Assembly: GCA_015075375.1 (NCBI GenBank)
Contig: JABTUM010000002.1
Coordinates: forward strand, 853,393-917,392
Origin: Planctomycetota bacterium
Lineage (GTDB): Bacteria; Planctomycetota; SZUA-567; H5-PLA8
Length of the DNA: 64,000 nt
Direction of reading: 5' to 3'
Shown here: in pieces, positions 1 through 64,000 of the stretch
How positions within the stretch are numbered: position 1 is the first letter of the stretch
How the letters are laid out: each line of letters starts with the position of its first letter
The notes under the pieces: generated by a model
What the model saw: only the letters and a program-made list of their open reading frames with translations
Databases searched by the model: none
Told to the model about the DNA's origin: nothing
Position numbers and translations under genes: made by a program

Positions 1-673
1 ACTGCTCCGCCGCGACGGGCGCGAACCCGAATCGGCGTACGCGTGGTTGCTCGCCGCCCAGACCCTGCTGCAGGACGACAAAGTTTCCGGAACCTTGGAA
101 AAGGTGAATCGAGCGGGGTTGATCACGTGGGCCGAGGAGGGTCTCAAGGAACTCGAGCCTCAGGCCCGCGGCAAGGCGCTGGAAGCGAACGTCGCGCGGG
201 CGGTGGCCACCGTGGTAACTCGCGCCGGCGCGCGCTGGGACGATTCGAAACTGAAGCTCCCCGCCCTGCCCGCCGGAGCGCCCGATGCGCCGGCGCCGGG
301 CGCCACGGCCACGACGGACCCCGTCGCACCCACGCCCGGCGTTGCTCAGCCGCCGGCCGTCGCGCCGGAAGGACAAAAGCGCTCGCGCACGGAGCTATAC
401 CACCGCTACTACGAAGCCTTCCGCGCCTTCGCGGCGAAAAACGGCAACGAGAATCCCAAGCAGCTTGCCGACCTCGTCGCCGGCGGCTTCATGAACGCCG
501 ACGAAGCCTGCCTGGATGCCGAAGGCCGCCTGCACTGCCCCGCCACTGGCGCCAAGTTGCTCTACATGCGCGGCACCAAGCTGGGCAGCGAGAAGATGCC
601 GCTGCTGTACCCGCGCACCGACGATCCGGATCAGGCGAAGCTGTGGGGCGACGGGCGCATTGCGGAACAATAA
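1..673 (+). CDS. Hypothetical protein, C-terminal fragment. The ORF runs off the 5' edge of the window.
   Basis: The frame of ORF 47..673 stays open back to position 2 with no upstream stop. It has an Ala/Pro-rich linker and a C-terminal region (LYHRYYEAFRAFAAKNG...HCPATGAKLLYMRGTKLG) that I do not recognise. Confidence 0.4.
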   Translation, partial: LLRRDGREPESAYAWLLAAQTLLQDDKVSGTLEKVNRAGLITWAEEGLKELEPQARGKALEANVARAVATVVTRAGARWDDSKLKLPALPAGAPDAPAPGATATTDPVAPTPGVAQPPAVAPEGQKRSRTELYHRYYEAFRAFAAKNGNENPKQLADLVAGGFMNADEACLDAEGRLHCPATGAKLLYMRGTKLGSEKMPLLYPRTDDPDQAKLWGDGRIAEQ

Positions 674-676
674 ATT

Positions 677-1009
677 TTAGGGAATGCCGATCAGTTTGAG
701 CAACTGCTGGCAGAAGCCCAGATTCAGGATTTTGGCTCCGGCATAAACCAGGATCAGCCCCAGCAATCCGAAGCCGATCACGGTAATTACGAGGTTCTTA
801 ACGCTTCCGAACAGTCGGGCGAAGAAGCCTTGGGGACGCTCGCCCTTGTAACGCGCGTGGAAATGCGAGTAATTATCGCGGCACGCGCCGCCGCAGAATG
901 TACTGCCTTCGTGCCGCACCACGCAATCTTCGCAGACGGGTTTATGGCAGGTGATGCAGCGCGCGGTGGCGGGGCGGTTGGTGTGGTTGATGCAAACGCT
1001 GCTAGCCAT
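677..1009 (-). CDS. Small Cys-rich (zinc-ribbon-like) protein with a C-terminal transmembrane helix.
   Basis: ORF 677..1027 trimmed to the internal ATG at 1009. It has CxxC...CxxC...CGGAC Cys clusters followed by a hydrophobic helix (LVITVIGFGLLGLILVYAGAKIL). Confidence 0.35.
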   Translation of the reverse strand: MASSVCINHTNRPATARCITCHKPVCEDCVVRHEGSTFCGGACRDNYSHFHARYKGERPQGFFARLFGSVKNLVITVIGFGLLGLILVYAGAKILNLGFCQQLLKLIGIP

Positions 1010-1066
1010 ACTTGCAGGATACCCCAAACGGCAAGTTAGGCCAAGACGAAGGCCGAAGCGCCCGCG

Positions 1067-2569
1067 CTATTCCTGAAGCTCCACCTTTGAGCGAGCCGCC
1101 ACGCCAACCGCCTCGCGCACCTGGCCGCTGGGGAAACGCACACGCACGTCCACGGCCGCCTCGGACCCGATCCCCACGTGAAGCTTTCCGTCTAGCACCA
1201 CATCGTTGGTATGGAAGCGGTCCATGAAGCATTGCCGGTAATGGAGCAGGCCTTCGGGCTTGCCCAGCGTTCCCGCTTTATAGACCCATATCTTGCAGCC
1301 CACCTGTTGAATGGCCGTTACCTTGGGCCGGACCTGCACTTGGACGGCCGCGTTCGGCGTTCGGTTGCGCCGCAGCACCAATTGATTTCCCTGCGTGTGC
1401 ACTACGTCGAGCGCGCGGTCGCCGTCGACGTCGCCAAAAGCCACGTGGACCCGTTGCAGAGGGAAGTCCGGAGCCCACTCTTCGAACCGGTCGCCACGAT
1501 TCAGAAAAATGCCCGAGGTCATCGTATGGTTGCTTGTGAGAACCAGATCGCGGCGGCCGTCGTTGTCGAGATCCAGCAACTCGAAGCGCCCGTCGCCGTC
1601 GAAGGGCGCGCCGCCTTTGCGCTTGGATGCATCGAAGGCCCGGAACGGCGCCTTCGCGAAAGAGCCTTTTCCATCGTTCAAGTAGGCCTCGCCATTCGCC
1701 AAGTCCAGCAAGTCCAAGCGCCCATCCGCGTTCAGATCTTCCGGATAGAAATAGTGCCCCTTCCCAACCGGCAAACCGCGGGAGGCGGTGGTATCCTTCC
1801 AGCCGGCGGGGCCTTCCGCCCCCGGATCGCGTTCGAGCACCCAGGCGTATAGGCCCGAGCCGCGAAACGTAACGATCAGCTCGTTCCGGTCGTCACCGTT
1901 CAAATCGGAAGAGAAAGCCGCTTCGAACGCAGGCGCCATGGGGTGCGGAGAGCGCGTTTCGCCTTCCGGCCAGCCCAAGATGTCTTCGGCCTTCCACGCC
2001 AAGGTCCAACCGACCTTCTCGGGCATGGTGCCGTTCCAAGTGTCGGGCTTGGGATTCAAGGCGCCCATGCCCTGCCTGCGCATCCACATGGACTCGTATT
2101 TCCCCGAGCCGTCGGCATCCACAAAGAGTCCGAACCCGCAGGCGTTGGCTTTTGTCCATTTTCCCGAACCGTCGTTTACATAGAAGCCTTGCGTGGCCCA
2201 CGAGGACATGGCATCCAGACGGTCCGTTCCGCTCACGTTCCACCACAGCGGCGAAAAGGCATGAAACTTCCAACGCGTGTCGTATTTCTCGCCGCAGAAC
2301 TGAAAACGGCCCTTCCCGTTACCCCAGAAAAAAGCCGCTCCGCTTGATGTATGCCCATACCAGTGGATATCCGCGTGACCGTCGCCGTTTAGGTCCACCA
2401 GCGGTCCCAGGTACGGCGTTTCGAGCCGGCCCAGATTCGGATCGGCGTTGAGTTTGTGGTCGAGTCCGCTCAGTTCGGCGCCCACCGTCTCGAAGAGCGG
2501 GAGCGCATCGCCCGCCGAGAGTCTCCCCAAGCCGCAGGCAAGGACCACCAAGCACCATAGTGCGCGCAT
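1067..2569 (-). CDS. Secreted FG-GAP repeat / ASPIC-UnbV (CRTAC1-like) protein.
   Basis: The ORF track gives 1067..3319, but only the part from the ATG at 2569 is real. It starts with signal peptide MRALWCLVVLACGL, preceded by GGAGG. It contains DxNxDGxxD FG-GAP-like repeats (LNGDGHADI, DLNGDDRNELIV, DLNADGRLDLLD, DLDNDGRRDLV) and a C-terminal UnbV/ASPIC-like segment. The upstream 250 codons are antisense to argH. Confidence 0.6.
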   Translation of the reverse strand: MRALWCLVVLACGLGRLSAGDALPLFETVGAELSGLDHKLNADPNLGRLETPYLGPLVDLNGDGHADIHWYGHTSSGAAFFWGNGKGRFQFCGEKYDTRWKFHAFSPLWWNVSGTDRLDAMSSWATQGFYVNDGSGKWTKANACGFGLFVDADGSGKYESMWMRRQGMGALNPKPDTWNGTMPEKVGWTLAWKAEDILGWPEGETRSPHPMAPAFEAAFSSDLNGDDRNELIVTFRGSGLYAWVLERDPGAEGPAGWKDTTASRGLPVGKGHYFYPEDLNADGRLDLLDLANGEAYLNDGKGSFAKAPFRAFDASKRKGGAPFDGDGRFELLDLDNDGRRDLVLTSNHTMTSGIFLNRGDRFEEWAPDFPLQRVHVAFGDVDGDRALDVVHTQGNQLVLRRNRTPNAAVQVQVRPKVTAIQQVGCKIWVYKAGTLGKPEGLLHYRQCFMDRFHTNDVVLDGKLHVGIGSEAAVDVRVRFPSGQVREAVGVAARSKVELQE

Positions 2570-2785
2570 ACAGGGCCTCCGTTTCTCTAAAGCGTGCCTT
2601 CGAGCCGTACAACTAAAATACTTTAGCCCATTCTTGATACACCGCCCCCTGGCACTCCAGGCCCCCATTTTGACCTTCCGCAAGGGAATGGGCTCCTGTT
2701 CTTTACAAGATGGGCGCGAGCGGCATAATACGTGGCCTCCAGACGAGCACCGGTTAGCTCGCGAGCCCAAGAGCAAGGACGTTCC

Positions 2786-2866
2786 ATGGCCTTCAAGCCT
2801 CGCCGCCGCCGAAAAATCGGCAGCAAAAAGCGCCGTCAACGGCGCAACCGCCGCAAGAAGCGGTAA
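2786..2866 (+). CDS. Candidate 26-aa Arg/Lys-rich upstream peptide (MAFKPRRRRKIGSKKRRQRRNRRKKR), a possible arginine leader peptide.
   Basis: It starts at ATG 2786 with an AAGGA RBS 8 nt upstream, and stops with TAA at 2864-2866. It has 11 Arg and 6 Lys in 26 residues, including four consecutive Arg codons. It ends 100 nt upstream of argH on the same strand. Confidence 0.3.
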   Translation: MAFKPRRRRKIGSKKRRQRRNRRKKR

Positions 2867-2966
2867 GCACCGCGCGCCGCGGGTCGCGCCCGCCCATCCG
2901 AAGGTTGGAAGCGTTCGCCGAAGCCTCGGCGCCGCGTCACGTGGCCCCCTGCCCAGGAGACCTCGG

Positions 2967-4373
2967 ATGGCACGCGTGTCGAAACGCGAACGATCCCCCG
3001 CGCGTAGCGGCGTATTCAGCAAACCCGCCGATCCCCTGACCGAGGCGTTTACGCAATCGGTCAGCTTCGACCGGGAACTGGCGCGCCACGATCTCGCCGG
3101 GTCGCTGGCGCACGCCCGAATGCTGCTCAAGGTGGGCCTGCTGACCCGAGCCGAAGAGGCCGCGCTGCGCAAGGGGCTCGAAGCCATCCGCGCCGAAATC
3201 GAGGCCGGGCGCTTCGCCTGGAATCCCGCCTTCGAAGACGTGCACATGAACATCGAAAAGGCGCTCGCCGACCGTGCCGGCGCCGCCGCGGGGAAGCTCC
3301 ATACCGCGCGCAGCCGCAACGACCAGATCGCGCTCGACGAACGCCTCTGGGTCCGCGAGCAGCTCGATGCGATCCGCGCCGAACTCCATGCGGTGCAGCG
3401 CTCGCTATTGGCGCTCGCCGAGACTTACGCCGGTGATCCGATGCCCGGCTACACGCACCTCCAGCGCGCGCAGCCCGTCACCTGCGGGCATTACCTGCTC
3501 GCCCATGTCGAAGCCTTGGAGCGCGACGCCGATCGCTGCGCCGAAGCGCGACACCGCGCCAACGTGCTGCCCTTGGGCGCCTGCGCCCTGGCCGGCACCA
3601 GTCTGCCCATCGACCGCGCGTACACGGCGAAGCTGCTGGGCTTCGAAGGCGTCACGCGCAACAGCATGGACACCAGCGCCGACCGCGATTACCTGCTCGA
3701 TTTCGCCTACGCGATGTCCGTCTGCGCCATTCATCTCAGCCGCCTCGCCGAGGATTTCATCCTCTATGCGACCACCGAGTTCGGCTGGCTCAAGATCGAC
3801 GACGCTTGGTGCACGGGCAGCAGCATCATGCCGCAGAAGCGAAACCCGGATCTCTTTGAGCTGATCCGCGGCAAGGCCGGACGCGCCGTCGGGGTGCTCA
3901 ACCATTTGCTGATGCTTCTGAAAGGCACGCCGCTCACCTACAACCGCGACTTCCAGGAAGACAAGGAAGTTCTCTTCGACGCAACCCGGCATTTCCGCGC
4001 CAGCCTGCAGGTGCTGGCCCGGATGCTCGAAAACGTGAGCTTCGACCGTGCCAAAATGGAAGCGGCGTGCGTCGGGGGCTACATGGACGCCACGGTGCTG
4101 GCGGAATTCCTCGTGCGCAAAGGCCTGCCGTTCCGGCAGGCGCACCACGCCGCAGGGCAACTGGTCAAGGTGGCGGCCGCACAGGGCAAAACGCTGAGCG
4201 AACTATCGGTGCGGGAGATGCAGGCGGTGCATCCGTTGTTGGACGCTTCCGTAAAGCCGGTGCTGGGCCCGCGCGGCGCGGTGAACAGCTACGTTTCGCA
4301 GGGCTCGCCCAATCCCAAGCTGGTGCGTAAGGAAGTCGCGGCTTGGAAGAAGCGCCTGGCTCGAGGGCGTTAA
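2967..4373 (+). CDS. argH: Argininosuccinate lyase.
   Basis: ATG at 2967 with a GGAGA RBS. It is 468 aa and carries the fumarate-lyase signature GSSIMPQKRNPD. It is alignable end-to-end with ArgH (TARSRNDQ..., HLSRLAEDFILYAT...). Confidence 0.9.
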   Translation: MARVSKRERSPARSGVFSKPADPLTEAFTQSVSFDRELARHDLAGSLAHARMLLKVGLLTRAEEAALRKGLEAIRAEIEAGRFAWNPAFEDVHMNIEKALADRAGAAAGKLHTARSRNDQIALDERLWVREQLDAIRAELHAVQRSLLALAETYAGDPMPGYTHLQRAQPVTCGHYLLAHVEALERDADRCAEARHRANVLPLGACALAGTSLPIDRAYTAKLLGFEGVTRNSMDTSADRDYLLDFAYAMSVCAIHLSRLAEDFILYATTEFGWLKIDDAWCTGSSIMPQKRNPDLFELIRGKAGRAVGVLNHLLMLLKGTPLTYNRDFQEDKEVLFDATRHFRASLQVLARMLENVSFDRAKMEAACVGGYMDATVLAEFLVRKGLPFRQAHHAAGQLVKVAAAQGKTLSELSVREMQAVHPLLDASVKPVLGPRGAVNSYVSQGSPNPKLVRKEVAAWKKRLARGR

Positions 4374-4427
4374 CCGCCCAGCCGAGGCCCTCCTAGGCGT
4401 TCCTGGCGTCCGGGCGGCTAAAGGGTT

Positions 4428-5504
4428 TCAAGCGCTCTTCACCGGCGGCGCGGCCTCGCGCACCGCGGCGGCCATCTCGCGCAGCAGGGTCTCGGTCTCC
4501 TCGAAACCGATGCAGCCGTCCGTGATCGAGACGCCGTAGGCCAGTTTCGCGCCTTCCTTCCAAGTCTGCTTGCCGGGCTTCAGGTTGCTCTCGAGAGAGA
4601 TGCCCATCAGCCGTCCTTCGCCGGCACGGTACTGCGCGCAGACATCGCGCCAGGCGATGGCCTGCTTCGCCGGATCCTTGGAGCTGTTCCCGTGCGAACA
4701 GTCCACCAGCACCGGCCGGGCGACGCCGCCTTCGGCCGCCAGCGTCGCGGCGCGCTTCACGTCTTCCGTGCCGTAGTTCGTCCGCCCTTCCCCGCCCCGC
4801 AGCACCACGTGGCAGTCGGGATTGCCCGTCGTCTTTACGATGGCCGTGACGCCGACGTTGTTGATGCCCAGAAAACTGTGCGCTTGCCGGGCCGATACCA
4901 GCGCGTTCACCGCCGCCTGGAGCGTCCCGTCGATCCCGTTCTTGAAGCCCACGGGCATCGAAAGCCCGCTGGCCATCTGCCGGTGCGTCTGGCTCTCGGT
5001 CGTGCGCGCCCCAATCGCCGCCCAACTTACAAGGTCTGCGATGTACTGCGGCGTGATCGGCTCCAGGAATTCCGTCGCGCAGGCCATGCCCAGCGCGTTG
5101 ATCTTGACCAACAACCCCCGCGCCACCTCCAGGCCGATGGCGATATCGCAGGAACCGTCCAGATGCGGATCGTTGATCAGTCCCTTCCAGCCTACCGTGG
5201 TGCGCGGCTTCTCGAAATACGTCCGCATCAGCACCACCACTTCGCCCCGAATCTCGTGGGCCACCTGCTTGAGGCGCGTGGCGTAGTCGATCGCGGCCTC
5301 CGGGTCGTGGATCGAGCACGGGCCCACGATGGCCGCCAGCCGCCGCGTATCCCGGCCGTGGATGATGTCGCGCAACTCACGCCGCGTGGTGCGCACCGTC
5401 TCCGCCGCCTGCTCGTTGAGCGGAAACTTGGACTTCACTTGAGCCGGGGACTCCAGCGGACGCATCTCCGCGATACGTACGTTTTCCAGCCGTTCGCCTT
5501 GCAT
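4428..5504 (-). CDS. 3-deoxy-7-phosphoheptulonate (DAHP) synthase, class I (AroG/AroF/AroH type).
   Basis: It matches E. coli AroG strongly (IVGPCSIHD, YFEKPRTTVGWKGLINDPH, GARTTESQTHRQMASGLSMPVGFKNG, ILRGG). The start is trimmed to the ATG (MQGERLENV...) with a GGGAG RBS 7 nt upstream. The ORF-track start (TTG at 5564) lies inside the terminator U-tract. Confidence 0.88.
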   Translation of the reverse strand: MQGERLENVRIAEMRPLESPAQVKSKFPLNEQAAETVRTTRRELRDIIHGRDTRRLAAIVGPCSIHDPEAAIDYATRLKQVAHEIRGEVVVLMRTYFEKPRTTVGWKGLINDPHLDGSCDIAIGLEVARGLLVKINALGMACATEFLEPITPQYIADLVSWAAIGARTTESQTHRQMASGLSMPVGFKNGIDGTLQAAVNALVSARQAHSFLGINNVGVTAIVKTTGNPDCHVVLRGGEGRTNYGTEDVKRAATLAAEGGVARPVLVDCSHGNSSKDPAKQAIAWRDVCAQYRAGEGRLMGISLESNLKPGKQTWKEGAKLAYGVSITDGCIGFEETETLLREMAAAVREAAPPVKSA

Positions 5505-5562
5505 CTGCACACTCCCAGGTTGATCCCGCCGCGGCCGCCTAGCTTTCCCATCCCGCGGGCAC

Positions 5563-5590
5563 AAAAAAAGCCCTGAGGATCGCTCAGGGC
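5563..5590 (-). terminator. Intrinsic terminator (attenuator) in the DAHP synthase leader, reading on the minus strand as GCCCTGAG-cgatc-CTCAGGGC followed by TTTTTTT.
   Basis: It has an 8-bp GC stem, a 5-nt loop and a 7-U tract. It lies 60 nt upstream of the aroG-type ATG and downstream of the leader uORF. Confidence 0.6.
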
Positions 5591-5617
5591 TTTGGGGTTC
5601 TGTTCTCGTTCCGGCTT

Positions 5618-5695
5618 CTACGCAGCACCCCTCCGCCCTGGCTGTCGCCAGCCAAAGTAGGAATACCCAAAATAGAAGCCCGTCCGCACGTTCAC
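5618..5695 (-). CDS. Leader peptide MNVRTGFYFGYSYFGWRQPGRRGAA (GTG start), rich in aromatic residues.
   Basis: GTG at 5695 with a GAGGG 7 nt upstream, and a TAG stop at 5620-5618. Seven of ten consecutive codons are Phe, Tyr or Trp. It lies between a promoter-like element and the terminator in front of DAHP synthase. Confidence 0.5.
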   Translation of the reverse strand: MNVRTGFYFGYSYFGWRQPGRRGAA

Positions 5696-5715
5696 GCTAA
5701 AGCCCTCACAGGAGG

Positions 5716-5745
5716 ATACTTACCACCGGCCGGGCGGTCTGTCAA
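5716..5745 (-). promoter_or_regulatory. Sigma70-like promoter on the minus strand: TTGACA, a 17-nt spacer, then TAAGTA(T).
   Basis: The -35 hexamer is a perfect consensus. The -10 is a weak A2/T6-type match. It is positioned about 20 nt upstream of the leader uORF. Confidence 0.35.
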
Positions 5746-5763
5746 TCCCCCGCCCTCGGTGCA

Positions 5764-5790
5764 CAAAAAAACCGGCCCGAAGGCCGGTTC
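5764..5790 (-). terminator. Intrinsic terminator for the beta-barrel/decaheme operon: CCGGCC-ttcg-GGCCGG followed by TTTTTTT on the minus strand. It also forms a hairpin plus TTCTTT on the plus strand.
   Basis: It lies 30 nt downstream of the TAG stop at 5821-5823. It has a perfect GC stem and a 7-U tract. Confidence 0.6.
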
Positions 5791-5820
5791 TTTAGGAAGT
5801 TGCCTGCAAGCCGGGAGCGA

Positions 5821-8800
5821 CTATTCGCCCTTCAGCTTCTTCAGTTCCTGCTCGATCTTGCGCTTCTTGATCGGGTTCTTCTCGTTCGCCAAGGCCGCTT
5901 CCAACTCCTTGATCTTCTCGGCGTTGGCGCCGGCGCTGGCTTCCTTGATCTTCTTCTCCAGATCCTCGATGTCCTTCTGGATCTTGCGCTTCTTGATCGG
6001 GTTCTTTTCCTTCTCCAGGTCGGCCTTCAACGCTTCCAGCTTCGCTTCCAGTTCGGCCGTACCGCCGCCCGCGGCCTTCATCTCCAGCGGCTCGCCCGGG
6101 GGCTCGTTGGCGACGGAGAAGAACTGGCCGTCGAGCATGTACATCGCCTCCATTTCCTTCTTGTTGAAGGGCCGCGAACCGACGCGGTTGAAGACGCTGA
6201 GCTGATTGCCGCTCTCGTCCACCGCACGGTCGCGCTGGAGGCCTTCGCTGATGTTCAGCGCCACGCCCGGCAGGTCCTTCTTGGCGATGAGGAACGGCTT
6301 CGGTTCCGGCGACCAGCCTTCGAAGTTGGGTACCGTTTCGGGCGAGGTGAGCTGCACCACCGCCAGCCCGCGCTTACCGTTGGCCAGGTAGGCGAAGGAA
6401 GAGGTGTTGGTCATGCCCAGCTTCACGTCGCGGACGTCGTTCAGCCAGCCGTCGCCCGTGAACTTGGTGAAGAGCTTCGGCGCTTCGGCGTGTTCGATGT
6501 CCACGATCGCCAGACCTTCCGCGCCCGCCGCCACGTAGGCGTACGTGCGCGCCAAGTACAGGCTGTGCGCGTTCTGGAACGGCACCGTCGCGCCTTCGAC
6601 CAGCCGAGGTTTGTCGGGGTGCGTGATGTCGATCACCTTCAGGCCGTCGGCGTCCAGCACGAAGGCGTAGCGGAACTGGATGCGTACCGCGCGCGGCTTG
6701 TTCAGCGGCACCACGCTCAGCACCTTCAGTTCGTCCGGATTCGGCGCGCGCGCCTCCTCCACGACCTTCTTGATCTCCAGCTTCTTCTTGCCGTCCGGAT
6801 TCATCTTCAGCGCCGCTTCCACCAGCTCGGTGCCGATCTTGCTGATGTCCACGCAGACCAGGCCCGCATCGCTGCAGACCCACAAATTGGTCCCGGCCAC
6901 GATCCCGTGCGTGGAGCCCGTGAGCACCCCGTTGGGATTGAAGGTCAGATGGCGTTCGAGGAAGTTGTTCGTCGGATCGCCGTCCAGCAGCGTCGCGGCG
7001 TTGATCGTGAAGAGCCCTTCCTCGCGGTCCAGACAGTACAGGAACGCGTAGATCGGATGGATGCCCTGCTCCTGGTTCAACGGATCGCGGGGCATGAACG
7101 GAACCTGCCGCGTCGGGTCGACGCCCAGGACCGTCGGGCTGATCACCTGCGTGCAGTCCTTCGACTTCACGTACATGCGCTGGCCCAGCGGGCTGACCGG
7201 CGCGGTGCTGATGCGCTGGCTGAAGCCCTTGTTGTCGATGTTCGCGACGTCGTAGATCGTCACGCCGCCGCCCCCGCGCGCCGCGTACAGATATTCGCCG
7301 CGGAGCTGGAGCTGCTTCACCGTGCCGTACTTGCCGTACTCGTGTTCCAGCGACATGTCGCGCTCCAAGTGCTCGGCGTAGCGCTCGCGGAACGCGTCGC
7401 GGTGCAGCGTGCTGCCAATCACCGCTTGCGGCTCATCCTGTTCCGTCACCACCACCGCATGCGTGCCGCCGTCGTCACAGGCCACATAGACGTAGCGGTA
7501 CATGAAGTTGGTCGTGTTCGTGCCCAGCATCAGGACCTGCGACATCCAGGCGTTGTTGTCGCCGGCCTTGCTGACGTGGCAGTCGACGCACATCTTGGTT
7601 TCGCCGGCCCCGCGCACCGCGTGCGGATAGTGCGGGCTGAACGCCTGGCCGCTGAAGCCTTCGGCGCTGACCGTCTGCTGCTGGCTGTAGATCCACTCGC
7701 GCTGAGCGTTCTGCGAACCGACGATCACGGCGCAGGCCGAGCGGACCGGGGCGACCTTGTTGCCCTTGACCGTGCCGTCCAGACCCAGCATGAAGACGTC
7801 GCCGCGCAGCGTCTGCCAGTTGTACTGCGTCCAGTTGCGGCTGTGCGCGCCTTCGTAGTGGATGTTGTCGCGGTTCTGGTTCGCGCGCATCGGCAAGTGA
7901 CAGCCGAAGCACGAAGCCATCCACGACGTATGGCAGGTGTAACAGTCCATCTTCTCGGTCTTGTGCGCCAGGACGCTGGGGTCTTCCGGCACGTCGCCCC
8001 AAGTTTTGTTGTCCTTGCGCATCGTCTTGGCCAAGCGCGCCTTTTCGTTGTAGTGCGGATTGCCCGGGGTGATCGTGTCGATCACCTGCGGCACTTCCCA
8101 CTTCACGTTGGCGTCGACGGCCGACTGCTGCATCAACTTCCCGCCCAGCACGCGGAAGCGCTTGCCGAATGGCGTATTGCTCGCCGCCAAGTCCGTGCCG
8201 CCTTCCGGCGCCGCGTTGCCCGTCGTCTTCAGCGTCGCGCGCTTGTAGATCGTTCCGTGGCAGTCCGCGCAGGTGATTTCCGTCGCGTTGCGGACCTCGG
8301 TGTACAATAAGCCGTTGCCGTGGTTGTCGATGTTGAAGTGACAGTCGATGCAGTGCATCCCCTTCTCGAGGTGGATGTCCTGCATGTGCACGGCCGAGCC
8401 CGCGAGCGGCTCACCCTTTTCGCCCTTCTTGAATTTATTGGGCGCATCGTGCGCAACCTGCTTGCCGTCCTTGTCCAACAGGTTGCCCTTGCGGTCCATC
8501 TTATAAACGTTTTTATAGAGCCAGCCGTGGCCGTGGTAGTCGGCGAACTGGATCTGCTTGAACTGGTCGTTGCGTTCCCAGACCGACTCCATCCACTCCA
8601 CATCGCCCCAGCGCCCGCGCAGCGCCGCCGCTTCCGGATTGCGGTACTTGATCTTCAGCTCTTCGCGCTCCGACATGTTCGGCAGGTGGCTGTCGAGGTA
8701 CGTCTTGCTGCCTTCGGTCTCGTTGTCGTACCAGGTGTTGCCGTAGTAAGTGACCGTCACCGTCGTGCCGGGGTGCATATGGCAGACAACGCACTGGCTG

Positions 8801-10206
8801 GACGGGATCGAGCGCGTGAAGACGTGTTTGATCGGGTGCCCGCTCGACTTGCCCTTCTCGACCACTTCGCCCTTATCGTTTTCCTTGCCCGCGACGTGGG
8901 CCAGCGTGGCGTCCTTGCTGAAGGAATGCCCGCTCTTGCCGTATTTCGCGTACGGACCGCTGTGCGACGGATCGCGGTCGTTGGCGTAGATGACGTGGCA
9001 GGAACTGCAGCCCGAGCTGCGGTAGTCGCCGGCCTGATCGTTGGTGCCCGGGTGCCAGAGAATCGGGTCGAGCAGGCGCGTCTTCTGCAGGCCCAGGAAG
9101 ACCGGGTCGGTGCTCAGCAAGGTGCCGAAACCGCGGATCGAGAGCTTCAATTCCGGCTTGCCGCTCTCGTCGATTTCCACCTTGCCGGGCGTGATCTGCC
9201 CGATGGGCTGCGCCGTCTCGAGCAGCACGCGGCCGCCGCGCTCGAAGGCGCGCAGCACGTTGCCCGATTGGGTGATGTTGTAGCGCGGCAGCGGGTCCAG
9301 GTACGGCAGGATGCCGCGGTTCTTGATGTCGTCGTTCGTCGGGCGGAAGACTTCCCACTTGCCCGAGTCTTTGTTCTGCTTGAGCGACTGGATCCGCGCG
9401 GGCTTGCCGTCCCACATGTACGCTTCGCCGTAGCGGCCGTACTTCTGGTTGCTCGCGCCGTTGTTGTACAGCGCGGCGTTCCAGAGCATGCCGCCGTGCG
9501 CCATCATGCTGGTGCTAACGCGTTCGAAGTAGCCCGGATGGCAGCCGCCGCAGGTGAACTTCGCCACGCGCAGGTCGCCGGGGTTGATGAAGCGGATGAA
9601 TTCAGGGTCTTCCTTCATCCAGACCGCGCCGGTCCGCTTCGGCCAGGCGCTGGGGTGCTGCCCGCCGTGCGCGCCATGCGAACCGTGGGAACCGTGTGCC
9701 GCCGGCGTATCGCCGTGCGCCGCACCGTGAGCTTCTTCGGTCTTGGCGTGTTCGCCATGTGCATCGCCGGTTTTGGCGGCATGATCGGCCGGAGCCGCGT
9801 GCGCGGCCGGTTCGGCGTGAGCGCTGCCGTGGTCGTCGTGCTTCGGACCGACCAGCCCATGGTGGCCGATGTGGTACCACGGACCGCGGGCCTGTACGTG
9901 GGCTTCTTCCTTTGTCGTTGCCTGCCCGTTGCCGCCGTGGCAGTCGGCGCAGCCGATCTTGACCGCCTCGGACGCGTGCATGCTCGGGTTTTCGATCCCG
10001 ACGTGGCAACTCATACAGCCGGCGGACTTCTTGAGCACGTCTTCGTCGGATTGCGTCGTGGGAACGGACGTCATCCGGGGTTCGGGCGGGAAGTCCGAGC
10101 CTTTATCGTAGTACAAGTCGGCCGGGTGGTCACAACCCGTGCCCAAGGCCAACGCCGCCAGAAGCAGCGAGCCGCCCAACCAGGAAAGTTTGCGCATCCG
10201 TCCCAT
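5821..10206 (-). CDS. Decaheme c-type cytochrome lipoprotein fused to an LVIVD-repeat beta-propeller, with a C-terminal Lys-rich coiled-coil tail.
   Basis: It has a lipoprotein signal peptide (LLLAALALGTGC). Ten CxxCH motifs are present (CMSCH, CADCH, CGGCH, CSSCH, CVVCH, CIDCH, CADCH, CYTCH, CFGCH, CVDCH). LVIVD-type repeats follow (VTIYDVANID, LVCVDISK, LKVIDITHPDKP, LAIVDIEHAEAPK, LAVVQLTSPE). The tail contains a duplicated EKNPIKKRKI motif. Confidence 0.8.
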   Translation of the reverse strand: MGRMRKLSWLGGSLLLAALALGTGCDHPADLYYDKGSDFPPEPRMTSVPTTQSDEDVLKKSAGCMSCHVGIENPSMHASEAVKIGCADCHGGNGQATTKEEAHVQARGPWYHIGHHGLVGPKHDDHGSAHAEPAAHAAPADHAAKTGDAHGEHAKTEEAHGAAHGDTPAAHGSHGSHGAHGGQHPSAWPKRTGAVWMKEDPEFIRFINPGDLRVAKFTCGGCHPGYFERVSTSMMAHGGMLWNAALYNNGASNQKYGRYGEAYMWDGKPARIQSLKQNKDSGKWEVFRPTNDDIKNRGILPYLDPLPRYNITQSGNVLRAFERGGRVLLETAQPIGQITPGKVEIDESGKPELKLSIRGFGTLLSTDPVFLGLQKTRLLDPILWHPGTNDQAGDYRSSGCSSCHVIYANDRDPSHSGPYAKYGKSGHSFSKDATLAHVAGKENDKGEVVEKGKSSGHPIKHVFTRSIPSSQCVVCHMHPGTTVTVTYYGNTWYDNETEGSKTYLDSHLPNMSEREELKIKYRNPEAAALRGRWGDVEWMESVWERNDQFKQIQFADYHGHGWLYKNVYKMDRKGNLLDKDGKQVAHDAPNKFKKGEKGEPLAGSAVHMQDIHLEKGMHCIDCHFNIDNHGNGLLYTEVRNATEITCADCHGTIYKRATLKTTGNAAPEGGTDLAASNTPFGKRFRVLGGKLMQQSAVDANVKWEVPQVIDTITPGNPHYNEKARLAKTMRKDNKTWGDVPEDPSVLAHKTEKMDCYTCHTSWMASCFGCHLPMRANQNRDNIHYEGAHSRNWTQYNWQTLRGDVFMLGLDGTVKGNKVAPVRSACAVIVGSQNAQREWIYSQQQTVSAEGFSGQAFSPHYPHAVRGAGETKMCVDCHVSKAGDNNAWMSQVLMLGTNTTNFMYRYVYVACDDGGTHAVVVTEQDEPQAVIGSTLHRDAFRERYAEHLERDMSLEHEYGKYGTVKQLQLRGEYLYAARGGGGVTIYDVANIDNKGFSQRISTAPVSPLGQRMYVKSKDCTQVISPTVLGVDPTRQVPFMPRDPLNQEQGIHPIYAFLYCLDREEGLFTINAATLLDGDPTNNFLERHLTFNPNGVLTGSTHGIVAGTNLWVCSDAGLVCVDISKIGTELVEAALKMNPDGKKKLEIKKVVEEARAPNPDELKVLSVVPLNKPRAVRIQFRYAFVLDADGLKVIDITHPDKPRLVEGATVPFQNAHSLYLARTYAYVAAGAEGLAIVDIEHAEAPKLFTKFTGDGWLNDVRDVKLGMTNTSSFAYLANGKRGLAVVQLTSPETVPNFEGWSPEPKPFLIAKKDLPGVALNISEGLQRDRAVDESGNQLSVFNRVGSRPFNKKEMEAMYMLDGQFFSVANEPPGEPLEMKAAGGGTAELEAKLEALKADLEKEKNPIKKRKIQKDIEDLEKKIKEASAGANAEKIKELEAALANEKNPIKKRKIEQELKKLKGE
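5846..6007 (-). repeat. In-frame direct DNA repeat (ATCTTGCGCTTCTTGATCGGGTTCTT, two copies) encoding the duplicated KNPIKKRKI motif.
   Basis: Two copies of about 26 bp occur at roughly 5846-5871 and 5982-6007, inside the 3' end of the decaheme CDS. Confidence 0.5.
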
Positions 10207-10253
10207 GAGTCTCGTTCCGTGTTTCGTAGCGAGGGCCTAAGTCGAAAATCCGG

Positions 10254-12293
10254 CTAGTACTTGACGATGACGTTCATGAACCCCGAAAGCTGAACGCCGC
10301 TGGTGTCGTAAATCTTCTTGTACCCATCGAAAGGCTGCAGCGCCGCGACGCCGCCGGTCAGGATGATCTGCTGGTTCAGCAGCGGGCGGTAGATCAAGCC
10401 CAAGCTGTAATCCAAGCCGATCTCCTTGCTGATTGCTTCCTGCCCCAGCAGGAATTCCAGCGAGGTGGTGTCCGCGAACTTCAGGTAGTTAATGTTCGCC
10501 ACCGCGCGCAAGCTGGGCGTCAGTTCGGCGTCGTACCCGATGTTGAACAGGTGAACACCGGGGTTGACGAAGTTGGCCTGACCTTCCTCTTTTCCCGCGC
10601 TCAGGTTTGGAATCAGCGAGTTGCGGCTCTTCAGGAGCGTGAAGGTATTGCCCGCGCCGAAGCCTTGACGCACCCAGTAGCTGAATTGCCCGCCCGCGAA
10701 CTCGGGATTCTCGAAGATCGAATCGAAACCTTCGGCCTTGTCGTCTTCCGGATCTTCATCACCACTCGAATAGAAGTAGCTCGTGCGGAAGCGCATCCAG
10801 TCCCAGTCGTAGGACAGCTCGGCCGCGAACATATGCGCCAGGATGTCCGTCTGCTGGCCGGCGATCGGATTCAGCGTGTCTTCGCCGTAGGCAAGGTAGT
10901 ACTGGTGCGAAAGATTGAAGCGGCCGATGTGCCCGTTGCCGCCGAAGCCTACGTAGCCCACCTTGTTCGAATGCGGCTGTCCGCTGCCGATCGGCGTCGG
11001 GCGAACCGGAACCCCGTTCTGGTTGAATTCCACGCTTGCTTCTTCGACGCTCAGGCCCACCTGCCCGATGATGTTGTAGCCCTTCACAAACGTGTCCTGC
11101 CGAATCAGGTTCGCCAGGAACACATGCTCGTCTTTCATCTGGAAGAGCGTGTTGAGCCCCGAGTTCGTGTCCTTATTCAGCATTTCCCAGTAGGTGAAGT
11201 TGTACTGGAGGCGATTGTTCTCGTACGTGCCGAAGAGGCGCGCGCCGAGCTGGTTGTCGGCGAAGAGGAAGCCGCGGAAGTCGTGGTTGTAGAACTGAAT
11301 GCCTGCGCGGCCCGCGATGAAGTCGTAATTCGGGCTGATGTCCACGAAATGGTATTCGCCGAACAGTTCCTGGAACGCGATCTGGTGGTCCAGGCGGTCG
11401 CGGCCTTCGCGGCTGTCGATGTTCACCGCCAGCCGTTCGTCGGTGTTGATGTAGTTGATGTTGAAGACCGGCGTCACACGGGCTTCCCAAGCGCGCGGCT
11501 TGAAGGCCGTTTCGCCGCCGAAGAACTCGACCGAAAGGAAGAAGTTCTGCTGGACGAAGGTGGCTTCCGGCGAACCGAAGAAGTCGAAACTGCCCGGGCG
11601 GAATGGCGTATTGCCCGAGGGAGTCGGGATCTCCCGGAATTCGGCCGTCGTGTCCGAGCCGGCGTTGATGACCAGGAACTTATCCTGGCCCAGGATCGGG
11701 TAATCGCCCTTCAGTACGTTCTGGCGGTAAGGATTATGCCAGGCGTTGTTGGTGACGTGCCGGGGGCTGTGAGGGAAGCCGATACCCCAGCGGTTGCCCA
11801 CCGGCAGCAGCGGCTCCTGATCGATCGCCCAGCGCGGAACTTTATTCTTTTTCCATGCCGCGCGGCCCAATTCTCCGCCTAAGCGTCCGTTGGTCGGTTC
11901 GTCCTTCTTCTCGGCGTCGTGGTAGAGGTCCACGAGTTCCGGCTCATCCGGATCCTCGCGCTTGGCCTCTGGCTTAGGTTGCTCGCCCTCGGCGGCCGCA
12001 GCCGTCTCGGCGGGCTTGGCTTCAGCCGCGGGAGCCGCCGTGCCTTCGGCGGGCTTCGCTTCGGCCGCAGGAGTCGCGGGGGCCGCGGTCCCTTCGGCGG
12101 GCTTGGGCGCCTGCCCTTCCGCGGGCTTTTCGCCTTCGCGGAAGCGCTTGTAGCGCTCTTCTTCCGTTTCGGGCTTCGCTTCGGCTTCGCCGGCGCAGCA
12201 CCGCTGAGAGCCCAAGCCGGCGACCGTCGCAAGCAGCAGCACCCAGGAGGATAGAATGAGTCCGAGTGGGATTTTCACACGTGCAAGGTACAT
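10254..12293 (-). CDS. Putative outer-membrane beta-barrel (porin-like) protein with an N-terminal Ala/Pro/Glu/Lys-rich linker.
   Basis: It has a signal peptide (LILSSWVLLLATVAGLG) and 87 aa of AEAKPAEGTAAP-type repeats. A roughly 550-aa region with alternating hydrophobic/aromatic beta-strand patterns (YNFTYWEM, FNLSHQYYLAYG, LSYDWDWMRFRTSYFY) ends in an aromatic residue (...NVIVKY). No enzyme motif was seen. It sits directly upstream of, and co-oriented with, the decaheme lipoprotein. Confidence 0.45.
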   Translation of the reverse strand: MYLARVKIPLGLILSSWVLLLATVAGLGSQRCCAGEAEAKPETEEERYKRFREGEKPAEGQAPKPAEGTAAPATPAAEAKPAEGTAAPAAEAKPAETAAAAEGEQPKPEAKREDPDEPELVDLYHDAEKKDEPTNGRLGGELGRAAWKKNKVPRWAIDQEPLLPVGNRWGIGFPHSPRHVTNNAWHNPYRQNVLKGDYPILGQDKFLVINAGSDTTAEFREIPTPSGNTPFRPGSFDFFGSPEATFVQQNFFLSVEFFGGETAFKPRAWEARVTPVFNINYINTDERLAVNIDSREGRDRLDHQIAFQELFGEYHFVDISPNYDFIAGRAGIQFYNHDFRGFLFADNQLGARLFGTYENNRLQYNFTYWEMLNKDTNSGLNTLFQMKDEHVFLANLIRQDTFVKGYNIIGQVGLSVEEASVEFNQNGVPVRPTPIGSGQPHSNKVGYVGFGGNGHIGRFNLSHQYYLAYGEDTLNPIAGQQTDILAHMFAAELSYDWDWMRFRTSYFYSSGDEDPEDDKAEGFDSIFENPEFAGGQFSYWVRQGFGAGNTFTLLKSRNSLIPNLSAGKEEGQANFVNPGVHLFNIGYDAELTPSLRAVANINYLKFADTTSLEFLLGQEAISKEIGLDYSLGLIYRPLLNQQIILTGGVAALQPFDGYKKIYDTSGVQLSGFMNVIVKY
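11990..12130 (-). repeat. Coding low-complexity tandem repeat (KPAEGTAAPAxPAAEA) in the beta-barrel gene linker.
   Basis: Visible as repeated GGCGGGCTTCGCTTCGGCCGC-type units in the DNA and as repeats in the translation. Confidence 0.5.
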
Positions 12294-12525
12294 GAGTGTA
12301 CGAACCGCCCCCCAAGGCTAGTTGGTCCAGCCAGAAGGCCATATTTCAGGCGCGAAGGTTCACAGTCTGGTAACGAGGCATTCGTTTACCATAGTTCAAG
12401 CACGAGGGCAACGGAAAATAGCGTTTTTGGGTTGCCTGCACATGCGCTTGTGCTATGGTCCCGTCATCAACTTTGAAGCTGTTTGCGCGGGGCCATTCCC
12501 ACTGCGGGATACAAGGAGTTTTACC

Positions 12526-14721
12526 ATGTCCTTCAAGCCGGGACGCGCTACCTCTTATAAGCGCGTGGGGTTCCCATTTGCCGTTTGGGCCGCATTAGGG
12601 ATCGCCACCTCTGTTTTCGCTCAGACCCCTCCCCTGACTGTTGTAAATGATATCGCCAACGGTGGATTGGCGCCTCAGCCCGACCCGGCGCTCCTTGCTA
12701 CCGATGTCGATTTGATCCTCGCGCGCGCCGTGGCGCTGTTGACGAACCCCCGCATTGCTGAGGCCGGCATCATTGCGGTCACGGACCGCGAAGGCCACGT
12801 GCTGGGCGTATTGCGCATGACGCCCAGCGGCACGGACATCCGAATCAGCGAGCAGGCGATTCAAAAGGCTCGCACCGCCGGCTTTTTCCAGTCGGATTTC
12901 GGCGCGTTCACGACCTTGACGGCCGGATTCATCGTCCAAGAACATTTTCCACCCGGCTTTGGGAACCTCGAAGGCGGTCCGCTCTACGGCGTGCCGTTCT
13001 CGTCATTCCCCAAGGGAGCTGCCCTGAACTCTTATACGGGTGGCTTCGACGGACAGCTTCAGGTCCCACGTTTCATCGTCTTCGTCAACAACGTCAATAC
13101 GGGCGGTTCCGATCCGGACGGCATTAACCCGGAACGCCCGGCCGACGACAGCCAGTCGCTGGTCATTACGCCGGTGACGGACGATCTGGGCGGCGTGCCG
13201 CTCTTCAAACTGGGCGGGCTGCCTAAGGGCCGCTTGGGCGCCATCAAGCCGCATCGCCGCGGCGTGGGCGGCGTGGGCGTCGAGATCGACGGCTTTGGGA
13301 CCTTGGCCGACTACGGCACCGACCTTTCCCCCGGCATCATCGATGAAGGTGTCAACCGTCTCGCTCCGGGCGGATCACGTCGTGCACTGGAAGAGGCGAC
13401 CGCCTTCTTTGCGCAGGTTCCGTTCAAGCCGCCCGGTGGGGTGCAGGCTACGCGTGTGCTGGTCAACGGTTTCCGCTTCCCGTACGCCTTCCGCGCGGGC
13501 GCCGGCGTACGTGTGCGGCAGGCCGATATCGACGCGGTGCTTTTGGCCGGCGTGGGGACCTTCGGCACGCTGGAAGATTACCTCGATACGGACGGCGGCG
13601 AACGCGATCCCAACGGCACGCAGGTACCGGTCGGCGCGATTACCGAAGTCGTGGGCGGCGGCGGCGCCACCCGCGATACGCCGGAACAAGAATTCCCGCG
13701 CCAAGGTTGGGTGCCGCGCTACCTGCCGGTGGACAGCACCTTCCCCGCCACGGCGGACGGCGGCCTGACGACCGCGGACGTGAACCTGATCGTGGGTCAG
13801 GCGGCGGCGGTGGCCGAACGCACCCGCGCCGCGATTCGCCGCCCCATCGGCCAGCCGATGCGTATTTTCATCTCGGTCGTGGACCTCGCCGGCAACGTCT
13901 TGGGCGGCTTCCGCACTAACGATGCGACGGTCTTCTCCTTCGATGTCTCGATCCAGAAGGGCCGCACGGCCGCCTTCTTCAGCACCGATCAGGTCGGCTT
14001 CTCGGCGCGCGCCATCGGCTTCATGAGCCAAGTCATGTTCCCGCCGGGCTTGGGTCGAAATCCCACCGGTCCGCTTAGCGGCCTGTTGGGACCGGGTGGC
14101 GGCATCGATCCCGCCACGCTGGATGCCGACGGCGTTACGGGCGACCTGACCCAAGGCAGCGGATTGCTCAAGGAAATCAGCCACCTGCTCAATGACGAAG
14201 CCGTAGGTTTTGCGCCTGCCGACCTCGATGATGCCGTTCAGATCCTCTCTCGGCGCATGGTTCATATCCGCGACGGCCGCCTTAGCCCGCTCCAGTTGTG
14301 CATGACGGTCGCTTTGACGCTCGATGCGCGCGGCGTGGGTGCGGTGGCCACGACGGTGCCGAACGGGATCACCATCTTCCCGGGCGGCGTGCCGCTGTAT
14401 AAGGTGAATCCCAATACCGGTCAGACCGTGCTGGTCGGCGGCCTGGGCATCTCCGGCGACGGCGTGGACCAGGACGACGCGGCGGCCTTTGGCGGTTCGT
14501 TGGGCTTCCGCCCGGGTCCGGGGGTTCTTTGTGACGAAGCGAGCCCGCCTGCGATTCAGGCCGCTTTGCTGAACGCCGTGACCAAACTGCGCAACGAGTT
14601 CCCCAACCTGGGCCAGGGCGACGGGGTTCTGGACGTGCTCGAAGCGCGCATCCTCTCCGGAAACATCCTGCAGGGGTTGCGCTTGCCTTACATCAAGCTG
14701 CCCAGGAGTCCCGGGCGCTAA
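12526..14721 (+). CDS. Secreted protein with two GlcG/HbpS-like (DUF336) heme-binding domains.
   Basis: ATG at 12526 with a CAAGGAG RBS, and a signal peptide. Two segments match the DUF336 pattern (IIAVTDREGHVLGVLRMT...QKARTAGFF and ISVVDLAGNVLGGFRTND...IQKGRTAAFF). The end is domain-typical (GGVPLY...GGLGISGDG). Confidence 0.55.
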   Translation: MSFKPGRATSYKRVGFPFAVWAALGIATSVFAQTPPLTVVNDIANGGLAPQPDPALLATDVDLILARAVALLTNPRIAEAGIIAVTDREGHVLGVLRMTPSGTDIRISEQAIQKARTAGFFQSDFGAFTTLTAGFIVQEHFPPGFGNLEGGPLYGVPFSSFPKGAALNSYTGGFDGQLQVPRFIVFVNNVNTGGSDPDGINPERPADDSQSLVITPVTDDLGGVPLFKLGGLPKGRLGAIKPHRRGVGGVGVEIDGFGTLADYGTDLSPGIIDEGVNRLAPGGSRRALEEATAFFAQVPFKPPGGVQATRVLVNGFRFPYAFRAGAGVRVRQADIDAVLLAGVGTFGTLEDYLDTDGGERDPNGTQVPVGAITEVVGGGGATRDTPEQEFPRQGWVPRYLPVDSTFPATADGGLTTADVNLIVGQAAAVAERTRAAIRRPIGQPMRIFISVVDLAGNVLGGFRTNDATVFSFDVSIQKGRTAAFFSTDQVGFSARAIGFMSQVMFPPGLGRNPTGPLSGLLGPGGGIDPATLDADGVTGDLTQGSGLLKEISHLLNDEAVGFAPADLDDAVQILSRRMVHIRDGRLSPLQLCMTVALTLDARGVGAVATTVPNGITIFPGGVPLYKVNPNTGQTVLVGGLGISGDGVDQDDAAAFGGSLGFRPGPGVLCDEASPPAIQAALLNAVTKLRNEFPNLGQGDGVLDVLEARILSGNILQGLRLPYIKLPRSPGR

Positions 14722-14751
14722 GTCCACCCCATTCCTGCACCTGCCTTTCCA

Positions 14752-14785
14752 GACGGCAGCGTGGTCCGCAAGGCCCGCTGCCGTC
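14752..14785 (+). terminator. Terminator-like hairpin with a 10-bp stem (GACGGCAGCG...CGCTGCCGTC) after the DUF336 gene.
   Basis: It is a perfect 10-bp inverted repeat with a 14-nt loop, 30 nt after the TAA stop, followed by a T-rich stretch (TTTCCTGTGCTTT). Confidence 0.4.
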
Positions 14786-14955
14786 TGGCATTTCCTGTGC
14801 TTTGGTAAGGGTTTGGAGTACCATACTGCCGCCTGAGGATGCACCGGAATTCGGCATGTTGCTTGGGGATTCATTGATGGCCGCGGCCACCTCGGCGCGT
14901 CTTTTGGGGACAGTCTTACGCGAGAGCTGCTGAGCAGCTCGAATTGGGAACCGGC

Positions 14956-16953
14956 ATGCTCCGCTCGATCTTCCGTTTCTGTGGCTCGCTCAAGCTGGCC
15001 ATTATCCTGCTCATCGTGCTTGCGGCCGCCTGTGCCTACGGCACGATCGTCGAAAGCAACTTCAATACCGAGGTGGCCCGCGCGTACGTGTACAACGCGA
15101 TGTGGTTCAACGTCTGGCTGGCGGTCCTGATCGTAAACCTGTTCTGCGCCGCGATGGTCCGCTATCCCTGGAAGCCGCACCTGACGGGCTTCGTGATCAC
15201 CCATGCCGGCATCATCTTGCTCCTAATCGGCGGGATCATCGACCGTCTTTGGGGCATCGAAGGCTTCGTGCCGCTCACCATCGGCGAAGCGCCCACCAGC
15301 ATCATGGAACTGCATGAGGAAGAAACCACGCTTTGGGTGGACGGGAAAGAGATCACGCGCACCCCGTTCAAGGTGGACCTGCTGAAGCAGAAGAAAGAAA
15401 AGAAGTTCAGCATGGAGACGGGAATCGAGGGCCTGGCGGTCGATTTCATCGACCTGGAGCCGGTGGCGGCGACGATCACGGGCCTGGAACCGGTCGAAGA
15501 CGATTCGGGCATGCCGGCGCTGCTCTGGACGCTGGACGCGCCGCAAATGGGCGGGGCGCACGACCAGGTCCTGTTCCTCAATCAGCAGGAAAATCTGGGT
15601 CCGGCCACGGTGAGCTTCATCAAGGGCCTCCCGCCCGAGCCGAACGCCTCCGCAACCACCCCCGAAGGGACGCCCGGCGAGGGCAAGATGGTTCCGCGCC
15701 GCGAGCGGCATTATCAGTTCTCCAAGGATGCGCTTAAGGATCAGGTGCCGGCGATCGTGGTGGCGGGCGAGGCGACCGGGGCGAAGTCGGAAGTCTCGGT
15801 CAGCGAGGACGGCCAGATCGTGATTTTGCGCGTCACGCTGGAAGGCAAGTCGGCCGATTTCGGCGTCCGCGGCAAGATCGGCCAGGATCAGCCGTTCGAA
15901 GGGCTGCCGGACTGGAAGGTGATCGTCCGGGGCTACTTCCCCAACTTCCGCATGCAGGGCAATCAGCCGGCGACGCTGAACGAGAAGCCCGAAAATCCGG
16001 CCGTCGCGTTCGAACTGGTCGGTCCGCTGGTCAAGGACGAAGGCCCCAAGCCGCAGGCGAATCCGCACGGCCAGCCGGCCGGTCCGCACGGCAAACCGGC
16101 GGGCGAATTCGGCGATCCGAACCTCAACCAGTTGACCTTCTTCCTGGGCGAGGACGGCAAGCTGCGCTATTTCATGAAGTCGCGCCAGAAGGGCGAACAG
16201 CGCGGCGACGTGGTCATGGGCGAAGCGTTCGAAGGGTTCATTCCGGGCTCGAAGATCTCGGTCAAGGAGTTCAACCCCAAGGCGCGCCCCAAATTCGCCT
16301 GGGCTCCCGTGGGCGATACGACCCCGATGGCCGCCAAGCGCCATGCCTACGGCTTGCACGCGCACGTCACGTACAACGGCGAGACGCAGACCCTGTGGGT
16401 GGGCAAGAGCGGCGATCCGTTGAAGCCGGTGCGCCAGGCGCTCACGTTTGGCGATAAGACCGTCGAACTGGCCTTCGCCGCGCGCACGATGGAACTGCCT
16501 TTCGGGCTTGAACTGGTTCAGACGGCCGCGCCGCACCAGGAAGGCCTGGAAGGCTCCAACGCCTTTGCGGCCTTCGAGAGCACGCTGCGCTTCGACGGCG
16601 ACCATCAGGCCAAAATCTACATGAACCACCCCACCACCTACCCCGTCACCGCGGCGGGGCCTTGGCTGGGGACGACGTACAAGTTCTCTCAGGCCAGCCA
16701 CGGCATGCTCTTGACACCCCCCCGCCCCGATTGGTCGGGGATTCAGATATTGCGCGATCCGGGCTGGGCGCCCAAGTGGGTGGGCTGTCTGATGATCTGC
16801 TTCGGCATCTTCACGATGTTCTACTTGAAGCCGTACTTTAAGAGCGGGCCGGTGAAGCGGACGGCGAAAGCCGCGCAGTCTCCGGCCGCCGCGGCCGCCA
16901 GCGCCGGAAAACTTGCGGCGGTCGCGCAGGAACAAGTCGGCAAGGAAGCTTGA
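14956..16953 (+). CDS. ccsB: Cytochrome c biogenesis protein CcsB/ResB (system II).
   Basis: The N-terminus (MLRSIFRFCGSLKLAIILLIVLAAACAYGTIVES) matches the ResB family start. There is a large periplasmic domain and C-terminal transmembrane helices. The gene is immediately followed by ccsA, 1 nt after its stop. Confidence 0.8.
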   Translation: MLRSIFRFCGSLKLAIILLIVLAAACAYGTIVESNFNTEVARAYVYNAMWFNVWLAVLIVNLFCAAMVRYPWKPHLTGFVITHAGIILLLIGGIIDRLWGIEGFVPLTIGEAPTSIMELHEEETTLWVDGKEITRTPFKVDLLKQKKEKKFSMETGIEGLAVDFIDLEPVAATITGLEPVEDDSGMPALLWTLDAPQMGGAHDQVLFLNQQENLGPATVSFIKGLPPEPNASATTPEGTPGEGKMVPRRERHYQFSKDALKDQVPAIVVAGEATGAKSEVSVSEDGQIVILRVTLEGKSADFGVRGKIGQDQPFEGLPDWKVIVRGYFPNFRMQGNQPATLNEKPENPAVAFELVGPLVKDEGPKPQANPHGQPAGPHGKPAGEFGDPNLNQLTFFLGEDGKLRYFMKSRQKGEQRGDVVMGEAFEGFIPGSKISVKEFNPKARPKFAWAPVGDTTPMAAKRHAYGLHAHVTYNGETQTLWVGKSGDPLKPVRQALTFGDKTVELAFAARTMELPFGLELVQTAAPHQEGLEGSNAFAAFESTLRFDGDHQAKIYMNHPTTYPVTAAGPWLGTTYKFSQASHGMLLTPPRPDWSGIQILRDPGWAPKWVGCLMICFGIFTMFYLKPYFKSGPVKRTAKAAQSPAAAAASAGKLAAVAQEQVGKEA

Positions 16954-16954
16954 A

Positions 16955-19009
16955 ATGATGACGAATGTGAAGCAAGTGTGGAGCCTGTGGGCGGCGGCGT
17001 TGCTGCTGGCCTTCAGCGCGGGCATGGCTTGGGCCGGCGAGGACCCGCACGGCGGCACGATCGATCCGCACGGGAAACTGGCCGATCCGCATGCCGGGCA
17101 CAACCACGGGTCCGATCCGCACGGCGCGCCGGCCGCCAACGAGGAACCCGAAGAGAAGCTCCCGCCGGCGGTGCTGGAAGGCGAACTGGATTTCCGCGCC
17201 ATCGAGAGCTTGGCGATTCAGGAAGGCGGCCGCAAGAAGCCGCTGCATACGTACGCCGTCGAAAGCCTGGAGCAGATCTGCGGGCGCTCCATCGCGCTGA
17301 TCAACAGCGCGCCGACCTTCAAAGACCCCTCCACCGGCGCTCCGCGCGAAGCCATCGACCTGTTCCTGGCCATGTGGCTCAATACGAGGCAGTGGTACAA
17401 AGAGCCCGTCGTGCTCGTTTCGCACCGTCCGCTGCGCGTCGAACTGGGACTCGATCCGGCCAAGAAGCATTTTTCCATCCAGCAGCTCATCGAGAATGAG
17501 GCGTTCAACAAGCTGTACGGGGAGGCCCTCGCCAAGCGCCACGCCGAGAAGGAAAAAGAGATGTCGGCGCTTGAGCAAGAAGCCGAACTGGTGGGCGCGC
17601 GGCTGGAATTGATGCGCAAGATCGTGACCGGGGAGGCCGTGCATATCGTCCCCCACCCCGCCGATCCGGACGGCACCTGGATCAGCCTGCGCGAGTTCCG
17701 TGCGATCGAGCAGAATCCGCCGCAGGCCACCGAGATCGTCGCGCAGCAGCGCTACAGCGGGAACGCCGAATTGGCTCAGAAGCTGGTGATGGATTACGCG
17801 AACAATTACAGCGAGGACCAGCTCTTCGCGCTCAACGATAAAGCCAAGCAATTCATGCTCGCCTACCGTGCGCGCGACAAGGAAGCCTTCTCCAAGACCG
17901 CCGCGGATCTGCGTACCTCGCTGGCCTCGATGAGCCCCGGCGTGTACCCCGACCAGACGGCGCTTTTACGCGAAATTCGCTTTAACGAAGCGCGCCCCTT
18001 CGGCAGCGCGTGGCGCTGGTACGTGATCGCCGCCATCGTCTGTTCCGTGGCCTTGAAGTTCGCCAACAGACCCTTCTACCTGGGTGCATGGGGCTGCTTC
18101 GTTCTGGGATTGGGTTACCACGTGTGGGGCTTCACCCAACGCTGCTTGATCGCGGGCCGTCCGCCGGTGACGAACATGTACGAATCGGTGATCTGGGTCG
18201 GCTTCGGATGCGTCGCGTTCGCGCTGGCCTTCGAAGCGATTTACCGGACCCGGTACTACCTCCTCGGCGGTGCGCTGGGCGGGTTCCTGTGCCTGATGCT
18301 GATGGATCTGGTGCCCTATTTCGCCGGGAATGCGCATCTGCCGGGCTTCGAGGCGAAGATCAACCCGCTCGTCCCGGTGCTGCGCGATAACTTCTGGCTC
18401 ACCGTCCACGTGCTCACCATCACCGCCAGCTACGCCGCCTTTGCGCTGGCTTGGCTGATCGCCCACGTGACGCTGGGCTCGTACATCGTCAATCCCGGCG
18501 CTCAGATCCGCCACCGCCAGTTGCATGGCTTCGTCTACCGAGTCGTGCAAGTCGGCGTGTTGCTCCTGGCCACCGGAACCATCCTGGGCGGCGTCTGGGC
18601 GTACTATTCCTGGGGCCGATTCTGGGGCTGGGACCCCAAGGAGACCTGGGCCTTCATCGCGCTGCTGTGCTACCTGGTCTTCTTACACGGGCGCTTTACC
18701 GGCTGGTGGGGCAACTTCGGGCTCAGCGTCGGAGCGGTGGTCAGCTTCGTTTCGGTGGTGATGGCCTGGTACGGCGTGAATTTCGTCCTGGGCTCGGGCC
18801 TGCACAGCTACGGCGCCGGCGCCAACATGGGCCAGCAATACGTCTTCGGACTGGTCTGCTTGGACCTGCTTTTCGTCACCGTGGCGATCTGGCGCAACTA
18901 CGCCTTCCGGCACGACTCCAACGCCGAAGAACCCGATGCCGACGCGGAAGAGAAGCTCACCGCCACCGACCCCATCGACGAAGAGCTGGAAGTCACCGCC
19001 AAAGCGTAA
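16955..19009 (+). CDS. ccsA: Cytochrome c biogenesis heme exporter CcsA/ResC with a roughly 300-aa N-terminal periplasmic extension.
   Basis: ATG at 16955 with a CAAGGAAG RBS. It has a signal peptide, then four DPH(G/A) repeats, then the CcsA core with the WWD signature (WGRFWGWDPKETWAFI). Confidence 0.8.
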   Translation: MMTNVKQVWSLWAAALLLAFSAGMAWAGEDPHGGTIDPHGKLADPHAGHNHGSDPHGAPAANEEPEEKLPPAVLEGELDFRAIESLAIQEGGRKKPLHTYAVESLEQICGRSIALINSAPTFKDPSTGAPREAIDLFLAMWLNTRQWYKEPVVLVSHRPLRVELGLDPAKKHFSIQQLIENEAFNKLYGEALAKRHAEKEKEMSALEQEAELVGARLELMRKIVTGEAVHIVPHPADPDGTWISLREFRAIEQNPPQATEIVAQQRYSGNAELAQKLVMDYANNYSEDQLFALNDKAKQFMLAYRARDKEAFSKTAADLRTSLASMSPGVYPDQTALLREIRFNEARPFGSAWRWYVIAAIVCSVALKFANRPFYLGAWGCFVLGLGYHVWGFTQRCLIAGRPPVTNMYESVIWVGFGCVAFALAFEAIYRTRYYLLGGALGGFLCLMLMDLVPYFAGNAHLPGFEAKINPLVPVLRDNFWLTVHVLTITASYAAFALAWLIAHVTLGSYIVNPGAQIRHRQLHGFVYRVVQVGVLLLATGTILGGVWAYYSWGRFWGWDPKETWAFIALLCYLVFLHGRFTGWWGNFGLSVGAVVSFVSVVMAWYGVNFVLGSGLHSYGAGANMGQQYVFGLVCLDLLFVTVAIWRNYAFRHDSNAEEPDADAEEKLTATDPIDEELEVTAKA

Positions 19010-19115
19010 GGACCGGTTTCCGTTCGCCAGTTCGTAGTTTCCAAGTCACGCCAAGCGCGTCGCAAGCGGCTGCGCGCCACCCGTGTAGCCGTTGGCTGCC
19101 AACTGGAAGCAAGCT

Positions 19116-19868
19116 TTACTCAAGCGCTTGGCGAACCGCCTCTGGCCATATCGTCCCCACATCGCCTTCCAGCCGCAGGGTCACGCAGGCTTCGCCATCT
19201 TGGTCGGTCGGGCCTTGGTTGACGATGACGTAAGGCACACCGCGTCTGGCCGCGGCCAGCGGAATCCCGGCGGCCGGATGAACCGATAGCGTACTGCCCA
19301 GCGCCACGCACAGGTCGCAGCGCCGAGCCGCCTCGTACGCGTTCAAAAGGTCTTCTTCGCGCAGGGACTGCCCAAAGCTGACCGTCGCCGACTTGAGCCA
19401 CCCGCCGCAGGCGCAGACGGGCGGCGTGCGCGTGCGCGCGAAGGCTTCGAAGTGCGCGGCCGGCGCGCTGCGCGCTTTGCAGGTCTGGCATTCGACTTCG
19501 GTAGCCGTGCCGTGGACTTCGACCAGCGCTTCCCGCGGCAACCCCGCCGCCTGATGCAAGCCGTCGATGTTCTGCGTGACGCAACGCTCGAGCTTGCCCG
19601 CCGCGTGCAGTTCGGCGACGGCCCGGTGCGCCGCATTGGGTCGCGCCTTCGAAAAGGCCTCGAAAGCGTGCAGCTTCTGGCCCCAGTACTCCACCCGGGC
19701 GGCGTGGTCGGTCATGAAGTCCTGATAGTAGACGGGCTGGAACGTCTTCCAGACGCCTTGCGGCCCGCGGAAATCCGGGATGCCGCTGCCGGTGGAGATG
19801 CCCGCGCCGGTAAAGACGAGGATCCTGCGCGCGGCGCGAAGCAGGTCGGCGAATCGACCGCTTTCCAT
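19116..19868 (-). CDS. cobB: NAD-dependent protein deacylase (Sir2/CobB family).
   Basis: It has the Rossmann motif FTGAGIST, the TQNIDGLH motif and the CxxC...CxxC zinc site. The start is trimmed to the ATG at 19868 (MESGRFADLL...). Confidence 0.8.
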   Translation of the reverse strand: MESGRFADLLRAARRILVFTGAGISTGSGIPDFRGPQGVWKTFQPVYYQDFMTDHAARVEYWGQKLHAFEAFSKARPNAAHRAVAELHAAGKLERCVTQNIDGLHQAAGLPREALVEVHGTATEVECQTCKARSAPAAHFEAFARTRTPPVCACGGWLKSATVSFGQSLREEDLLNAYEAARRCDLCVALGSTLSVHPAAGIPLAAARRGVPYVIVNQGPTDQDGEACVTLRLEGDVGTIWPEAVRQALE

Positions 19869-19971
19869 AGGCCCTCGATTCTTGCGCCTACCGCTTGGGC
19901 TTCCGCCCCACCCGTTCGTTCCCGGCTTCGTGGCGGTCCCGATGCCCCTGGGCGCCCGGCCTGGGCCCATG

Positions 19972-20000
19972 AAAAAGCCCCGCTCGCAGGCGGGGCTTTT
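19972..20000 (-). terminator. Bidirectional intrinsic terminator (AGCCCCGC-tcgcag-GCGGGGCT) flanked by A and T runs.
   Basis: It has an 8-bp GC stem. The minus strand has TTTTT after the stem, downstream of the tetraheme gene stop at 20026. Confidence 0.6.
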
Positions 20001-20025
20001 CCAAAAGGTTCGTCTACCGGCTTCG

Positions 20026-21726
20026 CTACTTGCCGGCTTCCTTCATGATCTTCTCGATGTCCGGCAGGCCGTGGCCGCAGCGGACACAGTACTTGTAGTC
20101 CTTCGGCCATTTCACGCCGCATTCCGGACAGAAGACGAACTTACCCCATTCTTCCTTGGTCAGCGGCGCGCGCTTGGACGGATCTTCCTGGGCGGGCGGC
20201 GGCGTCGATTCGACCTTGGGCGGCGTGGCCGCAGGAGCCTCGGTCTTGGCTTCGACCTTCGGGGCTTCGGTCTTCGCTTCGGGAGCCGCGGCCGGAGCTT
20301 CGGTCTTCGCTTCGACCTTGGGCTCTTCGGTCTTGGCCGCGGGCGGCGGTTCGGGCGTCTTGGCTTCGGCAACGGCCGGAGCGGAGGCCGCGCCGCCGCC
20401 GGGGCCGCCCGGAGGCAGCGGAATCGCCGTCCCGCCCTTGAAGGTGTCCACGAGCGTCTTCGCCACGGGGATAAACTTCTTCTTGTCGAAGTCCTCGCGC
20501 GTGGCGAGCACTTCGTAAAGCTTGTCCATCGTCGCCTGCCGCGCGTCGGCGTCGCCCTTGCCTTCCTTGTCCAGAACCATCGAGAGCGAGGTGAGGGACA
20601 AGACAAGCTGCTCTGCGGCGCGGAAGCCGACGTTGCCGCAAGCTTCGCCTTCGGCGGCGATGCCCGAACGCCACTTGGTCGTCACTTCTTCGCTGAAAGT
20701 GAACTTGTCCACGGCATCGGCCAGCGCTTCCGCCGTTTTGGCCATTTCCTTCAGGGCCCCGGCGGCCTTGGCCGGATCGGTCCAGCCGTCGTGCGCCGCC
20801 TTGAGGTGTTTGTCCAGCTCGTCGAGCTTGGCCTTATCGACCAGCGCCGCGACGTGGCGCGTCATCAGCGCATGCGCGGCCAACTGGTAGTAGCTGTCCA
20901 CGACCAGGTCTTCGCGCGCCTTTTGCTCCAAGCGCCCGGCAAGCTGATACGCCGATTCGCGCAGCGCGACCGTCTGGCCCATCGCCCACGCTTTGGTCCC
21001 CGACCACGGCGTCTTGTCGCGCCAGTGGATCCAGGCTTCGTCCGAACTGAAAACGTGCAACTCGAAGGGAAGCTCGGGGTGGCCGGCCTGAATCAGTTCG
21101 GAGCTGATCTGCAAGTGGCAGGAGATGCACTGGTTGGCGCGGAACTTCATGTTCTTCGTGTCGTACAGCCCCCATTCGTCGTAGAGCTTCTGGGCGCCTA
21201 ATTCTTTGCGCAGCTTATCGGTCCAGCCCTTTTCGGTGTGCGCTTTGAGGTACTTGTCGGCCGGGCCGTGGCAGCTATCGCAGCTCACCCCGTCCTCGAT
21301 GCTGTATCCCTTGGCCTGAATGTCCTCGGGCTTGAGCACGATGCGCTTAGAGCCGTTGGCCAGGTGCAAACCGGACAGCGCATGGCAGTCGATGCACTTC
21401 TCGCTCTTCGTCGGATCCGGAATGTTCAGCTTCTTGGCTAGGTCCTTGGAAACATCGTTGGAGAGCGAGGTATAGGCCTTGGCATGCTTATCGTTGTTCG
21501 ACCAGACGTGATTTTCGTTGTGCCGGGTGGCGCCGCCCTCTTTGGGCGTCGCCGAACCGTGGCAGGCCGCCGCGCTGCACGCGCCCGCTCCGGTGTATTT
21601 GATCCCCTGCGGATCGGCCAGAACTTCGCTTTCCAAGCCGGTCCAATCGCTGAACGCCGCCAGCAGCGCCCCCAGCAGCACGACGGCGCCGATGGTAGCC
21701 CACTTTACCCGTGCACGAATCGCCAT
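20026..21726 (-). CDS. Membrane-anchored tetraheme c-type cytochrome with a TEA/AKTE-repeat linker and a C-terminal double zinc ribbon.
   Basis: It has an N-terminal hydrophobic anchor and four CxxCH motifs (CSAAACH, CIDCH, CDSCH, CISCH). A low-complexity AKTEAPKVEAKTEAP linker follows. The C-terminus is FCPECG...YCVRCG. Confidence 0.75.
   Translation of the reverse strand: MAIRARVKWATIGAVVLLGALLAAFSDWTGLESEVLADPQGIKYTGAGACSAAACHGSATPKEGGATRHNENHVWSNNDKHAKAYTSLSNDVSKDLAKKLNIPDPTKSEKCIDCHALSGLHLANGSKRIVLKPEDIQAKGYSIEDGVSCDSCHGPADKYLKAHTEKGWTDKLRKELGAQKLYDEWGLYDTKNMKFRANQCISCHLQISSELIQAGHPELPFELHVFSSDEAWIHWRDKTPWSGTKAWAMGQTVALRESAYQLAGRLEQKAREDLVVDSYYQLAAHALMTRHVAALVDKAKLDELDKHLKAAHDGWTDPAKAAGALKEMAKTAEALADAVDKFTFSEEVTTKWRSGIAAEGEACGNVGFRAAEQLVLSLTSLSMVLDKEGKGDADARQATMDKLYEVLATREDFDKKKFIPVAKTLVDTFKGGTAIPLPPGGPGGGAASAPAVAEAKTPEPPPAAKTEEPKVEAKTEAPAAAPEAKTEAPKVEAKTEAPAATPPKVESTPPPAQEDPSKRAPLTKEEWGKFVFCPECGVKWPKDYKYCVRCGHGLPDIEKIMKEAGK
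20205..20345 (-). repeat. Coding tandem repeat (AKTEAP/KVE units) in the tetraheme gene linker.
   Basis: Repeated CTTCGGTCTTCGCTTCG-type units appear in the DNA and as repeats in the translation. Confidence 0.5.
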
Positions 21727-21822
21727 GGCCTCGGACGCTCCCTAAAAGTTCGCACTCGAACCGGCTGTGCGCCGGCCCCCTGAAGGGCTGGACGCCTCGG
21801 CCGGAGGCTTATTCAGTTCCGG

Positions 21823-23586
21823 CTACTGCTGCAACTGCGTTCCGCAGCGCGAGCAGAACTTCGTCTTGCCCGGCCAGCGCAGACTGCAATTGGGACAAAG
21901 GATCGAGTTGCCCGCCTGAACGCCCACGCCTTCGGTTTTGGCCGGCGCGGCGGCAGGAGTTTCGGTCTTGGCGGCTTCCGTTTTGGCAGCTTCGGTCTTG
22001 GCTGCGGGAGCCGTTTCCGTCTTGGCGGCTTCGGTCTTCGCCGCGGGCGCTTCTTCGGTCTTGGCCTCCGTCTTGGCAGCCGGTTCGGGCTCGCCGCCGC
22101 CTACGTCGCGCGAGACGATCTTGCCCGCTGGGACGCCGCCCATATCCGTCCCTTGTTCCAGTTCCAGAATGGTGCGCATGCCGATGAAATTCGAGAAGGA
22201 CTTGTCGTGATACAGATGGCATTCCACGCAGCCCGACCGGGCGCCGCCCTGCGGCGAGTGGCACTTGAGGCACTTATCGCGGCTGGGGATCAGAATATCC
22301 GCCGTCGTGGTGCTTTGCGCCGCTTGCACGTGGCATTCGGTGCATTGGAGCACGCGATGGCTCTCGTGGTCGAAGAAGACGCTCTTGGGCGACTTGGCAT
22401 GCGCCGGATTGCGCGGGAACCAGCTTCGCGGCACCTGCGGATCGACGTACAGAGGCAATTCGGTACCGGGAACCTTTCCGTTCACTTCATGGCAGTACGC
22501 GCACGTGCCGCCGTCCTTGAACATCGGCTCAAGAGTGGCCTTCACGTTTTCGTTGAGCCATTCTTCGACCGGGCGGTCGTCCGGCGACTCGACGAACTCG
22601 GGCTCCGTGGGCTTCTGTCCCGGGCGCGGCTTCTTGTACTTGGGATTCTTGACCTTCTTGGGCGGCAGCTTCCCGCCGGATTTGATCAGGTAGTCCTTGA
22701 AGGCCGCGCCGACCTTGGCCGCGACGAGGTCCGACTGCGCGTGCGGCAGCGGCACGTCGCCGATGTTCGCGATCGGCGCAAGCTGCAGCGGGTGGCACAT
22801 CTGGCAGTGCATCTCGAAGTTCACCGGCGCCATGTAGGCGCGCTGCGTATCGGGCGCGTGGCAGTCGAAGCAGTCCAGCGTCGCGCCGGCCACTTTCTTA
22901 AAGCCCGCTTCCAGGCCCATGCGCTGCTTGATCTGGTCGTCCGACCACTTCACTTCCATATGCGCCTTGTGGTTGTACTTCAGCGGCGTCGTGTCCTTCT
23001 CCTTATCGGTGAACATGCGGAATTCGGGGTGGCCGTCTAGGGTCCCAAAGTCGGTTACCTTCGCGAAGAACTTCGCTCCGCCATCGGAGACTTGCAGGTT
23101 TTCGTGGCACTGCGTGCAATGGCGGTCGGCCGTTGCGGCGAGTTCGGCATGGCCCTTGTGCTCGACGTGGCAGCTCGCACAGGTGGCCGTCTGGACCTGC
23201 ACGGGTTTGCCGCCGCGCATCACGGTCATCGTGTGCCCGCCGGGATGGACCATGTTGAGATGGTGGGCCGGACCGTCGTGGCAGCTCAGGCATTTCGCGT
23301 CGGTTACTTTACCCCAGCCGTTGGGGCCGCTTTCGTGGCATTCGATGCAGCGATGCCCGAAAATCGCGTGCTTGCTGCTCACCGGGCCGGGCAAGTACAC
23401 GTTATCGCCGGTCTTGGTGTAGAGCAGCGCCGCCATGCCCAACCCCGCCGCCAGGAAGAGCAGCCAGTTGAGCGTTTTGTACATGCTGCGCCACGGATGC
23501 GGACGCGCGTGGTAGCTGCGGTCCACTCGTTGCGCGCGGGCCTTCTGCTGCGTCGTCAGCTTATCGGCGGTTACGTCTCGGGACAT
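21823..23586 (-). CDS. Membrane-anchored decaheme c-type cytochrome with an AKTE-repeat linker and a C-terminal double zinc ribbon.
   Basis: A 37-aa N-terminal tail is followed by a transmembrane helix (NWLLFLAAGLGMAALLY). Ten CxxCH motifs are present. A linker reads AAKTEAAKTETAPAAKTE... The C-terminus is LCPNCS...FCSRCG. Confidence 0.8.
   Translation of the reverse strand: MSRDVTADKLTTQQKARAQRVDRSYHARPHPWRSMYKTLNWLLFLAAGLGMAALLYTKTGDNVYLPGPVSSKHAIFGHRCIECHESGPNGWGKVTDAKCLSCHDGPAHHLNMVHPGGHTMTVMRGGKPVQVQTATCASCHVEHKGHAELAATADRHCTQCHENLQVSDGGAKFFAKVTDFGTLDGHPEFRMFTDKEKDTTPLKYNHKAHMEVKWSDDQIKQRMGLEAGFKKVAGATLDCFDCHAPDTQRAYMAPVNFEMHCQMCHPLQLAPIANIGDVPLPHAQSDLVAAKVGAAFKDYLIKSGGKLPPKKVKNPKYKKPRPGQKPTEPEFVESPDDRPVEEWLNENVKATLEPMFKDGGTCAYCHEVNGKVPGTELPLYVDPQVPRSWFPRNPAHAKSPKSVFFDHESHRVLQCTECHVQAAQSTTTADILIPSRDKCLKCHSPQGGARSGCVECHLYHDKSFSNFIGMRTILELEQGTDMGGVPAGKIVSRDVGGGEPEPAAKTEAKTEEAPAAKTEAAKTETAPAAKTEAAKTEAAKTETPAAAPAKTEGVGVQAGNSILCPNCSLRWPGKTKFCSRCGTQLQQ
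21925..22090 (-). repeat. Coding tandem repeat (AAKTE units) in the decaheme gene linker.
   Basis: Repeated GGTCTTGGCGGCTTCGGT-type units appear in the DNA. Confidence 0.5.
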
Positions 23587-23631
23587 GCCTCACCTCGGGA
23601 TTCATGGTCCTGCGCGCAAAGCTGCCACCGC

Positions 23632-24594
23632 TTAGTAGTAGAACGTCGCCTTCACGGCATGGAACGCCGAAAGCACCAGCAGCGCGTACGAGAGCGGCGC
23701 GTGCAGGAAGAGCCAGCAGTGAAGCCAGAAATGCAGGCGCTCCTGGAGTTTCAACTGGCGCCGTTCTTCGCAGATCGATTCCAGGTCGCGCAACGGCTCG
23801 TGCAGTGCTGCCGGCAGCAGCGTGCGCGTATGCTCGAAGAGCGCCATGCTGCTCTGCGGTATCGCCAGCTTCGTTTCTTCGGAGTACTCGCGGCCCAGGA
23901 ACGGGCGGATCACTTCGAGGTAAAACGCCTTGAGCGGCCCGCTGCCTTCCACCGGTCCGCCCGACCCGCCGCCACGGGCATGCGCCACGCGGCCCTTCAC
24001 GGCGCCTTGCGTGCGCACCGTTCCGGACATGCCGCCCGGCATTCGGTCCGCATCCTCGGGTTCCGCCGATTCCACGCCCAGCGGCCCGCAGAAGTTCCCC
24101 ACCAGCCGGTCGGCTTCGCGCCGCAGCGTCTCGATCACCTGCGGAATCTGCTCGAACGTGCTCTCCGCGGGTAACCGGTCCAGCATCGTCCGCGGGACCA
24201 GATTCTGCATGACGATCCCGAAGATGCCGCTGACGAGGACGATCGTAAAGAGGACCATCAGCCAGAAGCTGACGCCGTTTCCGAACTTCATTCCGGCGTG
24301 GAAAAGGATCAGCGGATAGGCCAGCAGACCCAGCCAGATGTGCGCCCGCAGCCAGCCTTGCACGCGCCCCAGCCGCCAGATGCGGAAGTGCTTACGCACC
24401 CCCAGCAAGCCGCAGAAGATCATCATCGAGTACCCGATGATGCCGAAGGTCAGCCCCGACCAACTGCCGCCGGACGGGCCGTTACCCCCGCCGCGGTAAG
24501 CGGCTTGGCTGTAGAACGTGTAGTAAGCGGCGGCCACGACGAAAGCGACGACCGTGAACGTAATCCAACTGCGATGGCTCTTATCGATGAGCAC
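23632..24594 (-). CDS. Polytopic membrane protein with conserved His in its transmembrane helices, possibly a b-type heme/quinol-interacting anchor. It is the first gene of the cytochrome operon.
   Basis: GTG start with a GGGGAG RBS. It has at least five predicted transmembrane helices with His in TM3 and TM5 (LAYPLILFHAG, HFWLHCWLFLHAPLSYALLVLSAFHAV). No recognisable enzyme motif was seen. Confidence 0.45.
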   Translation of the reverse strand: MLIDKSHRSWITFTVVAFVVAAAYYTFYSQAAYRGGGNGPSGGSWSGLTFGIIGYSMMIFCGLLGVRKHFRIWRLGRVQGWLRAHIWLGLLAYPLILFHAGMKFGNGVSFWLMVLFTIVLVSGIFGIVMQNLVPRTMLDRLPAESTFEQIPQVIETLRREADRLVGNFCGPLGVESAEPEDADRMPGGMSGTVRTQGAVKGRVAHARGGGSGGPVEGSGPLKAFYLEVIRPFLGREYSEETKLAIPQSSMALFEHTRTLLPAALHEPLRDLESICEERRQLKLQERLHFWLHCWLFLHAPLSYALLVLSAFHAVKATFYY

Positions 24595-24813
24595 CGGAAG
24601 CTCTCCCCTGACTAAGCTCCTGCTCGTGACCCCGGCACCGGCGGCTTAGCACCTCAGGCTGGCGTAGACTCCACTTCGAGCCGACACAAATCGCCCTGAG
24701 GCCCTCACTTCGGGCGGTGCAATAGGGCATGCGCATTGAGATGTTCAGACTCTAGCGGCCTCCTGGGGTTTGCGTCAAGAAAAACACCGATAAAGGCCGT
24801 CCATATAAAGACT

Positions 24814-26190
24814 TCAAGGTCCCTTATTAAGCTTCCGCCGCACCAGACCCACGAGATATAAAGACCCCGTCACCGCCACCAACCCGCTGCCATCACCCGC
24901 CAAGCGATCGGCTTCAGATAGGGCTTCTTCCACAGAAGCGTAGGCGGGAGCAGACCTTCCAGTAAGCTCCAGCCAAGTTGAGGCCAGTTCTTCGGGGCTT
25001 CGCGCGCGCGGGTTCTGGGATTGCGTAAGCACCAGTGCATCCGCGTGCCGCGCCACGGCCTTCAAGATCGCCACATGATCCTTATCTTTTGCGCATCCGA
25101 GGACCACGACCAAGCGCGAGCGGTCCGGACGCAGTTCGCGCAGCGCACCGAGTGCACGGTCCATGGAGGCTTCATTGTGCGCACCGTCCAAAAAGAGCAG
25201 CGGTTGCCCGGCTTCGCGCGGGACGAACTCCAGCCGCCCCGGCCAGCGCACCTCCGCGCTGCCTTGCTGGACCGCCGCCGCCGGAAGCGCGCCGGTGCGA
25301 TGCTTGAGCCAGTAGCGCTGCGCCAAGCGGACCGCGACAGCCCAATTTTCGGCCTGGTAGGTCCCCGCCAAGCCTAGCCGCGCTTGGAAACGCCAGCCTT
25401 CGGCGGGCGATTGCAGCGTCGCTTCCGTCTGCCGCAGCGGCGCGGCATCGGGTTCGAACGGGCGCAGCCGTGCGCTTAATTCCAGATCCCGGCCCACGAA
25501 TTCCAAGGGCGTCCCGCGCTCTTGAGCGGCGGATTGCAGCGCCGCGGCGGCCTCCAGAGCTTGCGGCGCGCTCGTCGCCGGCACCCCGGCTTTGAAGATC
25601 CCCGCCTTTTCCCGCGCGATGAGATCCAGCGTATCGCCCAGGAACGCCATGTGGTCGAAGCTGATCTGGGTAATTCCGCAGGCCACGGGCTGGACGATGC
25701 TCGTGGCATCCAGCCGCCCGCCCAAGCCCACTTCGATCACCGCCACATCCACGCGCTCCCGCGCGAAGTACAAAAACGCCAGATGCGTCATGATTTCGAA
25801 GTAGGTGGGCCGCCGCGAGCCGTCCTTGCGCGCGCGCATCTCCTCCAGGTGCGGCCGGCACCGTTCCAGCAGGTCGACGAAAGCGCTTTCATCGATCCAG
25901 CGGCCGTTGACGGTGATCCGTTCGCGCAGGTCGTCGAGGTGCGGCGACGAATAGAGTCCCACCTTAAGCCCCGCCGCGCGCAGGATCGATGCGGCGAAAG
26001 CGCAGCAGGAGCCTTTCCCTTTCGTGCCCGCCACGTGCAAGGTCGGGTAAGCCAGGTGCGGCTGCCCCAGCCGCGCGGCCAGTTCCTCGATGCGCTTCAA
26101 GGTGAACGCGCCGCGATCCTTGCGTACGGGCACGCTTCGTTCGTAGTTCACGAAGCTGTCCAGGTAGGCTTGGGCTTGGGTGTAGTTCAT
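24814..26190 (-). CDS. folC: Folylpolyglutamate synthase / dihydrofolate synthase.
   Basis: It has the P-loop GTKGKGS, and Mur-ligase-like middle and C domains (VIEVGLGGRLDATS, FLDGAHN). Confidence 0.85.
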   Translation of the reverse strand: MNYTQAQAYLDSFVNYERSVPVRKDRGAFTLKRIEELAARLGQPHLAYPTLHVAGTKGKGSCCAFAASILRAAGLKVGLYSSPHLDDLRERITVNGRWIDESAFVDLLERCRPHLEEMRARKDGSRRPTYFEIMTHLAFLYFARERVDVAVIEVGLGGRLDATSIVQPVACGITQISFDHMAFLGDTLDLIAREKAGIFKAGVPATSAPQALEAAAALQSAAQERGTPLEFVGRDLELSARLRPFEPDAAPLRQTEATLQSPAEGWRFQARLGLAGTYQAENWAVAVRLAQRYWLKHRTGALPAAAVQQGSAEVRWPGRLEFVPREAGQPLLFLDGAHNEASMDRALGALRELRPDRSRLVVVLGCAKDKDHVAILKAVARHADALVLTQSQNPRARSPEELASTWLELTGRSAPAYASVEEALSEADRLAGDGSGLVAVTGSLYLVGLVRRKLNKGP

Positions 26191-26300
26191 GGACGCGCAG
26201 TGTATTGAAAGAAGTAAGTTAGGCGAGGTGGTCTTTCGTGCGGCACGCGTGCGGTTGACGGCGCGTCCGGCTCCAGCGGACGCTCGCCGCTCCCCAGGGC

Positions 26301-27200
26301 CTACTCCACTCGCTGAATCAAGGTATGCCCCGCGCCGGGACGTAGCGGGCGGGGGTCGAACTGTTCGGCCGCCAGGAAGGCGCGGACTTCCTTATGGATG
26401 CGCACCAGGAGTTCCAGCAGCGAACCCAAATCCTCGATCTTGAGCATGTTGGGTCCGTCCGACTTGGCATGATCCGGGTCGGGGTGGACTTCCAGGAACA
26501 AGCCGTCGACGCCGGTGGCCACCGCCGCGCGCGCCAGCGGCGGAACGAACTGGCGGTCGCCGCCGCTGCGGTCGCCCAGCCCGCCGGGCAATTGGACCGA
26601 ATGCGTGGCGTCGAAGACGACCGGATAGCCCAGCATCCGCATCGACGGGAGCGCGCGCATGTCGTTGACCAGGTAGTGATAGCCGAAGCAGCTCCCGCGT
26701 TCGGTCAGCATGATGTCTTCGTTATCGGTGGACTTGATCTTATCGACGACGTTGCGCATATCGCCGGGGGCCATGAACTGCCCCTTCTTCACGTTCACCG
26801 GTTTGCCGGTCTCGCCGGCCGCCACCAGCAGGTCGGTCTGGCGGCAGAGCATGGCGGGAATCTGGAGAATATCGACCACCTCGGCCACCGGTTCGGCCTG
26901 GTGCGGCTCGTGAATGTCGGTCAGCACCGGCACGCCAACCTCCTTGCGCACGGCCGCGAGCACTTCCAGCCCTTCCTTCTGGCCGCCGCCGCGGAAACTG
27001 GTCACCGACGAACGATTGGCCTTGTCGAAGGAAGCTTTAAAGACCAGCGAGATTCCAGTCTGCTTGGCGATTTCCTTAAGCCGGTGCGCCGTATCCAGAC
27101 AGAGTTGGGCGCTCTCGATGACGCAGGGGCCGGCAATGAGGAAAAGTGGGTTGTCGCCGCCCAGCTTGGTGCTGCCGATCGCAATCTCGCGGGTATTCAC
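26301..27200 (-). CDS. kdsA: 2-dehydro-3-deoxyphosphooctonate aldolase (KDO-8-phosphate synthase).
   Basis: GTG start with a GGAGGAGG RBS. The full-length match includes [10 protein letters not shown] and [13 protein letters not shown]. It is a DAHP/KDO8P synthase-family (TIM-barrel) protein. Confidence 0.9.
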
Positions 27201-27312
27201 GGCGCCTCCTCCATCGAGAGAATAACCAGATTAAGCGAGGCCGTAAACTCCGCCAGCCCACAACGCACCCGTGCGATAGGAATAGGGGATCGGCGCCGCC
27301 GGAGGCGGGACG

Positions 27313-29289
27313 TTAGGCGCCGACCTGCGCGAGCAGTTCGCGTACCCGCTCCACCAGTGCCGCGGGAGCAAAGGGCTTCTCGAGCAGATGCAATCCGGCT
27401 TTCAGTTCGCCGTGCTCCAGAATCCGCTCCTGCGTATAGCCGGAAATGAAGAGCACCTTGACGCCCGGATAGCGCAACCGTGCTTTTTCGGCCAGCTCCT
27501 GCCCGCCCATGCCGGGCATGACCACATCGGTGACAAGCAAATCGATGCGGCCGGGGTACGCGGCCATGGTATCCAATGCGGCCTGCCCGTGATGGGCCTC
27601 CAGCACCTCGAAATTCGCGCTGCGCAAGACTTCCGCAAGGAGTTCCCGGACATCCTGCTCGTCTTCCACCAGCAACAAGGTCGCCTTGTTCGAGGCGGGC
27701 TGCTTGGGCGCCGGGGTTGCGGGCAACAGCATGGCCGGAGTAGCGGTGGCTTTGGGGAGGTAGAGGGTAAAAGTCGTGCCGCGCCCCGGAGTGCTATCGA
27801 CCTGAATCCCCCCGCCGCTCTGGGTCACGATGCCGTAGGCCGTCGAGAGTCCCAGACCGGTGCCTTTCCCCGGCGCCTTGGTGGTGAAGAACGGCTCGAA
27901 GATCCGGCGCTGCGTGATTTCGTCCATCCCGCAGCCCGTATCGCGAACGTGCAGCGTCACGAACGGACCGGGCACGATGCCGGGCCAGGTTCGCACCGCT
28001 TCGGCATCCAAAACCGTCTCGCCGGTGGAAAAGCTCAGCGTTCCGCCTTGCGGCATGGCGTCGCGTGCATTCACGGCCAGATTCATCAATACCTGCTGGA
28101 TCTGGCTGGGGTCCACGCGCACGGTGGCCGGCACGCCGGGATCGGGCAGTTCCAGCTGGCAATTCTCGCCCAGCAGCTTGCGCAACATGGCTTCCATCTC
28201 GACGATGGCGGCGTTCAGGTTCAGCGTGCGCGGTTTCTGGACCTGCCGCCTGCTGAACTGGAGCAGTTGCTTGGTCAGGCTTGCGGCGCGCTGCCCCGTA
28301 TCCTGGATCAGCCCCACCTGCTTCTGGACGTCCTCCGGAAGGTCGTTTCGCGTTCGGATCAGCGTCGTGTAACCCAGGATGACGGTGAGCAGATTATTGA
28401 AGTCGTGCGCCACGCCTCCGGCCAGGCGGCCCACGGCTTCCATTTTCTGCGATTGGCGCAGCTCTTCCTCGAGCTGCCGCTGCTCGGTCACGTCCCGGTT
28501 TACGGACACGAAACCGCTGATCTGGCCCGATGCCTCGCGCAAAGCGAGGCTTTGGCCTTCCACGAGAATCGGCGTTCCGTCACGCCTCTTTTGGAGCCAC
28601 TCGAACCGCGCACTCCCCGCGGATGCCAGCTCGTTTCGAAAGCGCTGGAGTTCCTGCGCGGAAAGTTCGCTCCGCACTACCTCATGAATATCCTTCCCTA
28701 GAACTTCCTCCAACGTCCATCCGTACAGTTGTTCCGCGGCGCGATTCAGGGCCGATATGCGGAACTCCTTGTCCAGGCCGATCACGGCATCGCTGACCTG
28801 CTCGAGCAGACGCGCGTGGTACGCCAAGCGCAGTTCGGATTCCTTGCGCTTGGTGATGTCTTCGGTGAACAGGATCTCGCCGCCGATTTGGCCCGATGCG
28901 TCGAACCAGGGCCGCGCGTCCCAGCGCAGCCATTGACGTCGCCCGTCAGGCAACTCCCAGGAGTCTTCCGCGGCCGATTCGTTGGCGCCGGCCAATACGC
29001 GCCGGTGAATCTCGCGCCAACGTTCCGGAATATGCGGAAACACCTCGTAGTGGCTGCGACCCAGCAACGGGACTCCATCCAGCTTGTAGTCGCTGATCCA
29101 GCGCGGCGTGGCCAGCAGGTAGCGCATCTGGGTATCGAAAATGGCCAGCGCGAACGGCAACTCGTTCAGGAAGGTCTGCAACTGGGTGTCGAACGGAGCG
29201 GACGAGACGGGCTCTGGTTTAGAGCGTTTGCCGGGTGCATGGGGTTTAATGTCCATTCTTACCCACGCCCTCGAAGCAGGTTCAGCCAT
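27313..29289 (-). CDS. Hybrid sensor histidine kinase with PAS domains, HisKA, HATPase and a C-terminal receiver.
   Basis: It has the H-box [13 protein letters not shown] and the G-box [13 protein letters not shown]. The receiver reads [13 protein letters not shown]...[13 protein letters not shown]. Two PAS-like segments lie upstream. The start is ambiguous: ATGs occur at 29289 and 29256. Confidence 0.8.
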
Positions 29290-29418
29290 GCCCGAGCCAA
29301 GCCGCAAATGGGCCTCACCCCGCGTCCGGCCACCTCAAGGTCCAAACCCGATAGCGAATACCAATATCCAGAATCTAGACCAGGAACGCAAGGAGGGAGT
29401 TGAACGGATTTGGCAAAA

Positions 29419-32400
29419 TCAGCGTTTCTTGCGGCAGACCGCGATCAGCTTATCCGCTTCGCCTGATTTGACCGCCCAATGATTGGGAAAGCGCAGGGAT
29501 AGCGCTTCGAGGAGCGACATGGCGCCGGCGTAATCGCCGAGCCGCATGCGCACGTCGGCTTCGATCCAGTGGGCCTGTCCTTCGGCCACCGGGGCCAGCG
29601 CTTCGTGCTTCTCGCGGACCGTCTGGACGTTGCGGACGGCTTCCGTCCAGATTCCGTACCGCGCCTGCAGTTTGGCGTAGCGCCACAGCGATTCGCCGTC
29701 CTGATGGGCCGCGTGTTCGGGATAGGCCTGCCGGAAGACCTGAAGCTGCGCGTACGCATCCAGTTCACGGAACAGCGGGCCGGCCAGTAGCTGAATCAGT
29801 TCCCAGGATTCGTCGGCCGTGAGGAAATCGGTCTTCCCATTCTTCTGCTTCTCGAGCAACACTTCGGCGCGGGCGCGGGCGGCTTCGAGATCGTTCAGCC
29901 AGGTCTGCGCCTGCGCGATCTCGGCCTGAATGCCTTCTTCGTCGACGGCGGGCCGCGCGGGTGGCGGAGGCGGTTGGCGGCGGCCGGTACCCACCGGCGG
30001 CGCCGGCGGACGGGGAGCCGGCGCGGTGGCGCCGGCCAAGTGCTGCGCCGCCAATTTGAGGTGGTCCGCGCTGGCCTTCGGGTCGTTCTTGGCGCGAGCC
30101 AGGTGCGCCTTGAGCACGTAATAGCGGCCATCGACGTACGCCGGATCCCGGTCGACCCCGCTGATCGGCACGAAGCTGAGGGACTGCTCCGCGCGGTCGT
30201 AATCCTGGAGCGCGCCCATCAGGCGCGCGAGGCCGAAGTAGTCTTTCGCCGCCTGGCGCGCGCGGCTCTCGTTCTGGGCCGCGGCCTGGGCCACTTGCGT
30301 GGCGCGCGAAAGCTCTCCCAGCGAGCCCTTGAGCTTGTCGACCAGCGCCGAGCGTTTTTCGGCTTCCTCGATCAACCCGTTCAATTCGCCGGCCTGCTGT
30401 TTGATTGCTTCGGCGTCCGGAAACTCGCGCTGCAGATCCGTCCAGAGCTTGCGGGCGGCGGGCGTGCGCAATTCGGCGATGTGCGTGCGCACTTCGGCGA
30501 GCTTCGCCGTCAGTTCGTCGCCCTTCGCGTCCGCGACGAGCGGTTCGAGTTGCGGGAGCAGACTTTGGAGGCGCGGATCGGACAGTGCGTTGGGAATCTT
30601 GGTCGCCCGGTCTAGGACCGCTTTGGCGCGCTTGCCTTCCTTGATTTCCAAAAGCAGGCGCAGCGCGCCGGTATGCCAGAGCACGCGCTGCGGTGCGGGA
30701 TGCGATTCGGAATCGGCGACGGCGAGCAAGTCGTCCGGCGCCAATGCGGACAGATCGACCGTGCGTTCAGCAGAACCGAGGCTGAGCTTCAGCTTATCCT
30801 TGTCGATCCCCAGAATGCGCCCTGCCTGAGGTTGCGCTCCGTCCAAATACCAAAGGATGCGGTCGCCGGCTTTAAGCACGGGCAAGCTGGCTTGGGCTTG
30901 CCGCACCAGCGCGGCCGGCGCTTCCAGATCGTCCAGCAGCGGCTTCAGGTCCGCGGCCCGGGCAGTGAACCGGGCATCTCCGGCCAAGGCTTTCAGTTCG
31001 GTTTCGGCCTGAAGCCAGCCGGCGGGGTTGGCTTTCAGGGCCATCGCGGCGGTGCGGCGTTGTTCGAATTCGTTGCGCTCGGTTTCCGCTGCCAAATCGG
31101 CCAGCCGCGCCGCCATTTTCGCGCGCGCCGGCTGGACTTGCGCGGCCAGGTCTTCGGGCAGGATTTTCTCGGCCTGGGCCAGCTTCTCCTCAAGCGCTTC
31201 GGCCTGTTTCTTATCGGCTTGCCCCAACTGGCCTTCCAGCGCCTTCCACCACTCGGCGGCCTTCTCCTGCACCTGCGCCACGGCCGCATCGTGTTCGGCG
31301 CGTACCGCTTCGGAGCGGTACTCCGCGCCCGGCGCATTCAACGCGGCCAGCGCCGCGCGAAAGTCCGGCGTTCCGGATGCTTTGCGGCTCTCGGCCAAGC
31401 GCAGTTCCAACGCTTTACGTTCCACTTCTTCCAAGCGCTTTTGGACTTCGGCCCAGCGGCTCTTCGCCGCTTGCTTGACTTCGGGATGTTTCTCCGTTTC
31501 GCCGGCCGCATGAAGCCGGTCGCTGAGCGCCACCAAGGCAGCGCTGTCTGCATCGGGAGCCAACTCCGCGATCCAGGCATCGAATTCGGCCACCTTGGTC
31601 TTGGCGGCCGACTGCGGCATGCCCGGGTTATCGGTGGTGTTGGAGTTGGCGGTTTCGGTTCCTCGCTCGGTGTCGTTGGGCTGCGGCCGGACGGATGAGG
31701 AGGAGAAGAGTACTGCTCCGGCCACGATCGCCACCGCCACCAGGATCAGCACGGTAATCACGCTGCTTCCGCTTTGGCGTACCGGGCGCAAGGCACGCGG
31801 TGCGGTGCGCTGAATCGTGCTGCTGGAGCCCTTGGCCTTGATCTGACTGCCTACCCGCAGCCGGGAGGCGCTGCTGTCGCTCTTGCCTCCGCCCAAGTGG
31901 GGGGGCTTGATTCGATGGATCGACGAACCCTTGCGCTTGCCTTCCGGTTCGGCGACGGGAACTCGAGTCGCGGAACTGCCGGCTTTAGACTTCAGTTCGG
32001 CCGCGGGAATGCGCTTGGACGAATCGGTCAAGCGTTCGGAGGGCCGCTTCTTGGGCTCGACCGGGATCAGACCTTTGACGGGCGACGCCGCATCCGAGTC
32101 GGAATCTTCTTCAACCGGATCGGCCTGAGGCGCAGGCTTCTTCGCTTCGGGCTGCAACGCTTTGTTCGAGGGTTTAGGATCCGGCGCCTCGTTGGGCAGA
32201 CCGACGCGCGTAAAGCCCGCGCGGCGCGGGCGGCGCTTGGGTGGGCGCATGGTACGCGAGGTTCGCTTGAGCGCTTCCGGCGGCGGGTACTTGATCCCAA
32301 ACTCTTTGATGGCTGCGGCCGTCGACGACATGCTCGAAGGCCCCAACTCCTCGAGCGCCGCCTCCGGAACTTCGCCACGCCTCAGGCGTTGCAGGTCTTC

Positions 32401-33303
32401 GAGTAACTCGGACGGTTCGGCGTAGCGGTCCTCGCGATCCTTGCATAGGCATTTTTCGATCACGTAAACCAAACCAGGATCAAGGGATGGCTTGATGGTG
32501 AGGATCGATAGGGCAACCCCTCGAACCTGCTTTTTCATCACCTCGCGGCTGCGGCCGGTAAAGATATAATTCTTAGTCAAGAGCTGATAGAGGGTTGCAC
32601 CAAGGCTGTACATATCGGCGCGGATGTCGATGTCGTCCTGCGCCTTAGCTTGTTCGGGGCTCATGTACGCCGGCGTTCCGACGGCCTTCTTGCCGCTGGT
32701 CAGCGTATCGGCGTCGTTCTCTTCGGCATTGGATTTGGCAAGGCCCAGGTCGGCCAGCTTGATCGCACCGTCGCGATCGAGCAGGATATTGTCTGGCTTG
32801 ATGTCCCGGTGCACGAGGCGGTGCTTGTGCGCATGCTCCAACGCTTCGGTGATCTTGATGGCAATACCAAGTGCATCTTCAGCTTTGAGCGCACCTTCAC
32901 GCTTCAGCTTCGCGAGCGCCGACTCACCCTCCACGAACTCCATGGCAAAGTAATGGAGGCCGCCCGATTCGCCTACGTCGATCCCGGCTACTACGTTGGT
33001 ATGATTGAGTTTAGCGGATGCCCGCGCCTCGGCGTAGAAGTTCTCGATGAACTTCGGATCCTTGGCTAAGCGCGGCGGGAGTAGCTTGAGGGCCACGATG
33101 CGATCCATGGCCACTTGGCGGGCCTTATAGACCGCGCCCATCGCGCCTTGGCCGACTTTTTCAATGATTTCGTAGCCTTCGATCTGGATCTTGCGCGGGG
33201 CTTCTCCAGGCACCGATCGGTTTCTGGAACCCGATGCCGATACTTTATTTAGACCGGTGGCGCTGGCCTTTGGCGAAGGAGATTTGGAGGGCTGCTCGGC
33301 CAT
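29419..33303 (-). CDS. Transmembrane Ser/Thr protein kinase (1294 aa) with a large extracytoplasmic coiled-coil/helical domain.
   Basis: The N-terminal Hanks kinase has GQGAMGAVYKA, HRDIKPDNILL, DLGLAK and GTPAYMSPEQ. A Ser/Pro/Lys-rich disordered region follows. One transmembrane helix is present (ITVLILVAVAIVAGAVLFS). About 800 aa of helical, Ala/Leu/Glu-rich sequence lie after it. Confidence 0.8.
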   Translation of the reverse strand: MAEQPSKSPSPKASATGLNKVSASGSRNRSVPGEAPRKIQIEGYEIIEKVGQGAMGAVYKARQVAMDRIVALKLLPPRLAKDPKFIENFYAEARASAKLNHTNVVAGIDVGESGGLHYFAMEFVEGESALAKLKREGALKAEDALGIAIKITEALEHAHKHRLVHRDIKPDNILLDRDGAIKLADLGLAKSNAEENDADTLTSGKKAVGTPAYMSPEQAKAQDDIDIRADMYSLGATLYQLLTKNYIFTGRSREVMKKQVRGVALSILTIKPSLDPGLVYVIEKCLCKDREDRYAEPSELLEDLQRLRRGEVPEAALEELGPSSMSSTAAAIKEFGIKYPPPEALKRTSRTMRPPKRRPRRAGFTRVGLPNEAPDPKPSNKALQPEAKKPAPQADPVEEDSDSDAASPVKGLIPVEPKKRPSERLTDSSKRIPAAELKSKAGSSATRVPVAEPEGKRKGSSIHRIKPPHLGGGKSDSSASRLRVGSQIKAKGSSSTIQRTAPRALRPVRQSGSSVITVLILVAVAIVAGAVLFSSSSVRPQPNDTERGTETANSNTTDNPGMPQSAAKTKVAEFDAWIAELAPDADSAALVALSDRLHAAGETEKHPEVKQAAKSRWAEVQKRLEEVERKALELRLAESRKASGTPDFRAALAALNAPGAEYRSEAVRAEHDAAVAQVQEKAAEWWKALEGQLGQADKKQAEALEEKLAQAEKILPEDLAAQVQPARAKMAARLADLAAETERNEFEQRRTAAMALKANPAGWLQAETELKALAGDARFTARAADLKPLLDDLEAPAALVRQAQASLPVLKAGDRILWYLDGAQPQAGRILGIDKDKLKLSLGSAERTVDLSALAPDDLLAVADSESHPAPQRVLWHTGALRLLLEIKEGKRAKAVLDRATKIPNALSDPRLQSLLPQLEPLVADAKGDELTAKLAEVRTHIAELRTPAARKLWTDLQREFPDAEAIKQQAGELNGLIEEAEKRSALVDKLKGSLGELSRATQVAQAAAQNESRARQAAKDYFGLARLMGALQDYDRAEQSLSFVPISGVDRDPAYVDGRYYVLKAHLARAKNDPKASADHLKLAAQHLAGATAPAPRPPAPPVGTGRRQPPPPPARPAVDEEGIQAEIAQAQTWLNDLEAARARAEVLLEKQKNGKTDFLTADESWELIQLLAGPLFRELDAYAQLQVFRQAYPEHAAHQDGESLWRYAKLQARYGIWTEAVRNVQTVREKHEALAPVAEGQAHWIEADVRMRLGDYAGAMSLLEALSLRFPNHWAVKSGEADKLIAVCRKKR

Positions 33304-33518
33304 GCTTCGTCCAAGGTGCGTCGTTTAGGAAGCTCAAGGTGCAGCTTTCTGATCCTACGATCAATAGGTGTAACGAACAAGCCCCAATATCCGGCACGCA
33401 AAAAACTCCTAACTGTAGTCAGAACACAGATCTACTGAATTACTTTACTGTTAGCAGAATGAAAAAGTGAAAGACTTGATCCGAAAATCATAGAACGGTT
33501 GTTCTGTAAATAGATACA

Positions 33519-33550
33519 GAGCTCCTCCCGCCTTTACTTGGCGGGCAGGA
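33519..33550 (-). terminator. Imperfect hairpin (CTCCTCCCGCC...GGCGGGCAGGAG) downstream of the Rieske gene.
   Basis: The 11-bp stem has one bulge. It lies in an AT-richer intergenic region with only a weak T-tract. Confidence 0.3.
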
Positions 33551-33594
33551 GAAATCCATCCGCGTAAATCTATAACCTTAATAATTATAATATG

Positions 33595-33966
33595 TTATAC
33601 GATCAGGAAGACCGTTTCCTGCTCCACCTGGATCTCATAGGTCTTGAGATGGCACTTATGTGGCTCGTGGAGGCTCTTGCCGTCCTTGAGGTCGAATTCC
33701 CAGCCGTGCCAAGGGCACTGTAGGATCTCCCCATCCCTACCCCATTTGTATTCGTTCGGCTTGGAGGGTACCCGAGTGCCGACCACCTTGCCTTTGCAGA
33801 CCGGAGCCAGTTCGTGCGGGCAGATGTTCAAGACCGCTCGATATTGCCCTCCAACATTGTAAACCCCTACCTCCCTTCGACCTACGGTGATTATTTTGCT
33901 CTGACCAGGTGGCAGTTCACTCACCTTGGCGACTTCCACTTTCGTCTTCTCGCGGTTGGCAACCAT
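33595..33966 (-). CDS. Rieske [2Fe-2S] ferredoxin-domain protein.
   Basis: Rieske motifs CPHE...(17 aa)...CPWHGW are present in a 123-aa protein. Confidence 0.8.
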   Translation of the reverse strand: MVANREKTKVEVAKVSELPPGQSKIITVGRREVGVYNVGGQYRAVLNICPHELAPVCKGKVVGTRVPSKPNEYKWGRDGEILQCPWHGWEFDLKDGKSLHEPHKCHLKTYEIQVEQETVFLIV

Positions 33967-34077
33967 GCTGGGGGCCTTTCGTTCTGAACAATGCGCGTAC
34001 GGTTCTAAAGCTCGATTTTGAGCCTCTAAGCGTTATGGGCGGGCTTTGGAAGTACCTCTCACGGTTTTGGAAACGGC

Positions 34078-35178
34078 TTATTCCAATCCGAACAGGTCAA
34101 TCGCGTTCTGAGCCATCACATGGTGCTTGAAATCGGCGTCGAAGCCGCGCAGGGCAAACTGAGGCGTATCGCCGTCCCAGTGCGGGAAGTCGCTCGCGAA
34201 CAACAGCATCTTCTTGGCGTCAAACATGTTAAAGAGTTGAACCAAGTGCTCGTGGTTATCGGGCTCTTCGATCGGTTGGGTCGTGAGGTACACGTGATCC
34301 CGGATCACTTCACTGGGCTTGCGATCTAGCCACGGGACCGTGGAACGCAGAGCTTTCCAGTTCTTATCGAGGCGCCACATAAGCGGCACGATCCAGGAAA
34401 TCCCGCCTTCGACGAGCACCACCTTGAGCTTGGGGAACTTCTGGAAGACGCCTTCGCAGACCATGCTCGTCAGGTGCGCTTGGAAGACTTGGATAATGCC
34501 CGTATGCCACTCGATATAGCGCGTCGGGAAGCCCGCAGCGGTAGGCGCGGCAGAAACGCCGCACCCCTCGGCTCCCGGATGCATCATCAGAGGCAGTCCC
34601 ATTTCTGAACAAGCAGCATAGAGCGGGTGAAACTGGCGTTGGCCCAACGGCGCAGTACAGGCGGAACTGATGATCGCTCCGGCTACCTTGGGATGCGCGC
34701 CCAAGCGGCGAACTTCGGCCGCTCCGAGTTCGGCGTCGCGGGTCGTGACCGCGATAGCCATGTGCATCCTATCGTCTTGTGGAATCCAGGTTTCCAAAAG
34801 TGCATCGTTGTAGGCGCGGCAAAGGATATCGGCCCAATCGGCGTCCGGATGGATCCCGCCTTGGCTGTAAATTCCACCGGTAAGGATAACGCGGTCGATC
34901 CCGTAAGGCTCCATCAGACAATCATTTAGGCCAATCGGTGAGCACGCGCCGTGTTTCCCGCTGCGGTCTTTACAGTCCTGGCGCGTGACCCCCACGGGAT
35001 TGTGCAGTCCTAAGTGACCTACATGGCCCCCGGATTGGAAACGGTCTTTCCAAGCCTTGGGCACATGCTTGAGCATAGCGTCGCGATCCGGGCCGGATTG
35101 GTGGACGTCGCAGTCCACGCAGCGAATGGCCTTCTGGATGGCCGGCTTGGATTCGGTTTCGGGTGCGCTGACGGTCAT
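34078..35178 (-). CDS. Amidohydrolase-2 family protein (ACMSD / o-pyrocatechuate decarboxylase-like metal-dependent hydrolase).
   Basis: The TIM-barrel amidohydrolase_2 pattern is present (DCDVH..., ...MMHPG..., ...FASDFPHWD). It is co-oriented 110 nt downstream of the Rieske gene. It has an AAAGGGA RBS. Confidence 0.7.
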   Translation of the reverse strand: MTVSAPETESKPAIQKAIRCVDCDVHQSGPDRDAMLKHVPKAWKDRFQSGGHVGHLGLHNPVGVTRQDCKDRSGKHGACSPIGLNDCLMEPYGIDRVILTGGIYSQGGIHPDADWADILCRAYNDALLETWIPQDDRMHMAIAVTTRDAELGAAEVRRLGAHPKVAGAIISSACTAPLGQRQFHPLYAACSEMGLPLMMHPGAEGCGVSAAPTAAGFPTRYIEWHTGIIQVFQAHLTSMVCEGVFQKFPKLKVVLVEGGISWIVPLMWRLDKNWKALRSTVPWLDRKPSEVIRDHVYLTTQPIEEPDNHEHLVQLFNMFDAKKMLLFASDFPHWDGDTPQFALRGFDADFKHHVMAQNAIDLFGLE

Positions 35179-35388
35179 GCGGGTCCCTTTCGATTCGTGC
35201 CTTGGACTTCGTGTGCCGATGTGGAAAGGTACTCCACGCGGAGTGTCTCGGGTAGACGTATACTTATGCCATAACCTGTCGTTTCTTACCCTATCTCATT
35301 TTCGAAACCCCTAGGCGGATCAGCGCTGAGTCTTTCTAACTTGCCCTTGATTGTCATTTATGTCTCCCGATTGCCGAGACGTGCTCAA

Positions 35389-35446
35389 AGTGCAATTTAA
35401 ACCCGTTTCTTTATAGAGCAAGGGGCTTTGGCGAGCAAATTGCACT
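35389..35446. promoter_or_regulatory. Perfect 10-bp inverted repeat, AGTGCAATTT-N38-AAATTGCACT, upstream of the amidohydrolase/Rieske operon. It is a candidate operator.
   Basis: It was read directly from the sequence. It lies 210-270 nt upstream of the amidohydrolase start, in a lower-GC intergenic region, with a GntR-family regulator encoded 500 bp away. Confidence 0.3.
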
Positions 35447-35569
35447 AGGTGCTCTTGGGCCGCAATCCTAGTGTCGTTTCGTTCGGTTGACCAACGGAAG
35501 CGCGTTGGCGGATTGGACGGAGAGATAAACCTGTGGGGGTTCCCCACACGAGACGAAGGGGCGTACGCT

Positions 35570-35755
35570 ATGCGTCAGTCGGAACGGGTGCGATCCATGG
35601 CGGCGGAAAAGAAGCTCTCGGCATCGAAGACCGTGCCTACGCCGAAGTTCGAGGTGCCGGACGAACAGATCATGGAGGATCTGATTAAACCGCTTTTAAT
35701 TGGGTTGGTGGCGTTTTCGGCGGCAGTCTTGGCGTGGGTACTGACCGCGCCTTAG
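35570..35755 (+). CDS. Small (61 aa) tail-anchored membrane protein, hypothetical.
   Basis: ATG at 35570 with a GAAGGG RBS 9 nt upstream. It has a C-terminal transmembrane helix (LLIGLVAFSAAVLAWVL). The longer track ORF 35471..35755 has no RBS at its GTG. Confidence 0.25.
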   Translation: MRQSERVRSMAAEKKLSASKTVPTPKFEVPDEQIMEDLIKPLLIGLVAFSAAVLAWVLTAP

Positions 35756-35772
35756 TCAGAGGAACAAACAAC

Positions 35773-35867
35773 CGGAGCGCACGCGACGGGGAAGCGGCTC
35801 ATTCGTAACCTGGACGGCAAGCCGGGCGAGTGAGTGGTTGAGCCGCGCGCGGGCGCTCCGGTTTTGC
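35773..35867 (+). other. Long stem-loop built on an 11-bp perfect inverted repeat (AACCGGAGCGC ... GCGCTCCGGTT), followed by TTTGCGTTGC.
   Basis: It was read from the sequence. It lies immediately after the small ORF. It could be a terminator or a structured RNA element. Confidence 0.3.
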
Positions 35868-35949
35868 GTTGCACGAAGCTGCCATTCGCGCTGCGATCGC
35901 GGCCCGCAGGAGTCTCGCCCAAGGGTTGGAGTCAGACCTGGCCTTAGGC

Positions 35950-37032
35950 TCAATCACCCGGCCGCTCGATGCTCTGCCCTTCGGCCCAGACGGCCGAGAT
36001 GCGGCGAATCTGCGTCGGACGCTTGGGTTCCTTCAGCAGCAGCGCCGCTTGGCGGGCAAGTTCGGTAAAGTCCACGCGCGGGCCTGAGAGTTCGGGGTGT
36101 TCGGGATCTTTCTCCTGAAAGCAGGCCACGCTGAGTTGCCGGGGCGTATGCAATCCACCTTGTCGCGCGGCTTCGCGTACCAGGATCGCTTTTTGAGCGT
36201 CTACGGCCAGCACCGCAGTGGGACGCCGGGCGCCGGAGAGTAACGCGCGAAAGGCGGGACTGGCCGGTGTGTCGTTGGAGAGCGAGTTGACAATCCATTC
36301 CTTTTTGGGCCGCAGCCCGGCCGCACGCAACGCGCGTTCGTAGCCGCGCTGGCGCTCGATGGTGTCCGGATCGGTATGCCGTGCATGGACGGCAATCTGG
36401 CGGATGAACGCGATGCGGCGGTGGCCGTATTCGATGAGCCTGCGCGTGGCTTCTTCGGCGGCGGCCTCATTGTCCACGCAAGCGCTGTGCATGTTCCACG
36501 CTTCGGGCGGCCGATCGACGAAGACCACCGGCATTTCCATGCGCTCGAAGGCGCGCAGAGCTTCGCGAACGAAATGCCCCCACAGCAGGACGCCGTGGGC
36601 CTGGAGGTTCTCGAAGCTCGCGGGCGCCGCGTAGGTGAAGCGCCAGTGATGCGCCAGAAGCAGCGCGCGGCCTTGATTAGCCACCTCGAGTGTAAGTCCG
36701 TCCTGTATTTGTTTGCCGTAGCGCGTGCGCAATTGGTGATCGAGAAACCCACTGACCACTTCGACGACGAGCCGATGCGTGGCCGATTGGATTCCGTTTG
36801 GATCGCGGACGAGCAGCCGGCCGCCGGGCTGCTTCTCGAGCCAGCCTTCGGCCTGAAGGATTTCCACGGCGGCGCGGACCGTGATGGGGCCGGCGCGATG
36901 TTCATGGGCCAATGCGCGCAGGGAGGGCCAGACGGTTCCGGTGGGCCAGCGTCCGGTTGCGAGACCGTCACGCAGGCGTTGGGCCAAGCGGCGGTAGAGG
37001 GCGTGTGGACCGGGCGGACGTCCGCGGCGCAT
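35950..37032 (-). CDS. GntR-family transcriptional regulator with a periplasmic-binding-protein-like (LacI-type) effector domain.
   Basis: The N-terminal winged HTH (LYRRLAQRLRDGLATGRWPTGTVWPSLRALAHEHRAGPITVRAAVEILQAEGWL) is followed by a sugar-binding-like domain. Confidence 0.7.
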   Translation of the reverse strand: MRRGRPPGPHALYRRLAQRLRDGLATGRWPTGTVWPSLRALAHEHRAGPITVRAAVEILQAEGWLEKQPGGRLLVRDPNGIQSATHRLVVEVVSGFLDHQLRTRYGKQIQDGLTLEVANQGRALLLAHHWRFTYAAPASFENLQAHGVLLWGHFVREALRAFERMEMPVVFVDRPPEAWNMHSACVDNEAAAEEATRRLIEYGHRRIAFIRQIAVHARHTDPDTIERQRGYERALRAAGLRPKKEWIVNSLSNDTPASPAFRALLSGARRPTAVLAVDAQKAILVREAARQGGLHTPRQLSVACFQEKDPEHPELSGPRVDFTELARQAALLLKEPKRPTQIRRISAVWAEGQSIERPGD

Positions 37033-37258
37033 GAGGGCCTCCGGGTTGGCTATCGCAAACGGCTAATAGGACATGAAAGACCACCCTCACCCTTGCGCTT
37101 CTCCCTGAGAAAGCAGGCACCCAAGAGCGCGTTTCGCGGATGGTTCGGCCTCAAGGTTCTCCGCTCTATTTATAGCACAGAAATAAACAGCGCTCTGCTT
37201 TAAAGCGTGGAGTGAGCGGGGGGCGGGGTATGTTGTTTCGGAACGGAGGGCGCGCGCG

Positions 37259-39895
37259 ATGCACAGGTTCACGGCGGTCTGGCTGGCGGCGGTGTGGCTG
37301 GCGGGGGTGGTTCAAGGCGGCGAGGCCGTTCCGGCCACGGGGCCGGGGGTCTGGACGCCGCTGGGCCCGACGGGCGGTTCAATGGGCGGTGCGCTGGTGT
37401 ACGCGCCTGAACGCGGGCAGGTGCTGCGTTGGGGGAGCATGGGAAACCCGCACAGCGGACAAGCCACGAACGAAGTGAGCGCGTTCGAAGCCGGCCAGAG
37501 CGCCTGGGCGCATGACTACGCTCCGAACACGGCTTCGCTCGGCGGCAGCTTCTACGGCGGACAGGAGCACGCCGGCTGGGTGGCGGCAAGCGGCCGGCCG
37601 GCTCCGTTCATGCTTTTTCGGTTGGCGTGCTGGGATTCGAAACGCAAGCGGATGGTAGTCGCCGCGCACAACCTGACGGCAGCTTACGACCCGGCGACGA
37701 AGGCGTGGACGGATCTGAAAGCGGGCTGGATCGGCGCGGACGGTAAGCGCGTGGAGGGGTGCGCGCCGACGAGTTACGAGGGCGTTTGGTTCGCGCCGGT
37801 GCCGGGGCAGTGGGGTTCGATGTGCTACGACGAAGTGAACGACGAGTACCTGATCTTCCCGCTTTGGATCACTCGTTCGACGCGGAGCTGGCGCTACCCC
37901 GAACTGGCTCGCACGGAATTGCCGGACGAAGCGGGGGTCGCGGCCGGGCATTTGGGGACGCTGATTTACGATCCGAACACGAACGCGTGGCGTGCACCGG
38001 AACTGGGCGCGAAAGAGATGCTCGCCGCGCGCGCGAAGCTGGGAGAAGCGATTTGCCTTCAGCGGTTGGCGGCGGCGGCGGGCTGGAAGGCACTGATGGC
38101 CTTCCGCCAGGAGAAGGCGGAGGACGCGGCACAGGCGCTCCCGGCAGCGGGCGCGGCGCAGAAGCAAGCGCTGGCCGCTCTGATTGCGCTGCGCGGCGAA
38201 TGGGAGAAGCCCGCGGGGTCGATTTCGGCCGAAGATGCGGGGCAGTTCAAGGAAGCGGCGGCGCAATTGGCTCGTTCGATCGAGCGCGGCGAACGTGCGC
38301 TGGCGGGGATGAGCGCGGGGAAATTCCCGGAGTTGCCGGCTCTGTGCGCGCAGCAGCAGGCGCTGTACCGCGAACTGCGAATCGTCCTGCGCGAAGACCT
38401 GTATGTGCAGCCGACGCCGCGGTGTTCGACGAGCGTGGTGTACGACGCGAAGAACCGCTGCATCGTGATGGCCGGCGGAACGCGGCTGGACCGGCTGCTG
38501 AACGACACCTGGGTGTACGACTGCGCTTCGCGGCGCTGGCGGCCTAAAACGCCGGCGCCCGAAGCAGCCGACTGGCCGGGGATGTGCTTCGATTCCAAAC
38601 GCGGGGTGGTGCTCTACGCGGCGACGAACGGGACGTACGCCTACGACGCCGCGCAGGACCGTTGGAACCAAGTTGGGGCGGGACGGCCGAAGGGCCTCTA
38701 CTGCGACCTGGCCTACGACGCGAAGCGCGACCGGTACGTCCTGACGGTCTCGAACAACAAGCACGGCAAGGACGAGGCGGCGTTCGAAATGGTTCCGGCG
38801 GATGGCGCGCCCGTCGCGGCGCGTGCGGCGGCTCCGCGGGAAGCCGCGGACGACGCGGCTTTCCCTCCGCCGGCGGATGCGGAGATGTTGGCCCGGCTGA
38901 AGGCGCTTCCGTCCAACACGTGGACGCTCGCGAAACCGCCGAAGGAAGTGACGGGGCGATCGTGGAGCACGATGAGCTGGGATCCGGCCCTGCGCTGCGT
39001 GATTTACCAAGGCGGCGGGCACGGCGGGACGATGGACAACACGATCAGCGCGTACTTTCCGGAGAGCAACCGCTGGGTGAATGCGTTCCCGTCGCAGTAT
39101 CCGCCGGCGATCTTCGGATATTGGTCGGACGCGCTGAGCATGCCCAGCTTCGAGCGGGGCGTGGGGTTATCGTTCCACGCGCGCGGATACGAGTCCTACG
39201 CGGGGCGGATCGTGTACGGCGGACAGGGCGGCTTCGAGTGGGCGACGCGCGATAAGCCGAGGACAACCTATGCGCACGTGCTGGGCGAGAAGCGTCCGGC
39301 GATGCCCGGGTCCAGTTGCCTGCATCCCGCCAAGGCCCTGCTGGTCGGGTTGGGACGCGGTCAGAATTCCGGCGATCCGATCAACGGATCGACGCTGCAT
39401 CTGGGCGATCTGGTTACCGGCGAAACGCGCAGCGTGACCCTCACGGGGCCGGTGCCGAAGATCAACTGCGAATGGAGCGGGCTGGCGGTGCATCCCGACC
39501 GGAACGTACTTTTGCTTCACGGCGCGGGGGATTCGAAAAAGCAGCAGGATACCGAGACGTGGGTGCTGGACCTCGCGAATCCGAGCGCGTGGGCAAAGGT
39601 GGAGACGGGCGCTAACGCTCCGCGCTGCGGCATGGGGAAGCTCTCGGCCATACCCGGAACACCGTACGTGGTGCTGGCCTCGCAGCATTACGAAGATCTG
39701 TGGGTGCTGAACCTGGATAAGAAGAAGTGGGCGGCGCTGGGGAGCGTGTACGCGACGGGCGCGCCCAAGAAGAAATTGAATCTGTACGGGCAATGCGTGT
39801 ACGCGCCGGAAACCGGAGTCTTCGTCCGCAAAGGCGACTACGACTTCCCCACCCTGCTGCTGCGCCCGGATTTTTCAGGGATCAAATTTGAGTAA
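37259..39895 (+). CDS. Secreted Kelch/galactose-oxidase-like beta-propeller repeat protein (878 aa).
   Basis: It has a signal peptide (AVWLAAVWLAGVVQG). Repeated Kelch-like blades carry GG/W/Y spacing. No catalytic motif was recognised. Confidence 0.5.
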   Translation: MHRFTAVWLAAVWLAGVVQGGEAVPATGPGVWTPLGPTGGSMGGALVYAPERGQVLRWGSMGNPHSGQATNEVSAFEAGQSAWAHDYAPNTASLGGSFYGGQEHAGWVAASGRPAPFMLFRLACWDSKRKRMVVAAHNLTAAYDPATKAWTDLKAGWIGADGKRVEGCAPTSYEGVWFAPVPGQWGSMCYDEVNDEYLIFPLWITRSTRSWRYPELARTELPDEAGVAAGHLGTLIYDPNTNAWRAPELGAKEMLAARAKLGEAICLQRLAAAAGWKALMAFRQEKAEDAAQALPAAGAAQKQALAALIALRGEWEKPAGSISAEDAGQFKEAAAQLARSIERGERALAGMSAGKFPELPALCAQQQALYRELRIVLREDLYVQPTPRCSTSVVYDAKNRCIVMAGGTRLDRLLNDTWVYDCASRRWRPKTPAPEAADWPGMCFDSKRGVVLYAATNGTYAYDAAQDRWNQVGAGRPKGLYCDLAYDAKRDRYVLTVSNNKHGKDEAAFEMVPADGAPVAARAAAPREAADDAAFPPPADAEMLARLKALPSNTWTLAKPPKEVTGRSWSTMSWDPALRCVIYQGGGHGGTMDNTISAYFPESNRWVNAFPSQYPPAIFGYWSDALSMPSFERGVGLSFHARGYESYAGRIVYGGQGGFEWATRDKPRTTYAHVLGEKRPAMPGSSCLHPAKALLVGLGRGQNSGDPINGSTLHLGDLVTGETRSVTLTGPVPKINCEWSGLAVHPDRNVLLLHGAGDSKKQQDTETWVLDLANPSAWAKVETGANAPRCGMGKLSAIPGTPYVVLASQHYEDLWVLNLDKKKWAALGSVYATGAPKKKLNLYGQCVYAPETGVFVRKGDYDFPTLLLRPDFSGIKFE

Positions 39896-39907
39896 GGCGG
39901 AGCGAGG

Positions 39908-41725
<1,818 letters not shown>

Positions 41726-41901
41726 GCGAGGCGATTCCTATCGAGTGGCGTGGACGGAAAGCAGTGCGAAGGGTACGGAGTGCGGCGCGGGAGTCAACGC
41801 GCGGAACGACGGAGTTTGGCTGAAAGCCGATACGTGCGGATGCGACGCCCGCAAGGCCTATCCGCCTTGGCTGCCGGCGAGACTGCGGCGCTACAGGTGG
41901 C

Positions 41902-43683
41902 TTACTTCGAAGCGCGCGTGCCGTAGTGCGGCATTGTGGCGCCCAGTTCGAAGGCGCCCAAGTCGGGGGCCTCGCCATTAAATCCGTCGTTGAAGCCGGG
42001 GAGCTTAATGCCGGCATCGATGGCGTCGCTGCCCTCCTTGAGGCGCAGGTCGTTGATGGCGATCTCGAACTGGGTCTTGCCATCAGCGGGCTGTTTGATG
42101 CCGCTGGCGAAGAGTTTTTCGGGGGTAACGATGCGTACGTTTTTGTAAACCGGCGCGGTGGCGCGGACTTCTTCGACGGTTTTGTAACGCTTGTCGTTCC
42201 ACTTCAGGAAGTCGCGCCAGGGGCCGCCGCCGTAGCCGTCGTAGTCGAAATCGTTTTCGCGGCATTCGGCGATGGTTTCGTAGGCGTAGGTGCTTTCGGT
42301 GCCGATGAAGAGGTTGTTCTTCGAGACGCAGTTGGCGATAAACGGCCCGTAGCTGGCGTTGCAGGCGCCGTTCTTGACGAAGGTATTGTGGAACATCAGG
42401 ACTCCGCTGGGACCGTTGTGAAGCTTGAACGGTTCGCCGACGAGATTGTAAACGGCGTTGCGGAAGATGTAGACAGGGCCGCCGAAAGTGGGCTGGCAGG
42501 TGATGCCCTGATACACATTGGTGAAGCGGTTTTCGAAGCAGCGCGTGTTGCGGAACGAGTAGTCCATCTCGATGCCGTCATCGGTCTGCTCGCTGATCTC
42601 GTTATTGTGGAAGTCGATGGCGGCGCATTCGACGCTGGGGAAGGTGTCGATGGCGTCGGCGAATCCGGCAATCCGATTGTAGGCGATCACGTGCCCGCGG
42701 CCGGTGGCCTGGATGCCGCGGCGGCCTTCGATGCCTTTGGTGCGCGGCCACGTGGCGCGGCCTTGGATCACGCAATCGAGCACCCAGAAGCCTTCCACTT
42801 TGCCTTTGTCGTTGTTGGTCCAGGTGATGCCGTATTCGATATCCTGGATGCGCAGGCGGCGCATGACCATCCGGATGCTGCGATGTGCGACGATTCCGTA
42901 ATCGGCCTGAGTCACGGCCATGTCTTCGAACCAGACATCGTTCAAATCGCCGCACGAGATGCACCGTCCGGCTGGCTTTTCGGCGCCGGCCGTGGCATCC
43001 AGAATGGTTTTATCCATCCCCGCGCCGCGCCAGATCACGGGCTTGCCGGGTGCGCCGCTTTTTTGAACTTCAAACACACCTTTATAGGTGCCCGCGCCGA
43101 GCAAAAAGAGCGTGCCGGGCTCGGCGTGCGCATGCGCCGTGGCGAGCCCTTTGAACGGATCGGCTTCGGTCCCGCTGCCTCCGCCTTCGCCGGGAATAAC
43201 GTGAAACGTTTTGAGATCCTTGGGTGCCTGAGGTTCGGCTGCGGTACGTGCTTTGAGCAGTTTTTCGGATTCGCTGCCGTCGGGATCCTTGAGCGTAAGT
43301 CGCCATTCGTACTCGGTATCGGGTTCGAGCAGCAGAAGGCTTCCCGCAAAGAGCCAGCCGTCCTTGGGCGTGCCGACGGTGAAGCCTACCTTTTTATCGC
43401 TGCGTTCGGGCGCGCCCTTTTCGGCCCGGAACAATGGAAGCATCTCGCGCCATTCGGCGGCGCCGGCTTTGCGGTAGTGGCTCTCGACCGTCGCGTTGCG
43501 GTTGTCGTCCCCACCAATCTTCCAATAGACACCCAGGCTGCGCAGCGTTGGCGGCTCGAGTACGGGTTCGCCTTGGGGGCGGCTGGCGTTTTCGGCGTAG
43601 GCTGCGCTAGCGAACAGAGACACGAAGAGAATCATGAGAGTTAAGCGCACGAGAGGTCTCCTTTTACGTAGCCTACACCACAA
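41902..43683 (-). CDS. Secreted right-handed parallel beta-helix repeat protein (pectate-lyase-fold; possible polysaccharide lyase/hydrolase).
   Basis: It has a signal peptide. Repeated NN/HNN-containing beta-helix rungs are present (FHNNEISE, FENRFTNVYQG, FRNAVYN, FHNTFVKNG, SKNNLFIG). Confidence 0.5.
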   Translation of the reverse strand: MWCRLRKRRPLVRLTLMILFVSLFASAAYAENASRPQGEPVLEPPTLRSLGVYWKIGGDDNRNATVESHYRKAGAAEWREMLPLFRAEKGAPERSDKKVGFTVGTPKDGWLFAGSLLLLEPDTEYEWRLTLKDPDGSESEKLLKARTAAEPQAPKDLKTFHVIPGEGGGSGTEADPFKGLATAHAHAEPGTLFLLGAGTYKGVFEVQKSGAPGKPVIWRGAGMDKTILDATAGAEKPAGRCISCGDLNDVWFEDMAVTQADYGIVAHRSIRMVMRRLRIQDIEYGITWTNNDKGKVEGFWVLDCVIQGRATWPRTKGIEGRRGIQATGRGHVIAYNRIAGFADAIDTFPSVECAAIDFHNNEISEQTDDGIEMDYSFRNTRCFENRFTNVYQGITCQPTFGGPVYIFRNAVYNLVGEPFKLHNGPSGVLMFHNTFVKNGACNASYGPFIANCVSKNNLFIGTESTYAYETIAECRENDFDYDGYGGGPWRDFLKWNDKRYKTVEEVRATAPVYKNVRIVTPEKLFASGIKQPADGKTQFEIAINDLRLKEGSDAIDAGIKLPGFNDGFNGEAPDLGAFELGATMPHYGTRASK

Positions 43684-43796
43684 GCCGACGAAAAACCGAC
43701 TCCACTATTCGCCCATCGACGCCATAGAAAGGAAAAGGGCGAGCGGCCGCTTGGATTTCCGGCAGCGCTCGCCCTCCGGCTTCATCGAACAGGGGG

Positions 43797-46010
43797 TCAA
43801 GGAGCGCGTTCCAGTGTGATGGATTTCATCAGCGGCTTGGCTTCGCATTTAATGGTGTACGTTTCGGACTCGCTCTTGGCGATGTGCTCGTGCTTCTTCT
43901 CCTGCCCGTTCTCTTCCCATACGTAGGTAACCTTAATGGGAGCGAAGCCACCCTGGGGTTCGGCGTAGTCGGCGTCGATCCGGTAGTGCAACAATCCGGT
44001 CGCGTTGCGGTTCGTGCCGCTGTAGCGAATCCAGCATTTCTTCTGTCCGGCCTTGACGCCTTCGTAGGCGAAATACTCGCTGGTCGCGGCGGTCGGGCCG
44101 GGCATGCGGTGAATCTTCTCGAAATTCTCGCCGTCGTAGCTGATCGATACATCCCAGCCGTCGTTCTTGTCGCGCGCCCGGAAGTGCGTGCCCAGTCGGA
44201 TGCGCTTGAGTTCGCCGGGCGTTTCGATGGTTTGGGTGAGCGAGCCTTCACCGCCTTCGATAAAGAGCGGCCCGTCGCGAAGATTCTTAATCTCGGGCTT
44301 AAAGGCGGAGTAGTGCAGCACGCTATGCTTCTTCGACTCCTGGGCGGAGAGATTGGGTTCGATGGTGAGCGTACCTTCTTGGGGTCCGCTGCGGAACGTG
44401 ATCGTATTCTCGCCGGTATCGAGCGCCGGGAGTGGGCGCTGTGAATGCTGGACGTCGTGGTGCAGAACCAGCGCGGAAAGACCGGTGCCTGCACCCTTGA
44501 GCACGAAACGGACCCTGTATTGATACCGGCGCAGCAGCGCGTCGCTGAGGTCCAGATCCTGAGAGCCGCTTTGCGTGATGTTGCCCAGTTCTTTCCATTC
44601 GATTCCGTGCGTATCGGAGTAACTGACGGAGATGGAGCCACCGTTGCCGACCACCGCATCGAATCGTACGTGCGACTGAAGAAATACGTAGCTGGTATTC
44701 ACGGGGATGATGAGTTCGGCGGGCTGCGCGGCGTCCTTGACGAGCACTTCGGCGCCTTGCGCGCCTTCGCTCTTGGCTTGCAAGTTCTCGGCCTTAAGCG
44801 CGCCGCCACGAAACGCTCCGCTGGCCAGCGGAACGGAGTAGATGTGCTCGCCGTTACCGATGCGGCCTGGAGCCAGATCGCCCTGCTTTGGGCTGTAGCG
44901 GAGGTTATCTGCTCCGATTTTTTGCGTGAGGCAACCGGGCGTGCCGCCGCCGAACTTGCGGTTCACGTGCAAGCCTTTGTTCGACCAATTTCGGATCAGT
45001 TTTTCACCATGGCGGAGTTGGATATTAACGCGATACCCCATGGCCGTGCCGTATTCGTAAATCTGGTTGGGCTCGACGTCGTATTCCTGCATCGTGCTGT
45101 ACCATCCGTGGGTGGCCGCCGGGAACCAGCCACGTTCGTCGTACTGCTGGCAGCCGCGCAGAATCTCGGGGCCGTTCTTCCAGCCCTTTTCCTTCATGAA
45201 CTTGTAGAGCGCATCGTTGTTGCCCTGGAGGGCGGGATTTTCCTTCAGCCACCCGCGCACACCGGCGATCAGCTCGTCGACCGACGCAAATTTTCCGTCG
45301 GGCTGAGGGAAGTAGCAGATCAACGAACCGTCGAGCAACGACCAGTGCCCGTCGATCTCCACTTCCGGCACGCTGTGAGAGTTGATGATTCGGCCGCGCG
45401 CCTTTAGGCCGGATGCACGGGAGAGCGCTTCGACGTTGGAGGAAGCGCTGTTGCACATCGCGTATCCATACACGTTGAAAATCTTGATCGGATCCATCTG
45501 GCTGGCGACGCCGAGGAATTCATCCGGAGGCGTTTCCTGGTGCTGGTACGTAAAGCAAGATTCCCAAGCGATGAGCGCGCGTTCCTTTTCGGAAAGCCCG
45601 TCCTTCAGGTAGGACTTCTTCCATGCTTCAATGCTGGAGATATCTTTCACCTTATCGGAAAGGACGAACACGTTGCTGACGATGCCCGGCCCGCCTGGCG
45701 CGGCGGTTTCAGGACCTTTAACGACCACGATGGACTCGCCCGGTCCTGCTTTCGCGCGCAGGCCCAGAGGCGCGAGTACTTCTTCAAGCTGCGCGCGCGC
45801 GGACCCGGCTTTGGGCGCCGCGGCGAGCTTAAGGTCCGGCGACACCAGCGCATCGCTGTAGACGAGTTTAAGTCCACTTGCCTGCAGCGTGCGTAGCGCA
45901 TCGCCCAGCGGCATACCGGCCTGCAGTTCGGCAGCGCGGGTCCCTTGGGCGCAGAAGACCACTGCAGCCAGCAGAACCACGAGGCCCGGATTTCCGATCA
46001 CGCTCTTCAT
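43797..46010 (-). CDS. Secreted protein with an N-terminal STN (secretin/TonB N-terminal-like) signalling domain and a transglutaminase-like Cys-His-Asp core.
   Basis: A signal peptide is followed by an STN-like segment (LQAGMPLGDALRTLQASGLKLVYSDALVSPDLKL). A transglutaminase-like triad region follows (YGYAMCNSAS...NSHSVPEV...HWSLLDG). It has a GAGGAG RBS. Confidence 0.55.
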   Translation of the reverse strand: MKSVIGNPGLVVLLAAVVFCAQGTRAAELQAGMPLGDALRTLQASGLKLVYSDALVSPDLKLAAAPKAGSARAQLEEVLAPLGLRAKAGPGESIVVVKGPETAAPGGPGIVSNVFVLSDKVKDISSIEAWKKSYLKDGLSEKERALIAWESCFTYQHQETPPDEFLGVASQMDPIKIFNVYGYAMCNSASSNVEALSRASGLKARGRIINSHSVPEVEIDGHWSLLDGSLICYFPQPDGKFASVDELIAGVRGWLKENPALQGNNDALYKFMKEKGWKNGPEILRGCQQYDERGWFPAATHGWYSTMQEYDVEPNQIYEYGTAMGYRVNIQLRHGEKLIRNWSNKGLHVNRKFGGGTPGCLTQKIGADNLRYSPKQGDLAPGRIGNGEHIYSVPLASGAFRGGALKAENLQAKSEGAQGAEVLVKDAAQPAELIIPVNTSYVFLQSHVRFDAVVGNGGSISVSYSDTHGIEWKELGNITQSGSQDLDLSDALLRRYQYRVRFVLKGAGTGLSALVLHHDVQHSQRPLPALDTGENTITFRSGPQEGTLTIEPNLSAQESKKHSVLHYSAFKPEIKNLRDGPLFIEGGEGSLTQTIETPGELKRIRLGTHFRARDKNDGWDVSISYDGENFEKIHRMPGPTAATSEYFAYEGVKAGQKKCWIRYSGTNRNATGLLHYRIDADYAEPQGGFAPIKVTYVWEENGQEKKHEHIAKSESETYTIKCEAKPLMKSITLERAP

Positions 46011-46061
46011 GATTGACTCCTCTTCCCTATTTATCAGTCCACGATCCCACTGAATTATTTT

Positions 46062-47093
46062 CTACTGATTACTCCGTTGAATCAAAATCGATCCGTTTTC
46101 TTCACTAAATTCAAGTCCGCATGAAGCCAGTACCGCGTCGCAAGCCTCACGAGGGGTAAGACCGCGCACAGAGCCGTGCAGGCGCACCGACAGCACGTTC
46201 GAGCGCTGGTCTGGATTGGTCCAGCGAACTTCGAGCGCCGTTTCACGTGCGACCCAAGCCAGAAATTCGCCGAGTGTGCGTCCTTCCAGTTCGAAAGGAG
46301 GCGCGGCTTCCTGCACCCAACCCCATTCGGGTCCGTTGAGCGCGATCTCGCGGCGCGCGTACTGTCCGGCGGCATCTAGGTTAAGTTCGGTGCCTGCCTG
46401 TGCAGACTCGACGCGGCCTTCACGGCTCAAGTCCACGCGGCCTTCACGCACGCGCACGCGTAACGCCGATTCTCCCAGGCGCACCTCGAACTGCGTTCCG
46501 ACGTCCCGCGCAATCCCGTGGCGCGTACGAACCTCCACGGGCGCCGCGTCCTTAACGCCTTCCGTGTCGATGTAAACGGCCCCGCGATCGAGCTGTACCG
46601 TCCCGGCGGCCAGCAAGCGCACGTGAGTCTCGGCATCGAGCCGAAGGGAAGCGCCGCCGGCCAACCGCAGTGCTGCGCGGCATCCCGAAGGGGTGCTGAG
46701 CGATGCGCCACCGGAAAGTTCGGCGCCCAGATCCAACGCTTGGGCGCGCCGAGTGCCGGGCTGTTCGAGGCGCACGGGGCCGGTAGCGCTTTCCAGCGTG
46801 GCAACGACTCCTGCCGATGCCGGTTCGACTCCGGTGCGAAGCACTAAAAAGAGGAGCGCCGCGGCGGCCAGAGGTGCGAGAGCGAAGCTCCAGCGGACGA
46901 TCCGCCGCCTACGCACCGCGCGCTGCCATTCCGATCGAACCGCGCGCCGGACACGCGCAGCACGCTCCTTCGGAACCTCGGGCCGCGGCCCTGCGGCCCG
47001 TAGCAACCGCGCAAGCGGGTCGCGGGGCGTTTCGGGGTTGCCATTTATCGGCGATTGCTTCACGTGTGTGTCCGATTCCTGTAGGTGCTGCAT
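46062..47093 (-). CDS. FecR-family anti-sigma factor / sigma regulator.
   Basis: It has a cytoplasmic N-terminus, a transmembrane helix (WSFALAPLAAAALLFLVL), a FecR domain and a C-terminal STN-like/DUF4974 segment (GRTLGEFLAWVARETALEVRW). Confidence 0.8.
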   Translation of the reverse strand: MQHLQESDTHVKQSPINGNPETPRDPLARLLRAAGPRPEVPKERAARVRRAVRSEWQRAVRRRRIVRWSFALAPLAAAALLFLVLRTGVEPASAGVVATLESATGPVRLEQPGTRRAQALDLGAELSGGASLSTPSGCRAALRLAGGASLRLDAETHVRLLAAGTVQLDRGAVYIDTEGVKDAAPVEVRTRHGIARDVGTQFEVRLGESALRVRVREGRVDLSREGRVESAQAGTELNLDAAGQYARREIALNGPEWGWVQEAAPPFELEGRTLGEFLAWVARETALEVRWTNPDQRSNVLSVRLHGSVRGLTPREACDAVLASCGLEFSEENGSILIQRSNQ

Positions 47094-47229
47094 TTGCGAC
47101 TGAACGGCGAACGTAATTCAAGCCCAATGAGTGCACACAGGCTTATTATGCTGAGTATCTGGGGCATCTAAATCCTTCGCTATAAGCATGGCGATTGATG
47201 CTCCATGCCCTGGAACACGATGGGCAGGC

Positions 47230-47892
47230 TCATGGCTCCAGATCGGCCTGACCTCCGCATACGGCGGCGAATCCGTCGCGAAAGGCAAGCCGCGCTCGCG
47301 TCAAAAGGGACTCCGCGGCTTTGGCGCTGACTTGCAGCCGCTGCGCGATCTCGTTAACGCTGATGTCCTCCACGTACTTCCATTCCAGCACATCGCCGTA
47401 GTGCCCCGGGAGCCGTTCGAGCACCAAGCGGATGAGCGAAGCCAGTTCTTGCTTTCGCGCGGCGCCTTCGGGACTGGTATCGCCCGCGAGCGAGTCGAGC
47501 GCGGCTTGAACTTCCTCAAGGTCTTCGACTCCGCCCAAGGCTTGGGGCTGCCTGCCGCGCTTTCGGCCGTAAGCAGAGATTTCGTGGCGGCAGAACGTGC
47601 AGAGCCAAGTGAAAAGCGGCGCTTCGCCTCGGTATGTGTGGAGTTTACGAAGCGCATCGCAGAGCGTGGCCTGTACGATCTCCTCTGCAGCATCGGCATC
47701 GTAGTTCACCCGAATCAACGCAAAGCGAAACAGTCCCGGGAAGTAGGTCTGAAAGAGGCTTTCAAAAGCAGCCTCTTCGCCCGCGAGTACGCGGCGCGCC
47801 AGGCCCAAATCTCCCAGCGCCGACCGGCTCACTTGGCCCTCCCGCTCTCGCTCACCCTTTGGAGGCTGGATCGGGGGCTTATCCTTCGCCAC
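47230..47892 (-). CDS. ECF (sigma-70 family group IV) RNA polymerase sigma factor.
   Basis: Region 2 (FESLFQTYFPGLFRFALIRV...AEEIVQATL) and region 4 HTH (DISVNEIAQRLQVSAKAAESLLTRARLAF) are present. GTG start. A TATAAT hexamer sits 4 nt upstream, which may indicate a leaderless transcript. Confidence 0.85.
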   Translation of the reverse strand: MAKDKPPIQPPKGEREREGQVSRSALGDLGLARRVLAGEEAAFESLFQTYFPGLFRFALIRVNYDADAAEEIVQATLCDALRKLHTYRGEAPLFTWLCTFCRHEISAYGRKRGRQPQALGGVEDLEEVQAALDSLAGDTSPEGAARKQELASLIRLVLERLPGHYGDVLEWKYVEDISVNEIAQRLQVSAKAAESLLTRARLAFRDGFAAVCGGQADLEP

Positions 47893-48125
47893 TCGTATTA
47901 TATTCCTAAGCTGAGGACAGTGCGGTGGTTAGGTCAATGGTTAAACAGTGATCAGAAGTGTACCACAAGGTGCAGGTTTGACGAACGATTTACTCGCTTG
48001 GGGCGTAGGTTGGGTGAGACTGGTCGCAGGTGCGCCCATGGCTATATAAGGTGAGTACGAGGTCCAAGCCGGGACATGCCTAGCAGCTTTCAAGTTTCGA
48101 AGGTTCGGATCGCGGGAACTTCTTC

Positions 48126-49472
48126 ATGGCGGTGCTGCCGGCGGTTCGCGCCTACTTAGTTCGCCGATTGGCGGGCGTTCTGCGCGGCTGGCGGGGCATG
48201 CCCAAGCTGGATGCGACGAAGGAAGTCGACCCGCGTTACTTTCGCTACAGCACGATCGCCAAACACGGTTGGGTCTTGTATGTCACTCGGCTGACCCAGG
48301 CGGGGCGCTGGTTTCTGTGGCCCACCCTTTTATGGGCCGGATACAGCGGAACCTCACTCGATCTGCAGATGTACATCCCCTTTTGCTACGCCATCAGCAT
48401 GTGGGGCGTGGCGCTGGTGGCGGCATGGTGGTTCAAACCGCAGGCGGAGTTGAGAGTACACCGAGCCGAACGCATTCGGGCGGGCATGACGTTGGCGATC
48501 GACGCGGAAGTGACTCCTGCGGGAAAGCGCGCCTCGACGGACTGGTACCTGTCGGCGCACCGGCTTCCGGCCGCGCTGGATGCGACCGAACCGGAAGGTC
48601 TTCCGCTGGCCGTTCGCGCGCCCGGCGATTCGCAGCGCGTACGCTTGGGGCTTGTCGCATCCAAGCGCGGAGCGTATCGATTGCCGGCTTGGCGCGTGGA
48701 GACCGATTTTCCCTTCGGATTGATGCGGGCGTACCGGGTGTACCCCGATGAGCGTCCTTTGCTGGTGTATCCGCGCTTTCGTGCGCTTTCGCGCATGGAT
48801 CTTCCGGTGGGTCGGCGCTACCAGCCAGGAGGAGTCGCGCTCGCCAGCCACATCGGCGACAGTATGGAGTACAAGGGCAACCGGGAGTACCGCGAAGGCG
48901 ACAACGTCCGTAATATCGACTGGCGTGCGACCGCGCGGCTGGGCATGCCGATCGTGCGCGAGTACCGCGAGGAATTCTTTTTCCGCGTCGGCCTGATCCT
49001 CGATACGCATGTACCCGCACTGGCGCCGGAATCGCGCCACGAGGCGTTCGAGCAATCGGTCGCACTTAGTGCGGCCGTCAGCGATTACCTGTCACGAAAG
49101 GATTACCTTGTCGACCTTTTCGCGGCCGGGCCGAACTTGTACCACTTGATGGCCGGCCGCAGCTTGGCCTATCTGGAGCAGATTCTGGATATCCTGGCAT
49201 GCGTGGAGTCCAGTCCCGACGAGCCGTTCGAGATCCTCGAGCCCGCGTTGGCGGCGCATCTGGAACAACTCAGCACGGTTATTTGCGTCCTCATGGATTG
49301 GGACGAACGCCGGCGCTCATTTGTGTATGGTTTGGCCGGCCAGGGATCTGCGGTGAAGGTAATCATCGTGCGCCAAGGACCATGTACGCTCGATCCGGCG
49401 GGCGAAGGGCGTGCGCTGGGTGAAATCGTGGTGCTGGCGCCCGAAGACGTAGAGATGGTGGAGATGCTGTAG
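48126..49472 (+). CDS. DUF58 domain protein (MoxR-associated, vWA-like).
   Basis: The DUF58 signature YREGDNVRNIDWRATARLGMPIVREYREE is present. Confidence 0.8.
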   Translation: MAVLPAVRAYLVRRLAGVLRGWRGMPKLDATKEVDPRYFRYSTIAKHGWVLYVTRLTQAGRWFLWPTLLWAGYSGTSLDLQMYIPFCYAISMWGVALVAAWWFKPQAELRVHRAERIRAGMTLAIDAEVTPAGKRASTDWYLSAHRLPAALDATEPEGLPLAVRAPGDSQRVRLGLVASKRGAYRLPAWRVETDFPFGLMRAYRVYPDERPLLVYPRFRALSRMDLPVGRRYQPGGVALASHIGDSMEYKGNREYREGDNVRNIDWRATARLGMPIVREYREEFFFRVGLILDTHVPALAPESRHEAFEQSVALSAAVSDYLSRKDYLVDLFAAGPNLYHLMAGRSLAYLEQILDILACVESSPDEPFEILEPALAAHLEQLSTVICVLMDWDERRRSFVYGLAGQGSAVKVIIVRQGPCTLDPAGEGRALGEIVVLAPEDVEMVEML

Positions 49473-49520
49473 CGGACTTGATCGAAACGGTGCAGTCCAT
49501 TCGGCAGACGAGACACGTTC

Positions 49521-51509
49521 ATGCATGCGATCGCCTTGGAGAGCGAACGGTCCGACCGGGATACCACCGTATCCTGGTGGGTCTTGGGAGTCGCGGGCGT
49601 GGCTTACCTCGCGGTGGCGGTTGGCGGCGGACAAGCGCCGCTGATGGGGGTGTTGGGGCTGGCCCTGATCCTCACCAAACTGACGCCCGCGCGTCTGGCC
49701 CGAGGTTCTTGGACGGCCTGGCTGCTGCGCGTACCCATTTTCGGGGGAATCGTATTTCTCAATGTCGTGGTACCGGACATTCATTACGGGCATGGGCTGT
49801 ACAGTTCGGCCGTAGTTACGGCCGTCGCCGAATTGTTGAGCGCCGAGTTGGCGGTCCAGGCTTGGCGCGAGCGGCCGGCGGGAGGTAGGCGCGGCCCGGC
49901 CATCCTATTTCTCTCCGGAGTCGTCTTGCTACTGGCATGCAATACGTTCGACTACCGCTGGTTGCGCTGGCTGGTGCCGCTGTACGCGCTGATGGCGATT
50001 CCGGCGCTGCGCAGTCTGCGCATGCGGAAGACCGATACGGGCGGACTTTCGAGGCGAGCGTGGCTGGCGCGCGGCGCGGCTTTGACGCTCGCGCTGAGCA
50101 TCGGCGGCGGAACGTATCTGAGCCTTTGGGCTTATCGCGCGGAGATTTCGCGTCTAGGCCGCGATCTGCTTTCGGGATGGCAGCGGCGTTCCATCGGACT
50201 GACCGGTTCGCCGCGTCTGGGCGACAGGATGAGCCTGGAGCGGAGCTTGACGCGCATGCTGCGCCTCGAAGGTCCGATCGAAACGACCCATTTGCGAGCG
50301 GCCTCGTTCGAGACCTACCTGGCCGGACGCTGGCTGCCGCCGCTGCAGGAATTGGAACTGATCCCAACGGACATCTCGGAACTTTCGGTCACGGGCCAGC
50401 ACTCCCAAGTACAAGTTACGCGGCTGGTGGACGAACTTGCGTTCCTTCCCGCTCCGTTGCATTGCGCCGAGGTGCGGCCCACGCGCACTCGGCAGGTTCA
50501 GCGCGGCCTCCGCGATCCCGGATTGCTGCGACTCACGATGCCGGCCCCGTATACGTACACATTCGCGTTTTCGAACGATGCGAACCACCAGGGTCCGCTG
50601 GCCCCGCCGATCGATACCGAACGCCGCTCGCTCTGCTTGGCCGTCCCCGAGGGGCTTGACGGCAGACTGTATGCCCTGGCGCGAACGATCTTCGCCGGCA
50701 AGCAAGATACGCGGGAGAAGATTGCGGCGGTGATCGGTCACCTGGCCGCTCATCACAAGTACTCGCTTAACGCCGACCGCATGCACGGCGATCCGGTCGT
50801 CACGTTTTTACTAGAAGGCAAAGACGGGCACTGCGAATACTTCGCGAGTGCGGCCGTGTTGTTGTTGCGCTTGGGCCGCATTCCGGCGCGATACACCATG
50901 GGCTTTTATGCCCACGAGCGCGACGGGGATGGAATGCTGGTCCGGCAGCAGGATGCGCACGCTTGGGCCGAAGCGTGGGTGGAAGGAACGGGCTGGGTGA
51001 CGGTGGAGGCGACGCCAGGCGGCGGATTGCCCGATCAGATCGCTCAAGCGCCGTCCTGGGCGCGGCGGCTGTACGAACACCTCCACGACCTGATCCTGGC
51101 ATTCGGCGATTGGTGGATGAATTTAAGCTGGTTGCAGATCGGTTTGACCTTCGGAGTGATTGCGGCTTTGGTCATCACCTACCTTTGGCTGCGCGAATGG
51201 CTCGCGCGGCGCTGGGCCGCTTTGAAAGTAGTACGGAGGTCCTACACGCCGGCGGACGAGTCGCTGCGCCCGTTGGGCGCTCGTTTCGAACGCTGGCTGA
51301 AGCGGCGCGGTTTCCCCTGCCCCGAAGCGCGGCCCTGGAGCGAACATTTGGAGTTGCTGGCTCGCGAACCGGATGCGCTCCGGCGCGTAAAAGCAGAGGA
51401 TTGGGAATCCGCGCGCGCTTTTACCGAGACCTATGCGCGCGCGCGATTCGGCAGGTCGAGCGAGTCGTTGAAGGATTTGCAAGACCGGTTGCGCAGGATG
51501 GGCGGATAG
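49521..51509 (+). CDS. Transglutaminase-like membrane protein (TgpA-like: DUF3488 N-terminal transmembrane region plus transglutaminase core).
   Basis: It has multiple N-terminal transmembrane helices and the core motif GHCEYFASAAVLLLRLGRIPARYTMGFY...DAHAWAEAWVEGTGWVTVEATP. Confidence 0.8.
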   Translation: MHAIALESERSDRDTTVSWWVLGVAGVAYLAVAVGGGQAPLMGVLGLALILTKLTPARLARGSWTAWLLRVPIFGGIVFLNVVVPDIHYGHGLYSSAVVTAVAELLSAELAVQAWRERPAGGRRGPAILFLSGVVLLLACNTFDYRWLRWLVPLYALMAIPALRSLRMRKTDTGGLSRRAWLARGAALTLALSIGGGTYLSLWAYRAEISRLGRDLLSGWQRRSIGLTGSPRLGDRMSLERSLTRMLRLEGPIETTHLRAASFETYLAGRWLPPLQELELIPTDISELSVTGQHSQVQVTRLVDELAFLPAPLHCAEVRPTRTRQVQRGLRDPGLLRLTMPAPYTYTFAFSNDANHQGPLAPPIDTERRSLCLAVPEGLDGRLYALARTIFAGKQDTREKIAAVIGHLAAHHKYSLNADRMHGDPVVTFLLEGKDGHCEYFASAAVLLLRLGRIPARYTMGFYAHERDGDGMLVRQQDAHAWAEAWVEGTGWVTVEATPGGGLPDQIAQAPSWARRLYEHLHDLILAFGDWWMNLSWLQIGLTFGVIAALVITYLWLREWLARRWAALKVVRRSYTPADESLRPLGARFERWLKRRGFPCPEARPWSEHLELLAREPDALRRVKAEDWESARAFTETYARARFGRSSESLKDLQDRLRRMGG

Positions 51510-51573
51510 GCGAACCATACCGGGATGCGGCGACTGGATGGCCTGATCCCAAGGGTGGCCTGCCAAGAAAGGA

Positions 51574-52542
51574 ATGTACGTGCACGATCTGAATCGAAGT
51601 GCCGGGAAGCGCGCCTTTGCGGAGGTGCTTGAAGCGCTGGAGAAAAGCCTGAGCGAGGTTATTCGCGGCAAAGCGGATGCGTTGCGGCTGGTGCTGGTGG
51701 GCCTGCTGGCCGACGGGCACATCTTGCTGGAGGACGTGCCCGGAACGGGCAAAACCACCCTGGCAAAAGCACTCGCCAAGAGCATCGACGGGCGCTTCGC
51801 GCGCATCCAATTCACGCCGGATTTGCTCCCCGCCGACGTTACAGGCAGTACTTACTACAATCCCAAGGAAGGAAAGTTCGAGTTTCGGCCGGGCCCGGTT
51901 TTTACGAATGTGCTCCTGGCCGACGAAATCAATCGAACCAGTCCGCGCACGCAGTCGGCGTTATTGGAAGTCATGAGCGAGCGGCAAGTAACCGTGGATG
52001 GGCAGCGGCAACCCATGGCTCAGCCCTTTTTCGTGATTGCCACGCAAAACCCCTCCGAATTTCACGGCACCTATCCCCTGCCCGAAGCGCAACTCGACCG
52101 ATTCATGCTGCGCGTTTCGTTGGGGCATCCGGAGCGTGCGCATGAAGTGGAGATACTCTTTCGCCAGCAGGAGCGCGAACCCTTGGACGCGGTGGTTCCG
52201 GTCGTCAGCGGCGCGGAAGTTCTGGAACTGCAGGCGGAAGTGCGCAAGGTCCATGTCGAGACCGCGGTGGCAGAATACATCGTGGCGCTGGTGGATGCGT
52301 TGCGCAGCGACACGAGGCTGCGTCTTGGCGCGAGTACACGCGGCAGCTTGGCGCTGTTTCGCTGCGCTCAGGCGCGTGCGCGGATCGCGGGACGTGACCA
52401 TGCTCAGCCAGAGGATGTCCGTGCCCTGGCGGTGGCGGTGCTGGCTCATCGCGTGCAGCTCGATACGAAAGCGCGGTACGGCGGCGCGACGGGATCCCAG
52501 GTGGTCGAAGACGCGATAGCGGCGGTTCCGGTGCCGCGCTGA
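51574..52542 (+). CDS. MoxR-family AAA+ ATPase.
   Basis: Walker A (DVPGTGKTTLAKALA), Walker B (LLADEINR) and the C-terminal MoxR lid are present. Confidence 0.9.
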   Translation: MYVHDLNRSAGKRAFAEVLEALEKSLSEVIRGKADALRLVLVGLLADGHILLEDVPGTGKTTLAKALAKSIDGRFARIQFTPDLLPADVTGSTYYNPKEGKFEFRPGPVFTNVLLADEINRTSPRTQSALLEVMSERQVTVDGQRQPMAQPFFVIATQNPSEFHGTYPLPEAQLDRFMLRVSLGHPERAHEVEILFRQQEREPLDAVVPVVSGAEVLELQAEVRKVHVETAVAEYIVALVDALRSDTRLRLGASTRGSLALFRCAQARARIAGRDHAQPEDVRALAVAVLAHRVQLDTKARYGGATGSQVVEDAIAAVPVPR

Positions 52543-52551
52543 GCCATCGGT

Positions 52552-54288
52552 TCAAGGTTCGCCGGACCATTGCCCGTTGAACGGATTGGCCGCTCGCGAA
52601 TAGCGTATTTCGCGTTCCACCCGATAGGCTTCGTATCTTTCGGGGTCGGCGTTGCCGAACGCGAACGGCAAGGGCCCCCAGATTTCGGCGTAAAATCCCG
52701 CACCCAACCGGCGGCTGGCGACGGATACGCCCGGCATTAGCGGCGCGACCGGATGGTCCAGGAGTTCCAGCTTTTCGACGGGCGGCTTGTATCCCGAAGC
52801 ATTGTCATGCGGAACCAGCAAAATGTCCCCCGGGGCCATGCGGCAATCGAAGGCATCGATGGCCGTTGCGCCGCGCGCTTCGAGATACCACTGAAAGCCC
52901 CAATGCCCGAAGAACCAGATTTTTGGCGCGCGGCCGGTGTAGCGTTCGGACAGCGTCAGGGCCATGTCGCGTTGGGAAAGCGCCCAACGATAGTCGGCGC
53001 AAATCAGCGCCAGACCCAGCACGATGCCCGTAACGCAAGCAAGGCGGCACGCACGAATGGGAATCGGACGTTCGGAAGGCACGGGCCTTTCGATGCGCCG
53101 TGCGGCAAGCAGGGCTGCGGCGGGCACCAGCGGGAGGAGCGCTCGGCCGCTGGCTGTCCAATTCAAAAAGGAAGCGAAGACAAATACGCCGGCGATCCAA
53201 CAAGCCAGCGTGAGTCCCCACGCATCCCACCCGCGGCGCAGCTCGGCGCAGGCCAGCGCGAGAACGTGAACGCCGGCGGCGCTGAACAGTGCCAAGTGTG
53301 CGAGTCGCGAGGCGTGCATGCGGGCGTCTCCGCCGAGGGCGACCTTACGGAGGGATTCATCGGCAAAGAGGAGGAAGACCAGCGCCAGCACGAACCAGAC
53401 TCCGGCCACCAGAAGCGCTTGGCGGGGCGACCAAATCCATGGCGCGAGGATTAAAAACGGCAGCAGGCACCCGCCGAGATAGGAAATTCCCAGCGTGAGG
53501 TATTCAGGCATGCGCGTCCACGTGCGCGGCCGAACCATGGCCGAGTATTCGCTCATCAAGTTCAATGCGCCGTGTTCGTATTGCCGGTCGAACCAGATGA
53601 AATAGGCCGTGCAGGCCAATACGCCTAGCGCCAGGATGGCCCATCCGCGCATCGCGGACCGCCAGCCCAGTTTGGGAACAGAGAAGAGTGTGTAGGCGGC
53701 CAAGAGCGGATAAAGGCTCAGCCCATTGTATTTGGTGAGGACCGCGAACACGCTGCACGCACAGCCTGCCCAAAGCCAGCGCGCGCGGCGGCCTTCCAAT
53801 CCCCAACGCCAGCAGACCACGGCCAGCACCCACCACGCCACGAGGGGCACGTCGGCCATCAGGGTGCTTGCGGAAAGCAAGAATACCGGCGCGGCGAGCA
53901 CAAAAAACGCCGCCCATTTCGGTTCGCGCAAGATGCCGCGCGCCAACGCATACGTACCCACGACACAGGCCATGGAAGCCGGCAAAAGCGCCAGATGCAG
54001 CACCGCTTCGTGAATGCCGGTTCCCGCGATCCAAACGGCGAGGTAGTACGAGAGTCCCGGCGGACTGAGGTGGATCCAATGCAGCGGAGTAAGGATCCCA
54101 TCCCAATTGATCGAGCCGCCGAACGGATCGAGAGGGGCTTTCAGGATCGTTTGCGCCTGCCAGATAAAGGTGGGATCGTCGAGGTGAATCGGTTTGGCGA
54201 TAAAGGGCAGCAGGCAGGCCAGCAACGTGCCGCACACGAGGGCGAGGTCGCGTCGCGGAGTCGGCGCTTGGGGCAGCGGTTCGGGCAC
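52552..54288 (-). CDS. Glycosyltransferase family 39/83-like polytopic membrane protein (ArnT/PMT-type).
   Basis: About 12 transmembrane helices are predicted. An N-terminal D-D-P motif (LDDPTF) is in the first loop, typical of GT-C transferases. GTG start. Confidence 0.6.
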   Translation of the reverse strand: MPEPLPQAPTPRRDLALVCGTLLACLLPFIAKPIHLDDPTFIWQAQTILKAPLDPFGGSINWDGILTPLHWIHLSPPGLSYYLAVWIAGTGIHEAVLHLALLPASMACVVGTYALARGILREPKWAAFFVLAAPVFLLSASTLMADVPLVAWWVLAVVCWRWGLEGRRARWLWAGCACSVFAVLTKYNGLSLYPLLAAYTLFSVPKLGWRSAMRGWAILALGVLACTAYFIWFDRQYEHGALNLMSEYSAMVRPRTWTRMPEYLTLGISYLGGCLLPFLILAPWIWSPRQALLVAGVWFVLALVFLLFADESLRKVALGGDARMHASRLAHLALFSAAGVHVLALACAELRRGWDAWGLTLACWIAGVFVFASFLNWTASGRALLPLVPAAALLAARRIERPVPSERPIPIRACRLACVTGIVLGLALICADYRWALSQRDMALTLSERYTGRAPKIWFFGHWGFQWYLEARGATAIDAFDCRMAPGDILLVPHDNASGYKPPVEKLELLDHPVAPLMPGVSVASRRLGAGFYAEIWGPLPFAFGNADPERYEAYRVEREIRYSRAANPFNGQWSGEP

Positions 54289-54336
54289 GGCGCGAGTGTA
54301 ACGCTTCTGGGCGGCATTTAAAATCGACGGGCGAGC

Positions 54337-56241
54337 CTAAATCCGCTCGCGGATCCATACTCGCATCTCGCCGGGCTTGCGATTGCCCCAAAGTCCATAG
54401 GGAATGGCCCGCACTCGCTTGGCGCGAAATCGCGATGCACGCACTGCGTACAGCGCACCGTTCCAGGCTTCGCATCCACCTTGAAGGGCCTTCGCTACAA
54501 GAACGATGTGACCGCCCATGTTTTGAATGCGCGCAGGCTTGGGGAGCACACACTCCGGAAGTGTGATGTGGTCCAGATTCGGCCCGTTGTCGCATTGTTC
54601 GAAACAGTACAGCACCGGTCCACGCTGGAGCGCGACTCGCCCAGCGTTCTCGGTTACGAGCGGGTGTGCGTGCACTTTTTCAACCGGCATCACCAGATCG
54701 AGAACAAGACGATCCCCAGCTTGCCACACTCGCGACAAGCGCGCGTAGCCATTCTTGATGGTAAATGCATGCGACTTTCCGTTCAGTGTCAGCTTCGCAT
54801 CCCGGCACCAACCGGGAATGCGCAGTGCAACGCTGAATTTTGCAGACCGCTGAGGCTCGACGTCGATACGCACGCGCCCGGCCCAAGGGTACTCGGTCCG
54901 CTGCTCGATCGAGACCGGGACGCCCCCGCACGTAAATTCGGCACGGCTGGGCATGTAGAGGTGAACCCATACGGCTTGCGGCTCCGTGGCGTAAATATAG
55001 CGAGGCAGCGAGGCCAGGATGCGGGCTATGTTCGGAGGGCAGCAGGCGCACCAAAACCAAGGCTGTCTTGTGGGCCGAACGTGATCGCCGTGCCCGTTTC
55101 TGAAATGCGCGCTGACGGCCAGGGGATTGGCGTAGAAGAATTTCGCTCCGCTTCGGGAGACGCTGGCGAGGACGTTGTTGTAAAGGGCGCGCTCCAAGAC
55201 ATCGGCGTAGCGCCCATCTCGTTCCATACGGAGCATGCGCTCGGCCCAGAAGACCAGCCCAATGGCGGCGCAGGATTCGGCATAAGCGGCTTCGTTGGGT
55301 AGATCGTAATCGACCGTAAACCGTTCGCCCTGGGCGCTGGAACCCACTCCGCCGTGCGCGTACATACGCCGCTGCGTGACGTTATCCCACAAATCCCGGC
55401 AGGCTTTTCGAAGGGCACGGTCGCCGGTTTCGGCGGCCAGGTCGGCCATGGCGCAGTAAAGATACATGGCGCGCACGGCATGCCCTTCGGCGGTTTTCTG
55501 TTGGCGCACCGGACGATGCGCTTGGCAGTAGGCGTGTTCGTACTTCGGCTTTTCGCCGCGCGCCTGCGCTTCGGCGTCAAAAAAGCAGGGCGAGCGGCCG
55601 CGTTCGTCGACAAAGAACCGCGCGAGATCCAGGTAGCGTTTTTCGCTGGTAACGCGATACAGGCGCACCAGCGCCAACTCGATTTCCTGATGCCCGTCGT
55701 AGCCGCGGATTTGACCCGGATTGGGACCGAATGTCCGATCGATGAGGTCGGCGAAGCGGCAGAGGGCGTCGAGCAAGTCGCGCTCCCCCGTGGCTTCGTA
55801 CCAAGCCACGGCGGCTTCGATCAGATGCCCGGCGGTATACAGTTCATGAAGGTCCCGAAGGTTGGTGAACTTCTTCTCCTGGTCGAGCTGAGAAAAGTAC
55901 GAATGAATATACCCGTCAGGTTGCTGCGCAGAAACGATCAGGTCGGCGACGCGCCGCCCCATCTTGTATATCTTGGGATCGTGGCGCTCTTGCAAGGCAT
56001 ACGCCACCGCTTCGAGCCACTTGGCGACATCGCTATCCCAAAACCAGTGCGGGCGTCTCGGATTTCCGGGCTTCCACTTCAATTCAAGGGCTTCGAACCG
56101 CCCCGTTTCTTCGCAGCACCGATATTCGTAGGGCAAGGTGGCCCGGCGGTTGGTGTTCATACGTTCGCGCCATATTCCGCCGGTAATGCGAACCGAATTG
56201 AGGGGCAACGAGTCCAAGGTTTTTACGGGATGGGCGCTCAT
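54337..56241 (-). CDS. Glycoside hydrolase family 127 (DUF1680; beta-L-arabinofuranosidase-like).
   Basis: GH127-typical segments are present (YEYRCCEE..., (alpha/alpha)6 region, C-terminal CxxC...CC cluster WFWCACCPPN). Start trimmed to the ATG at 56241. Confidence 0.75.
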   Translation of the reverse strand: MSAHPVKTLDSLPLNSVRITGGIWRERMNTNRRATLPYEYRCCEETGRFEALELKWKPGNPRRPHWFWDSDVAKWLEAVAYALQERHDPKIYKMGRRVADLIVSAQQPDGYIHSYFSQLDQEKKFTNLRDLHELYTAGHLIEAAVAWYEATGERDLLDALCRFADLIDRTFGPNPGQIRGYDGHQEIELALVRLYRVTSEKRYLDLARFFVDERGRSPCFFDAEAQARGEKPKYEHAYCQAHRPVRQQKTAEGHAVRAMYLYCAMADLAAETGDRALRKACRDLWDNVTQRRMYAHGGVGSSAQGERFTVDYDLPNEAAYAESCAAIGLVFWAERMLRMERDGRYADVLERALYNNVLASVSRSGAKFFYANPLAVSAHFRNGHGDHVRPTRQPWFWCACCPPNIARILASLPRYIYATEPQAVWVHLYMPSRAEFTCGGVPVSIEQRTEYPWAGRVRIDVEPQRSAKFSVALRIPGWCRDAKLTLNGKSHAFTIKNGYARLSRVWQAGDRLVLDLVMPVEKVHAHPLVTENAGRVALQRGPVLYCFEQCDNGPNLDHITLPECVLPKPARIQNMGGHIVLVAKALQGGCEAWNGALYAVRASRFRAKRVRAIPYGLWGNRKPGEMRVWIRERI

Positions 56242-56346
56242 GCGTGGGCCTTTCAATGAGGTCTGTCAATCTTTATCCTGTGCACAAGGGTTGCCACAAG
56301 GCGACGAAGGAGTATAAAATCGGCACGATTCCGACTTCCGGGTGCG

Positions 56347-57201
56347 ATGGGTACCATACGAGCCATGGCCGGCACGGCATATCTCGAACTGGAGCAGGGG
56401 CGAGCTGTGAAGGCGCTCAATGCGGGACTCTTCGTCTCGCGCGGCCAAGGCATGCATCCCGATCGCCGAATCGACAGCTATGAGTTGATTCTGGTCAAGC
56501 GCGGCACTTTGCACATGGCAGAAGAGGCTCAGTCGTTCGCGATTGGCGCGGGAGAGACCTTGCTGCTATGGCCCCACCGACGCCATTGGGGTACGCAACC
56601 CTATGGACGGGACCTCTCCTTCTACTGGATCCATTTCCGATTGCCTGATTTACCGAAATCCCGAAGCAAGCCGGGAAACGCATGGCGAATACCGCAGGTT
56701 TCGAGGCCCGCCAGGCTTGAGCGCCTGACGGAACTCATGCACCGCTTTCTGGACGATCAGACCTCAGATTCGGGAGCGCCAGGCTCCGCCGATCTGCTGG
56801 TAACGATGATGTTGTGCGAAGTCGCCGCGGCGAAACCGGCCGGCGTTCCGCACGCCGCGGCGAACTTGGCCGGGCGAGCCGATTCCTACCTTGCGCAGCA
56901 TTTTCGAAACACGGAGCTTAGCACGTCCGTCGTCGCCGCTGCACTGGATTGCAATCCGGACTATCTGGGGCGAATCTATAAACAGGTTTACGGCCGCACG
57001 CTCACCGACAACCTCCATCGCCGTCGAGTTCAGGATGCCGGGGCATTACTGCGGGAATGCGGTTTGAGTGTCGACGCGGTCGCGGAAGAGTGCGGATTTC
57101 CCAATGCGGGGTACTTCCGGCGTATCTTTCGCCGGCTTACGGGACTGACGCCGCGTGCTTACCGGCGGCTGTATGCGCGGATGCATATCAATACCAGGTA
57201 A
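56347..57201 (+). CDS. AraC-family transcriptional regulator.
   Basis: An N-terminal cupin-like effector domain is followed by a C-terminal AraC dual HTH (YLAQHF...VAAALDCNPDYLGRIYKQVYGRTL...ECGFPNAGYFRRIFRRLTGLTPRAYR). Confidence 0.75.
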   Translation: MGTIRAMAGTAYLELEQGRAVKALNAGLFVSRGQGMHPDRRIDSYELILVKRGTLHMAEEAQSFAIGAGETLLLWPHRRHWGTQPYGRDLSFYWIHFRLPDLPKSRSKPGNAWRIPQVSRPARLERLTELMHRFLDDQTSDSGAPGSADLLVTMMLCEVAAAKPAGVPHAAANLAGRADSYLAQHFRNTELSTSVVAAALDCNPDYLGRIYKQVYGRTLTDNLHRRRVQDAGALLRECGLSVDAVAEECGFPNAGYFRRIFRRLTGLTPRAYRRLYARMHINTR

Positions 57202-57217
57202 CTAGGCGTTAGCGCGA

Positions 57218-58612
57218 CTAAAGGCTTCCAGAACCGAGCAGCATATGCTTAGCCCATACGGTATTGAATAGCGGGTCCGCGATAACCGTAAATTCAGCCC
57301 ACATTTTGCGGCGATATTCGGCCAGTACTTCGGCACATTCGCGATGCGCTGCCCGGTTATTCAACTCCGCGGGATCGGCCGCGAGGTCGTAAAGCTCATC
57401 TTCGTCGGTTGGATTCCAGACATACTTCCATGCGTAGTCGCGATACATGCGTTGGGAGTAAAGCCCGAACTGGCCGCCGTGATAACAGGCCAGCAGCCGT
57501 TCACGATAGGAGTGGCGGTCGTCGCCGCCCATTAGCACGGGCGCCAGCGAGCGGCCTGAATAGGTTTCGGGAACCGTCCCCGTTGCAAGTTCGGCAAAGG
57601 TGGAGGCCAAGTCCAAGGCGTTGCTCACGAATCCGTCGTATCGTTTTCCTGCGGGGGCCATACCGGGCCAGCGCGCTACCATCGGGACGCGCACAATATC
57701 GTCGTACAGGTTGCAGTGCTTATCGTACAATCCGTGTGCGCCGGCCATGTCGCCGTGATCGGTGCTGTAAATGACCAGCGTGCGTTCGGCAAGCCCCGTC
57801 TCGTCCAGGGCGCCGAGCAGTTCACCGACTTGCGCATCGATGAAGCTGACCAGACCAAGATAGCCTGCGGTCTGACGGTCCCAATAGCCGCGCCACGGCA
57901 TTCCATCGAGTTCCCAAACTTTTCGCATCTGGCGCTGCTGGCGCGGCTTTTCGCGCAATTCGTCGGGAAAATTCGGCCACGGTTCGATGCTTTCCGGCGC
58001 ATACATTTGCGCAAAAGGAGCACAAGCGTGGTAAGGAGGATGCGGCTCTTCGTAATTGATCGTCAGGAAAAAGGGCTGCTGGGCACTCGCCGCGCGCTTG
58101 AGGAAGTCCTGGCCCATCCGCGTCATGCGGGTGGCGTGCTGCTCTTCAAACGGTTCTGGGCGCTCCACCGGCAGTGTCGGCGGCATCCCGCTGTTGCCTT
58201 CGACAGGAGGCTTGAATTTCAATTTGGGCGGGTTGCCAAATTCGTCGAAACCGATATCCCCGGGGTTGAAGCGGCTCGATACGTGCCATTTGCCCAGGTG
58301 CGAGGACCGATAGCCCGCTTGGCGTAAGAGGTGGGGATACCAATCCTGCTTCAAATCCGGTTGAGCAGTCAACTCACTGACGTTGAAATTGGTGAGCCCG
58401 CCGTGATGTACGGGCCATCGTCCGCTGGCCAGTGACTGCCTGGCCGGTGCGCAGACCGGAGTATTGCAACCGGCGTGCGTAAAGGTAATCCCTTCGCGAG
58501 CGAGCCGGTCGAGGTTCGGCGTTCGAATCAACGGGTGACCGGCGTATCCGGTGCAATCGTGCCGGTGCTGATCGCTAAGGATAAACAGGATGTTGGGGCG
58601 AATGGCCGGCAT
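57218..58612 (-). CDS. Sulfatase (formylglycine-dependent arylsulfatase family).
   Basis: The sulfatase signature CAPARQSLASGR (C-x-P-x-R) is present, with ILFILSDQHR upstream. Start trimmed to the ATG at 58612. Confidence 0.85.
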   Translation of the reverse strand: MPAIRPNILFILSDQHRHDCTGYAGHPLIRTPNLDRLAREGITFTHAGCNTPVCAPARQSLASGRWPVHHGGLTNFNVSELTAQPDLKQDWYPHLLRQAGYRSSHLGKWHVSSRFNPGDIGFDEFGNPPKLKFKPPVEGNSGMPPTLPVERPEPFEEQHATRMTRMGQDFLKRAASAQQPFFLTINYEEPHPPYHACAPFAQMYAPESIEPWPNFPDELREKPRQQRQMRKVWELDGMPWRGYWDRQTAGYLGLVSFIDAQVGELLGALDETGLAERTLVIYSTDHGDMAGAHGLYDKHCNLYDDIVRVPMVARWPGMAPAGKRYDGFVSNALDLASTFAELATGTVPETYSGRSLAPVLMGGDDRHSYRERLLACYHGGQFGLYSQRMYRDYAWKYVWNPTDEDELYDLAADPAELNNRAAHRECAEVLAEYRRKMWAEFTVIADPLFNTVWAKHMLLGSGSL

Positions 58613-58632
58613 GCAAGGTTCTCGATGGTAAT

Positions 58633-59541
58633 TCAGATTTCGGGTTCGATCCACTTCACGCGCGCGGACTCGGCCAGCCCTTCGCGATAGGTCGGAAACT
58701 TAAGCGTGTAACCGAAATCGCGCTTCACCTTGGCGTTTCGGACGCGCTTATTACTCTGCTTCACCAGTTCGGCGCACGCGTCGGCTGGCGCTTTGAAATC
58801 GATCGGCGGATGCGCCACGCCCATTAGATCGGCGATGGCATTCACGTAATCGCCCCCGCGCTGCGGTTCGTCGTCCGAAAGATTGTACGCCTCCCCTACC
58901 CGGCCCTTTTCCAGAGCCAGCGCCAACAACTCGAGGAAGTCGTCGATGTAAATTCGGTTCATGACCTTGTCGGGGTCCCAGGTCAGGCGATACGTACCCG
59001 AAGCGATCTTTTCGTTGATGACGCCTTGCGGACGATAGATGGATGCAGGGCGAAAAATAACAACCGGCAAACTGCTCAGCCGATGCGCTTCCATAAGAAG
59101 GTTTTCGACGGCTACCCGAAGCTTTCCCATGGCCGAAGCCGGATCGCGCGGCGCATCTTCGTCGAGCCATTCTCCGTCGGTTTGCCCGTAAACGGCCGTG
59201 CTGCTTTCGTACACATAGCGCTTCAACGAAACGCCTTCGAGCGCCGACAAAAGATTGCGCGTTCCCTTTATATGAAGTTGCTCCAATTGCTCGGGCGAGC
59301 CCTGCATACTGCCCATAAGGTGATAGACGGTGTCGATTCCGGTGCCGATGCCACGCAGCGAATGGGGATCGAGGACATCCCCCAAGCGCGGCTCTATGCC
59401 CAAAGCCTTTAGTTTGGGCAGGTTCGCTTCTTTACGGGAAAGTCCGCGAACGGTGTGACCCATGGCGATCAGCCGCTGGGCCAACCGCCGGCCGCGATAT
59501 CCGCAACCGACGATGAGCACACTTCTGTGTGAGCTGGACAT
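58633..59541 (-). CDS. NAD-dependent epimerase/dehydratase family (extended SDR) protein.
   Basis: The Rossmann motif VLIVGCGYRGRRL and the extended-SDR middle region are present. Confidence 0.75.
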   Translation of the reverse strand: MSSSHRSVLIVGCGYRGRRLAQRLIAMGHTVRGLSRKEANLPKLKALGIEPRLGDVLDPHSLRGIGTGIDTVYHLMGSMQGSPEQLEQLHIKGTRNLLSALEGVSLKRYVYESSTAVYGQTDGEWLDEDAPRDPASAMGKLRVAVENLLMEAHRLSSLPVVIFRPASIYRPQGVINEKIASGTYRLTWDPDKVMNRIYIDDFLELLALALEKGRVGEAYNLSDDEPQRGGDYVNAIADLMGVAHPPIDFKAPADACAELVKQSNKRVRNAKVKRDFGYTLKFPTYREGLAESARVKWIEPEI

Positions 59542-59622
59542 GGGTCGTGCTCCGAAAGAGAAGAACCGCAGTTTAGCGCAGACGGAATCCGGAGCAATCG
59601 TACCTCCGGTAGTTTCCGCTGT

Positions 59623-59955
59623 TTACGTGCGAGGCGGCACTTCGCCCGGCTTTAGCTCATAGCGGCTGCCGTCGGCAAAATCGATGTCGAGGTGCTTGGC
59701 ATTTAATCGGAAAAGCTTGATCGTGTTCAGAATCGAATGTGCGGATCCGCGCTCTCGCTCGGCGCCCAACGGACCCAGCGCAAAGGCCTTGCGTTCGGTT
59801 CCGCGATGCAGGAAGGCCAGACGGGTCTGGTCGGCGAGGGTCACCAGCGCTTCGCTGAAATCAGGGTTGGTCTGCCATTCGGCAAAGGCCAGCCGCAGGT
59901 GCTCGGCGGCGGATAGGCCAAGGGGTTCCGGTGGCGGCTCATCGGGAGAAATCAT
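59623..59955 (-). CDS. Hypothetical 110-aa protein.
   Basis: It is the 3' portion of track ORF 59623..60561 from the ATG at 59955. Only the non-overlapping part is plausible, because the upstream portion lies antisense to the SDR gene. No RBS and no recognisable motif. Confidence 0.2.
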   Translation of the reverse strand: MISPDEPPPEPLGLSAAEHLRLAFAEWQTNPDFSEALVTLADQTRLAFLHRGTERKAFALGPLGAERERGSAHSILNTIKLFRLNAKHLDIDFADGSRYELKPGEVPPRT

Positions 59956-60118
59956 GAAGTTAGTGTAGCGGCAAAGCGCTGGACGACCAGGAAGCAAGCA
60001 GGAGTGGTCACGAACCTGGGCCGCCTTTTGGACCGGCGGCTTCCTGTTGTTCCTCCATGCAATGTGGATAGAAGTAACTCTAAATCGAAAAGAAACCTCA
60101 CCAGAAAAGGGGCACGCG

Positions 60119-60850
60119 ATGCGATTGCAGGGCAAGACGGCATTGATTACCGGTGGTGGATCGGGCATCGGCGCGGCATGCGCTCTTGCTTTAGCGGAAG
60201 AAGGCTGTCGCGTAGCGATTTGCGGACGGCAGGCCTCTACGCTGGCAGAGACCGCCGCTCGGCACAAAGGCGAGCCCCGTATCCTAACGCGCGTGTGCGA
60301 TGTCGCGGACCGCAAGGCCTCTCGCGAACTGGTGGCATGGGCCGAAAAGGAACTCGGACGCATCGACATCTTGCTGAACGCAGCGGGCGTGAACGTTCCC
60401 AATCGAACCTTCAAGGATATGTCTCCCGAAGACTGGGACCGCCTGCTGGCGATCAACACCACCGGCGCCTTCCACACGATTTTCTTCGCGTCGCCGGCCA
60501 TGCGCGCGCGAAAAGACGGCTTGATCGTGAACATCGGATCCACGGCCGGAAAACGCGCCAACTCGCTGGGCGGTATCGCCTACAACGCGAGCAAGTTCGC
60601 GCTGGCGGGATTGAGCACCAGCGCTTCCGACGAGTTTCGCGAAGACGGCGTACGGGTGACGACGATCCACCCGGGCGAAGTCGAGACGCCCATCTTGCGC
60701 TTCAGGGCGAAATCGCCGACGCCCGAGCATCGCGCAAAGATGATGCAGCCCGAAGATGTGGCCGCGGCGGTCCTCTTGGTCTGTACGCTCCCCGCACGCG
60801 CGAACGTGCTGGAAATGGTGATTAAGCCTACGGCTCAAGCGTTCGTCTGA
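60119..60850 (+). CDS. Short-chain dehydrogenase/reductase (classical SDR).
   Basis: ATG at 60119 with an AAAAGGGG RBS. It has TGGGSGIGAA, NAAG, and the catalytic S...YNASK. Confidence 0.85.
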   Translation: MRLQGKTALITGGGSGIGAACALALAEEGCRVAICGRQASTLAETAARHKGEPRILTRVCDVADRKASRELVAWAEKELGRIDILLNAAGVNVPNRTFKDMSPEDWDRLLAINTTGAFHTIFFASPAMRARKDGLIVNIGSTAGKRANSLGGIAYNASKFALAGLSTSASDEFREDGVRVTTIHPGEVETPILRFRAKSPTPEHRAKMMQPEDVAAAVLLVCTLPARANVLEMVIKPTAQAFV

Positions 60851-60863
60851 AGCCGCTCGGGTT

Positions 60864-61442
60864 TCACATCTGCTGCGTAATCCAGTGGGCCAGATACGCC
60901 AACCCCACCGCCGTGCTGAAGAGGACGAGCGCGCGGCCGTATTCATCCCACCACGTATAGGTGGGCAAATTCAGCCGGCTTTGGCTGATGCGCGGGGATT
61001 CCGGCTTCGCAGGCGCGGGTTCCGGCTTCTCAGTCATCCGCAGCAAAGTCAGAGGGACGGCGACCCGTACCGTGGAGTTCGGGGCTCGATTGGTGATCGC
61101 GCCAATGCCGGCTTTGGGGTCGTAACGAGCTTGGCTTCGTTGCGCTTCTTGCCGTTTCACCTCTTCGCGCTCGGCCTGGCGTTCTGAATAGATCCGCGAT
61201 GGCGCCGGGCGATCTGGATGGGCCACGGTTGCTTGGTCCTCATCATCCGATTCGCGTAACGCCTCGGCCTGGAAGCCTCGGTTAAAGCAGATCTCGCAAA
61301 CCGGCCTGCCCAGCGGATCCGGGAACCAAGCGGTATCCAGCAGGAACATCCCGCAACTCACGCATTGCGCGTCTTGATCCACGGTGCGCCGCGAACCTTT
61401 GGGCGCCGGTGGCTTGGGGATGCGCAGCAGCTCGGTGTCCAT
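60864..61442 (-). CDS. Zinc-ribbon protein with a C-terminal transmembrane anchor, hypothetical.
   Basis: It has CVSCG...CEIC Cys pairs near the N-terminus, a charged middle, and a C-terminal helix (ALVLFSTAVGLAYLAHWI). ATG at 61442. Confidence 0.4.
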   Translation of the reverse strand: MDTELLRIPKPPAPKGSRRTVDQDAQCVSCGMFLLDTAWFPDPLGRPVCEICFNRGFQAEALRESDDEDQATVAHPDRPAPSRIYSERQAEREEVKRQEAQRSQARYDPKAGIGAITNRAPNSTVRVAVPLTLLRMTEKPEPAPAKPESPRISQSRLNLPTYTWWDEYGRALVLFSTAVGLAYLAHWITQQM

Positions 61443-61632
61443 GGCTTGAACGCTCCACGAGGCCAGCCTGTGAGAATTTCCCACATGCGTTGCACCAATA
61501 AACGGTCTGCATTACCGCTCGTTCGGCCGTTCGAAATAGGGCAAGGGATATGCCAAAAAAGAAGAGCCGCCGGAAGTAATCCAGCGGCGCCTTGTGAGCA
61601 CAGTATGGAGTGATAGGTGGAAGCGCGGCCGC

Positions 61633-62715
61633 TTACACGTGCGGTGTGCGGGGCACCCGTGTGCCGGCGGTCACGATATCCCGCACGCGCGGCCCCTCGA
61701 TGAAGTCGTGGGGAAAGCCGCGTTCGATCGCCGTCGCTTCGTCGAGCCGCAGCAGGTGCTCCTGGGAAAGGGCAAATGCGAGGCTGCCTAAGTTATCTTC
61801 GAGCTGATCTACCTTGCGGGCTCCCAGGATCGGACTAACCACATTAGGTTTGGCGAGAAGCCAGTTCAGCGCGATCTGCGCGGGACTGTGGCCGGTTTCT
61901 TTCGCGATGAGCTGAACGGCTTCGGCGGCGGCGATCTTCTTCTCGGTCAAACCCAATGGACGATTGCCGCCCTTCAGTTGCTTTGGATCGAAGCCCGCTT
62001 GCTGTTGCGCGGCCAGATCGGCGCGGCTGTACTTTCCCGTGAGCACCCCGCCGCCCAGTGGCGACCACGGCAGCACCCCAATGCCCAACGCTTCTGCCAT
62101 CGGCGTCAGCTCGCGTTCGACAGTTCGCTCGATCAGACTGTACTCGATTTGCAGCGCGACGAAACGCGTCCAGCCGCGGAGTTCAGCCATGGTTTGGGAG
62201 CGAGCGATCAGCCACGCTGGCACGTCGCTGACCCCGAGGTACAGAATCTTGCCCGCACGCACCAGATCGTCGAGCGCTCGCATCACTTCATCGACGGGCG
62301 TCGTGTAATCCCAACAGTGCACCCAGTACAGGTCGATATAATCGGTCTTGAGTCTCTTCAGGCTTGCCTCCAGGGACTGAACCAAGCACTTACGGTGATT
62401 CCCGCCGCTGTTGGGATCGCCGCGCCGCATCCCCAGCGTGTACTTGGTGGCGACGACAAAGCGTTCACGCTCGGTGCCCAGAAAGTCGGCGAGAAAGGTC
62501 TCGCTGGTGCCTTGGGTGTAAAAATTGGCCGTATCGATAAAGTTTCCGCCACGCCGGGCATAGGCGTCAAAAATCTGTTTGCTCGTTTCCCGATCCGCAC
62601 CCCAGCCCCATTCGGTGCCAAACGTCATGGTGCCCAAGCAAAGCGGCGAAACGCGCAGTCCACTGCGGCCAAGCAAGCGGTAGTCGTCGAGCATTAGGGG
62701 GCCTTGAACGGGCAT
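61633..62715 (-). CDS. Aldo/keto reductase.
   Basis: The AKR fold signatures are present (LGTMTFG, GGNFIDTANFY, IDLYWVH, VLPWSPLGGGVL). ATG at 62715 with an AAGGAG RBS. Confidence 0.85.
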   Translation of the reverse strand: MPVQGPLMLDDYRLLGRSGLRVSPLCLGTMTFGTEWGWGADRETSKQIFDAYARRGGNFIDTANFYTQGTSETFLADFLGTERERFVVATKYTLGMRRGDPNSGGNHRKCLVQSLEASLKRLKTDYIDLYWVHCWDYTTPVDEVMRALDDLVRAGKILYLGVSDVPAWLIARSQTMAELRGWTRFVALQIEYSLIERTVERELTPMAEALGIGVLPWSPLGGGVLTGKYSRADLAAQQQAGFDPKQLKGGNRPLGLTEKKIAAAEAVQLIAKETGHSPAQIALNWLLAKPNVVSPILGARKVDQLEDNLGSLAFALSQEHLLRLDEATAIERGFPHDFIEGPRVRDIVTAGTRVPRTPHV

Positions 62716-62835
62716 GTCGAGCTCCTTTCGATCTGGAAAAAGCGACGTGCTCTTTGGTAACACCCGCTTCTATACAATCAAGCCGGTCGGCTTCTTCGGT
62801 TGACTTCGAGCACGCATAGTGGACGGTAGTGCGCC

Positions 62836-63501
62836 ATGCGGCAAGAAGCGATTATCTGGGCGCCGAAGCGTGCGCCGTTGCTGGAAATGGAAGCCGTCCT
62901 GCGCGAAGCTGTGCCGGGCGCCTGGTCGCGCACCAGCGCGGTGATCACGCCGCTCTTTCACGCTTCGCCCAAGTACCGCACCGCGGAGGCCGTCCCGGCG
63001 CGCCTTCGGCTCGTCACGCTCGAGAACGGCGACTACCAGCTTATCCACAATCCTCGCGATCCAAATCTCGATGAACTATTCCTCGAGTGGCCGATGATAA
63101 TGCTGTACCACCGCATCGACGAATTTTCCCCGGCGCTTGCCGATGCAGAGCGTGTTTCGGTGCTGGAATGCCACGATCTGGACACCAACTGGGAGAAAGC
63201 GGGCTGGACCACCGGCACGGCGATCGAACAGTTCGCTTCGCGCAAGAATCGTCACAAGCTGATGCTGGGCTTGCCGCCTTGGGGCTGGACCGATCGGGTC
63301 GCGCTGCAGGCCGGCCTTGAAGCGAGCGCCGCGGCGCTCGCCAAAGTCTGCGGCGGAACCTGGGAGTTTTCCGAGCGTTCCGACGGAGCCGAGAAGACGG
63401 TGGAAGCGTTCTTTTCGAAGCAGAAGCAACCCATCGACGACGACATGAGCAGGCACGGCGAGGTGCTTCTGGATGACGATACGATCTTTAAGGGCTTCTG
63501 A
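62836..63501 (+). CDS. Hypothetical protein (221 aa).
   Basis: It is a clean ORF with ATG at 62836, divergent from the AKR gene. No recognisable motif. Confidence 0.45.
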   Translation: MRQEAIIWAPKRAPLLEMEAVLREAVPGAWSRTSAVITPLFHASPKYRTAEAVPARLRLVTLENGDYQLIHNPRDPNLDELFLEWPMIMLYHRIDEFSPALADAERVSVLECHDLDTNWEKAGWTTGTAIEQFASRKNRHKLMLGLPPWGWTDRVALQAGLEASAAALAKVCGGTWEFSERSDGAEKTVEAFFSKQKQPIDDDMSRHGEVLLDDDTIFKGF

Positions 63502-63513
63502 CGCGCCGGCCCT

Positions 63514-63933
63514 TCATCCGCCTTTCAGGAATCTAATCAGCACATACAGCAAAGCTGCCACCAGCACGGCTCCGCCAATGACGGCGACCGGGTTGAGCGC
63601 CTTGCGGTGCTCCGGATCGGCTTGATCGCGCGCGCTCTGGGCCGCGGCATCGGTAAACTGCTTCGAGGGCACCATCTGCGATTCCCGGATGTACTGGTCC
63701 ATGGTGCGTTTCTTGAAGGCATCGGACCCCGAGACGCCGTCCCAATTCTGAATCACGTTTTTGAGGCCCATCAAAATGCTGGACTCGCCGGAGCACTTTT
63801 CGCAGGTGGCAAGGTGCTTTTCGACGGACGCGCGGCCGCCTTCGTCGAGTTCTTTATCGACGTAATCGCTCAGTAGGTCGCGGCACTCTTCGCAACTGAT
63901 CTCGCGCGCCCCCGCGCTCGTTTCGGTACTCAT
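63514..63933 (-). CDS. Anti-sigma factor, zf-HC2 type, with a C-terminal transmembrane helix.
   Basis: The N-terminal zf-HC2 pattern reads CEECRDLLSDYVDKELDE...HLATCEKC. The C-terminal helix is VIGGAVLVAALLYVLI. Confidence 0.6.
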   Translation of the reverse strand: MSTETSAGAREISCEECRDLLSDYVDKELDEGGRASVEKHLATCEKCSGESSILMGLKNVIQNWDGVSGSDAFKKRTMDQYIRESQMVPSKQFTDAAAQSARDQADPEHRKALNPVAVIGGAVLVAALLYVLIRFLKGG

Positions 63934-64000
63934 CGGAGATCCGGCTCCTCATGGCCTGCCGCGGCTCCCCCGCCCCGGCAAGCGCCCCGAAAGTTCTTCT

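Follow-up and report, generated by a model that had tools for sequence, protein, structure and literature searches.

Organization of the DAHP synthase locus

The 64-kb stretch of DNA analysed here, hereafter termed the window, carries on its minus strand a gene for a DAHP synthase (DAHPS), which is preceded by a leader region with a short upstream open reading frame (uORF) and an intrinsic terminator. The enzyme scored 459.9 bits on TIGR00034 (aroFGH; cut-off 173.2), in agreement with the class-I assignment of the first-pass annotation, which is narrowed here to class I-alpha. It remained below the AroG- and AroH-specific cut-offs and is therefore given no feedback type; the protein is 100% identical to one of a Planctomycetes MAG. 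The DAHPS gene is monocistronic. The promoter-like element, the Shine-Dalgarno (SD) sequence with a GTG-initiated uORF, the terminator and the DAHPS gene, which the first-pass annotation had read together as a ribosome-mediated attenuator, were all found in the sequence, and the features of the region are the following:

5821, minus strand: end of the upstream gene, encoding 1461 aa (from the sequence)
5765-5789, minus strand: intrinsic terminator of this upstream gene, AACCGGCC-TTCG-GGCCGGTT with a T-run (from the sequence; the hairpin also occurs in sub-threshold Rfam alignments)
5716-5745, minus strand: promoter-like element composed of TTGACA (5745-5740), a 17-nt spacer and TAAGTA (5722-5717)
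5703-5707, minus strand: SD sequence GAGGG of the uORF, spaced 7 nt from the GTG (from the sequence)
5618-5695, minus strand: uORF of 25 codons plus stop for the leader peptide MNVRTGFYFGYSYFGWRQPGRRGAA, with GTG start at 5695 and UAG at 5620-5618; homologous uORFs are present in relatives
5648-5677, minus strand: aromatic codon run UUC UAU UUU GGG UAU UCC UAC UUU GGC UGG (from the sequence)
5613-5680, minus strand: 1:2 hairpin, a candidate anti-antiterminator or pause hairpin, with the aromatic codons as 5' arm (5680-5649), loop 5648-5645 and 3' arm 5644-5613
5585-5640, minus strand: predicted antiterminator 2:3, CAGGGC (5640-5635) with GCCCUG (5590-5585) and GGGGU (5631-5627) with ACCCC (5598-5594)
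5563-5593, minus strand: intrinsic terminator 3:4, AAAGCCCUGAG-CGAUC-CUCAGGGCUUU followed by a U-tract (from scan and sequence)
4428-5504, minus strand: DAHPS gene, class I-alpha (aroFGH type), 358 aa, with SD sequence GGGAG at 5516-5512 and ATG at 5504

Because the upstream gene has a terminator of its own (5789-5765), the leader is judged from sequence to begin a separate transcription unit; a role of the leader hairpin as terminator of this upstream gene was considered and rejected for the same reason. Transcription is predicted to start near 5710. The promoter-like element can alternatively be read with an 18-nt spacer and AAGTAT (5721-5716) as -10 hexamer, and a consensus promoter scan of the window did not call the TTGACA/TAAGTA site, since its -10 hexamer lacks a T at position 6. 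The terminator core consists of GCCCTGAG (5590-5583), the loop CGATC, CTCAGGGC (5577-5570) and T7 (5569-5563), which gives GCCCUGAG-CGAUC-CUCAGGGC-U7 in the RNA; its stem comprises 8 bp as read and is lengthened by the scan to 11 pairs (6 GC, 5593-5567). The small hairpin GGCUG-GCGA-CAGCC and the complementarity between CCAGGGC and GCCCUG are both present in the leader. The 1:2 / 2:3 / 3:4 layout put forward in the first-pass annotation is likewise supported, the 1:2 element of the window being the long hairpin 5680-5613 rather than the 5-bp helix alone.

Conservation and distribution of the leader

Upstream regions were inspected in contigs encoding the closest DAHPS relatives, with 64-82% identity to the window protein. 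A homologous leader was found in every close relative for which upstream DNA was available, with neighbouring genes that differ among the loci, and in the six relatives found through the protein TTGACA lies 27-55 nt 5' of the uORF start (6/6). Five of these leaders encode the following peptides:

L001: MQARNGFYFEYFYFAWRRPGRRGAA
L002: MSKACRFYYGYFTCAWPRPGLRDAA
L003: MSIACGFYYGYFTYPWRGPGPRVAT
L007: MNVRNASGYYFYSFSYPWRDPGLRELT
L008: MSVSTGCRFYAYFSYPWQGPGPKETA

In all five, TTGACA occurs upstream, and the GCCCUGAG/CUCAGGG terminator recurs with another loop sequence. A degenerate variant of the leader (L004-L006) contains NFYYAW and has no in-frame stop codon ahead of the terminator.

Metagenome contigs were scanned with a pattern that describes the leader DNA only (CTGG-N6-CCAGGG-N35-60-GCCCTGAG-N3-7-CTCAGG), which yielded 51 loci. 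In 45 of the 46 loci having at least 150 nt of downstream sequence, a DAHPS gene follows within about 100 nt, its product being about 47-80% identical to the window enzyme; in the remaining one (L122), the leader precedes trpS, encoding tryptophan-tRNA ligase (TIGR00233, 294 bits). In the close relatives and in the 51 loci, uORF, aromatic codons, promoter and terminator are thus kept in front of DAHPS, as the attenuator proposed in the first-pass annotation would lead one to expect.

A hidden Markov model (HMM) of the leader has a single match in the 64-kb window. A DAHPS scan of GTDB genomes returned mostly distant enzymes, with one close relative among the matches listed, and upstream of the distant DAHPS genes among these matches the leader HMM found nothing but a weak, full-length match in a Devosia MAG. 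Named relatives assign to the Planctomycetota the window leader as well as L001, L002, L007, L008 and L094, and to the Myxococcota (Polyangia) a large group with MQRHPAFFGYFSYTWWKPGPRGLV, which shows 89% identity to a Polyangia MAG protein. Judged from these sequences, the leader is kept across dozens of uncultured Planctomycetota and Myxococcota. In Rfam, neither the whole window nor 10 related loci gave a match at the gathering score, and T-box or riboswitch identity was rejected, as no family reached threshold. When the element was searched at E ≤10, only RF01859 (Phe_leader) aligned over its full length (model positions 1-125 at 5561-5692), with 18.0 bits and E = 2.5 against a gathering score of 55, so that the leader is not a member of this family.

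Selection on codons and on RNA

Codon usage was analysed in 50 leaders, with positions counted from the invariant UGG codon. Phe or Tyr is encoded at positions -8, -7, -5, -4, and -2 in 82, 76, 90, 96, and 90% of the leaders, respectively. TTC, TTT, TAC, and TAT all replace one another at -8, -7, -5, and -2, where non-aromatic codons are rare, and TTT is near-invariant at -4 (46/50). The interchange of four Phe/Tyr codons points to selection on aromatic identity rather than on nucleotides, and hence to a frame that is read. In the window leader, TTT and TAT each occur twice and CCA occurs once; these are minor codons in three genes of the window (TTT 4/63, TAT 7/64, CCA 1/114). The SD sequence of the uORF was read in the window and a few other members.

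In its 3' half, the uORF is conserved at the level of RNA rather than of peptide. Across relatives, CCAGGGC, GCCCUGAG, and CUCAGGGC do not vary, in contrast to the terminator loop, and the residues encoded around CCAGGGC vary between leaders. L094 and L104 have a stop codon straight after Trp-Arg and keep CCAGGG untranslated, from which it follows that the C-terminus of the leader peptide is dispensable and the RNA is not.

Alternative RNA structures

Folding of the free window leader yields two elements, the terminator and the long 1:2 hairpin (5680-5613). The latter, formed between the aromatic codons and the 3' part of the uORF, is present in both the minimum free energy (MFE) and the centroid structure. 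Folded by itself, the 2-3 region adopts an imperfect antiterminator hairpin of -24.8 kcal/mol, and this hairpin was the MFE structure of the 2-3 region in all 35 distinct sequences folded. Its inner helices vary (GGGGU/ACCCC, GGGAU/AUCCC, GACUGC/GCAGUC, GACUCG/CGAAGUC). RNAalifold applied to the 2-3 and 1-2 sub-alignments gave only the stems fixed by the search pattern, and a hand-anchored alignment was used instead. In this alignment, which is anchored at both ends, the pair flanking the pattern-fixed helix covaries (CG 12, UA 8, UG 5), with a covariation score of 0.116 compared to 0.083 ± 0.009 in shuffles (0/500) and a lower score in every slid register. This covariation is supportive of the antiterminator but modest, as kinship inflates the test and most stem positions are invariant, an invariance imposed in part by the search pattern, which makes for thin evidence from covariation. 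Invariant stems are, on the other hand, to be expected of segments that alternate between two partners.

The gain in energy by the antiterminator in the cut-off window transcript (-9.9 kcal/mol, compared to -5.0 ± 2.5 in dinucleotide shuffles; 8/300) likewise suggests a modest excess over shuffles. When look-alike leaders from other phyla were included in this comparison, only the window leader and L020 stood out, so that the look-alikes are not claimed as demonstrated attenuators.

The invariance of the stems is also what one would see if CCAGGGC, GCCCUGAG, and UACUUUAGCUAU formed the binding site of a protein- or ligand-responsive RNA switch in which the ORF is incidental. Such a site would account for stems that are unchanged across phyla with little covariation and for the near-invariant UUU at -4, which no pairing model explains. 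It would leave unexplained why reading frame, start codon and the position of a stop codon that masks segment 2 are kept in 50/50 leaders and why aromatic identity survives nucleotide changes; the invariance itself is expected from the dual pairing of the segments, and no Rfam riboswitch, T-box or other family was matched. We therefore regard a binding site as improbable.

Modelling of ribosome positions

The formation of the antiterminator was quantified as P(2:3), the probability that the six CAGGGC:GCCCUG pairs form, in transcripts that stop short of the terminator's 3' arm, and a ribosome was represented by forcing the nucleotides from A-15 to A+12 to be unpaired for each A-site codon. This specific measure replaced the pairing of segment 3 with any partner, which lacked discriminating power, as the sequences contained promoter DNA and GC-rich RNA finds partners in any case. 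In the free RNA, P(2:3) was below 0.1 in 16 and above 0.8 in 22 of the 50 leaders, the 2:3 pairing thus forming without a ribosome in the latter; the 1:2 hairpin, strong in the window, is by this modelling not universal in the family. With a ribosome placed on the uORF, the mean P(2:3) of the 50 leaders was as follows:

A-site on codons -5 to -1: 0.87-1.00
A-site on the Trp codon: 0.29
A-site on later codons: 0
A-site on the stop codon: 0.03

For the window leader, starting at the predicted transcription start, P(2:3) was 0.00 without a ribosome, 0.7-0.9 with the A-site on UCC 5662, UAC 5659, UUU 5656 or GGC 5653, 0-0.5 at UGG 5650, the value varying with the assumed footprint, and 0 at the stop codon. 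A competing antiterminator therefore exists, as the folding analysis suggested in the first-pass annotation was to reveal, and among the aromatic codons of the window it forms in silico only under a ribosome on the late Phe/Tyr codons; a modelled stall on any of the first three aromatic codons leaves segment 2 unreleased. UAC 5659 and UUU 5656 are accordingly the predicted effective regulatory codons, and a modelled stall on the non-aromatic codons UCC 5662 or GGC 5653 acts in the same way as one on UAC or UUU. In the full-length window leader at equilibrium, the terminator has a probability of 1.00 whatever the position of the ribosome. With a terminator that is always formed at equilibrium, the switch would have to be kinetic, by analogy to trp.

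The expectation of the first-pass annotation that the leader might sense all three aromatic end-products at once found no support in the window, and sensing of Trp by the window leader is doubtful in view of the model: only 10 nt separate segment 2 from the sole Trp codon, which is part of the 1:2 apex (CUGG/CCAG), and a ribosome halted at this codon covers the antiterminator. Trp sensing may occur in subgroups of the family, as a Trp codon is located at -6 in one of them and a second Trp at +1, forming a WW pair, in 23 of the 50 leaders. The trpS-linked leader L122 (MVAGGSFHSWCFSYRWWSPGLRDTA) keeps three Trp codons and has three Phe/Tyr codons, compared to five or six Phe/Tyr codons in its DAHPS-linked neighbours L101, L103, and L129, a codon content that fits codon-based sensing and is no proof of it.

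The effect of a stall at the Trp codon also bears on a mode of action like that of TnaC (tnaCAB), in which free Trp is sensed through the nascent chain and termination is Rho-dependent. Applied to the leader described here, a peptide of the form aromatic-...-W-x-x-P-G would arrest the ribosome in response to a free aromatic amino acid. As in TnaC, the leader is short and has a conserved Trp that is followed further on by a Pro: the Trp is invariant, Pro-Gly three codons further on is near-invariant (48/50), and a core Y-F-[ST]-Y-P-W is strongly kept across phyla. Unlike in TnaC, however, Pro-Gly is conserved at the RNA level, being always encoded by CCA GGG with the rarest Pro codon (CCA, 1/114), which indicates a constraint on the RNA, and it is lost from the peptides of L094 and L104, which end at Trp-Arg with CCAGGG untranslated. 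In addition, Phe and Tyr exchange freely at conserved positions, the terminator is intrinsic, and a ribosome arrested on or beyond the Trp codon would cover the antiterminator and so switch a biosynthetic gene off under arrest. Nascent-peptide arrest is for these reasons considered very unlikely.

Proposed mechanism of attenuation

The conservation of the leader and the competing folds support the ribosome-mediated attenuator suggested in the first-pass annotation, and we consider it quite probable that the leader acts as a leader-peptide transcription attenuator of the monocistronic DAHPS gene. The sequence elements, their conservation, the selection on codon identity and the pairings that alternate in silico with the geometry of the ribosome are observations; what we infer from them is where transcription starts, that the uORF is translated, that termination occurs and how the system responds to starvation, and close coupling of transcription and translation in the carrier organisms is assumed.

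According to this model, transcription would start at about 5710 and a ribosome would translate the 25-codon uORF close behind the RNA polymerase. With ample charged Phe-tRNA and Tyr-tRNA, the ribosome would reach the UAG at 5620 and cover segment 2 (CAGGGC...GGGGU, 5640-5627), whereupon segment 3 (GCCCUGAG) would pair with segment 4 and transcription would stop at the U-tract (5569-5563). At low charging of Phe-tRNA or Tyr-tRNA, the ribosome would stall towards the end of the aromatic run, mainly on UAC 5659 and UUU 5656, and thereby mask segment 1 and leave segment 2 free; pairing of segment 2 with segment 3 ahead of the synthesis of segment 4 would then pre-empt the terminator, and DAHPS would be transcribed. 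Failing translation of the uORF, segment 2 would be sequestered in the long 1:2 hairpin (5680-5613), and termination would result.

The possession of a promoter-like site, an SD sequence, an ORF and a terminator of its own would equally suit a free-standing micropeptide gene without connection to the control of DAHPS. Linkage to DAHPS in 45/46 loci despite differing neighbours, a C-terminal half that is variable or truncated with its nucleotides kept, and the 58 nt past the terminator, in which no separate DAHPS promoter is evident, speak for the attenuator and make an independent gene highly unlikely.

Statistics of the single sequence are mixed. FYFGYSYFGW is the sole 10-codon stretch with at least seven Phe, Tyr or Trp codons in the six frames of the 64-kb window, and about 0.026 such stretches per window are expected from base composition. 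Terminator-like matches in a 3-kb region showed no excess (3 found, 3.0 expected in shuffles), and the MFE of the whole leader is unexceptional (z = -1.51; 17 of 200 shuffles fold equally well), so that the significance of the leader rests on conservation and not on folding energy. A chance pairing of an aromatic-rich ORF with a terminator, with which the commonness of such hairpins in shuffles and the weak folding z-score would be compatible, is effectively refuted by the rarity of aromatic runs and by the conservation of the element in two phyla, at more than 50 loci, and its probability is negligible.

Comparison with known attenuation systems

The archetype of the proposed mechanism is found in trpL-trpEDCBA of Escherichia coli and in trpL of alpha-proteobacteria and actinobacteria, in which the thermodynamic preference is for the terminator and the outcome is decided kinetically. 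The tandem Trp codons of trpL are located about 17 nt before segment 2. In the window leader, in contrast, this distance is only 10 nt for the Trp codon, and Phe and Tyr codons are the predicted sensors. The pheL-pheA attenuator of enterobacteria shares with the window leader the aromatic (Phe) codons, the 1:2 / 2:3 / 3:4 pairing and the intrinsic terminator, but pheL contains runs of Phe codons only and controls chorismate mutase/prephenate dehydratase, whereas the window leader precedes DAHPS.

The DAHPS genes of enterobacteria are repressor-controlled (PMC5343134), in agreement with the first-pass annotation, which had for this reason called leader-peptide attenuation of a DAHPS gene unusual. 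That view has to be revised, as such a system is already described for Corynebacterium glutamicum, where aroR, a Phe-Tyr-Phe leader located before the DAHPS gene aroF, was first inferred from RNA-seq (PMC4046766) and later shown to increase transcription of aroF when Phe is limiting (Neshat 2014, cited in PMC11802643; also PMC7356990). Both systems concern the same enzyme and have a short leader ORF of mixed Phe/Tyr content, and the ribosome stalling and read-through of aroR correspond to the logic proposed for the window leader. They differ in that aroR belongs to the Actinobacteria and has three aromatic codons, compared to five to eight in the leader described here, which is further distinguished by the CCAGGGC/GCCCUGAG core and by an invariant Trp codon situated at the apex of 1:2; the likeness is one of functional analogy. 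A phrase search for leaders or attenuators of aroF, aroG or aroH returned only the work on C. glutamicum, older comparative surveys lying outside its reach. For the trpS-linked copy L122, a comparable precedent among aminoacyl-tRNA synthetase genes is the attenuated pheST operon of E. coli (PMC11802643), whose leader belongs to another family and contains Phe codons only.

Implications

The mechanism proposed here is a textbook one and reveals no new principle, and it is the leader family that is new and well conserved. In the literature searched, C. glutamicum is the only organism in which attenuation through a leader peptide is documented for the first committed step of the shikimate pathway; beyond this single actinobacterium, the present analysis extends it to uncultured Planctomycetota and Myxococcota. 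The family, which is absent from Rfam, is represented by a highly conserved alignment of more than 50 sequences, and the leader can be used as an annotation marker of DAHPS regulation in MAGs. Its trpS-linked copy constitutes a natural experiment on the retargeting of a sensor. We tentatively propose, as a possibility with slightly less than even chances, that these leaders form a previously undescribed cross-phylum RNA family (Planctomycetota, Myxococcota/Polyangia and the weak Devosia match) which serves as a modular, retargetable sensor of several amino acids, with Phe/Tyr codons predominating in the copies ahead of DAHPS. The mechanism implies a coupling of translation to transcription that is tight enough for ribosomes to steer the folding of the RNA, and if the cross-phylum sensor family proves true, it would provide direct genomic evidence of tight transcription-translation coupling in Planctomycetota.

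Members of the leader family in other gene contexts

The leader family, an aromatic-rich uORF followed by an intrinsic terminator 5' of a DAHP synthase (DAHPS) gene, also has a copy at locus L122, where a tryptophan-tRNA ligase gene rather than DAHPS lies downstream. A divergent variant precedes a DAHPS-EPSP synthase pair at three further loci.

L122:29-170, leader of the same family as the DAHPS-linked copies
L122:185-1159, trpS (tryptophan-tRNA ligase), downstream of this leader
L004:2782-2900 (also L005 and L006), divergent leader variant, HMM E value of about 1e-11

The CCAGGGC, GCCCUGAG and CUCAGGGC segments of the L122 leader are identical to those of the family, and its peptide, MVAGGSFHSWCFSYRWWSPGLRDTA, keeps three Trp codons and is poorer in Phe and Tyr codons than L101, L103, and L129, the DAHPS-linked leaders most closely related to it. 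In the divergent variant, the aromatic run is reduced to F-Y-Y-A-W, CCACACC replaces CCAGGGC, and the 75-codon ORF has no in-frame stop upstream of the terminator; its GTG start is overlapped by an ATG-TGA start-stop, and another frame contains a conserved TAA/TAG.

Look-alike leaders

Five further groups likewise have an aromatic-rich uORF, unrelated in appearance, and then an intrinsic terminator 5' of DAHPS: a Devosia MAG, Sorangium, other Myxococcota, a Spirochaetaceae MAG, and a Chloroflexota MAG.

L060:1283-1460; L071, L018, L020, L016, and L084 (about 80-330 nt 5' of the start of DAHPS), look-alike uORF and terminator

The terminator sequence differs from group to group, with a complementary stretch at the 3' end of each uORF; among these look-alikes, the antiterminator energy was clearly superior to that of shuffled sequences for L020 only. 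Dehalococcoidia loci L059, L070, and L087 carry longer aromatic-rich uORFs, none followed by an obvious terminator.

Conserved codons and pairing in the leader

Window 5665-5654, minus strand, codons -5 to -2 before the invariant Trp codon (leader alignment A2)
Window 5699-5707 and 5586-5593, minus strand, complementary pair of uORF SD region and terminator 5' arm

In alignment A2, the nucleotides of UAC-UUU-AGC-UAU hardly vary across Planctomycetota and Polyangia, and the Devosia look-alike, too, shares this near-invariance. Phe codon -4 is UUU (46 of 50 leaders), in contrast to the strong preference for UUC in the genes of the window (59 of 63 Phe codons). No pairing partner accounts for this conservation. 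The SD-region sequence GAGGGCUUU is complementary to AAAGCCCU in the terminator 5' arm (segment 3) and similar to CAGGGCUUU in the 3' arm; in the truncated free RNA of the window, this long-range helix is the MFE pairing of segment 3. The complementarity is not clearly conserved among relatives.

Upstream gene and start of the leader

Window 5821-10206, minus strand, upstream gene (1461-aa protein)
Window 5789-5765, minus strand, its own terminator
L002:2804-2850 and L003:1507-1548, -10-like hexamer and uORF ATG

The 1461-aa protein has about ten CxxCH haem-binding motifs and a duplicated lysine-rich C-terminal motif (EKNPIKKRKI...), which is shared by the L001 orthologue. A search of window 1-64000 against Rfam gave no family at the gathering score; tRNAs, riboswitches, and other known RNAs are absent. 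The predicted 5' UTR of the window leader is about 14 nt long and includes an SD sequence, unlike in L002 and L003, where the end of the -10-like hexamer lies 7 nt 5' of the uORF ATG; because of this spacing, the mRNA from which these two relatives translate the leader peptide may be leaderless or nearly so.

Follow-up and report, generated by a model that had tools for sequence, protein, structure and literature searches.

We report that the 64,000-nt window analysed here (Planctomycetota bacterium, assembly GCA_015075375.1, contig JABTUM010000002.1) carries, at positions 5821-24594, a reduced version of a 24-haem gene set that is very widespread and uncharacterised, and whose products probably pass electrons outward from the inner membrane to a complex of a β-barrel and a cytochrome in the outer membrane. 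The region is composed of two blocks. Block A encodes an 18-strand AlgE-like barrel, a decahaem-LVIVD β-propeller lipoprotein and a divergently oriented DUF336 protein, while block B encodes an inner-membrane protein (IMP) followed by an anchored decahaem cytochrome and then a c554-like tetrahaem cytochrome. Every gene listed in the first-pass annotation of this DNA was recovered with the same coordinates and strand, and so was its total of 24 haem sites (10, 10 and 4 in the three cytochromes), which lies far above the chance level of 0.007-0.05 motifs per protein (maximum 2) given by residue shuffles; in the rest of the window one further reading frame (at least 80 codons) contains CXXCH, as a single motif. 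The term "island" used for the region does not hold, as the GC content (0.60-0.665) matches the remainder of the window, so that the region shows no compositional anomaly, and the flanks are housekeeping genes.

The candidate terminal cytochrome is a 1461-aa lipoprotein (5821..10206, minus strand) with ten c-haem sites followed by an LVIVD β-propeller. Its N-terminal lipoprotein-type signal ends at Cys24, and each of the ten CXXCH motifs is kept in 119 homologues. The LVIVD domain was identified with an E-value of 2.6e-11 and the propeller was modelled with a pLDDT of ~90 (AlphaFold2), while no confident model was obtained for the cytochrome domain. Across phyla the protein retains ~50% identity over 1200 residues, with ~30% of the alignment columns being at least 95% conserved; two features are specific for Planctomycetota, namely a His-rich insert at approximately residues 113-185 and, at the C-terminus, a coiled-coil tail with KNPIKKRK.

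The barrel gene (10254..12293, minus strand) precedes that of the terminal cytochrome by 47 nt, and a barrel gene lies directly upstream of the cytochrome gene in 75 of the 80 related loci. The 679-aa product matched no Pfam family; besides a signal peptide it contains a linker rich in Ala, Pro, Glu and Lys, and the AlphaFold2 model shows 18 long strands (residues 200-679 mostly at pLDDT 80-97) with AlgE as the best PDB fold (E 1e-16, TM 0.7). AlgE and porins of 16 to 18 strands head the list of similar folds, the best 50 of which do not include MtrB. The MtrB barrel has 26 strands. Because the barrel in the window is 18-stranded and AlgE-like, it is unlikely to sheathe a decahaem in the manner of MtrAB.

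Block A shares with MtrCAB, PioAB and MtoAB a barrel gene beside a decahaem lipoprotein gene, and the gene set as a whole shares with them a multihaem relay from the inner membrane. It differs in its 18-strand AlgE-like barrel and in having no MtrA-type cytochrome encoded next to the barrel, and electrons would enter at the inner membrane through an FRD-like b-cytochrome instead of CymA. The MtrB_PioB and MtrA models gave no match among the window proteins. In agreement with the claim that none of the components resembles the canonical systems, the family models of Mtr, Pcc and Cyc2 all failed to match. In Cyc2 a monohaem domain at the N-terminus and a 16-strand barrel are fused in a single polypeptide; a fused porin-cytochrome of this kind was rejected since the window barrel lacks CXXCH and cytochrome and barrel are encoded by separate genes. 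β-Propeller proteins of the NHL type occur with outer-membrane multihaem cytochromes in Desulfovibrio ferrophilus (DFE_0448-0451/0461-0465) and in the Tenderiales uet cluster, where they have been proposed to stabilise the complexes; in the window, by contrast, an LVIVD-type propeller is fused to the cytochrome, and a true β-barrel is also present. In one Planctomycetota MAG the IMP operon adjoins large NHL-repeat proteins.

The size of the barrel (AlgE/porin-sized, not Mtr-sized) and the very high cross-phylum conservation of the big cytochrome speak for an alternative in which a multihaem enzyme of the periplasm is supplied through a substrate channel of its own. The chain leading to the big cytochrome would be unchanged, and this cytochrome would face the periplasm and reduce (or oxidise) a soluble compound, such as a nitrogen oxide, sulfur species, peroxide or metal oxyanion, entering via the 18-strand barrel, instead of conducting electrons out of the cell. 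Moreover, the lipobox Cys is missing in many Acidobacteriota members of the family, and in profile searches dihaem modules from octahaem nitrite reductase (E 6e-4) and NrfA (E 0.07) were weakly matched, although this similarity spans no more than a generic 50-residue dihaem module. A precedent is provided by the Geobacter ExtHIJKL(M-S) clusters, which likewise encode a mid-sized porin (ExtI) with multihaem cytochromes: ExtI and ExtKL (MccSep) were first regarded as an electron-transfer candidate cluster and ExtKL has now been shown to be a polysulfide reductase, so a porin beside a cytochrome can mean a substrate channel beside an enzyme. The ExtM model gave a weak match to the big cytochrome at residues 608-880 (E 1.5e-28; 99.5 bits, far below the cut-off of 800), and the gene set described here differs from the Ext cluster in being without selenocysteine, rhodanese and Rieske/cytochrome b (ExtOP). 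On the other hand, the haem sites of the big cytochrome are all CXXCH or CX4CH, without CXXCK or any other catalytic-haem signature, and the 119 homologues share 13 conserved non-motif His residues, which would suffice for bis-His ligation of all ten haems. The sole conserved extra Cys, C825, is replaced by Ser or Thr in 16 of the 119 sequences, and no invariant His, Cys or Met that could form a metal site was found in the propeller. We regard the enzyme alternative as a competitor, though a rather improbable one.

The third member of block A is a secreted HbpS-like/DUF336 protein of 731 aa (12526..14721, plus strand), divergent from the barrel gene. Its DUF336 domain (PF03928) was detected with E 8e-17 (HbpS-like/DUF336 also quoted as 1e-16) and the nearest solved relative is EfgA/GlcG (E 3e-6); the "haem-binder" label attached to it is an interpretation.

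In block B, the IMP gene (23632..24594, minus strand) encodes a PtdF-like, ferric-reductase-like inner-membrane protein and putative dihaem-b cytochrome with five TM helices and a 150-aa cytoplasmic loop. The motifs W81x3H85x13H99 (TM3), S122-G123-x-x-G126 (TM4) and W294x3H298x13H312 (TM5) were identified, and their W, H and G residues are invariant among 24 homologues. The ferric reductase domain PF01794 was not matched by the window IMP, while 14 of the 24 homologues matched PF01794 or DUF4405 weakly (best E 1.4e-4); judged from its sequence, the IMP carries the functional motif pattern of ferric reductases and is at most a putative member of that family. With the NOX/FRE proteins and MsrQ it would share two stacked b-haems, paired HX13H motifs on TM3 and TM5, and transfer from a cytoplasmic reductant to the outer membrane face. 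It differs from these in that the 150-aa cytoplasmic loop of a five-TM protein replaces the fused FAD/NADPH domain, and the acceptor would be a decahaem c cytochrome.

This decahaem (587 aa, PtdG-like; 21823..23586, minus strand) is encoded 45 nt downstream of the IMP gene and follows it directly in ~30 related loci. It is predicted to be anchored by one N-terminal TM helix and has 10 CXXCH motifs at ~41 residues per haem, with a C-terminal linker and zinc ribbon. The first four haems are NrfH-like (residues 62-165 align to NrfH 2j7a, E 5e-4), although the first motif is without the CXXCHxM typical of NrfH haem 1; the NapC/NirT/NrfH quinol dehydrogenases combine one N-terminal TM helix with a tetrahaem domain that oxidises quinol, and the window decahaem, with the IMP as its partner, carries a further six haems. 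The tetrahaem cytochrome (566 aa; 20026..21726, minus strand), which is c554-like and occupies a PtdD-like position, has three CXXCH motifs and one CX4CH that is kept in all aligned homologues. It matched Cytochrome_C554 (E 4e-7) and PDB 1bvb (E 1.5e-4), and carries an anchor or signal at its N-terminus and a zinc ribbon at its C-terminus, in addition to a helical domain and an AKTEA-type linker. The block-B operon ends at an intrinsic-terminator-like hairpin (19972..19998, minus strand; GCCCCGC-CTGCGA-GCGGGGC-TTTTT, i.e., a 7-bp G+C stem, a 6-nt loop and a T run); the first-pass annotation had placed a terminator at approximately 19972-20000, and the sequence, read directly, confirmed it as dividing the tetrahaem gene from the sirtuin gene. 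The sigma-70-like element TTGACG-18-TAGAGT upstream of the IMP gene could also be located (24749..24778, minus strand), but not in excess of expectation: one was found vs 0.9 expected in shuffles, and it is therefore a mere pattern match.

The inner module has counterparts in two reported gene clusters. PCC4 is a hypothetical cluster of a porin, 4-, 5- and 10-haem cytochromes, an IMP and an Fe-S gene, found in Zetaproteobacteria Fe(II) oxidisers and Hyphomicrobium; its IMP, proposed to be a quinone-active cytochrome b, is described as a five-TM protein of ~300 aa in which TM3 and TM5 each bear WX3HX13H and TM4 bears SGXXG (He et al. 2017, PMC5566968). The ptdABCDEFG cluster (bioRxiv 10.1101/2023.11.21.568154), the function of which is "completely unknown" according to its authors, who raise a role in nitrogen cycling (a suggestion that would suit the periplasmic enzyme above), is probably of the same cluster type. 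By architecture and motif descriptions, the window IMP has the PtdF/PCC4 motif set, and the decahaem follows it directly as does PtdG. The tetrahaem, here c554-like, corresponds to PtdD by haem count and periplasmic role. The 18-strand barrel, encoded beside the terminal cytochrome, may correspond by position to the porin PtdB. Relatives of the window cluster have a cNMP-binding 2x[4Fe-4S] protein upstream of the IMP, like PtdE (pfam13247), and a FAD/NAD(P) oxidoreductase of the Pyr_redox_2 type that may correspond to PtdC, whereas the window copy is without equivalents of PtdC and PtdE. The clearest difference concerns the terminal cytochrome, PtdA being a pentahaem NrfA-family protein with a β-sandwich, while here a decahaem of 1250-1460 aa is fused to an LVIVD β-propeller; the DUF336 protein is an addition of the window-type clusters, and NuoEF and a NuoG-like N-terminus are added in many of the relatives. 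Ptd hosts are marine Proteobacteria and Nitrospirales, and the window-type hosts mostly soil Acidobacteriota; both cluster types are functionally uncharacterised. Hence the earlier designation of the system as undescribed applies to the outer module, for which literature searches returned no description, but not to the inner module, which matches PCC4 and ptdABCDEFG.

Co-occurrence was counted in 43 relatives' loci with full 10-kb flanks, and a wider set comprised 80 related loci. The big cytochrome is accompanied by the barrel in all 43 and by DUF336 in 38/43, and at least one block-B gene lies within 10 kb of it in 30/43; the first-pass proposal, for which failure of the components to co-occur in relatives had been named as refuting, thus survived this check. 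The hosts belong to Acidobacteriota, Planctomycetota, Verrucomicrobiota, Methylomirabilota, Armatimonadota (Fervidibacter) and Binatia, together with a "delta proteobacterium" MAG. Since the co-occurrence spans at least six phyla, blocks A and B form one system. A compact cluster in a Binatia MAG has the barrel and multihaem cytochrome (MHC) genes divergent from NuoEF, NuoG/cNMP/Fd, IMP, decahaem and DUF336. In the closest relative of the window ~115 kb separate the two blocks, each with its internal order and flanking genes unchanged, as would be seen if functionally unrelated blocks had been joined by a rearrangement in the window lineage. This chance juxtaposition, which we consider highly improbable, is largely refuted by the synteny data, i.e., by the proximity of the blocks in 30 of the 43 loci, in several phyla and with varied gene orders and orientations. 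Purifying selection acts on the IMP, decahaem, tetrahaem, barrel and MHC genes (dN/dS 0.22-0.35; flanking folC 0.29 and DAHP synthase 0.18).

Two neighbours fall outside the conserved set. The genes for ResB/CcsB of System II cytochrome c maturation (665 aa, PF05140; 14956..16953, plus strand) and for CcsA, which is extended at the N-terminus by a long His-rich periplasmic stretch (PF01578 E 2e-27, TIGR03144; 16955..19009, plus strand), had been described as a dedicated CcsBA system. Their adjacency to the cytochrome genes is confined to the window and the closest relative (CcsBA in 1/43 full-flank loci; ccsB in 0/80 and ccsA in 2/80 related loci), which identifies them as lineage-specific neighbours. 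Likewise, the Sir2-family deacylase gene (19116..19868, minus strand; SIR2 E 6e-40), the called start of which is internal (250 aa), was listed as a component and is an unrelated lineage-specific neighbour downstream of block B, present in 0/43 full-flank and 0/80 related loci and located after block B in the closest relative as well.

With respect to the electron donor, the IMP gene of 31 of 33 related loci is immediately preceded by a ferredoxin-type Fe-S domain, which in most cases forms a fusion with NuoG-like and cNMP-binding domains and comes after NuoEF (NuoEF present in 16/33). The closest relative, like 14 of the related loci, has a Pyr_redox_2 gene beside the cluster. This pairing points to NADH-fed, quinone-independent export, and favours a cytoplasmic NADH/Fe-S donor over the "quinol-oxidising" role first suggested for the membrane protein. 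No ferredoxin, NuoEF, NuoG/cNMP or CHASE2-cyclase gene was found in the window (Fe-S protein: tblastn, 1e-6). Relative to the closest relative, which retains a 162-aa ferredoxin, ~2 kb are missing, and the window copy has lost its adjacent Fe-S donor gene; the NADH-fed model is therefore borrowed from the relatives, and the entry point for the window copy could be an unlinked ferredoxin or quinol.

Loss of the cytoplasmic Fe-S partner would also be compatible with electron uptake as first proposed for PCC4, in which the barrel/cytochrome complex would oxidise extracellular Fe(II), Mn(II) or humics in reduced form and the electrons would pass inward via the tetrahaem and decahaem to the IMP and quinone. 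The occurrence of PCC4 in Fe(II)-oxidising Zetaproteobacteria and Hyphomicrobium with a proposed quinone-active IMP, the frequency of the family in aerobic soil lineages (e.g. Pyrinomonadaceae and Blastocatellia) and the resemblance to fused Cyc2 of a small barrel enclosing a small haem module are in keeping with uptake. Nevertheless, ferredoxin and, often, NuoEF are low-potential partners that make no sense as acceptors of electrons from Fe(II), no Cyc2-like or MtoA-like model was matched, and inward electron transfer runs against the membrane potential. We therefore consider uptake distinctly unlikely.

On balance, we lean towards blocks A and B being a Ptd/PCC4-type envelope-spanning electron chain with an outer module of its own. 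In such a chain electrons would cross the inner membrane via two b-haems bound to the paired HX13H motifs of the IMP, be accepted by the anchored, wire-like decahaem and be carried across the periplasm by the c554-like tetrahaem; the decahaem/β-propeller lipoprotein and the 18-strand outer-membrane barrel would be the end point and the site of the terminal redox reaction. The ancestral direction was most likely outward, with NADH as the source, the cell envelope as the destination, no need for quinone and regulation by cNMP, and the chain may be likened to a two-membrane version of the NOX/FRE ferric reductases. Our best guess for the terminal substrate is an extracellular or barrel-delivered oxidant, e.g. 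Fe(III), Mn(IV) or humics. Several observations speak against this explanation: the window is without the donor genes on which the NADH-fed model rests; the cytochrome domain gave no confident model; an 18-strand barrel cannot sheath a decahaem as MtrB does, which leaves passage through the outer membrane unexplained; the cross-phylum identity of the big cytochrome looks, in the alignment, more like that of an enzyme than of a typical fast-evolving surface cytochrome; and the two blocks are far apart in the closest relative.

Finally, a more specific version, which we put forward tentatively and hold to be rather unlikely as a whole, is that the window holds a reduced copy of a widespread, cyclic-nucleotide-gated, quinone-independent "two-membrane ferric reductase", where NADH oxidation by NuoEF/NuoG-like proteins would feed an FRD-like dihaem-b protein, 14 c-haems and a new kind of outer-membrane terminal, with the small N-terminal dihaem segment of the decahaem/propeller protein plugging the 18-strand barrel in a split Cyc2-like manner. 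If true, non-energy-conserving electron export in aerobic soil phyla would suit reductive Fe or Mn acquisition or redox balancing, and not respiration.

The minus strand of the window encodes a 1461-residue lipoprotein with ten CXXCH motifs and LVIVD repeats (5821-10206; motif count and domain search), here called the big cytochrome, and a 679-residue barrel protein without an assigned family (10254-12293; ORF and domain search). On the plus strand, domain searches and gene calls place a secreted HbpS-like/DUF336 protein of 731 residues (12526-14721), ResB/CcsB (14956-16953) and CcsA (16955-19009), followed on the minus strand by a Sir2 deacylase (19116-19868), identified in the same way. Also on the minus strand are a c554-like tetrahaem cytochrome with three CXXCH motifs and one CX4CH (20026-21726; motifs and domain search), a decahaem cytochrome having one transmembrane helix and then an NrfH-like start (21823-23586; motifs and sequence comparison) and a polytopic membrane protein of 320 residues, IMP (23632-24594). 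The genes and the 24 haem motifs listed in the first-pass annotation were confirmed, and these motifs cannot be due to chance, since residue shuffles give an expected 0.007-0.05 motifs per protein. The CX4CH motif is kept among the tetrahaem homologues. The reported terminator was also recovered, as a hairpin rich in G+C with a T run after it (19998-19972), between the tetrahaem and sirtuin genes, while for the proposed sigma70-like element the hexamers are there (24778-24749) but at a frequency no higher than in shuffles.

The earlier term "island" is not justified: the GC content of the region is unremarkable, it is flanked by argH, DAHP synthase and folC, and neither tRNA genes nor Rfam matches were found across the window. 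Horizontal acquisition as an island was rejected in view of the composition together with the housekeeping flanks. In GCA_027493525.1, the closest relative (77-78% identity at the protein level), the genes are present on one contig in two blocks separated by approximately 115 kb, with the order ccsA-resB-DUF336 / barrel-big cytochrome-DAHP-argH on one side and folC-ferredoxin-IMP-decahaem-tetrahaem-Sir2 on the other. The 18.7-kb unit of the window therefore represents two blocks brought together locally, block A (barrel, big cytochrome and the divergent DUF336 gene) and block B (IMP, decahaem and tetrahaem). Relative to GCA_027493525.1, dN/dS for all cluster genes is 0.22-0.39, similar to the flanking housekeeping genes, which indicates that they are maintained by selection. 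The window belongs to a Planctomycetota metagenome-assembled genome, several metagenome contigs carry the same gene string, and NCBI entry HS116_16445 (Planctomycetes bacterium) is identical (100%) to its big cytochrome. DAHP_synth_1-family genes are present on both sides of the region (4428-5564 and 26301-27200), and the latter (299 aa) probably codes for KDO8P synthase and not for another DAHP synthase. The lowest GC content of the window (0.55-0.58) is found at 32000-35500, just 3' of a Ser/Thr protein kinase gene (29419-33303; 1294 aa), and no ORF of ≥200 aa is listed between 33303 and 34078.

The big cytochrome belongs to a large family, with more than 7,600 database proteins matching at E≤1e-5 (a lower bound), 754 cluster representatives at E≤1e-30 and at least 591 stretches confirmed by tblastn in a collection with one genome per species. 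The best 80 of these at least 591 loci are mostly from (soil) Acidobacteriota, and the others are from Planctomycetota, Verrucomicrobiota, Methylomirabilota, Armatimonadota (Fervidibacter) and MAGs labelled Deltaproteobacteria, Dormibacterota and others; a Binatia carrier was found in a separate look-up, on top of the best 80. The components co-occur in relatives, whereas the first-pass annotation had named a lack of such co-occurrence as refuting its idea. The barrel gene is located directly upstream of the big cytochrome gene in 43/43 loci having complete 10-kb flanks (75 of the best 80). In the same sets of loci DUF336 is present in 38/43 (54/80), IMP or decahaem in 26/43 (IMP 31/80, decahaem 30/80), tetrahaem in 18/43 (25/80) and any block-B gene in 30/43. 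The association of the two blocks is seen again in several phyla with varying gene order; in the Binatia MAG they form one divergent cluster, with barrel and big cytochrome in one direction and NuoEF, NuoG/cNMP/Fd, IMP, decahaem and DUF336 in the other. That the blocks are neighbours by chance is contradicted by these synteny data, and we regard it as very improbable. By the same counts, the CcsBA system, described as dedicated, is a bystander (ccsA in 1/43 loci with complete flanks and 2/80 best loci, ccsB in 0/80), and so is the sirtuin (0/80); the other parts form one system.

IMP has the invariant motifs W81x3H85x13H99 in the third helix, G123xxG126 in the fourth and W294x3H298x13H312 in the fifth, and a loop of 150 residues for which a cytoplasmic location is predicted. 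The same motif set was defined by He et al. 2017 for the "IMP" of the hypothetical PCC3/PCC4 clusters; they linked it with the domain of ferric reductases, where the four His bind two b-haems (PMC5566968). A weak match to Pfam Ferric_reduct or DUF4405 was obtained for 14/24 IMP homologues, and none for the IMP of the window. The anchored decahaem has approximately 41 residues per haem, which would give it a wire-like form. At their C-termini the decahaem (587 aa; 21823-21950) and the tetrahaem (566 aa; 20026-20150) have an Ala/Lys/Thr/Glu-rich "AKTEA" linker followed by a CxxC...CxxC zinc-ribbon, which would be periplasmic because there is no further transmembrane helix; the Acidobacteriota homologues are approximately 100 aa shorter, and in the closest relative the gene calls give the tetrahaem ribbon a 99-aa gene of its own (L088, 14402-14701).

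Directly upstream of the IMP gene, 31/33 related loci encode a 2x[4Fe-4S] ferredoxin domain. Its identity is 60-70% in most of the Acidobacteriota and in several further phyla, and less than this in some lineages. In most cases the domain forms the C-terminal part of a larger protein (720-900 aa) having a NuoG-like N-terminus ([2Fe-2S], NADH-G 4Fe-4S) and three cyclic-nucleotide-binding domains, and in 16 loci a fused NuoE/NuoF flavoprotein gene is located upstream of this gene. In one locus (L016) NuoEF, NuoG/cNMP/Fd, IMP and decahaem form a tight operon in that order. Other recurrent neighbours are an adenylate/guanylate cyclase with a CHASE2 domain, in 12 loci, and a flavoprotein of the Pyr_redox_2 type, in 14 loci and the closest relative. 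The cyclase, often with a FecR-domain protein, occurs in several phyla (e.g. L010, 2519-5673; also L016, L018, L020, L027, L055, L074 and L078), and together with the three cNMP-binding domains it suggests a sensor-cyclase-cNMP switch on electron flow. None of the ferredoxin, NuoG/cNMP, NuoEF, CHASE2 cyclase or Pyr_redox_2 genes is present in the window. The closest relative keeps a 162-aa ferredoxin gene 37 nt upstream of the IMP gene, and compared to its folC-IMP interval (L088, 7534-9988) approximately 2 kb is missing in the window (24595-25000); IMP, decahaem and tetrahaem are under purifying selection despite the missing ferredoxin gene. In a Planctomycetota MAG (L089, 1-5807), an operon of NuoEF, NuoG/cNMP/Fd, IMP and decahaem adjoins two NHL-repeat proteins of >940 aa, and not the barrel and LVIVD cytochrome; thus different outer modules seem to be paired with the inner one.

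From these domain arrangements we infer that the cytoplasmic face of IMP is built to take electrons from a cNMP-controlled Fe-S chain that oxidises NADH, and that quinol oxidation is not the role of IMP, or not its only one. The quinol-oxidising inner module proposed earlier is probably wrong for the family, and the NuoEF/Fe-S/cNMP link suggests that electrons exit the cytoplasm without quinones. The reading that we favour, and consider somewhat probable, is an electron chain spanning the envelope. In this chain the two b-haems of IMP would carry electrons over the inner membrane to the anchored decahaem, which would pass them to the c554-like tetrahaem, and the chain would terminate at the barrel-associated decahaem/propeller protein. 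Given the donor module of the relatives and the membrane potential, outward flow from NADH is favoured. The opposite direction, with Fe(II) or Mn(II) as the electron source as suggested for PCC4, is improbable in our view, as the cytoplasmic partners in the relatives are low-potential.

The outer part of such a chain would be unlike that of Mtr. In its model, the 679-aa protein forms a beta-barrel of 18 strands (pLDDT mostly 80-97 over residues 200-679) with the alginate exporter AlgE as best PDB fold (E 1e-16, TM 0.7), followed by 16- to 18-strand porins, and it matches no Pfam family. MtrB has 26 strands, so a barrel as predicted here could not enclose a decahaem in the way Mtr does. The system that the first-pass annotation put forward as a trans-envelope conduit is real, conserved and like a conduit, but on the barrel model an Mtr-like outer-membrane mechanism is excluded.

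Conservation of the big cytochrome is unusually high across phyla: the window protein shares approximately 50-58% identity with those of other phyla, approximately 30% of the alignment columns are conserved at ≥95%, and all ten haem sites (haem 3 as CXXCH or CX4CH) and 13 more His are conserved. Cys825 (RSACAV) was considered as a Cys haem ligand and rejected, being S or T in 16/119 sequences. AlphaFold2 (residues 186-1385, 36 sequences) gave a confident C-terminal beta-propeller, while the cytochrome part was unusable (pLDDT <50 over long stretches); because of this low confidence Foldseek returned generic propellers only. Searching PDB sequences with the 1461-aa protein gave no match at E≤1, a profile search matched weakly a 50-residue generic dihaem module of octahaem nitrite reductase and NrfA, and a Geobacter ExtM model matched below threshold. 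The big cytochrome might instead be a periplasmic enzyme acting on a soluble substrate for which the barrel is the channel. This reading is supported by the small size of the barrel, by conservation like that of an enzyme, by the weak likeness to nitrite reductase and by the ExtI/MccSep precedent, and the lack of a catalytic-haem signature speaks against it; we judge it unlikely.

The Planctomycetota big cytochromes have an extra lipobox Cys (missing from many Acidobacteriota homologues), as well as an insert rich in His and a coiled-coil tail. The insert (residues 113-185; approximately 9650-9870) was not found outside Planctomycetota, and His-rich low complexity (HG, DPHG and AHG repeats) is also present at the CcsA N-terminus (17000-17120) and in ResB (approximately 16030-16080). 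Three proteins of the region have such stretches in their periplasmic portions, which may be connected with the handling of metal or haem in the lineage. The C-terminus of the big cytochrome (5821-6100) ends in two copies of a charged repeat, EKEKNPIKKRKIQ and NEKNPIKKRKIE, within the predicted coiled-coil tail, which is seen only among Planctomycetota relatives. An Acidobacteriota homologue (P0037), annotated as "LPXTG-motif cell wall-anchored protein", has a C-terminal hydrophobic helix and an Arg/Lys tail, and this may indicate cell-surface sorting in that lineage.

The architecture has been seen twice before, each time as a hypothesis. PCC4, in Zetaproteobacteria, Hyphomicrobium and some Planctomycetes, comprises a porin, periplasmic 4-, 5- and 10-haem cytochromes, IMP and other redox genes, with a pfam13247 Fe-S gene upstream of IMP (PMC5566968). 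The ptdABCDEFG operon, in marine Alpha- and Gammaproteobacteria, Nitrospirales and Planctomycetes, encodes a pentahaem protein with NrfA COG and beta-sandwich (PtdA), the porin PtdB, an FAD/NAD(P) oxidoreductase (PtdC), a tetrahaem (PtdD), a cNMP-binding 2x[4Fe-4S] protein (PtdE), a protein resembling ferric reductases (PtdF) and the decahaem PtdG, and its function "remains completely unknown" according to its authors (bioRxiv 10.1101/2023.11.21.568154). Block B corresponds to PtdF-PtdG-PtdD, matched by motifs and architecture only, and the cytoplasmic genes found in relatives are counterparts of PtdE and, probably, of PtdC. Of the genes that define the operon, PtdA, PtdC and PtdE have no counterpart in the window. 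In the outer module here a decahaem and an LVIVD propeller are joined in one protein, whereas PtdA is a pentahaem with a beta-sandwich, and the DUF336 protein is additional. The Verrucomicrobia PCC was ruled out as the same system by its periplasmic octahaem and its porin with ≥20 predicted transmembrane motifs (PMC5615132). An Acidobacteriota "porin-scaffold-cytochrome" cluster, EET1, is described in a peat preprint (2026) that selected preferentially for cytochromes of compact, haem-dense type; it might overlap with the big cytochrome family or be distinct from it (10.64898/2026.05.27.727921). Literature searches on LVIVD with cytochrome, or alginate export with multihaem, gave nothing on this family, and the "Candidatus Acidoferrum" paper gives no cluster detail. 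The system was earlier called undescribed; this applies to the outer module of LVIVD-propeller decahaem and barrel, for which our literature search found no description, but not to the inner half, which resembles PCC4/ptd. Overall, the first interpretation is partly supported.

These data join PCC4 and ptd, separately reported hypothetical clusters, to a far larger and mainly terrestrial family, whose big cytochrome is very abundant and without a name. Its interest rests on this abundance in dominant soil phyla and on the NADH/cNMP link. If cytoplasmic reducing power is exported to the cell surface, the system would represent a route for iron, manganese or humic reduction in dominant soil and peat phyla, one that marker-gene surveys for Mtr, Pcc, Omc and Cyc2 would miss.

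Follow-up and report, generated by a model that had tools for sequence, protein, structure and literature searches.

In the window analysed here, a stretch of 64,000 nucleotides of DNA from an uncultured planctomycete, two adjoining cytochrome genes (A and B) encode proteins that each end in a long disordered spacer and a single predicted zinc ribbon, which must lie in the periplasm. This tail is conserved, rare and undescribed, and ribbon tails on such cytochromes were found nowhere in the literature searched. Tentatively, we read it as a metal-stabilised docking knob on a leash spanning the periplasm. If this reading is true, the tails probably help to hold an envelope-spanning electron-transfer chain together. 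The two ORFs occupied exactly the positions given in an initial annotation made from the sequence alone, and their features are as follows:

21823-23586, minus strand: gene A, coding for a decaheme c-type cytochrome of 587 aa that is anchored in the inner membrane and ends in spacer and zinc ribbon
23419-23475, minus strand: signal-anchor transmembrane helix of A, aa 38-56 (Kyte-Doolittle 19-aa mean 1.65)
22216-23349, minus strand: heme-binding region of A, from the first Cys (aa 80) to the last His (aa 457), by CxxCH positions
21910-22143, minus strand: disordered spacer of A, aa 482-559, with AAKTE-type repeats (pLDDT about 35)
21826-21909, minus strand: single zinc ribbon of A, aa 560-587, Cys564/567/578/581 (Pfam PF13240)
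20026-21726, minus strand: gene B, coding for a c554-like tetraheme cytochrome of 566 aa, in which a helical domain, a spacer and a zinc ribbon follow the hemes
21652-21708, minus strand: N-terminal hydrophobic segment of B, aa 7-25 (Kyte-Doolittle 1.99), signal peptide or anchor
21115-21579, minus strand: heme region of B, Cx4CH at aa 50-56 and CxxCH at 111, 149 and 200, by motif positions
20398-21021, minus strand: all-helical domain of B, aa about 236-443, with EfeO/EfeM/Algp7-like (M75) fold (AlphaFold2 pLDDT 85-98)
20191-20397, minus strand: disordered Pro/Ala/Lys/Glu/Thr spacer of B, aa 444-512 (pLDDT about 40)
20029-20190, minus strand: ribbon module of B, aa 513-566, with SKR..P..EEWGK lead-in, Cys533/536/547/550 and C-terminal helix (PF13240)

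Protein A exceeded the Pfam cut-offs for PF14537 (37.8 bits) and PF14522 (35.7 bits), and each of its 10 CxxCH motifs was invariant across 82 homologues. Residues 62-165 aligned with NrfH (PDB 2j7a_C, E 5e-4), of the NrfH/NapC/CymA quinol dehydrogenases, from which A differs by six further hemes and by the gene, here called M, that always precedes it. Its sole transmembrane-like segment (aa 38-56) follows a basic N-terminus of 37 aa and was modelled by AlphaFold2, which was run on A and B as monomers, as a helix at 31-55 with pLDDT above 90. Protein B was 100% identical to P0121 (“HS116_16475 [Planctomycetes bacterium]”) and matched PF13435 (31.2 bits, cut-off 20.8). Its residues 74-221 aligned with cytochrome c554 (PDB 1bvb, E 1.5e-4), from which it is set apart by the additional EfeO-like helical domain and by the spacer-ribbon tail that it has in common with A. 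The best Foldseek match of the helical domain was 7wgu_A (E 0.012, probability 1.0, TM-score on target 0.43-0.57); by eye, no conserved HxxE metal motif was noticed in it. The count of 10 and 4 hemes proposed initially was upheld. In B it is made up of three CxxCH and one Cx4CH (C50..C55-H56), and four hemes are reasonable because this first site never varies within the family and takes the regular CxxCH form in orthologues. An N-terminal transmembrane anchor had been assigned to both proteins, but inner-membrane anchoring is established for A only. The hydrophobic segment of B is probably a cleavable Sec signal peptide, to judge from the residues AFS↓D here and AVNA↓LP in an orthologue, and the protein is probably soluble, without an anchor.

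Each tail carried one CxxC-x10-CxxC zinc ribbon (two knuckles) of the PF13240 type, instead of the double ribbon first annotated, and the match to the Pfam DZR model stopped halfway along it (positions 1-23 of 45). All 13 isolated tails matched PF13240, that of B with 25.9 bits at a cut-off of 25, and Pfam classed them as zinc ribbons (PF13240, PF12773 and PF13248). A profile built from the 13 tails recovered canonical PF13240 proteins down to E 3e-13, and one built from 10 of them found 12,655 clusters at E<=1e-3. In motif, length and predicted fold the ribbons are the same as those of PF13240 (Zn_Ribbon_1; also PF12773, DZR, and PF13248); unlike these relatives, they follow an exported heme domain with no transmembrane segment between, and have a family-specific W-P after the first knuckle. 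The four Cys and a Gly were invariant in 13/13 tails. Such C-terminal ribbons occurred in the window on A and B alone, and across 16 related loci those of A and B were almost the only ones of that type; together with the Cys/Gly invariance, this makes the ribbon more than a chance motif.

The ribbon of A was modelled as two beta-hairpins (pLDDT about 80) and that of B as hairpins plus a helix at 557-563 (pLDDT 60-76). Foldseek superposed the former on ribbons of L40e, RanBP2 and NZF with an rmsd of 0.8-1.4 A, at E-values that were not significant; the structures nearest to the ribbons, those of RanBP2, NZF, L40e and RadD with an rmsd of about 1 A, belong to knuckles that bind protein or RNA. 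In two B homologues the fourth Cys is replaced by Asp (CPVDG). Since these variants keep a Cys3Asp ligand set and would have an odd Cys under a two-disulfide model, a metal site is favoured over disulfides, and the ribbon would bind metal. It is under purifying selection. Within the module of B, aa 520-566 were 94% identical to the orthologue in locus L001, against 64-66% elsewhere, and the ribbon is the best-conserved part of the protein. In orthologues with 32-48% overall identity, the ribbon was roughly as conserved as the heme domain, and between 98% identical strains neither ribbon had any substitution.

With respect to topology, the maximum Kyte-Doolittle 19-aa mean after the last heme was 0.43 in A and 1.11 in B, and none of the 10 ribbon-bearing homologues scored from databases exceeded 1.22. 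Given that the hemes place the body of the protein in the periplasm and that no hydrophobic segment follows them, the ribbon must be periplasmic, as the initial annotation had argued from the missing second transmembrane helix. Its view that this placement is atypical also proved right, since the readable non-cytochrome ribbons in a metagenome sample stood N-terminally before transmembrane segments, after a C-terminal transmembrane helix or after an N-terminal transmembrane hairpin, all of which fit a cytoplasmic location.

The spacers of both proteins were low-complexity stretches of about 70-80 aa, rich in Ala, Lys, Thr, Glu and Pro, and predicted to be disordered (AlphaFold2 pLDDT 35-45, below 50). 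The tandemly repetitive DNA that had been noted beneath them was located as imperfect repeats of 27 bp x3.5 at 20234-20334 (B) and of 39 bp x2.4 plus 15 bp x2.8 within 21961-22065 (A). Between 98% identical strains the spacer was the fastest-evolving part, and 5/13 substitutions in A fell at aa 501-551. Among homologues its composition and length were kept and its sequence was not, as is expected of a spacer. The suspected variability in length was not borne out among near-identical strains, whose proteins measured 587, 587 and about 588 aa; only between distant orthologues did the tails differ (128-160 aa). At 0.34-0.38 nm per residue, the 69-78 aa of the spacers give an estimated contour length of about 23-30 nm, similar to the Gram-negative periplasm. 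Sister clades of A already had K/E/P/A-rich tails without a ribbon, which suggests that the spacer is older and that the knob was added afterwards.

The tail had been taken for a shared, undescribed module of respiratory cytochromes; it is shared by A and B and was not found described, but it is limited to one Planctomycetota-centred sub-clade of the two families, most members of which are without it. The full 4-Cys ribbon was present in 7/120 of the A homologues listed and in 3/45 B homologues, besides one frameshifted copy and the two Cys3Asp variants. In all six syntenic lineages with a ribbon on A (the window/L009, L001, L002/3, L005, L050 and L051), the adjacent B had one too, and in L008, the sole ribbon-less locus with both genes, neither did. 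Locus L006 encodes a ribbon-bearing B homologue (P0123) on an 11-kb contig without an A gene.

In the neighbourhood of A and B, the following features were considered:

23632-24594, minus strand: gene M, which opens the putative operon and encodes a polytopic membrane protein of 320 aa
10254-12293, minus strand: predicted outer-membrane beta-barrel, 679 aa, with signal peptide and A/E/K/P-rich N-terminal extension
5821-10206, minus strand: LVIVD-repeat protein, 1461 aa, 10 CxxCH, lipobox-like N-terminus (LALGTGC), candidate surface cytochrome
14944-19009, plus strand: ResB-like (14944-16953) and CcsA-like (16913-19009) genes of system II cytochrome c maturation (Pfam PF05140, PF01578)

In every related locus examined, gene M directly preceded the 10-heme gene; in the window a weak promoter-like site lies before M at 24778-24749. 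Pfam and NCBIfam scans of M gave no match. Seven orthologues of M all kept His292 and, as two H-x13-H pairs in transmembrane helices, His85/His99 and His298/His312; M is probably a di-heme b transmembrane electron carrier. The predicted barrel matched a porin model weakly (NF033939, E 2.8e-4) and ended in ...NVIVKY (...TLRY and ...VRFRF in homologues); it adjoined the LVIVD cytochrome in L002, L005 and L008 as well. The LVIVD protein matched Pfam LVIVD (E 2.6e-11) and, at 99.5 bits, lay far under the cut-off of 800 for the ExtM-like NCBIfam model. The cluster of M, A, B, barrel, LVIVD lipoprotein and CcsBA resembles, by analogy, a porin-cytochrome conduit such as MtrCAB of Shewanella or Pcc/Ext of Geobacter, in that it combines the predicted barrel with two cytochromes, one decaheme and the other lipoprotein-like with 10 hemes. 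It differs from these conduits in that no member reaches any family cut-off, that the decaheme A has an inner-membrane anchor and an NrfH-like start, and that the surface cytochrome carries LVIVD repeats. No zinc-ribbon tails on described conduits were found in the literature searched, and we know of no described porin-cytochrome system that has them.

According to the docking reading, the unstructured spacer of 70-80 residues (Ala/Pro/Lys/Glu/Thr) would be exported into the periplasm along with the heme domains and would end in a Cys4 knuckle of roughly 25 residues folded around a metal, most likely Zn2+, as a handle for protein-protein docking. Both cytochromes would be tailed, probably, because both need tethering to one common partner or to one another. 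In this manner a relay could be kept assembled that starts at the inner membrane with M and the anchored A, passes through B and ends at the barrel and the LVIVD decaheme protein. The predicted barrel and surface decaheme lipoprotein make plausible the earlier idea of a handle directed towards the outer membrane. Docking is further favoured by the periplasmic topology, the disordered stretch with a folded knuckle, the conservation of the ribbon, the coupling of A and B, the Cys3Asp variants, the conduit-like context, the leash length and the ribbon-less spacers of sister clades. Against it count the functioning of most A and B family members without a tail, P0123 with no A on its contig, and the want of a partner among the neighbouring genes: no gene was specific to ribbon-bearing loci in the neighbourhoods compared, and the barrel, the LVIVD cytochrome, an HbpS-like protein and M were present in ribbon-less loci too. 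It must also be considered that DsbA-type oxidation could compete with metal binding in the periplasm; we know of no Cys4 zinc site from that oxidising compartment.

A different, though unlikely, function for the tail would be that of a rubredoxin-like Fe(Cys)4 centre, a mobile one-electron carrier whose leash would let it swing from the hemes of either cytochrome to a distant acceptor and back. Rubrerythrin ends in such a domain (CxxC-x12-CxxC), and a short CxxC-x(10-12)-CxxC knuckle at the C-terminus of a redox protein is common to both; that of rubrerythrin, however, is cytoplasmic, packs on its partner domain without a long spacer and showed no sequence match to the tails. The membrane-anchored cytochrome c_y of Rhodobacter, with anchor, Ala/Pro-rich linker and a mobile heme domain of proven shuttle role, is an analogous respiratory carrier with a small domain on a flexible tether, although the tethered domain here is a predicted Cys4 metal knuckle and not a heme protein. 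The electron-transfer proteins that bear the module, a leash as long as the periplasm is wide, the EfeO-like fold of B, typical of periplasmic iron handling, and Cys3Asp as a still possible Fe ligand set all agree with a carrier. They are outweighed by the assignment of the tails to zinc-ribbon families, with no rubredoxin family in the list of 25 obtained for the 13 tails, and by nearest relatives in sequence and structure that are zinc sites throughout. Moreover, the multiheme chains already supply electron carriers, the change of Cys to Asp would strongly shift the potential of an Fe site, and no periplasmic rubredoxin was found in the literature searched or is known to us. A little less probable is a thiol/disulfide or soft-metal(loid) site, by which the redox or metal status of the periplasm would alter the conformation or associations of the cytochromes, with the site working as a redox switch or else sensing or scavenging Fe, Zn, Cu, selenite or tellurite. 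Redox switches built on zinc-thiolate sites are established in Hsp33 and RsrA, the ribbon would be exposed to the periplasmic redox environment, and the neighbouring LVIVD cytochrome distantly resembles ExtM, of a selenite/tellurite reduction operon. Nevertheless, one Cys would stay unpaired in the Cys3Asp variants, none of the cluster genes scanned was annotated as a thiol-disulfide oxidoreductase, and the long leash and the pairing on A and B would go unexplained.

The tail could also act before export, which we consider improbable: the ribbon would fold with zinc in the cytoplasm at the end of synthesis, as a chaperone or targeting handle or as a brake delaying release of the C-terminus during heme attachment, and would then lose its fold again for passage through Sec. 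The known relatives of the ribbon are all cytoplasmic, SecA offers a parallel in its C-terminal zinc site, which is borne on a flexible linker and binds SecB, and the system II maturation genes adjoin the cluster in the window. Such a handle on a Sec substrate is nonetheless without known precedent, ResB and CcsA were not linked to the cytochrome cluster in L001, the long periplasm-type spacer would have no explanation, and equally heme-rich homologues mature without the tail. Least credible of all, and already largely refuted, is a non-functional fusion, whether an assembly or annotation error joining on a small cytoplasmic protein or a neutral, decaying accretion. The absence of the tail from most homologues is in keeping with this, as is L001, where spacer and ribbon were called as a separate 99-aa gene. 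This separate ORF was rejected: the upstream frame ends in ...KPPRPRPKRRRKNPRR followed by a stop, the shifted frame carries on the APETKTEAPKEE repeat, and a 1-nt frameshift in a C5 homopolymer run explains the split. For both genes, over 10 independent assemblies have the ribbon in frame; it is conserved in orthologues, and in B nothing is better conserved.

For the docking knob, a functional analogy is found in TonB, which has an N-terminal anchor, a Pro-rich spacer spanning the periplasm and a small C-terminal docking domain. A and B have no sequence relationship to it, place a large catalytic heme domain between anchor and spacer, end in a Cys4 knuckle rather than a TonB C-terminal domain and are without ExbBD. 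What they would have in common with TonB is an inner-membrane anchor and a long Pro/Lys/Glu-rich spacer carrying a small C-terminal domain that would reach a partner at the outer membrane.

The two adjoining minus-strand ORFs that the initial annotation placed in this region are both present and encode the cytochromes listed below, each ending in a tail made up of a disordered spacer and a C-terminal CxxC-x10-CxxC zinc ribbon. The window has a G+C content of ~64% and its genes match an uncultured planctomycete; a 98% identical locus was found in 'Planctomycetota bacterium AMX-MBFR-7', and cytochrome B was 100% identical to 'HS116_16475 [Planctomycetes bacterium]'.

Cytochrome genes of the window with a ribbon tail
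21823-23586, minus strand: cytochrome A, decaheme, 587 aa, with a basic 37-residue N-terminus, a hydrophobic helix at aa 38-56 and ten CxxCH motifs
20026-21726, minus strand: cytochrome B, tetraheme, 566 aa, with a hydrophobic segment at aa 7-25, one Cx4CH and three CxxCH motifs

All heme motifs were invariant in the alignments (82 homologues of A and 42 of B). The only non-heme cysteines of A are at positions 564, 567, 578 and 581, and those of B are one lone residue followed by 533, 536, 547 and 550. Given that the orthologues have an ordinary CxxCH where B has Cx4CH, heme counts of ten and four are reasonable. A belongs to c3/c7-type multiheme families, above the Pfam cut-off, and matched neither the DmsE/MtrA decaheme family TIGR03508 (cut-off 192 bits) nor NrfH TIGR03153 of the NapC/NirT quinol dehydrogenases (13.9 bits, cut-off 134). 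Its start showed local similarity to the quinol dehydrogenase NrfH (PDB 2j7a_C, E 5e-4), and its transmembrane (TM) helix and first four hemes are arranged as in the NrfH-type layout of a tetraheme cytochrome with an N-terminal TM helix; however, NrfH and the NapC/NirT proteins are tetraheme, whereas A has ten hemes. B is a member of the cytochrome c554 family (PF13435, 31.2 bits over aa 70-154, gathering cut-off 20.8). It scored 14.3 bits with TIGR03508 (cut-off 192) and 31.6 bits with the NCBIfam equivalog NF043010 (cut-off 400), so that B and Nitrosomonas CycA are not orthologues. The helical domain of B (aa ~236-443; 20398-21021, minus strand) has the M75/imelysin-like fold of the periplasmic iron-binding proteins EfeO, EfeM and Algp7 (Foldseek probability 1.0, E 0.012); no conserved HxxE metal motif was seen in this domain. 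Both cytochromes had been described as membrane-anchored, which holds for A, a signal-anchored protein; B is probably soluble instead, its N-terminal segment resembling a signal peptide that can be cleaved, with a possible cleavage site between AFS and D (between AVNA and LP in an orthologue).

AlphaFold2 models of A and B were built from family alignments. The body of B (aa 40-443) reached pLDDT values of 85-98 and was followed by an unstructured stretch (aa 444-512, pLDDT ~40) and by a small two-hairpin module with a short helix (aa 520-566, pLDDT 60-76). In A, residues 482-559 were unstructured (pLDDT ~35) and residues 560-587 formed a two-hairpin module (pLDDT ~80). The ribbon strands were predicted at aa 561-563 and 570-572 of A and at aa 530-532 and 539-541 of B, and the DNA of the linkers contains imperfect tandem repeats. 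The spacing C-x2-C-x10-C-x2-C was invariant in 13/13 tails. Two B-family proteins, P0139 and P0146 (588 and 592 aa), carry a variant ribbon with aspartate in place of the fourth cysteine (FCPECG...YCPVDG), giving a Cys3Asp ligand set after an extremely Pro/Val-rich linker.

With respect to known families, PF13240 (Zn_Ribbon_1, gathering cut-off 25 bits) remained below its cut-off on the full proteins (20.1 bits for B and 14.9 for A), passed it on the isolated tail of B (25.9 bits) and matched all 13 isolated tails, with a best E-value of 2.2e-7. The tails had been annotated as double zinc ribbons; this must be corrected, given that the PF12773 DZR model was matched over positions 1-23 of 45 only and each tail holds four cysteines, that is, one CxxC-x10-CxxC unit. 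Judged by these profiles, each tail is a single, ordinary zinc ribbon of the PF13240 family. When the model of A was compared with the PDB (Foldseek), the ribbon alone was matched, to ribosomal L40e, RanBP2/NZF fingers and the RadD ribbon (rmsd 0.8-1.4 Å over 24-28 residues, with E-values that are non-significant at such length); the heme domain, being modelled without its hemes, predictably matched nothing. A tail profile run against a collection of 5.8 billion proteins returned solely proteins of up to 90 aa, all generic PF13240, and so was uninformative on large architectures. The exhaustive profile search (1.84 billion representatives) gave more than 12,000 clusters, and its best 150 contained no cytochromes and consisted entirely of multi-ribbon proteins, which rank first because ribbon scores add up. 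All that the exhaustive search shows is that the ribbon is one of a very large, generic family.

Cytochromes of c type receive their hemes on the outer face of the cytoplasmic membrane. Neither in A and B nor in their ribbon-bearing homologues from the database was a TM-like segment, cryptic ones included, found after the last heme, the post-heme maximum of the Kyte-Doolittle 19-residue score being 1.22 as against 1.65-2.0 for the N-terminal segments. The ribbon must therefore be periplasmic together with the hemes, as first proposed. For comparison, metagenome DNA was scanned with the pattern FC[PLT]ECGxx[WF]P, corresponding to the B-type first knuckle; the further cytochromes recovered were of B type only. 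Where membrane segments could be read in non-cytochrome proteins, the ribbon was N-terminal before TM segments, or followed a C-terminal TM helix or an N-terminal TM hairpin, positions that fit a cytoplasmic placement. One such protein, in L025, runs in the order signal peptide, ectodomain, TM segment, RYWKRR, ribbon, and a Ser/Thr kinase of a Terriglobia MAG (L014) in the order kinase, Pro-rich (Pro/Ala) linker, zinc ribbon, TM anchor. Since the other sampled ribbons with readable membrane segments fit the cytoplasm, the placement on A and B departs from the usual use of this domain.

The ribbon was also the best preserved part of B in the closest other genome (L001, ~65% identity), being 94% identical to that of the window once the frame was corrected, while every other region was 64-66% identical. 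This correction concerns a gene annotated in L001 as a 469-aa protein and an overlapping 99-aa 'zinc ribbon' gene. A ribbon encoded by a separate ORF had been named in the initial annotation as an observation that would speak against the module, and it is what L001 appears to show; nevertheless, the split is explained by a frameshift of one base within a C5 stretch (CCCCC) at L001:13230-13300 (GCA_027493525.1, JAOSKN010000003.1), where the upstream frame degenerates to ...KPPRPRPKRRRKNPRR and a stop, and the shifted frame carries the APETKTEAPKEE repeat on into the ribbon. The separate-ORF reading was thus rejected; the split probably arose when a homopolymer was misread in a long-read assembly, and it has passed into the NCBI annotation. 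Among orthologues with 32-48% overall identity, ribbon conservation roughly equalled that of the heme domain, and between 98% identical strains there were no changes in either ribbon, 5/13 of the changes in A lying in the linker. The linkers, for which variable length had been anticipated, differed by about 1 residue between strains, with no polymorphism beyond ~1 aa. Between clades their sequence was wholly different (AKTE-type vs. Pro/Val-rich), with length and low complexity maintained.

A full 4-Cys ribbon tail was present in 7/120 A-type and 3/45 B-type proteins among the database homologues listed; the tail is conserved but phylogenetically narrow. In a neighbor-joining tree of the A heme domain (no support values), all ribbon-bearing proteins fell into a single clade, within which one protein lacks the ribbon. 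In the sister clades the tails are rich in K/E/P/A, 52-94 residues long and ribbon-less, and those of distant members measure ~22 residues. In the B tree the ribbon-bearing members were scattered, yet they had a lead-in motif in common (SKR.P...E[WY]GK..FC.ECG..WP), which argues for an old presence of the ribbon, accompanied by losses or by ribbon-less paralogues; P0125 is a ribbon-less B paralogue in the genome of L001 itself. In every syntenic lineage in which A bears a ribbon (window/L009, L001, L002/L003, L005, L050 and L051), the adjacent B bears one as well, and at the sole ribbon-less locus with both genes (L008) neither does. Nearly no other ORF of 16 related loci has such a C-terminal ribbon, and A and B are the only ones ending in it in the 64-kb window.

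The genes around A and B are given below. In each of the related loci inspected, A is directly preceded by a membrane protein, M (~320 aa, unannotated).

M, the gene upstream of it in relatives, and the companion genes
Window 23632-24594, minus strand: M
L001: M, 8886-9842; upstream gene, 8361-8849
L002: M, 8991-9944; upstream gene, 6900-8984
L005: M, 8994-9962; upstream gene, 6687-8990
L008: M, 7208-7999; upstream gene, 3377-7200
L014: M, 4977-5948; upstream gene, 2208-4484
L016: M, 2989-3972
Window 5821-12293, minus strand, and 12322-14721, plus strand: companion set (LVIVD protein, predicted barrel, HbpS-like protein)

M had no Pfam or NCBIfam match. Two H-x13-H pairs located in its TM helices, His85/His99 and His298/His312, are invariant, as is His292; these residues suggest that M is probably a di-heme b transmembrane electron carrier, of what looks like an undescribed family. 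In relatives a ferredoxin-like gene lies upstream of M, and the window has none. This gene encodes a small 4Fe-4S protein or a cNMP-binding/4Fe-4S protein, and in L001 only a 162-aa ferredoxin; that of L008 adds NuoG-like 2Fe-2S/4Fe-4S domains and is preceded by a NuoF-like (Complex1_51K) gene, and that of L014 has a C-terminal end that is FHA-like by eye. These domains suggest a cytoplasmic NADH- or ferredoxin-linked input, with possible regulation by cyclic nucleotide or phosphothreonine. The companion set was also found in L002, L005 and L008 (LVIVD protein of 1200-1460 aa with ~10 CxxCH, predicted barrel of 630-690 aa, HbpS-like protein). In the window, the LVIVD-repeat protein is 1461 aa long, with ten CxxCH and a lipobox-like start, and is distantly ExtM-like. 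The 679-aa protein, which has an extension rich in A/E/K/P, is predicted to be an outer-membrane beta-barrel from its signal peptide, its weak similarity to porins (E 2.8e-4) and its aromatic C-terminus (...RY or ...RF in homologues). ResB/CcsA are encoded in the window as well. With this predicted barrel, the gene content would fit that of MtrCAB/Pcc/Ext systems, which combine a barrel with periplasmic and surface multiheme cytochromes, but A and the cluster remained below the cut-offs of the curated equivalogs MtrA/DmsE, NrfH and ExtM. The cluster is reminiscent of a porin-cytochrome conduit that brings along an entry module of its own in the inner membrane, and M, A, B and the companion set look like a candidate uncharacterised trans-envelope electron conduit. 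Its parts would be M as the di-heme-b protein, A as the anchored decaheme, B as the c554/EfeO-like cytochrome, the barrel and the decaheme LVIVD protein. Clusters of this kind were seen in Planctomycetota and Terriglobia, and homologues of A extend to Methylomirabilota and Rokubacteria. B is followed on its own strand by a Sir2-family deacylase gene, both in the window (19116-19970, minus strand) and in the 65% identical relative (L001:13696-14448).

The tails are likely to bind metal, because a knuckle of 25 residues needs metal to fold and the Cys3Asp variants retain a ligand set; two disulfides are disfavoured, since these variants would be left with an odd cysteine. The best-fitting explanation, which we put forward as plausible but tentative, is that the conserved terminal ribbon would be a docking knob on a periplasm-spanning leash, by which the two cytochromes could be held together or fastened to one shared partner. 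It is based on a spacer of 69-78 aa of unconserved sequence and conserved length (estimated contour ~23-30 nm), on a highly conserved knob present on both consecutive cytochromes, on a fold common to protein-binding knuckles and on the envelope-spanning gene context. Against it counts that most family members have no tail; in addition, comparison of ribbon-bearing with ribbon-less loci revealed no ribbon-specific partner gene. The nearest functional analogies to such an arrangement are TonB and the membrane-anchored cytochrome c_y.

Likely metal binding is also compatible with a mobile Fe(Cys)4 electron carrier, which we consider unlikely; no rubredoxin-family match to the 13 tails appeared among the 25 families shown. 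A direct electron-transfer role, which would make the tails the first such extracytoplasmic Cys4 metal knuckles on respiratory cytochromes, is similarly doubtful in either of two versions, namely Fe-loaded, rubredoxin-like 'fly-cast' carriers that would bridge the periplasm, or knobs whose leash would thread into the outer-membrane barrel and so connect the decaheme of the inner membrane electrically with the cytochrome at the surface; if true, either would be a new way to span a planctomycete periplasm that is wide or varies in width. A thiol or metal sensing site would equally use the invariant cysteines and seems quite improbable. A cytoplasmic handle acting before export would agree with the placement of the other ribbons sampled, the mature tails of A and B being periplasmic, and is very unlikely. 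Artefact or neutral accretion, to which the narrow distribution and the split gene of L001 might point, is largely refuted in view of the ribbon's conservation and hardly credible.

The module had been regarded as undescribed, and in agreement with this a full-text literature search turned up neither an account of multiheme or periplasmic cytochromes bearing zinc ribbons nor any paper joining the two; a paper on Planctomycetota metal cycling (PMC10732223) makes no mention of zinc, LVIVD, multiheme or decaheme. The domain itself is well known, and what is new is the compartment and the architecture in which it is found here; this clean, topology-fixed case of an extracytoplasmic zinc ribbon bears on the role of an abundant and functionally obscure domain. 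The hosts are uncultured Planctomycetota from wastewater, anammox-type reactors and other metagenomes. How electrons pass over the 20-30 nm of periplasm from inner-membrane dehydrogenases to outer-membrane conduits is only partly understood, and the crossing is usually credited to diffusing cytochromes; a leash and knob conserved on both of two successive cytochromes would indicate physical tethering as another solution.

Some further traits were observed. The cytoplasmic N-terminus of A (aa 1-37; 23476-23586, minus strand) has a conserved motif with the consensus AQRIDLxYFKRxHPxRRW in 82 homologues, in which K15, R20 and Y25 are nearly invariant and through which A may contact a partner in the cytoplasm or the membrane. 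A 206-aa ORF (60864-61484, minus strand) carries CVSCG...x18...CEIC ~166 residues before its C-terminus, with a different spacing and unrelated to the cytochrome ribbons. Planctomycetota ELA667 (L016:4022-8281) encodes two tandem decaheme paralogues (711 and 676 aa), both with an insertion of ~200 aa in the middle of the heme domain and one with an A/K/P/T/E tail at its end, without ribbon. Directly downstream of the ribbon-less decaheme gene of the Terriglobia MAG lie, at L014:7242-9168, a PP2C-type phosphatase-like gene (by eye) and the Ser/Thr kinase gene, and two decaheme homologues (P0073 and P0095) contain FHA domains, which hints at phospho-regulation of decaheme systems.
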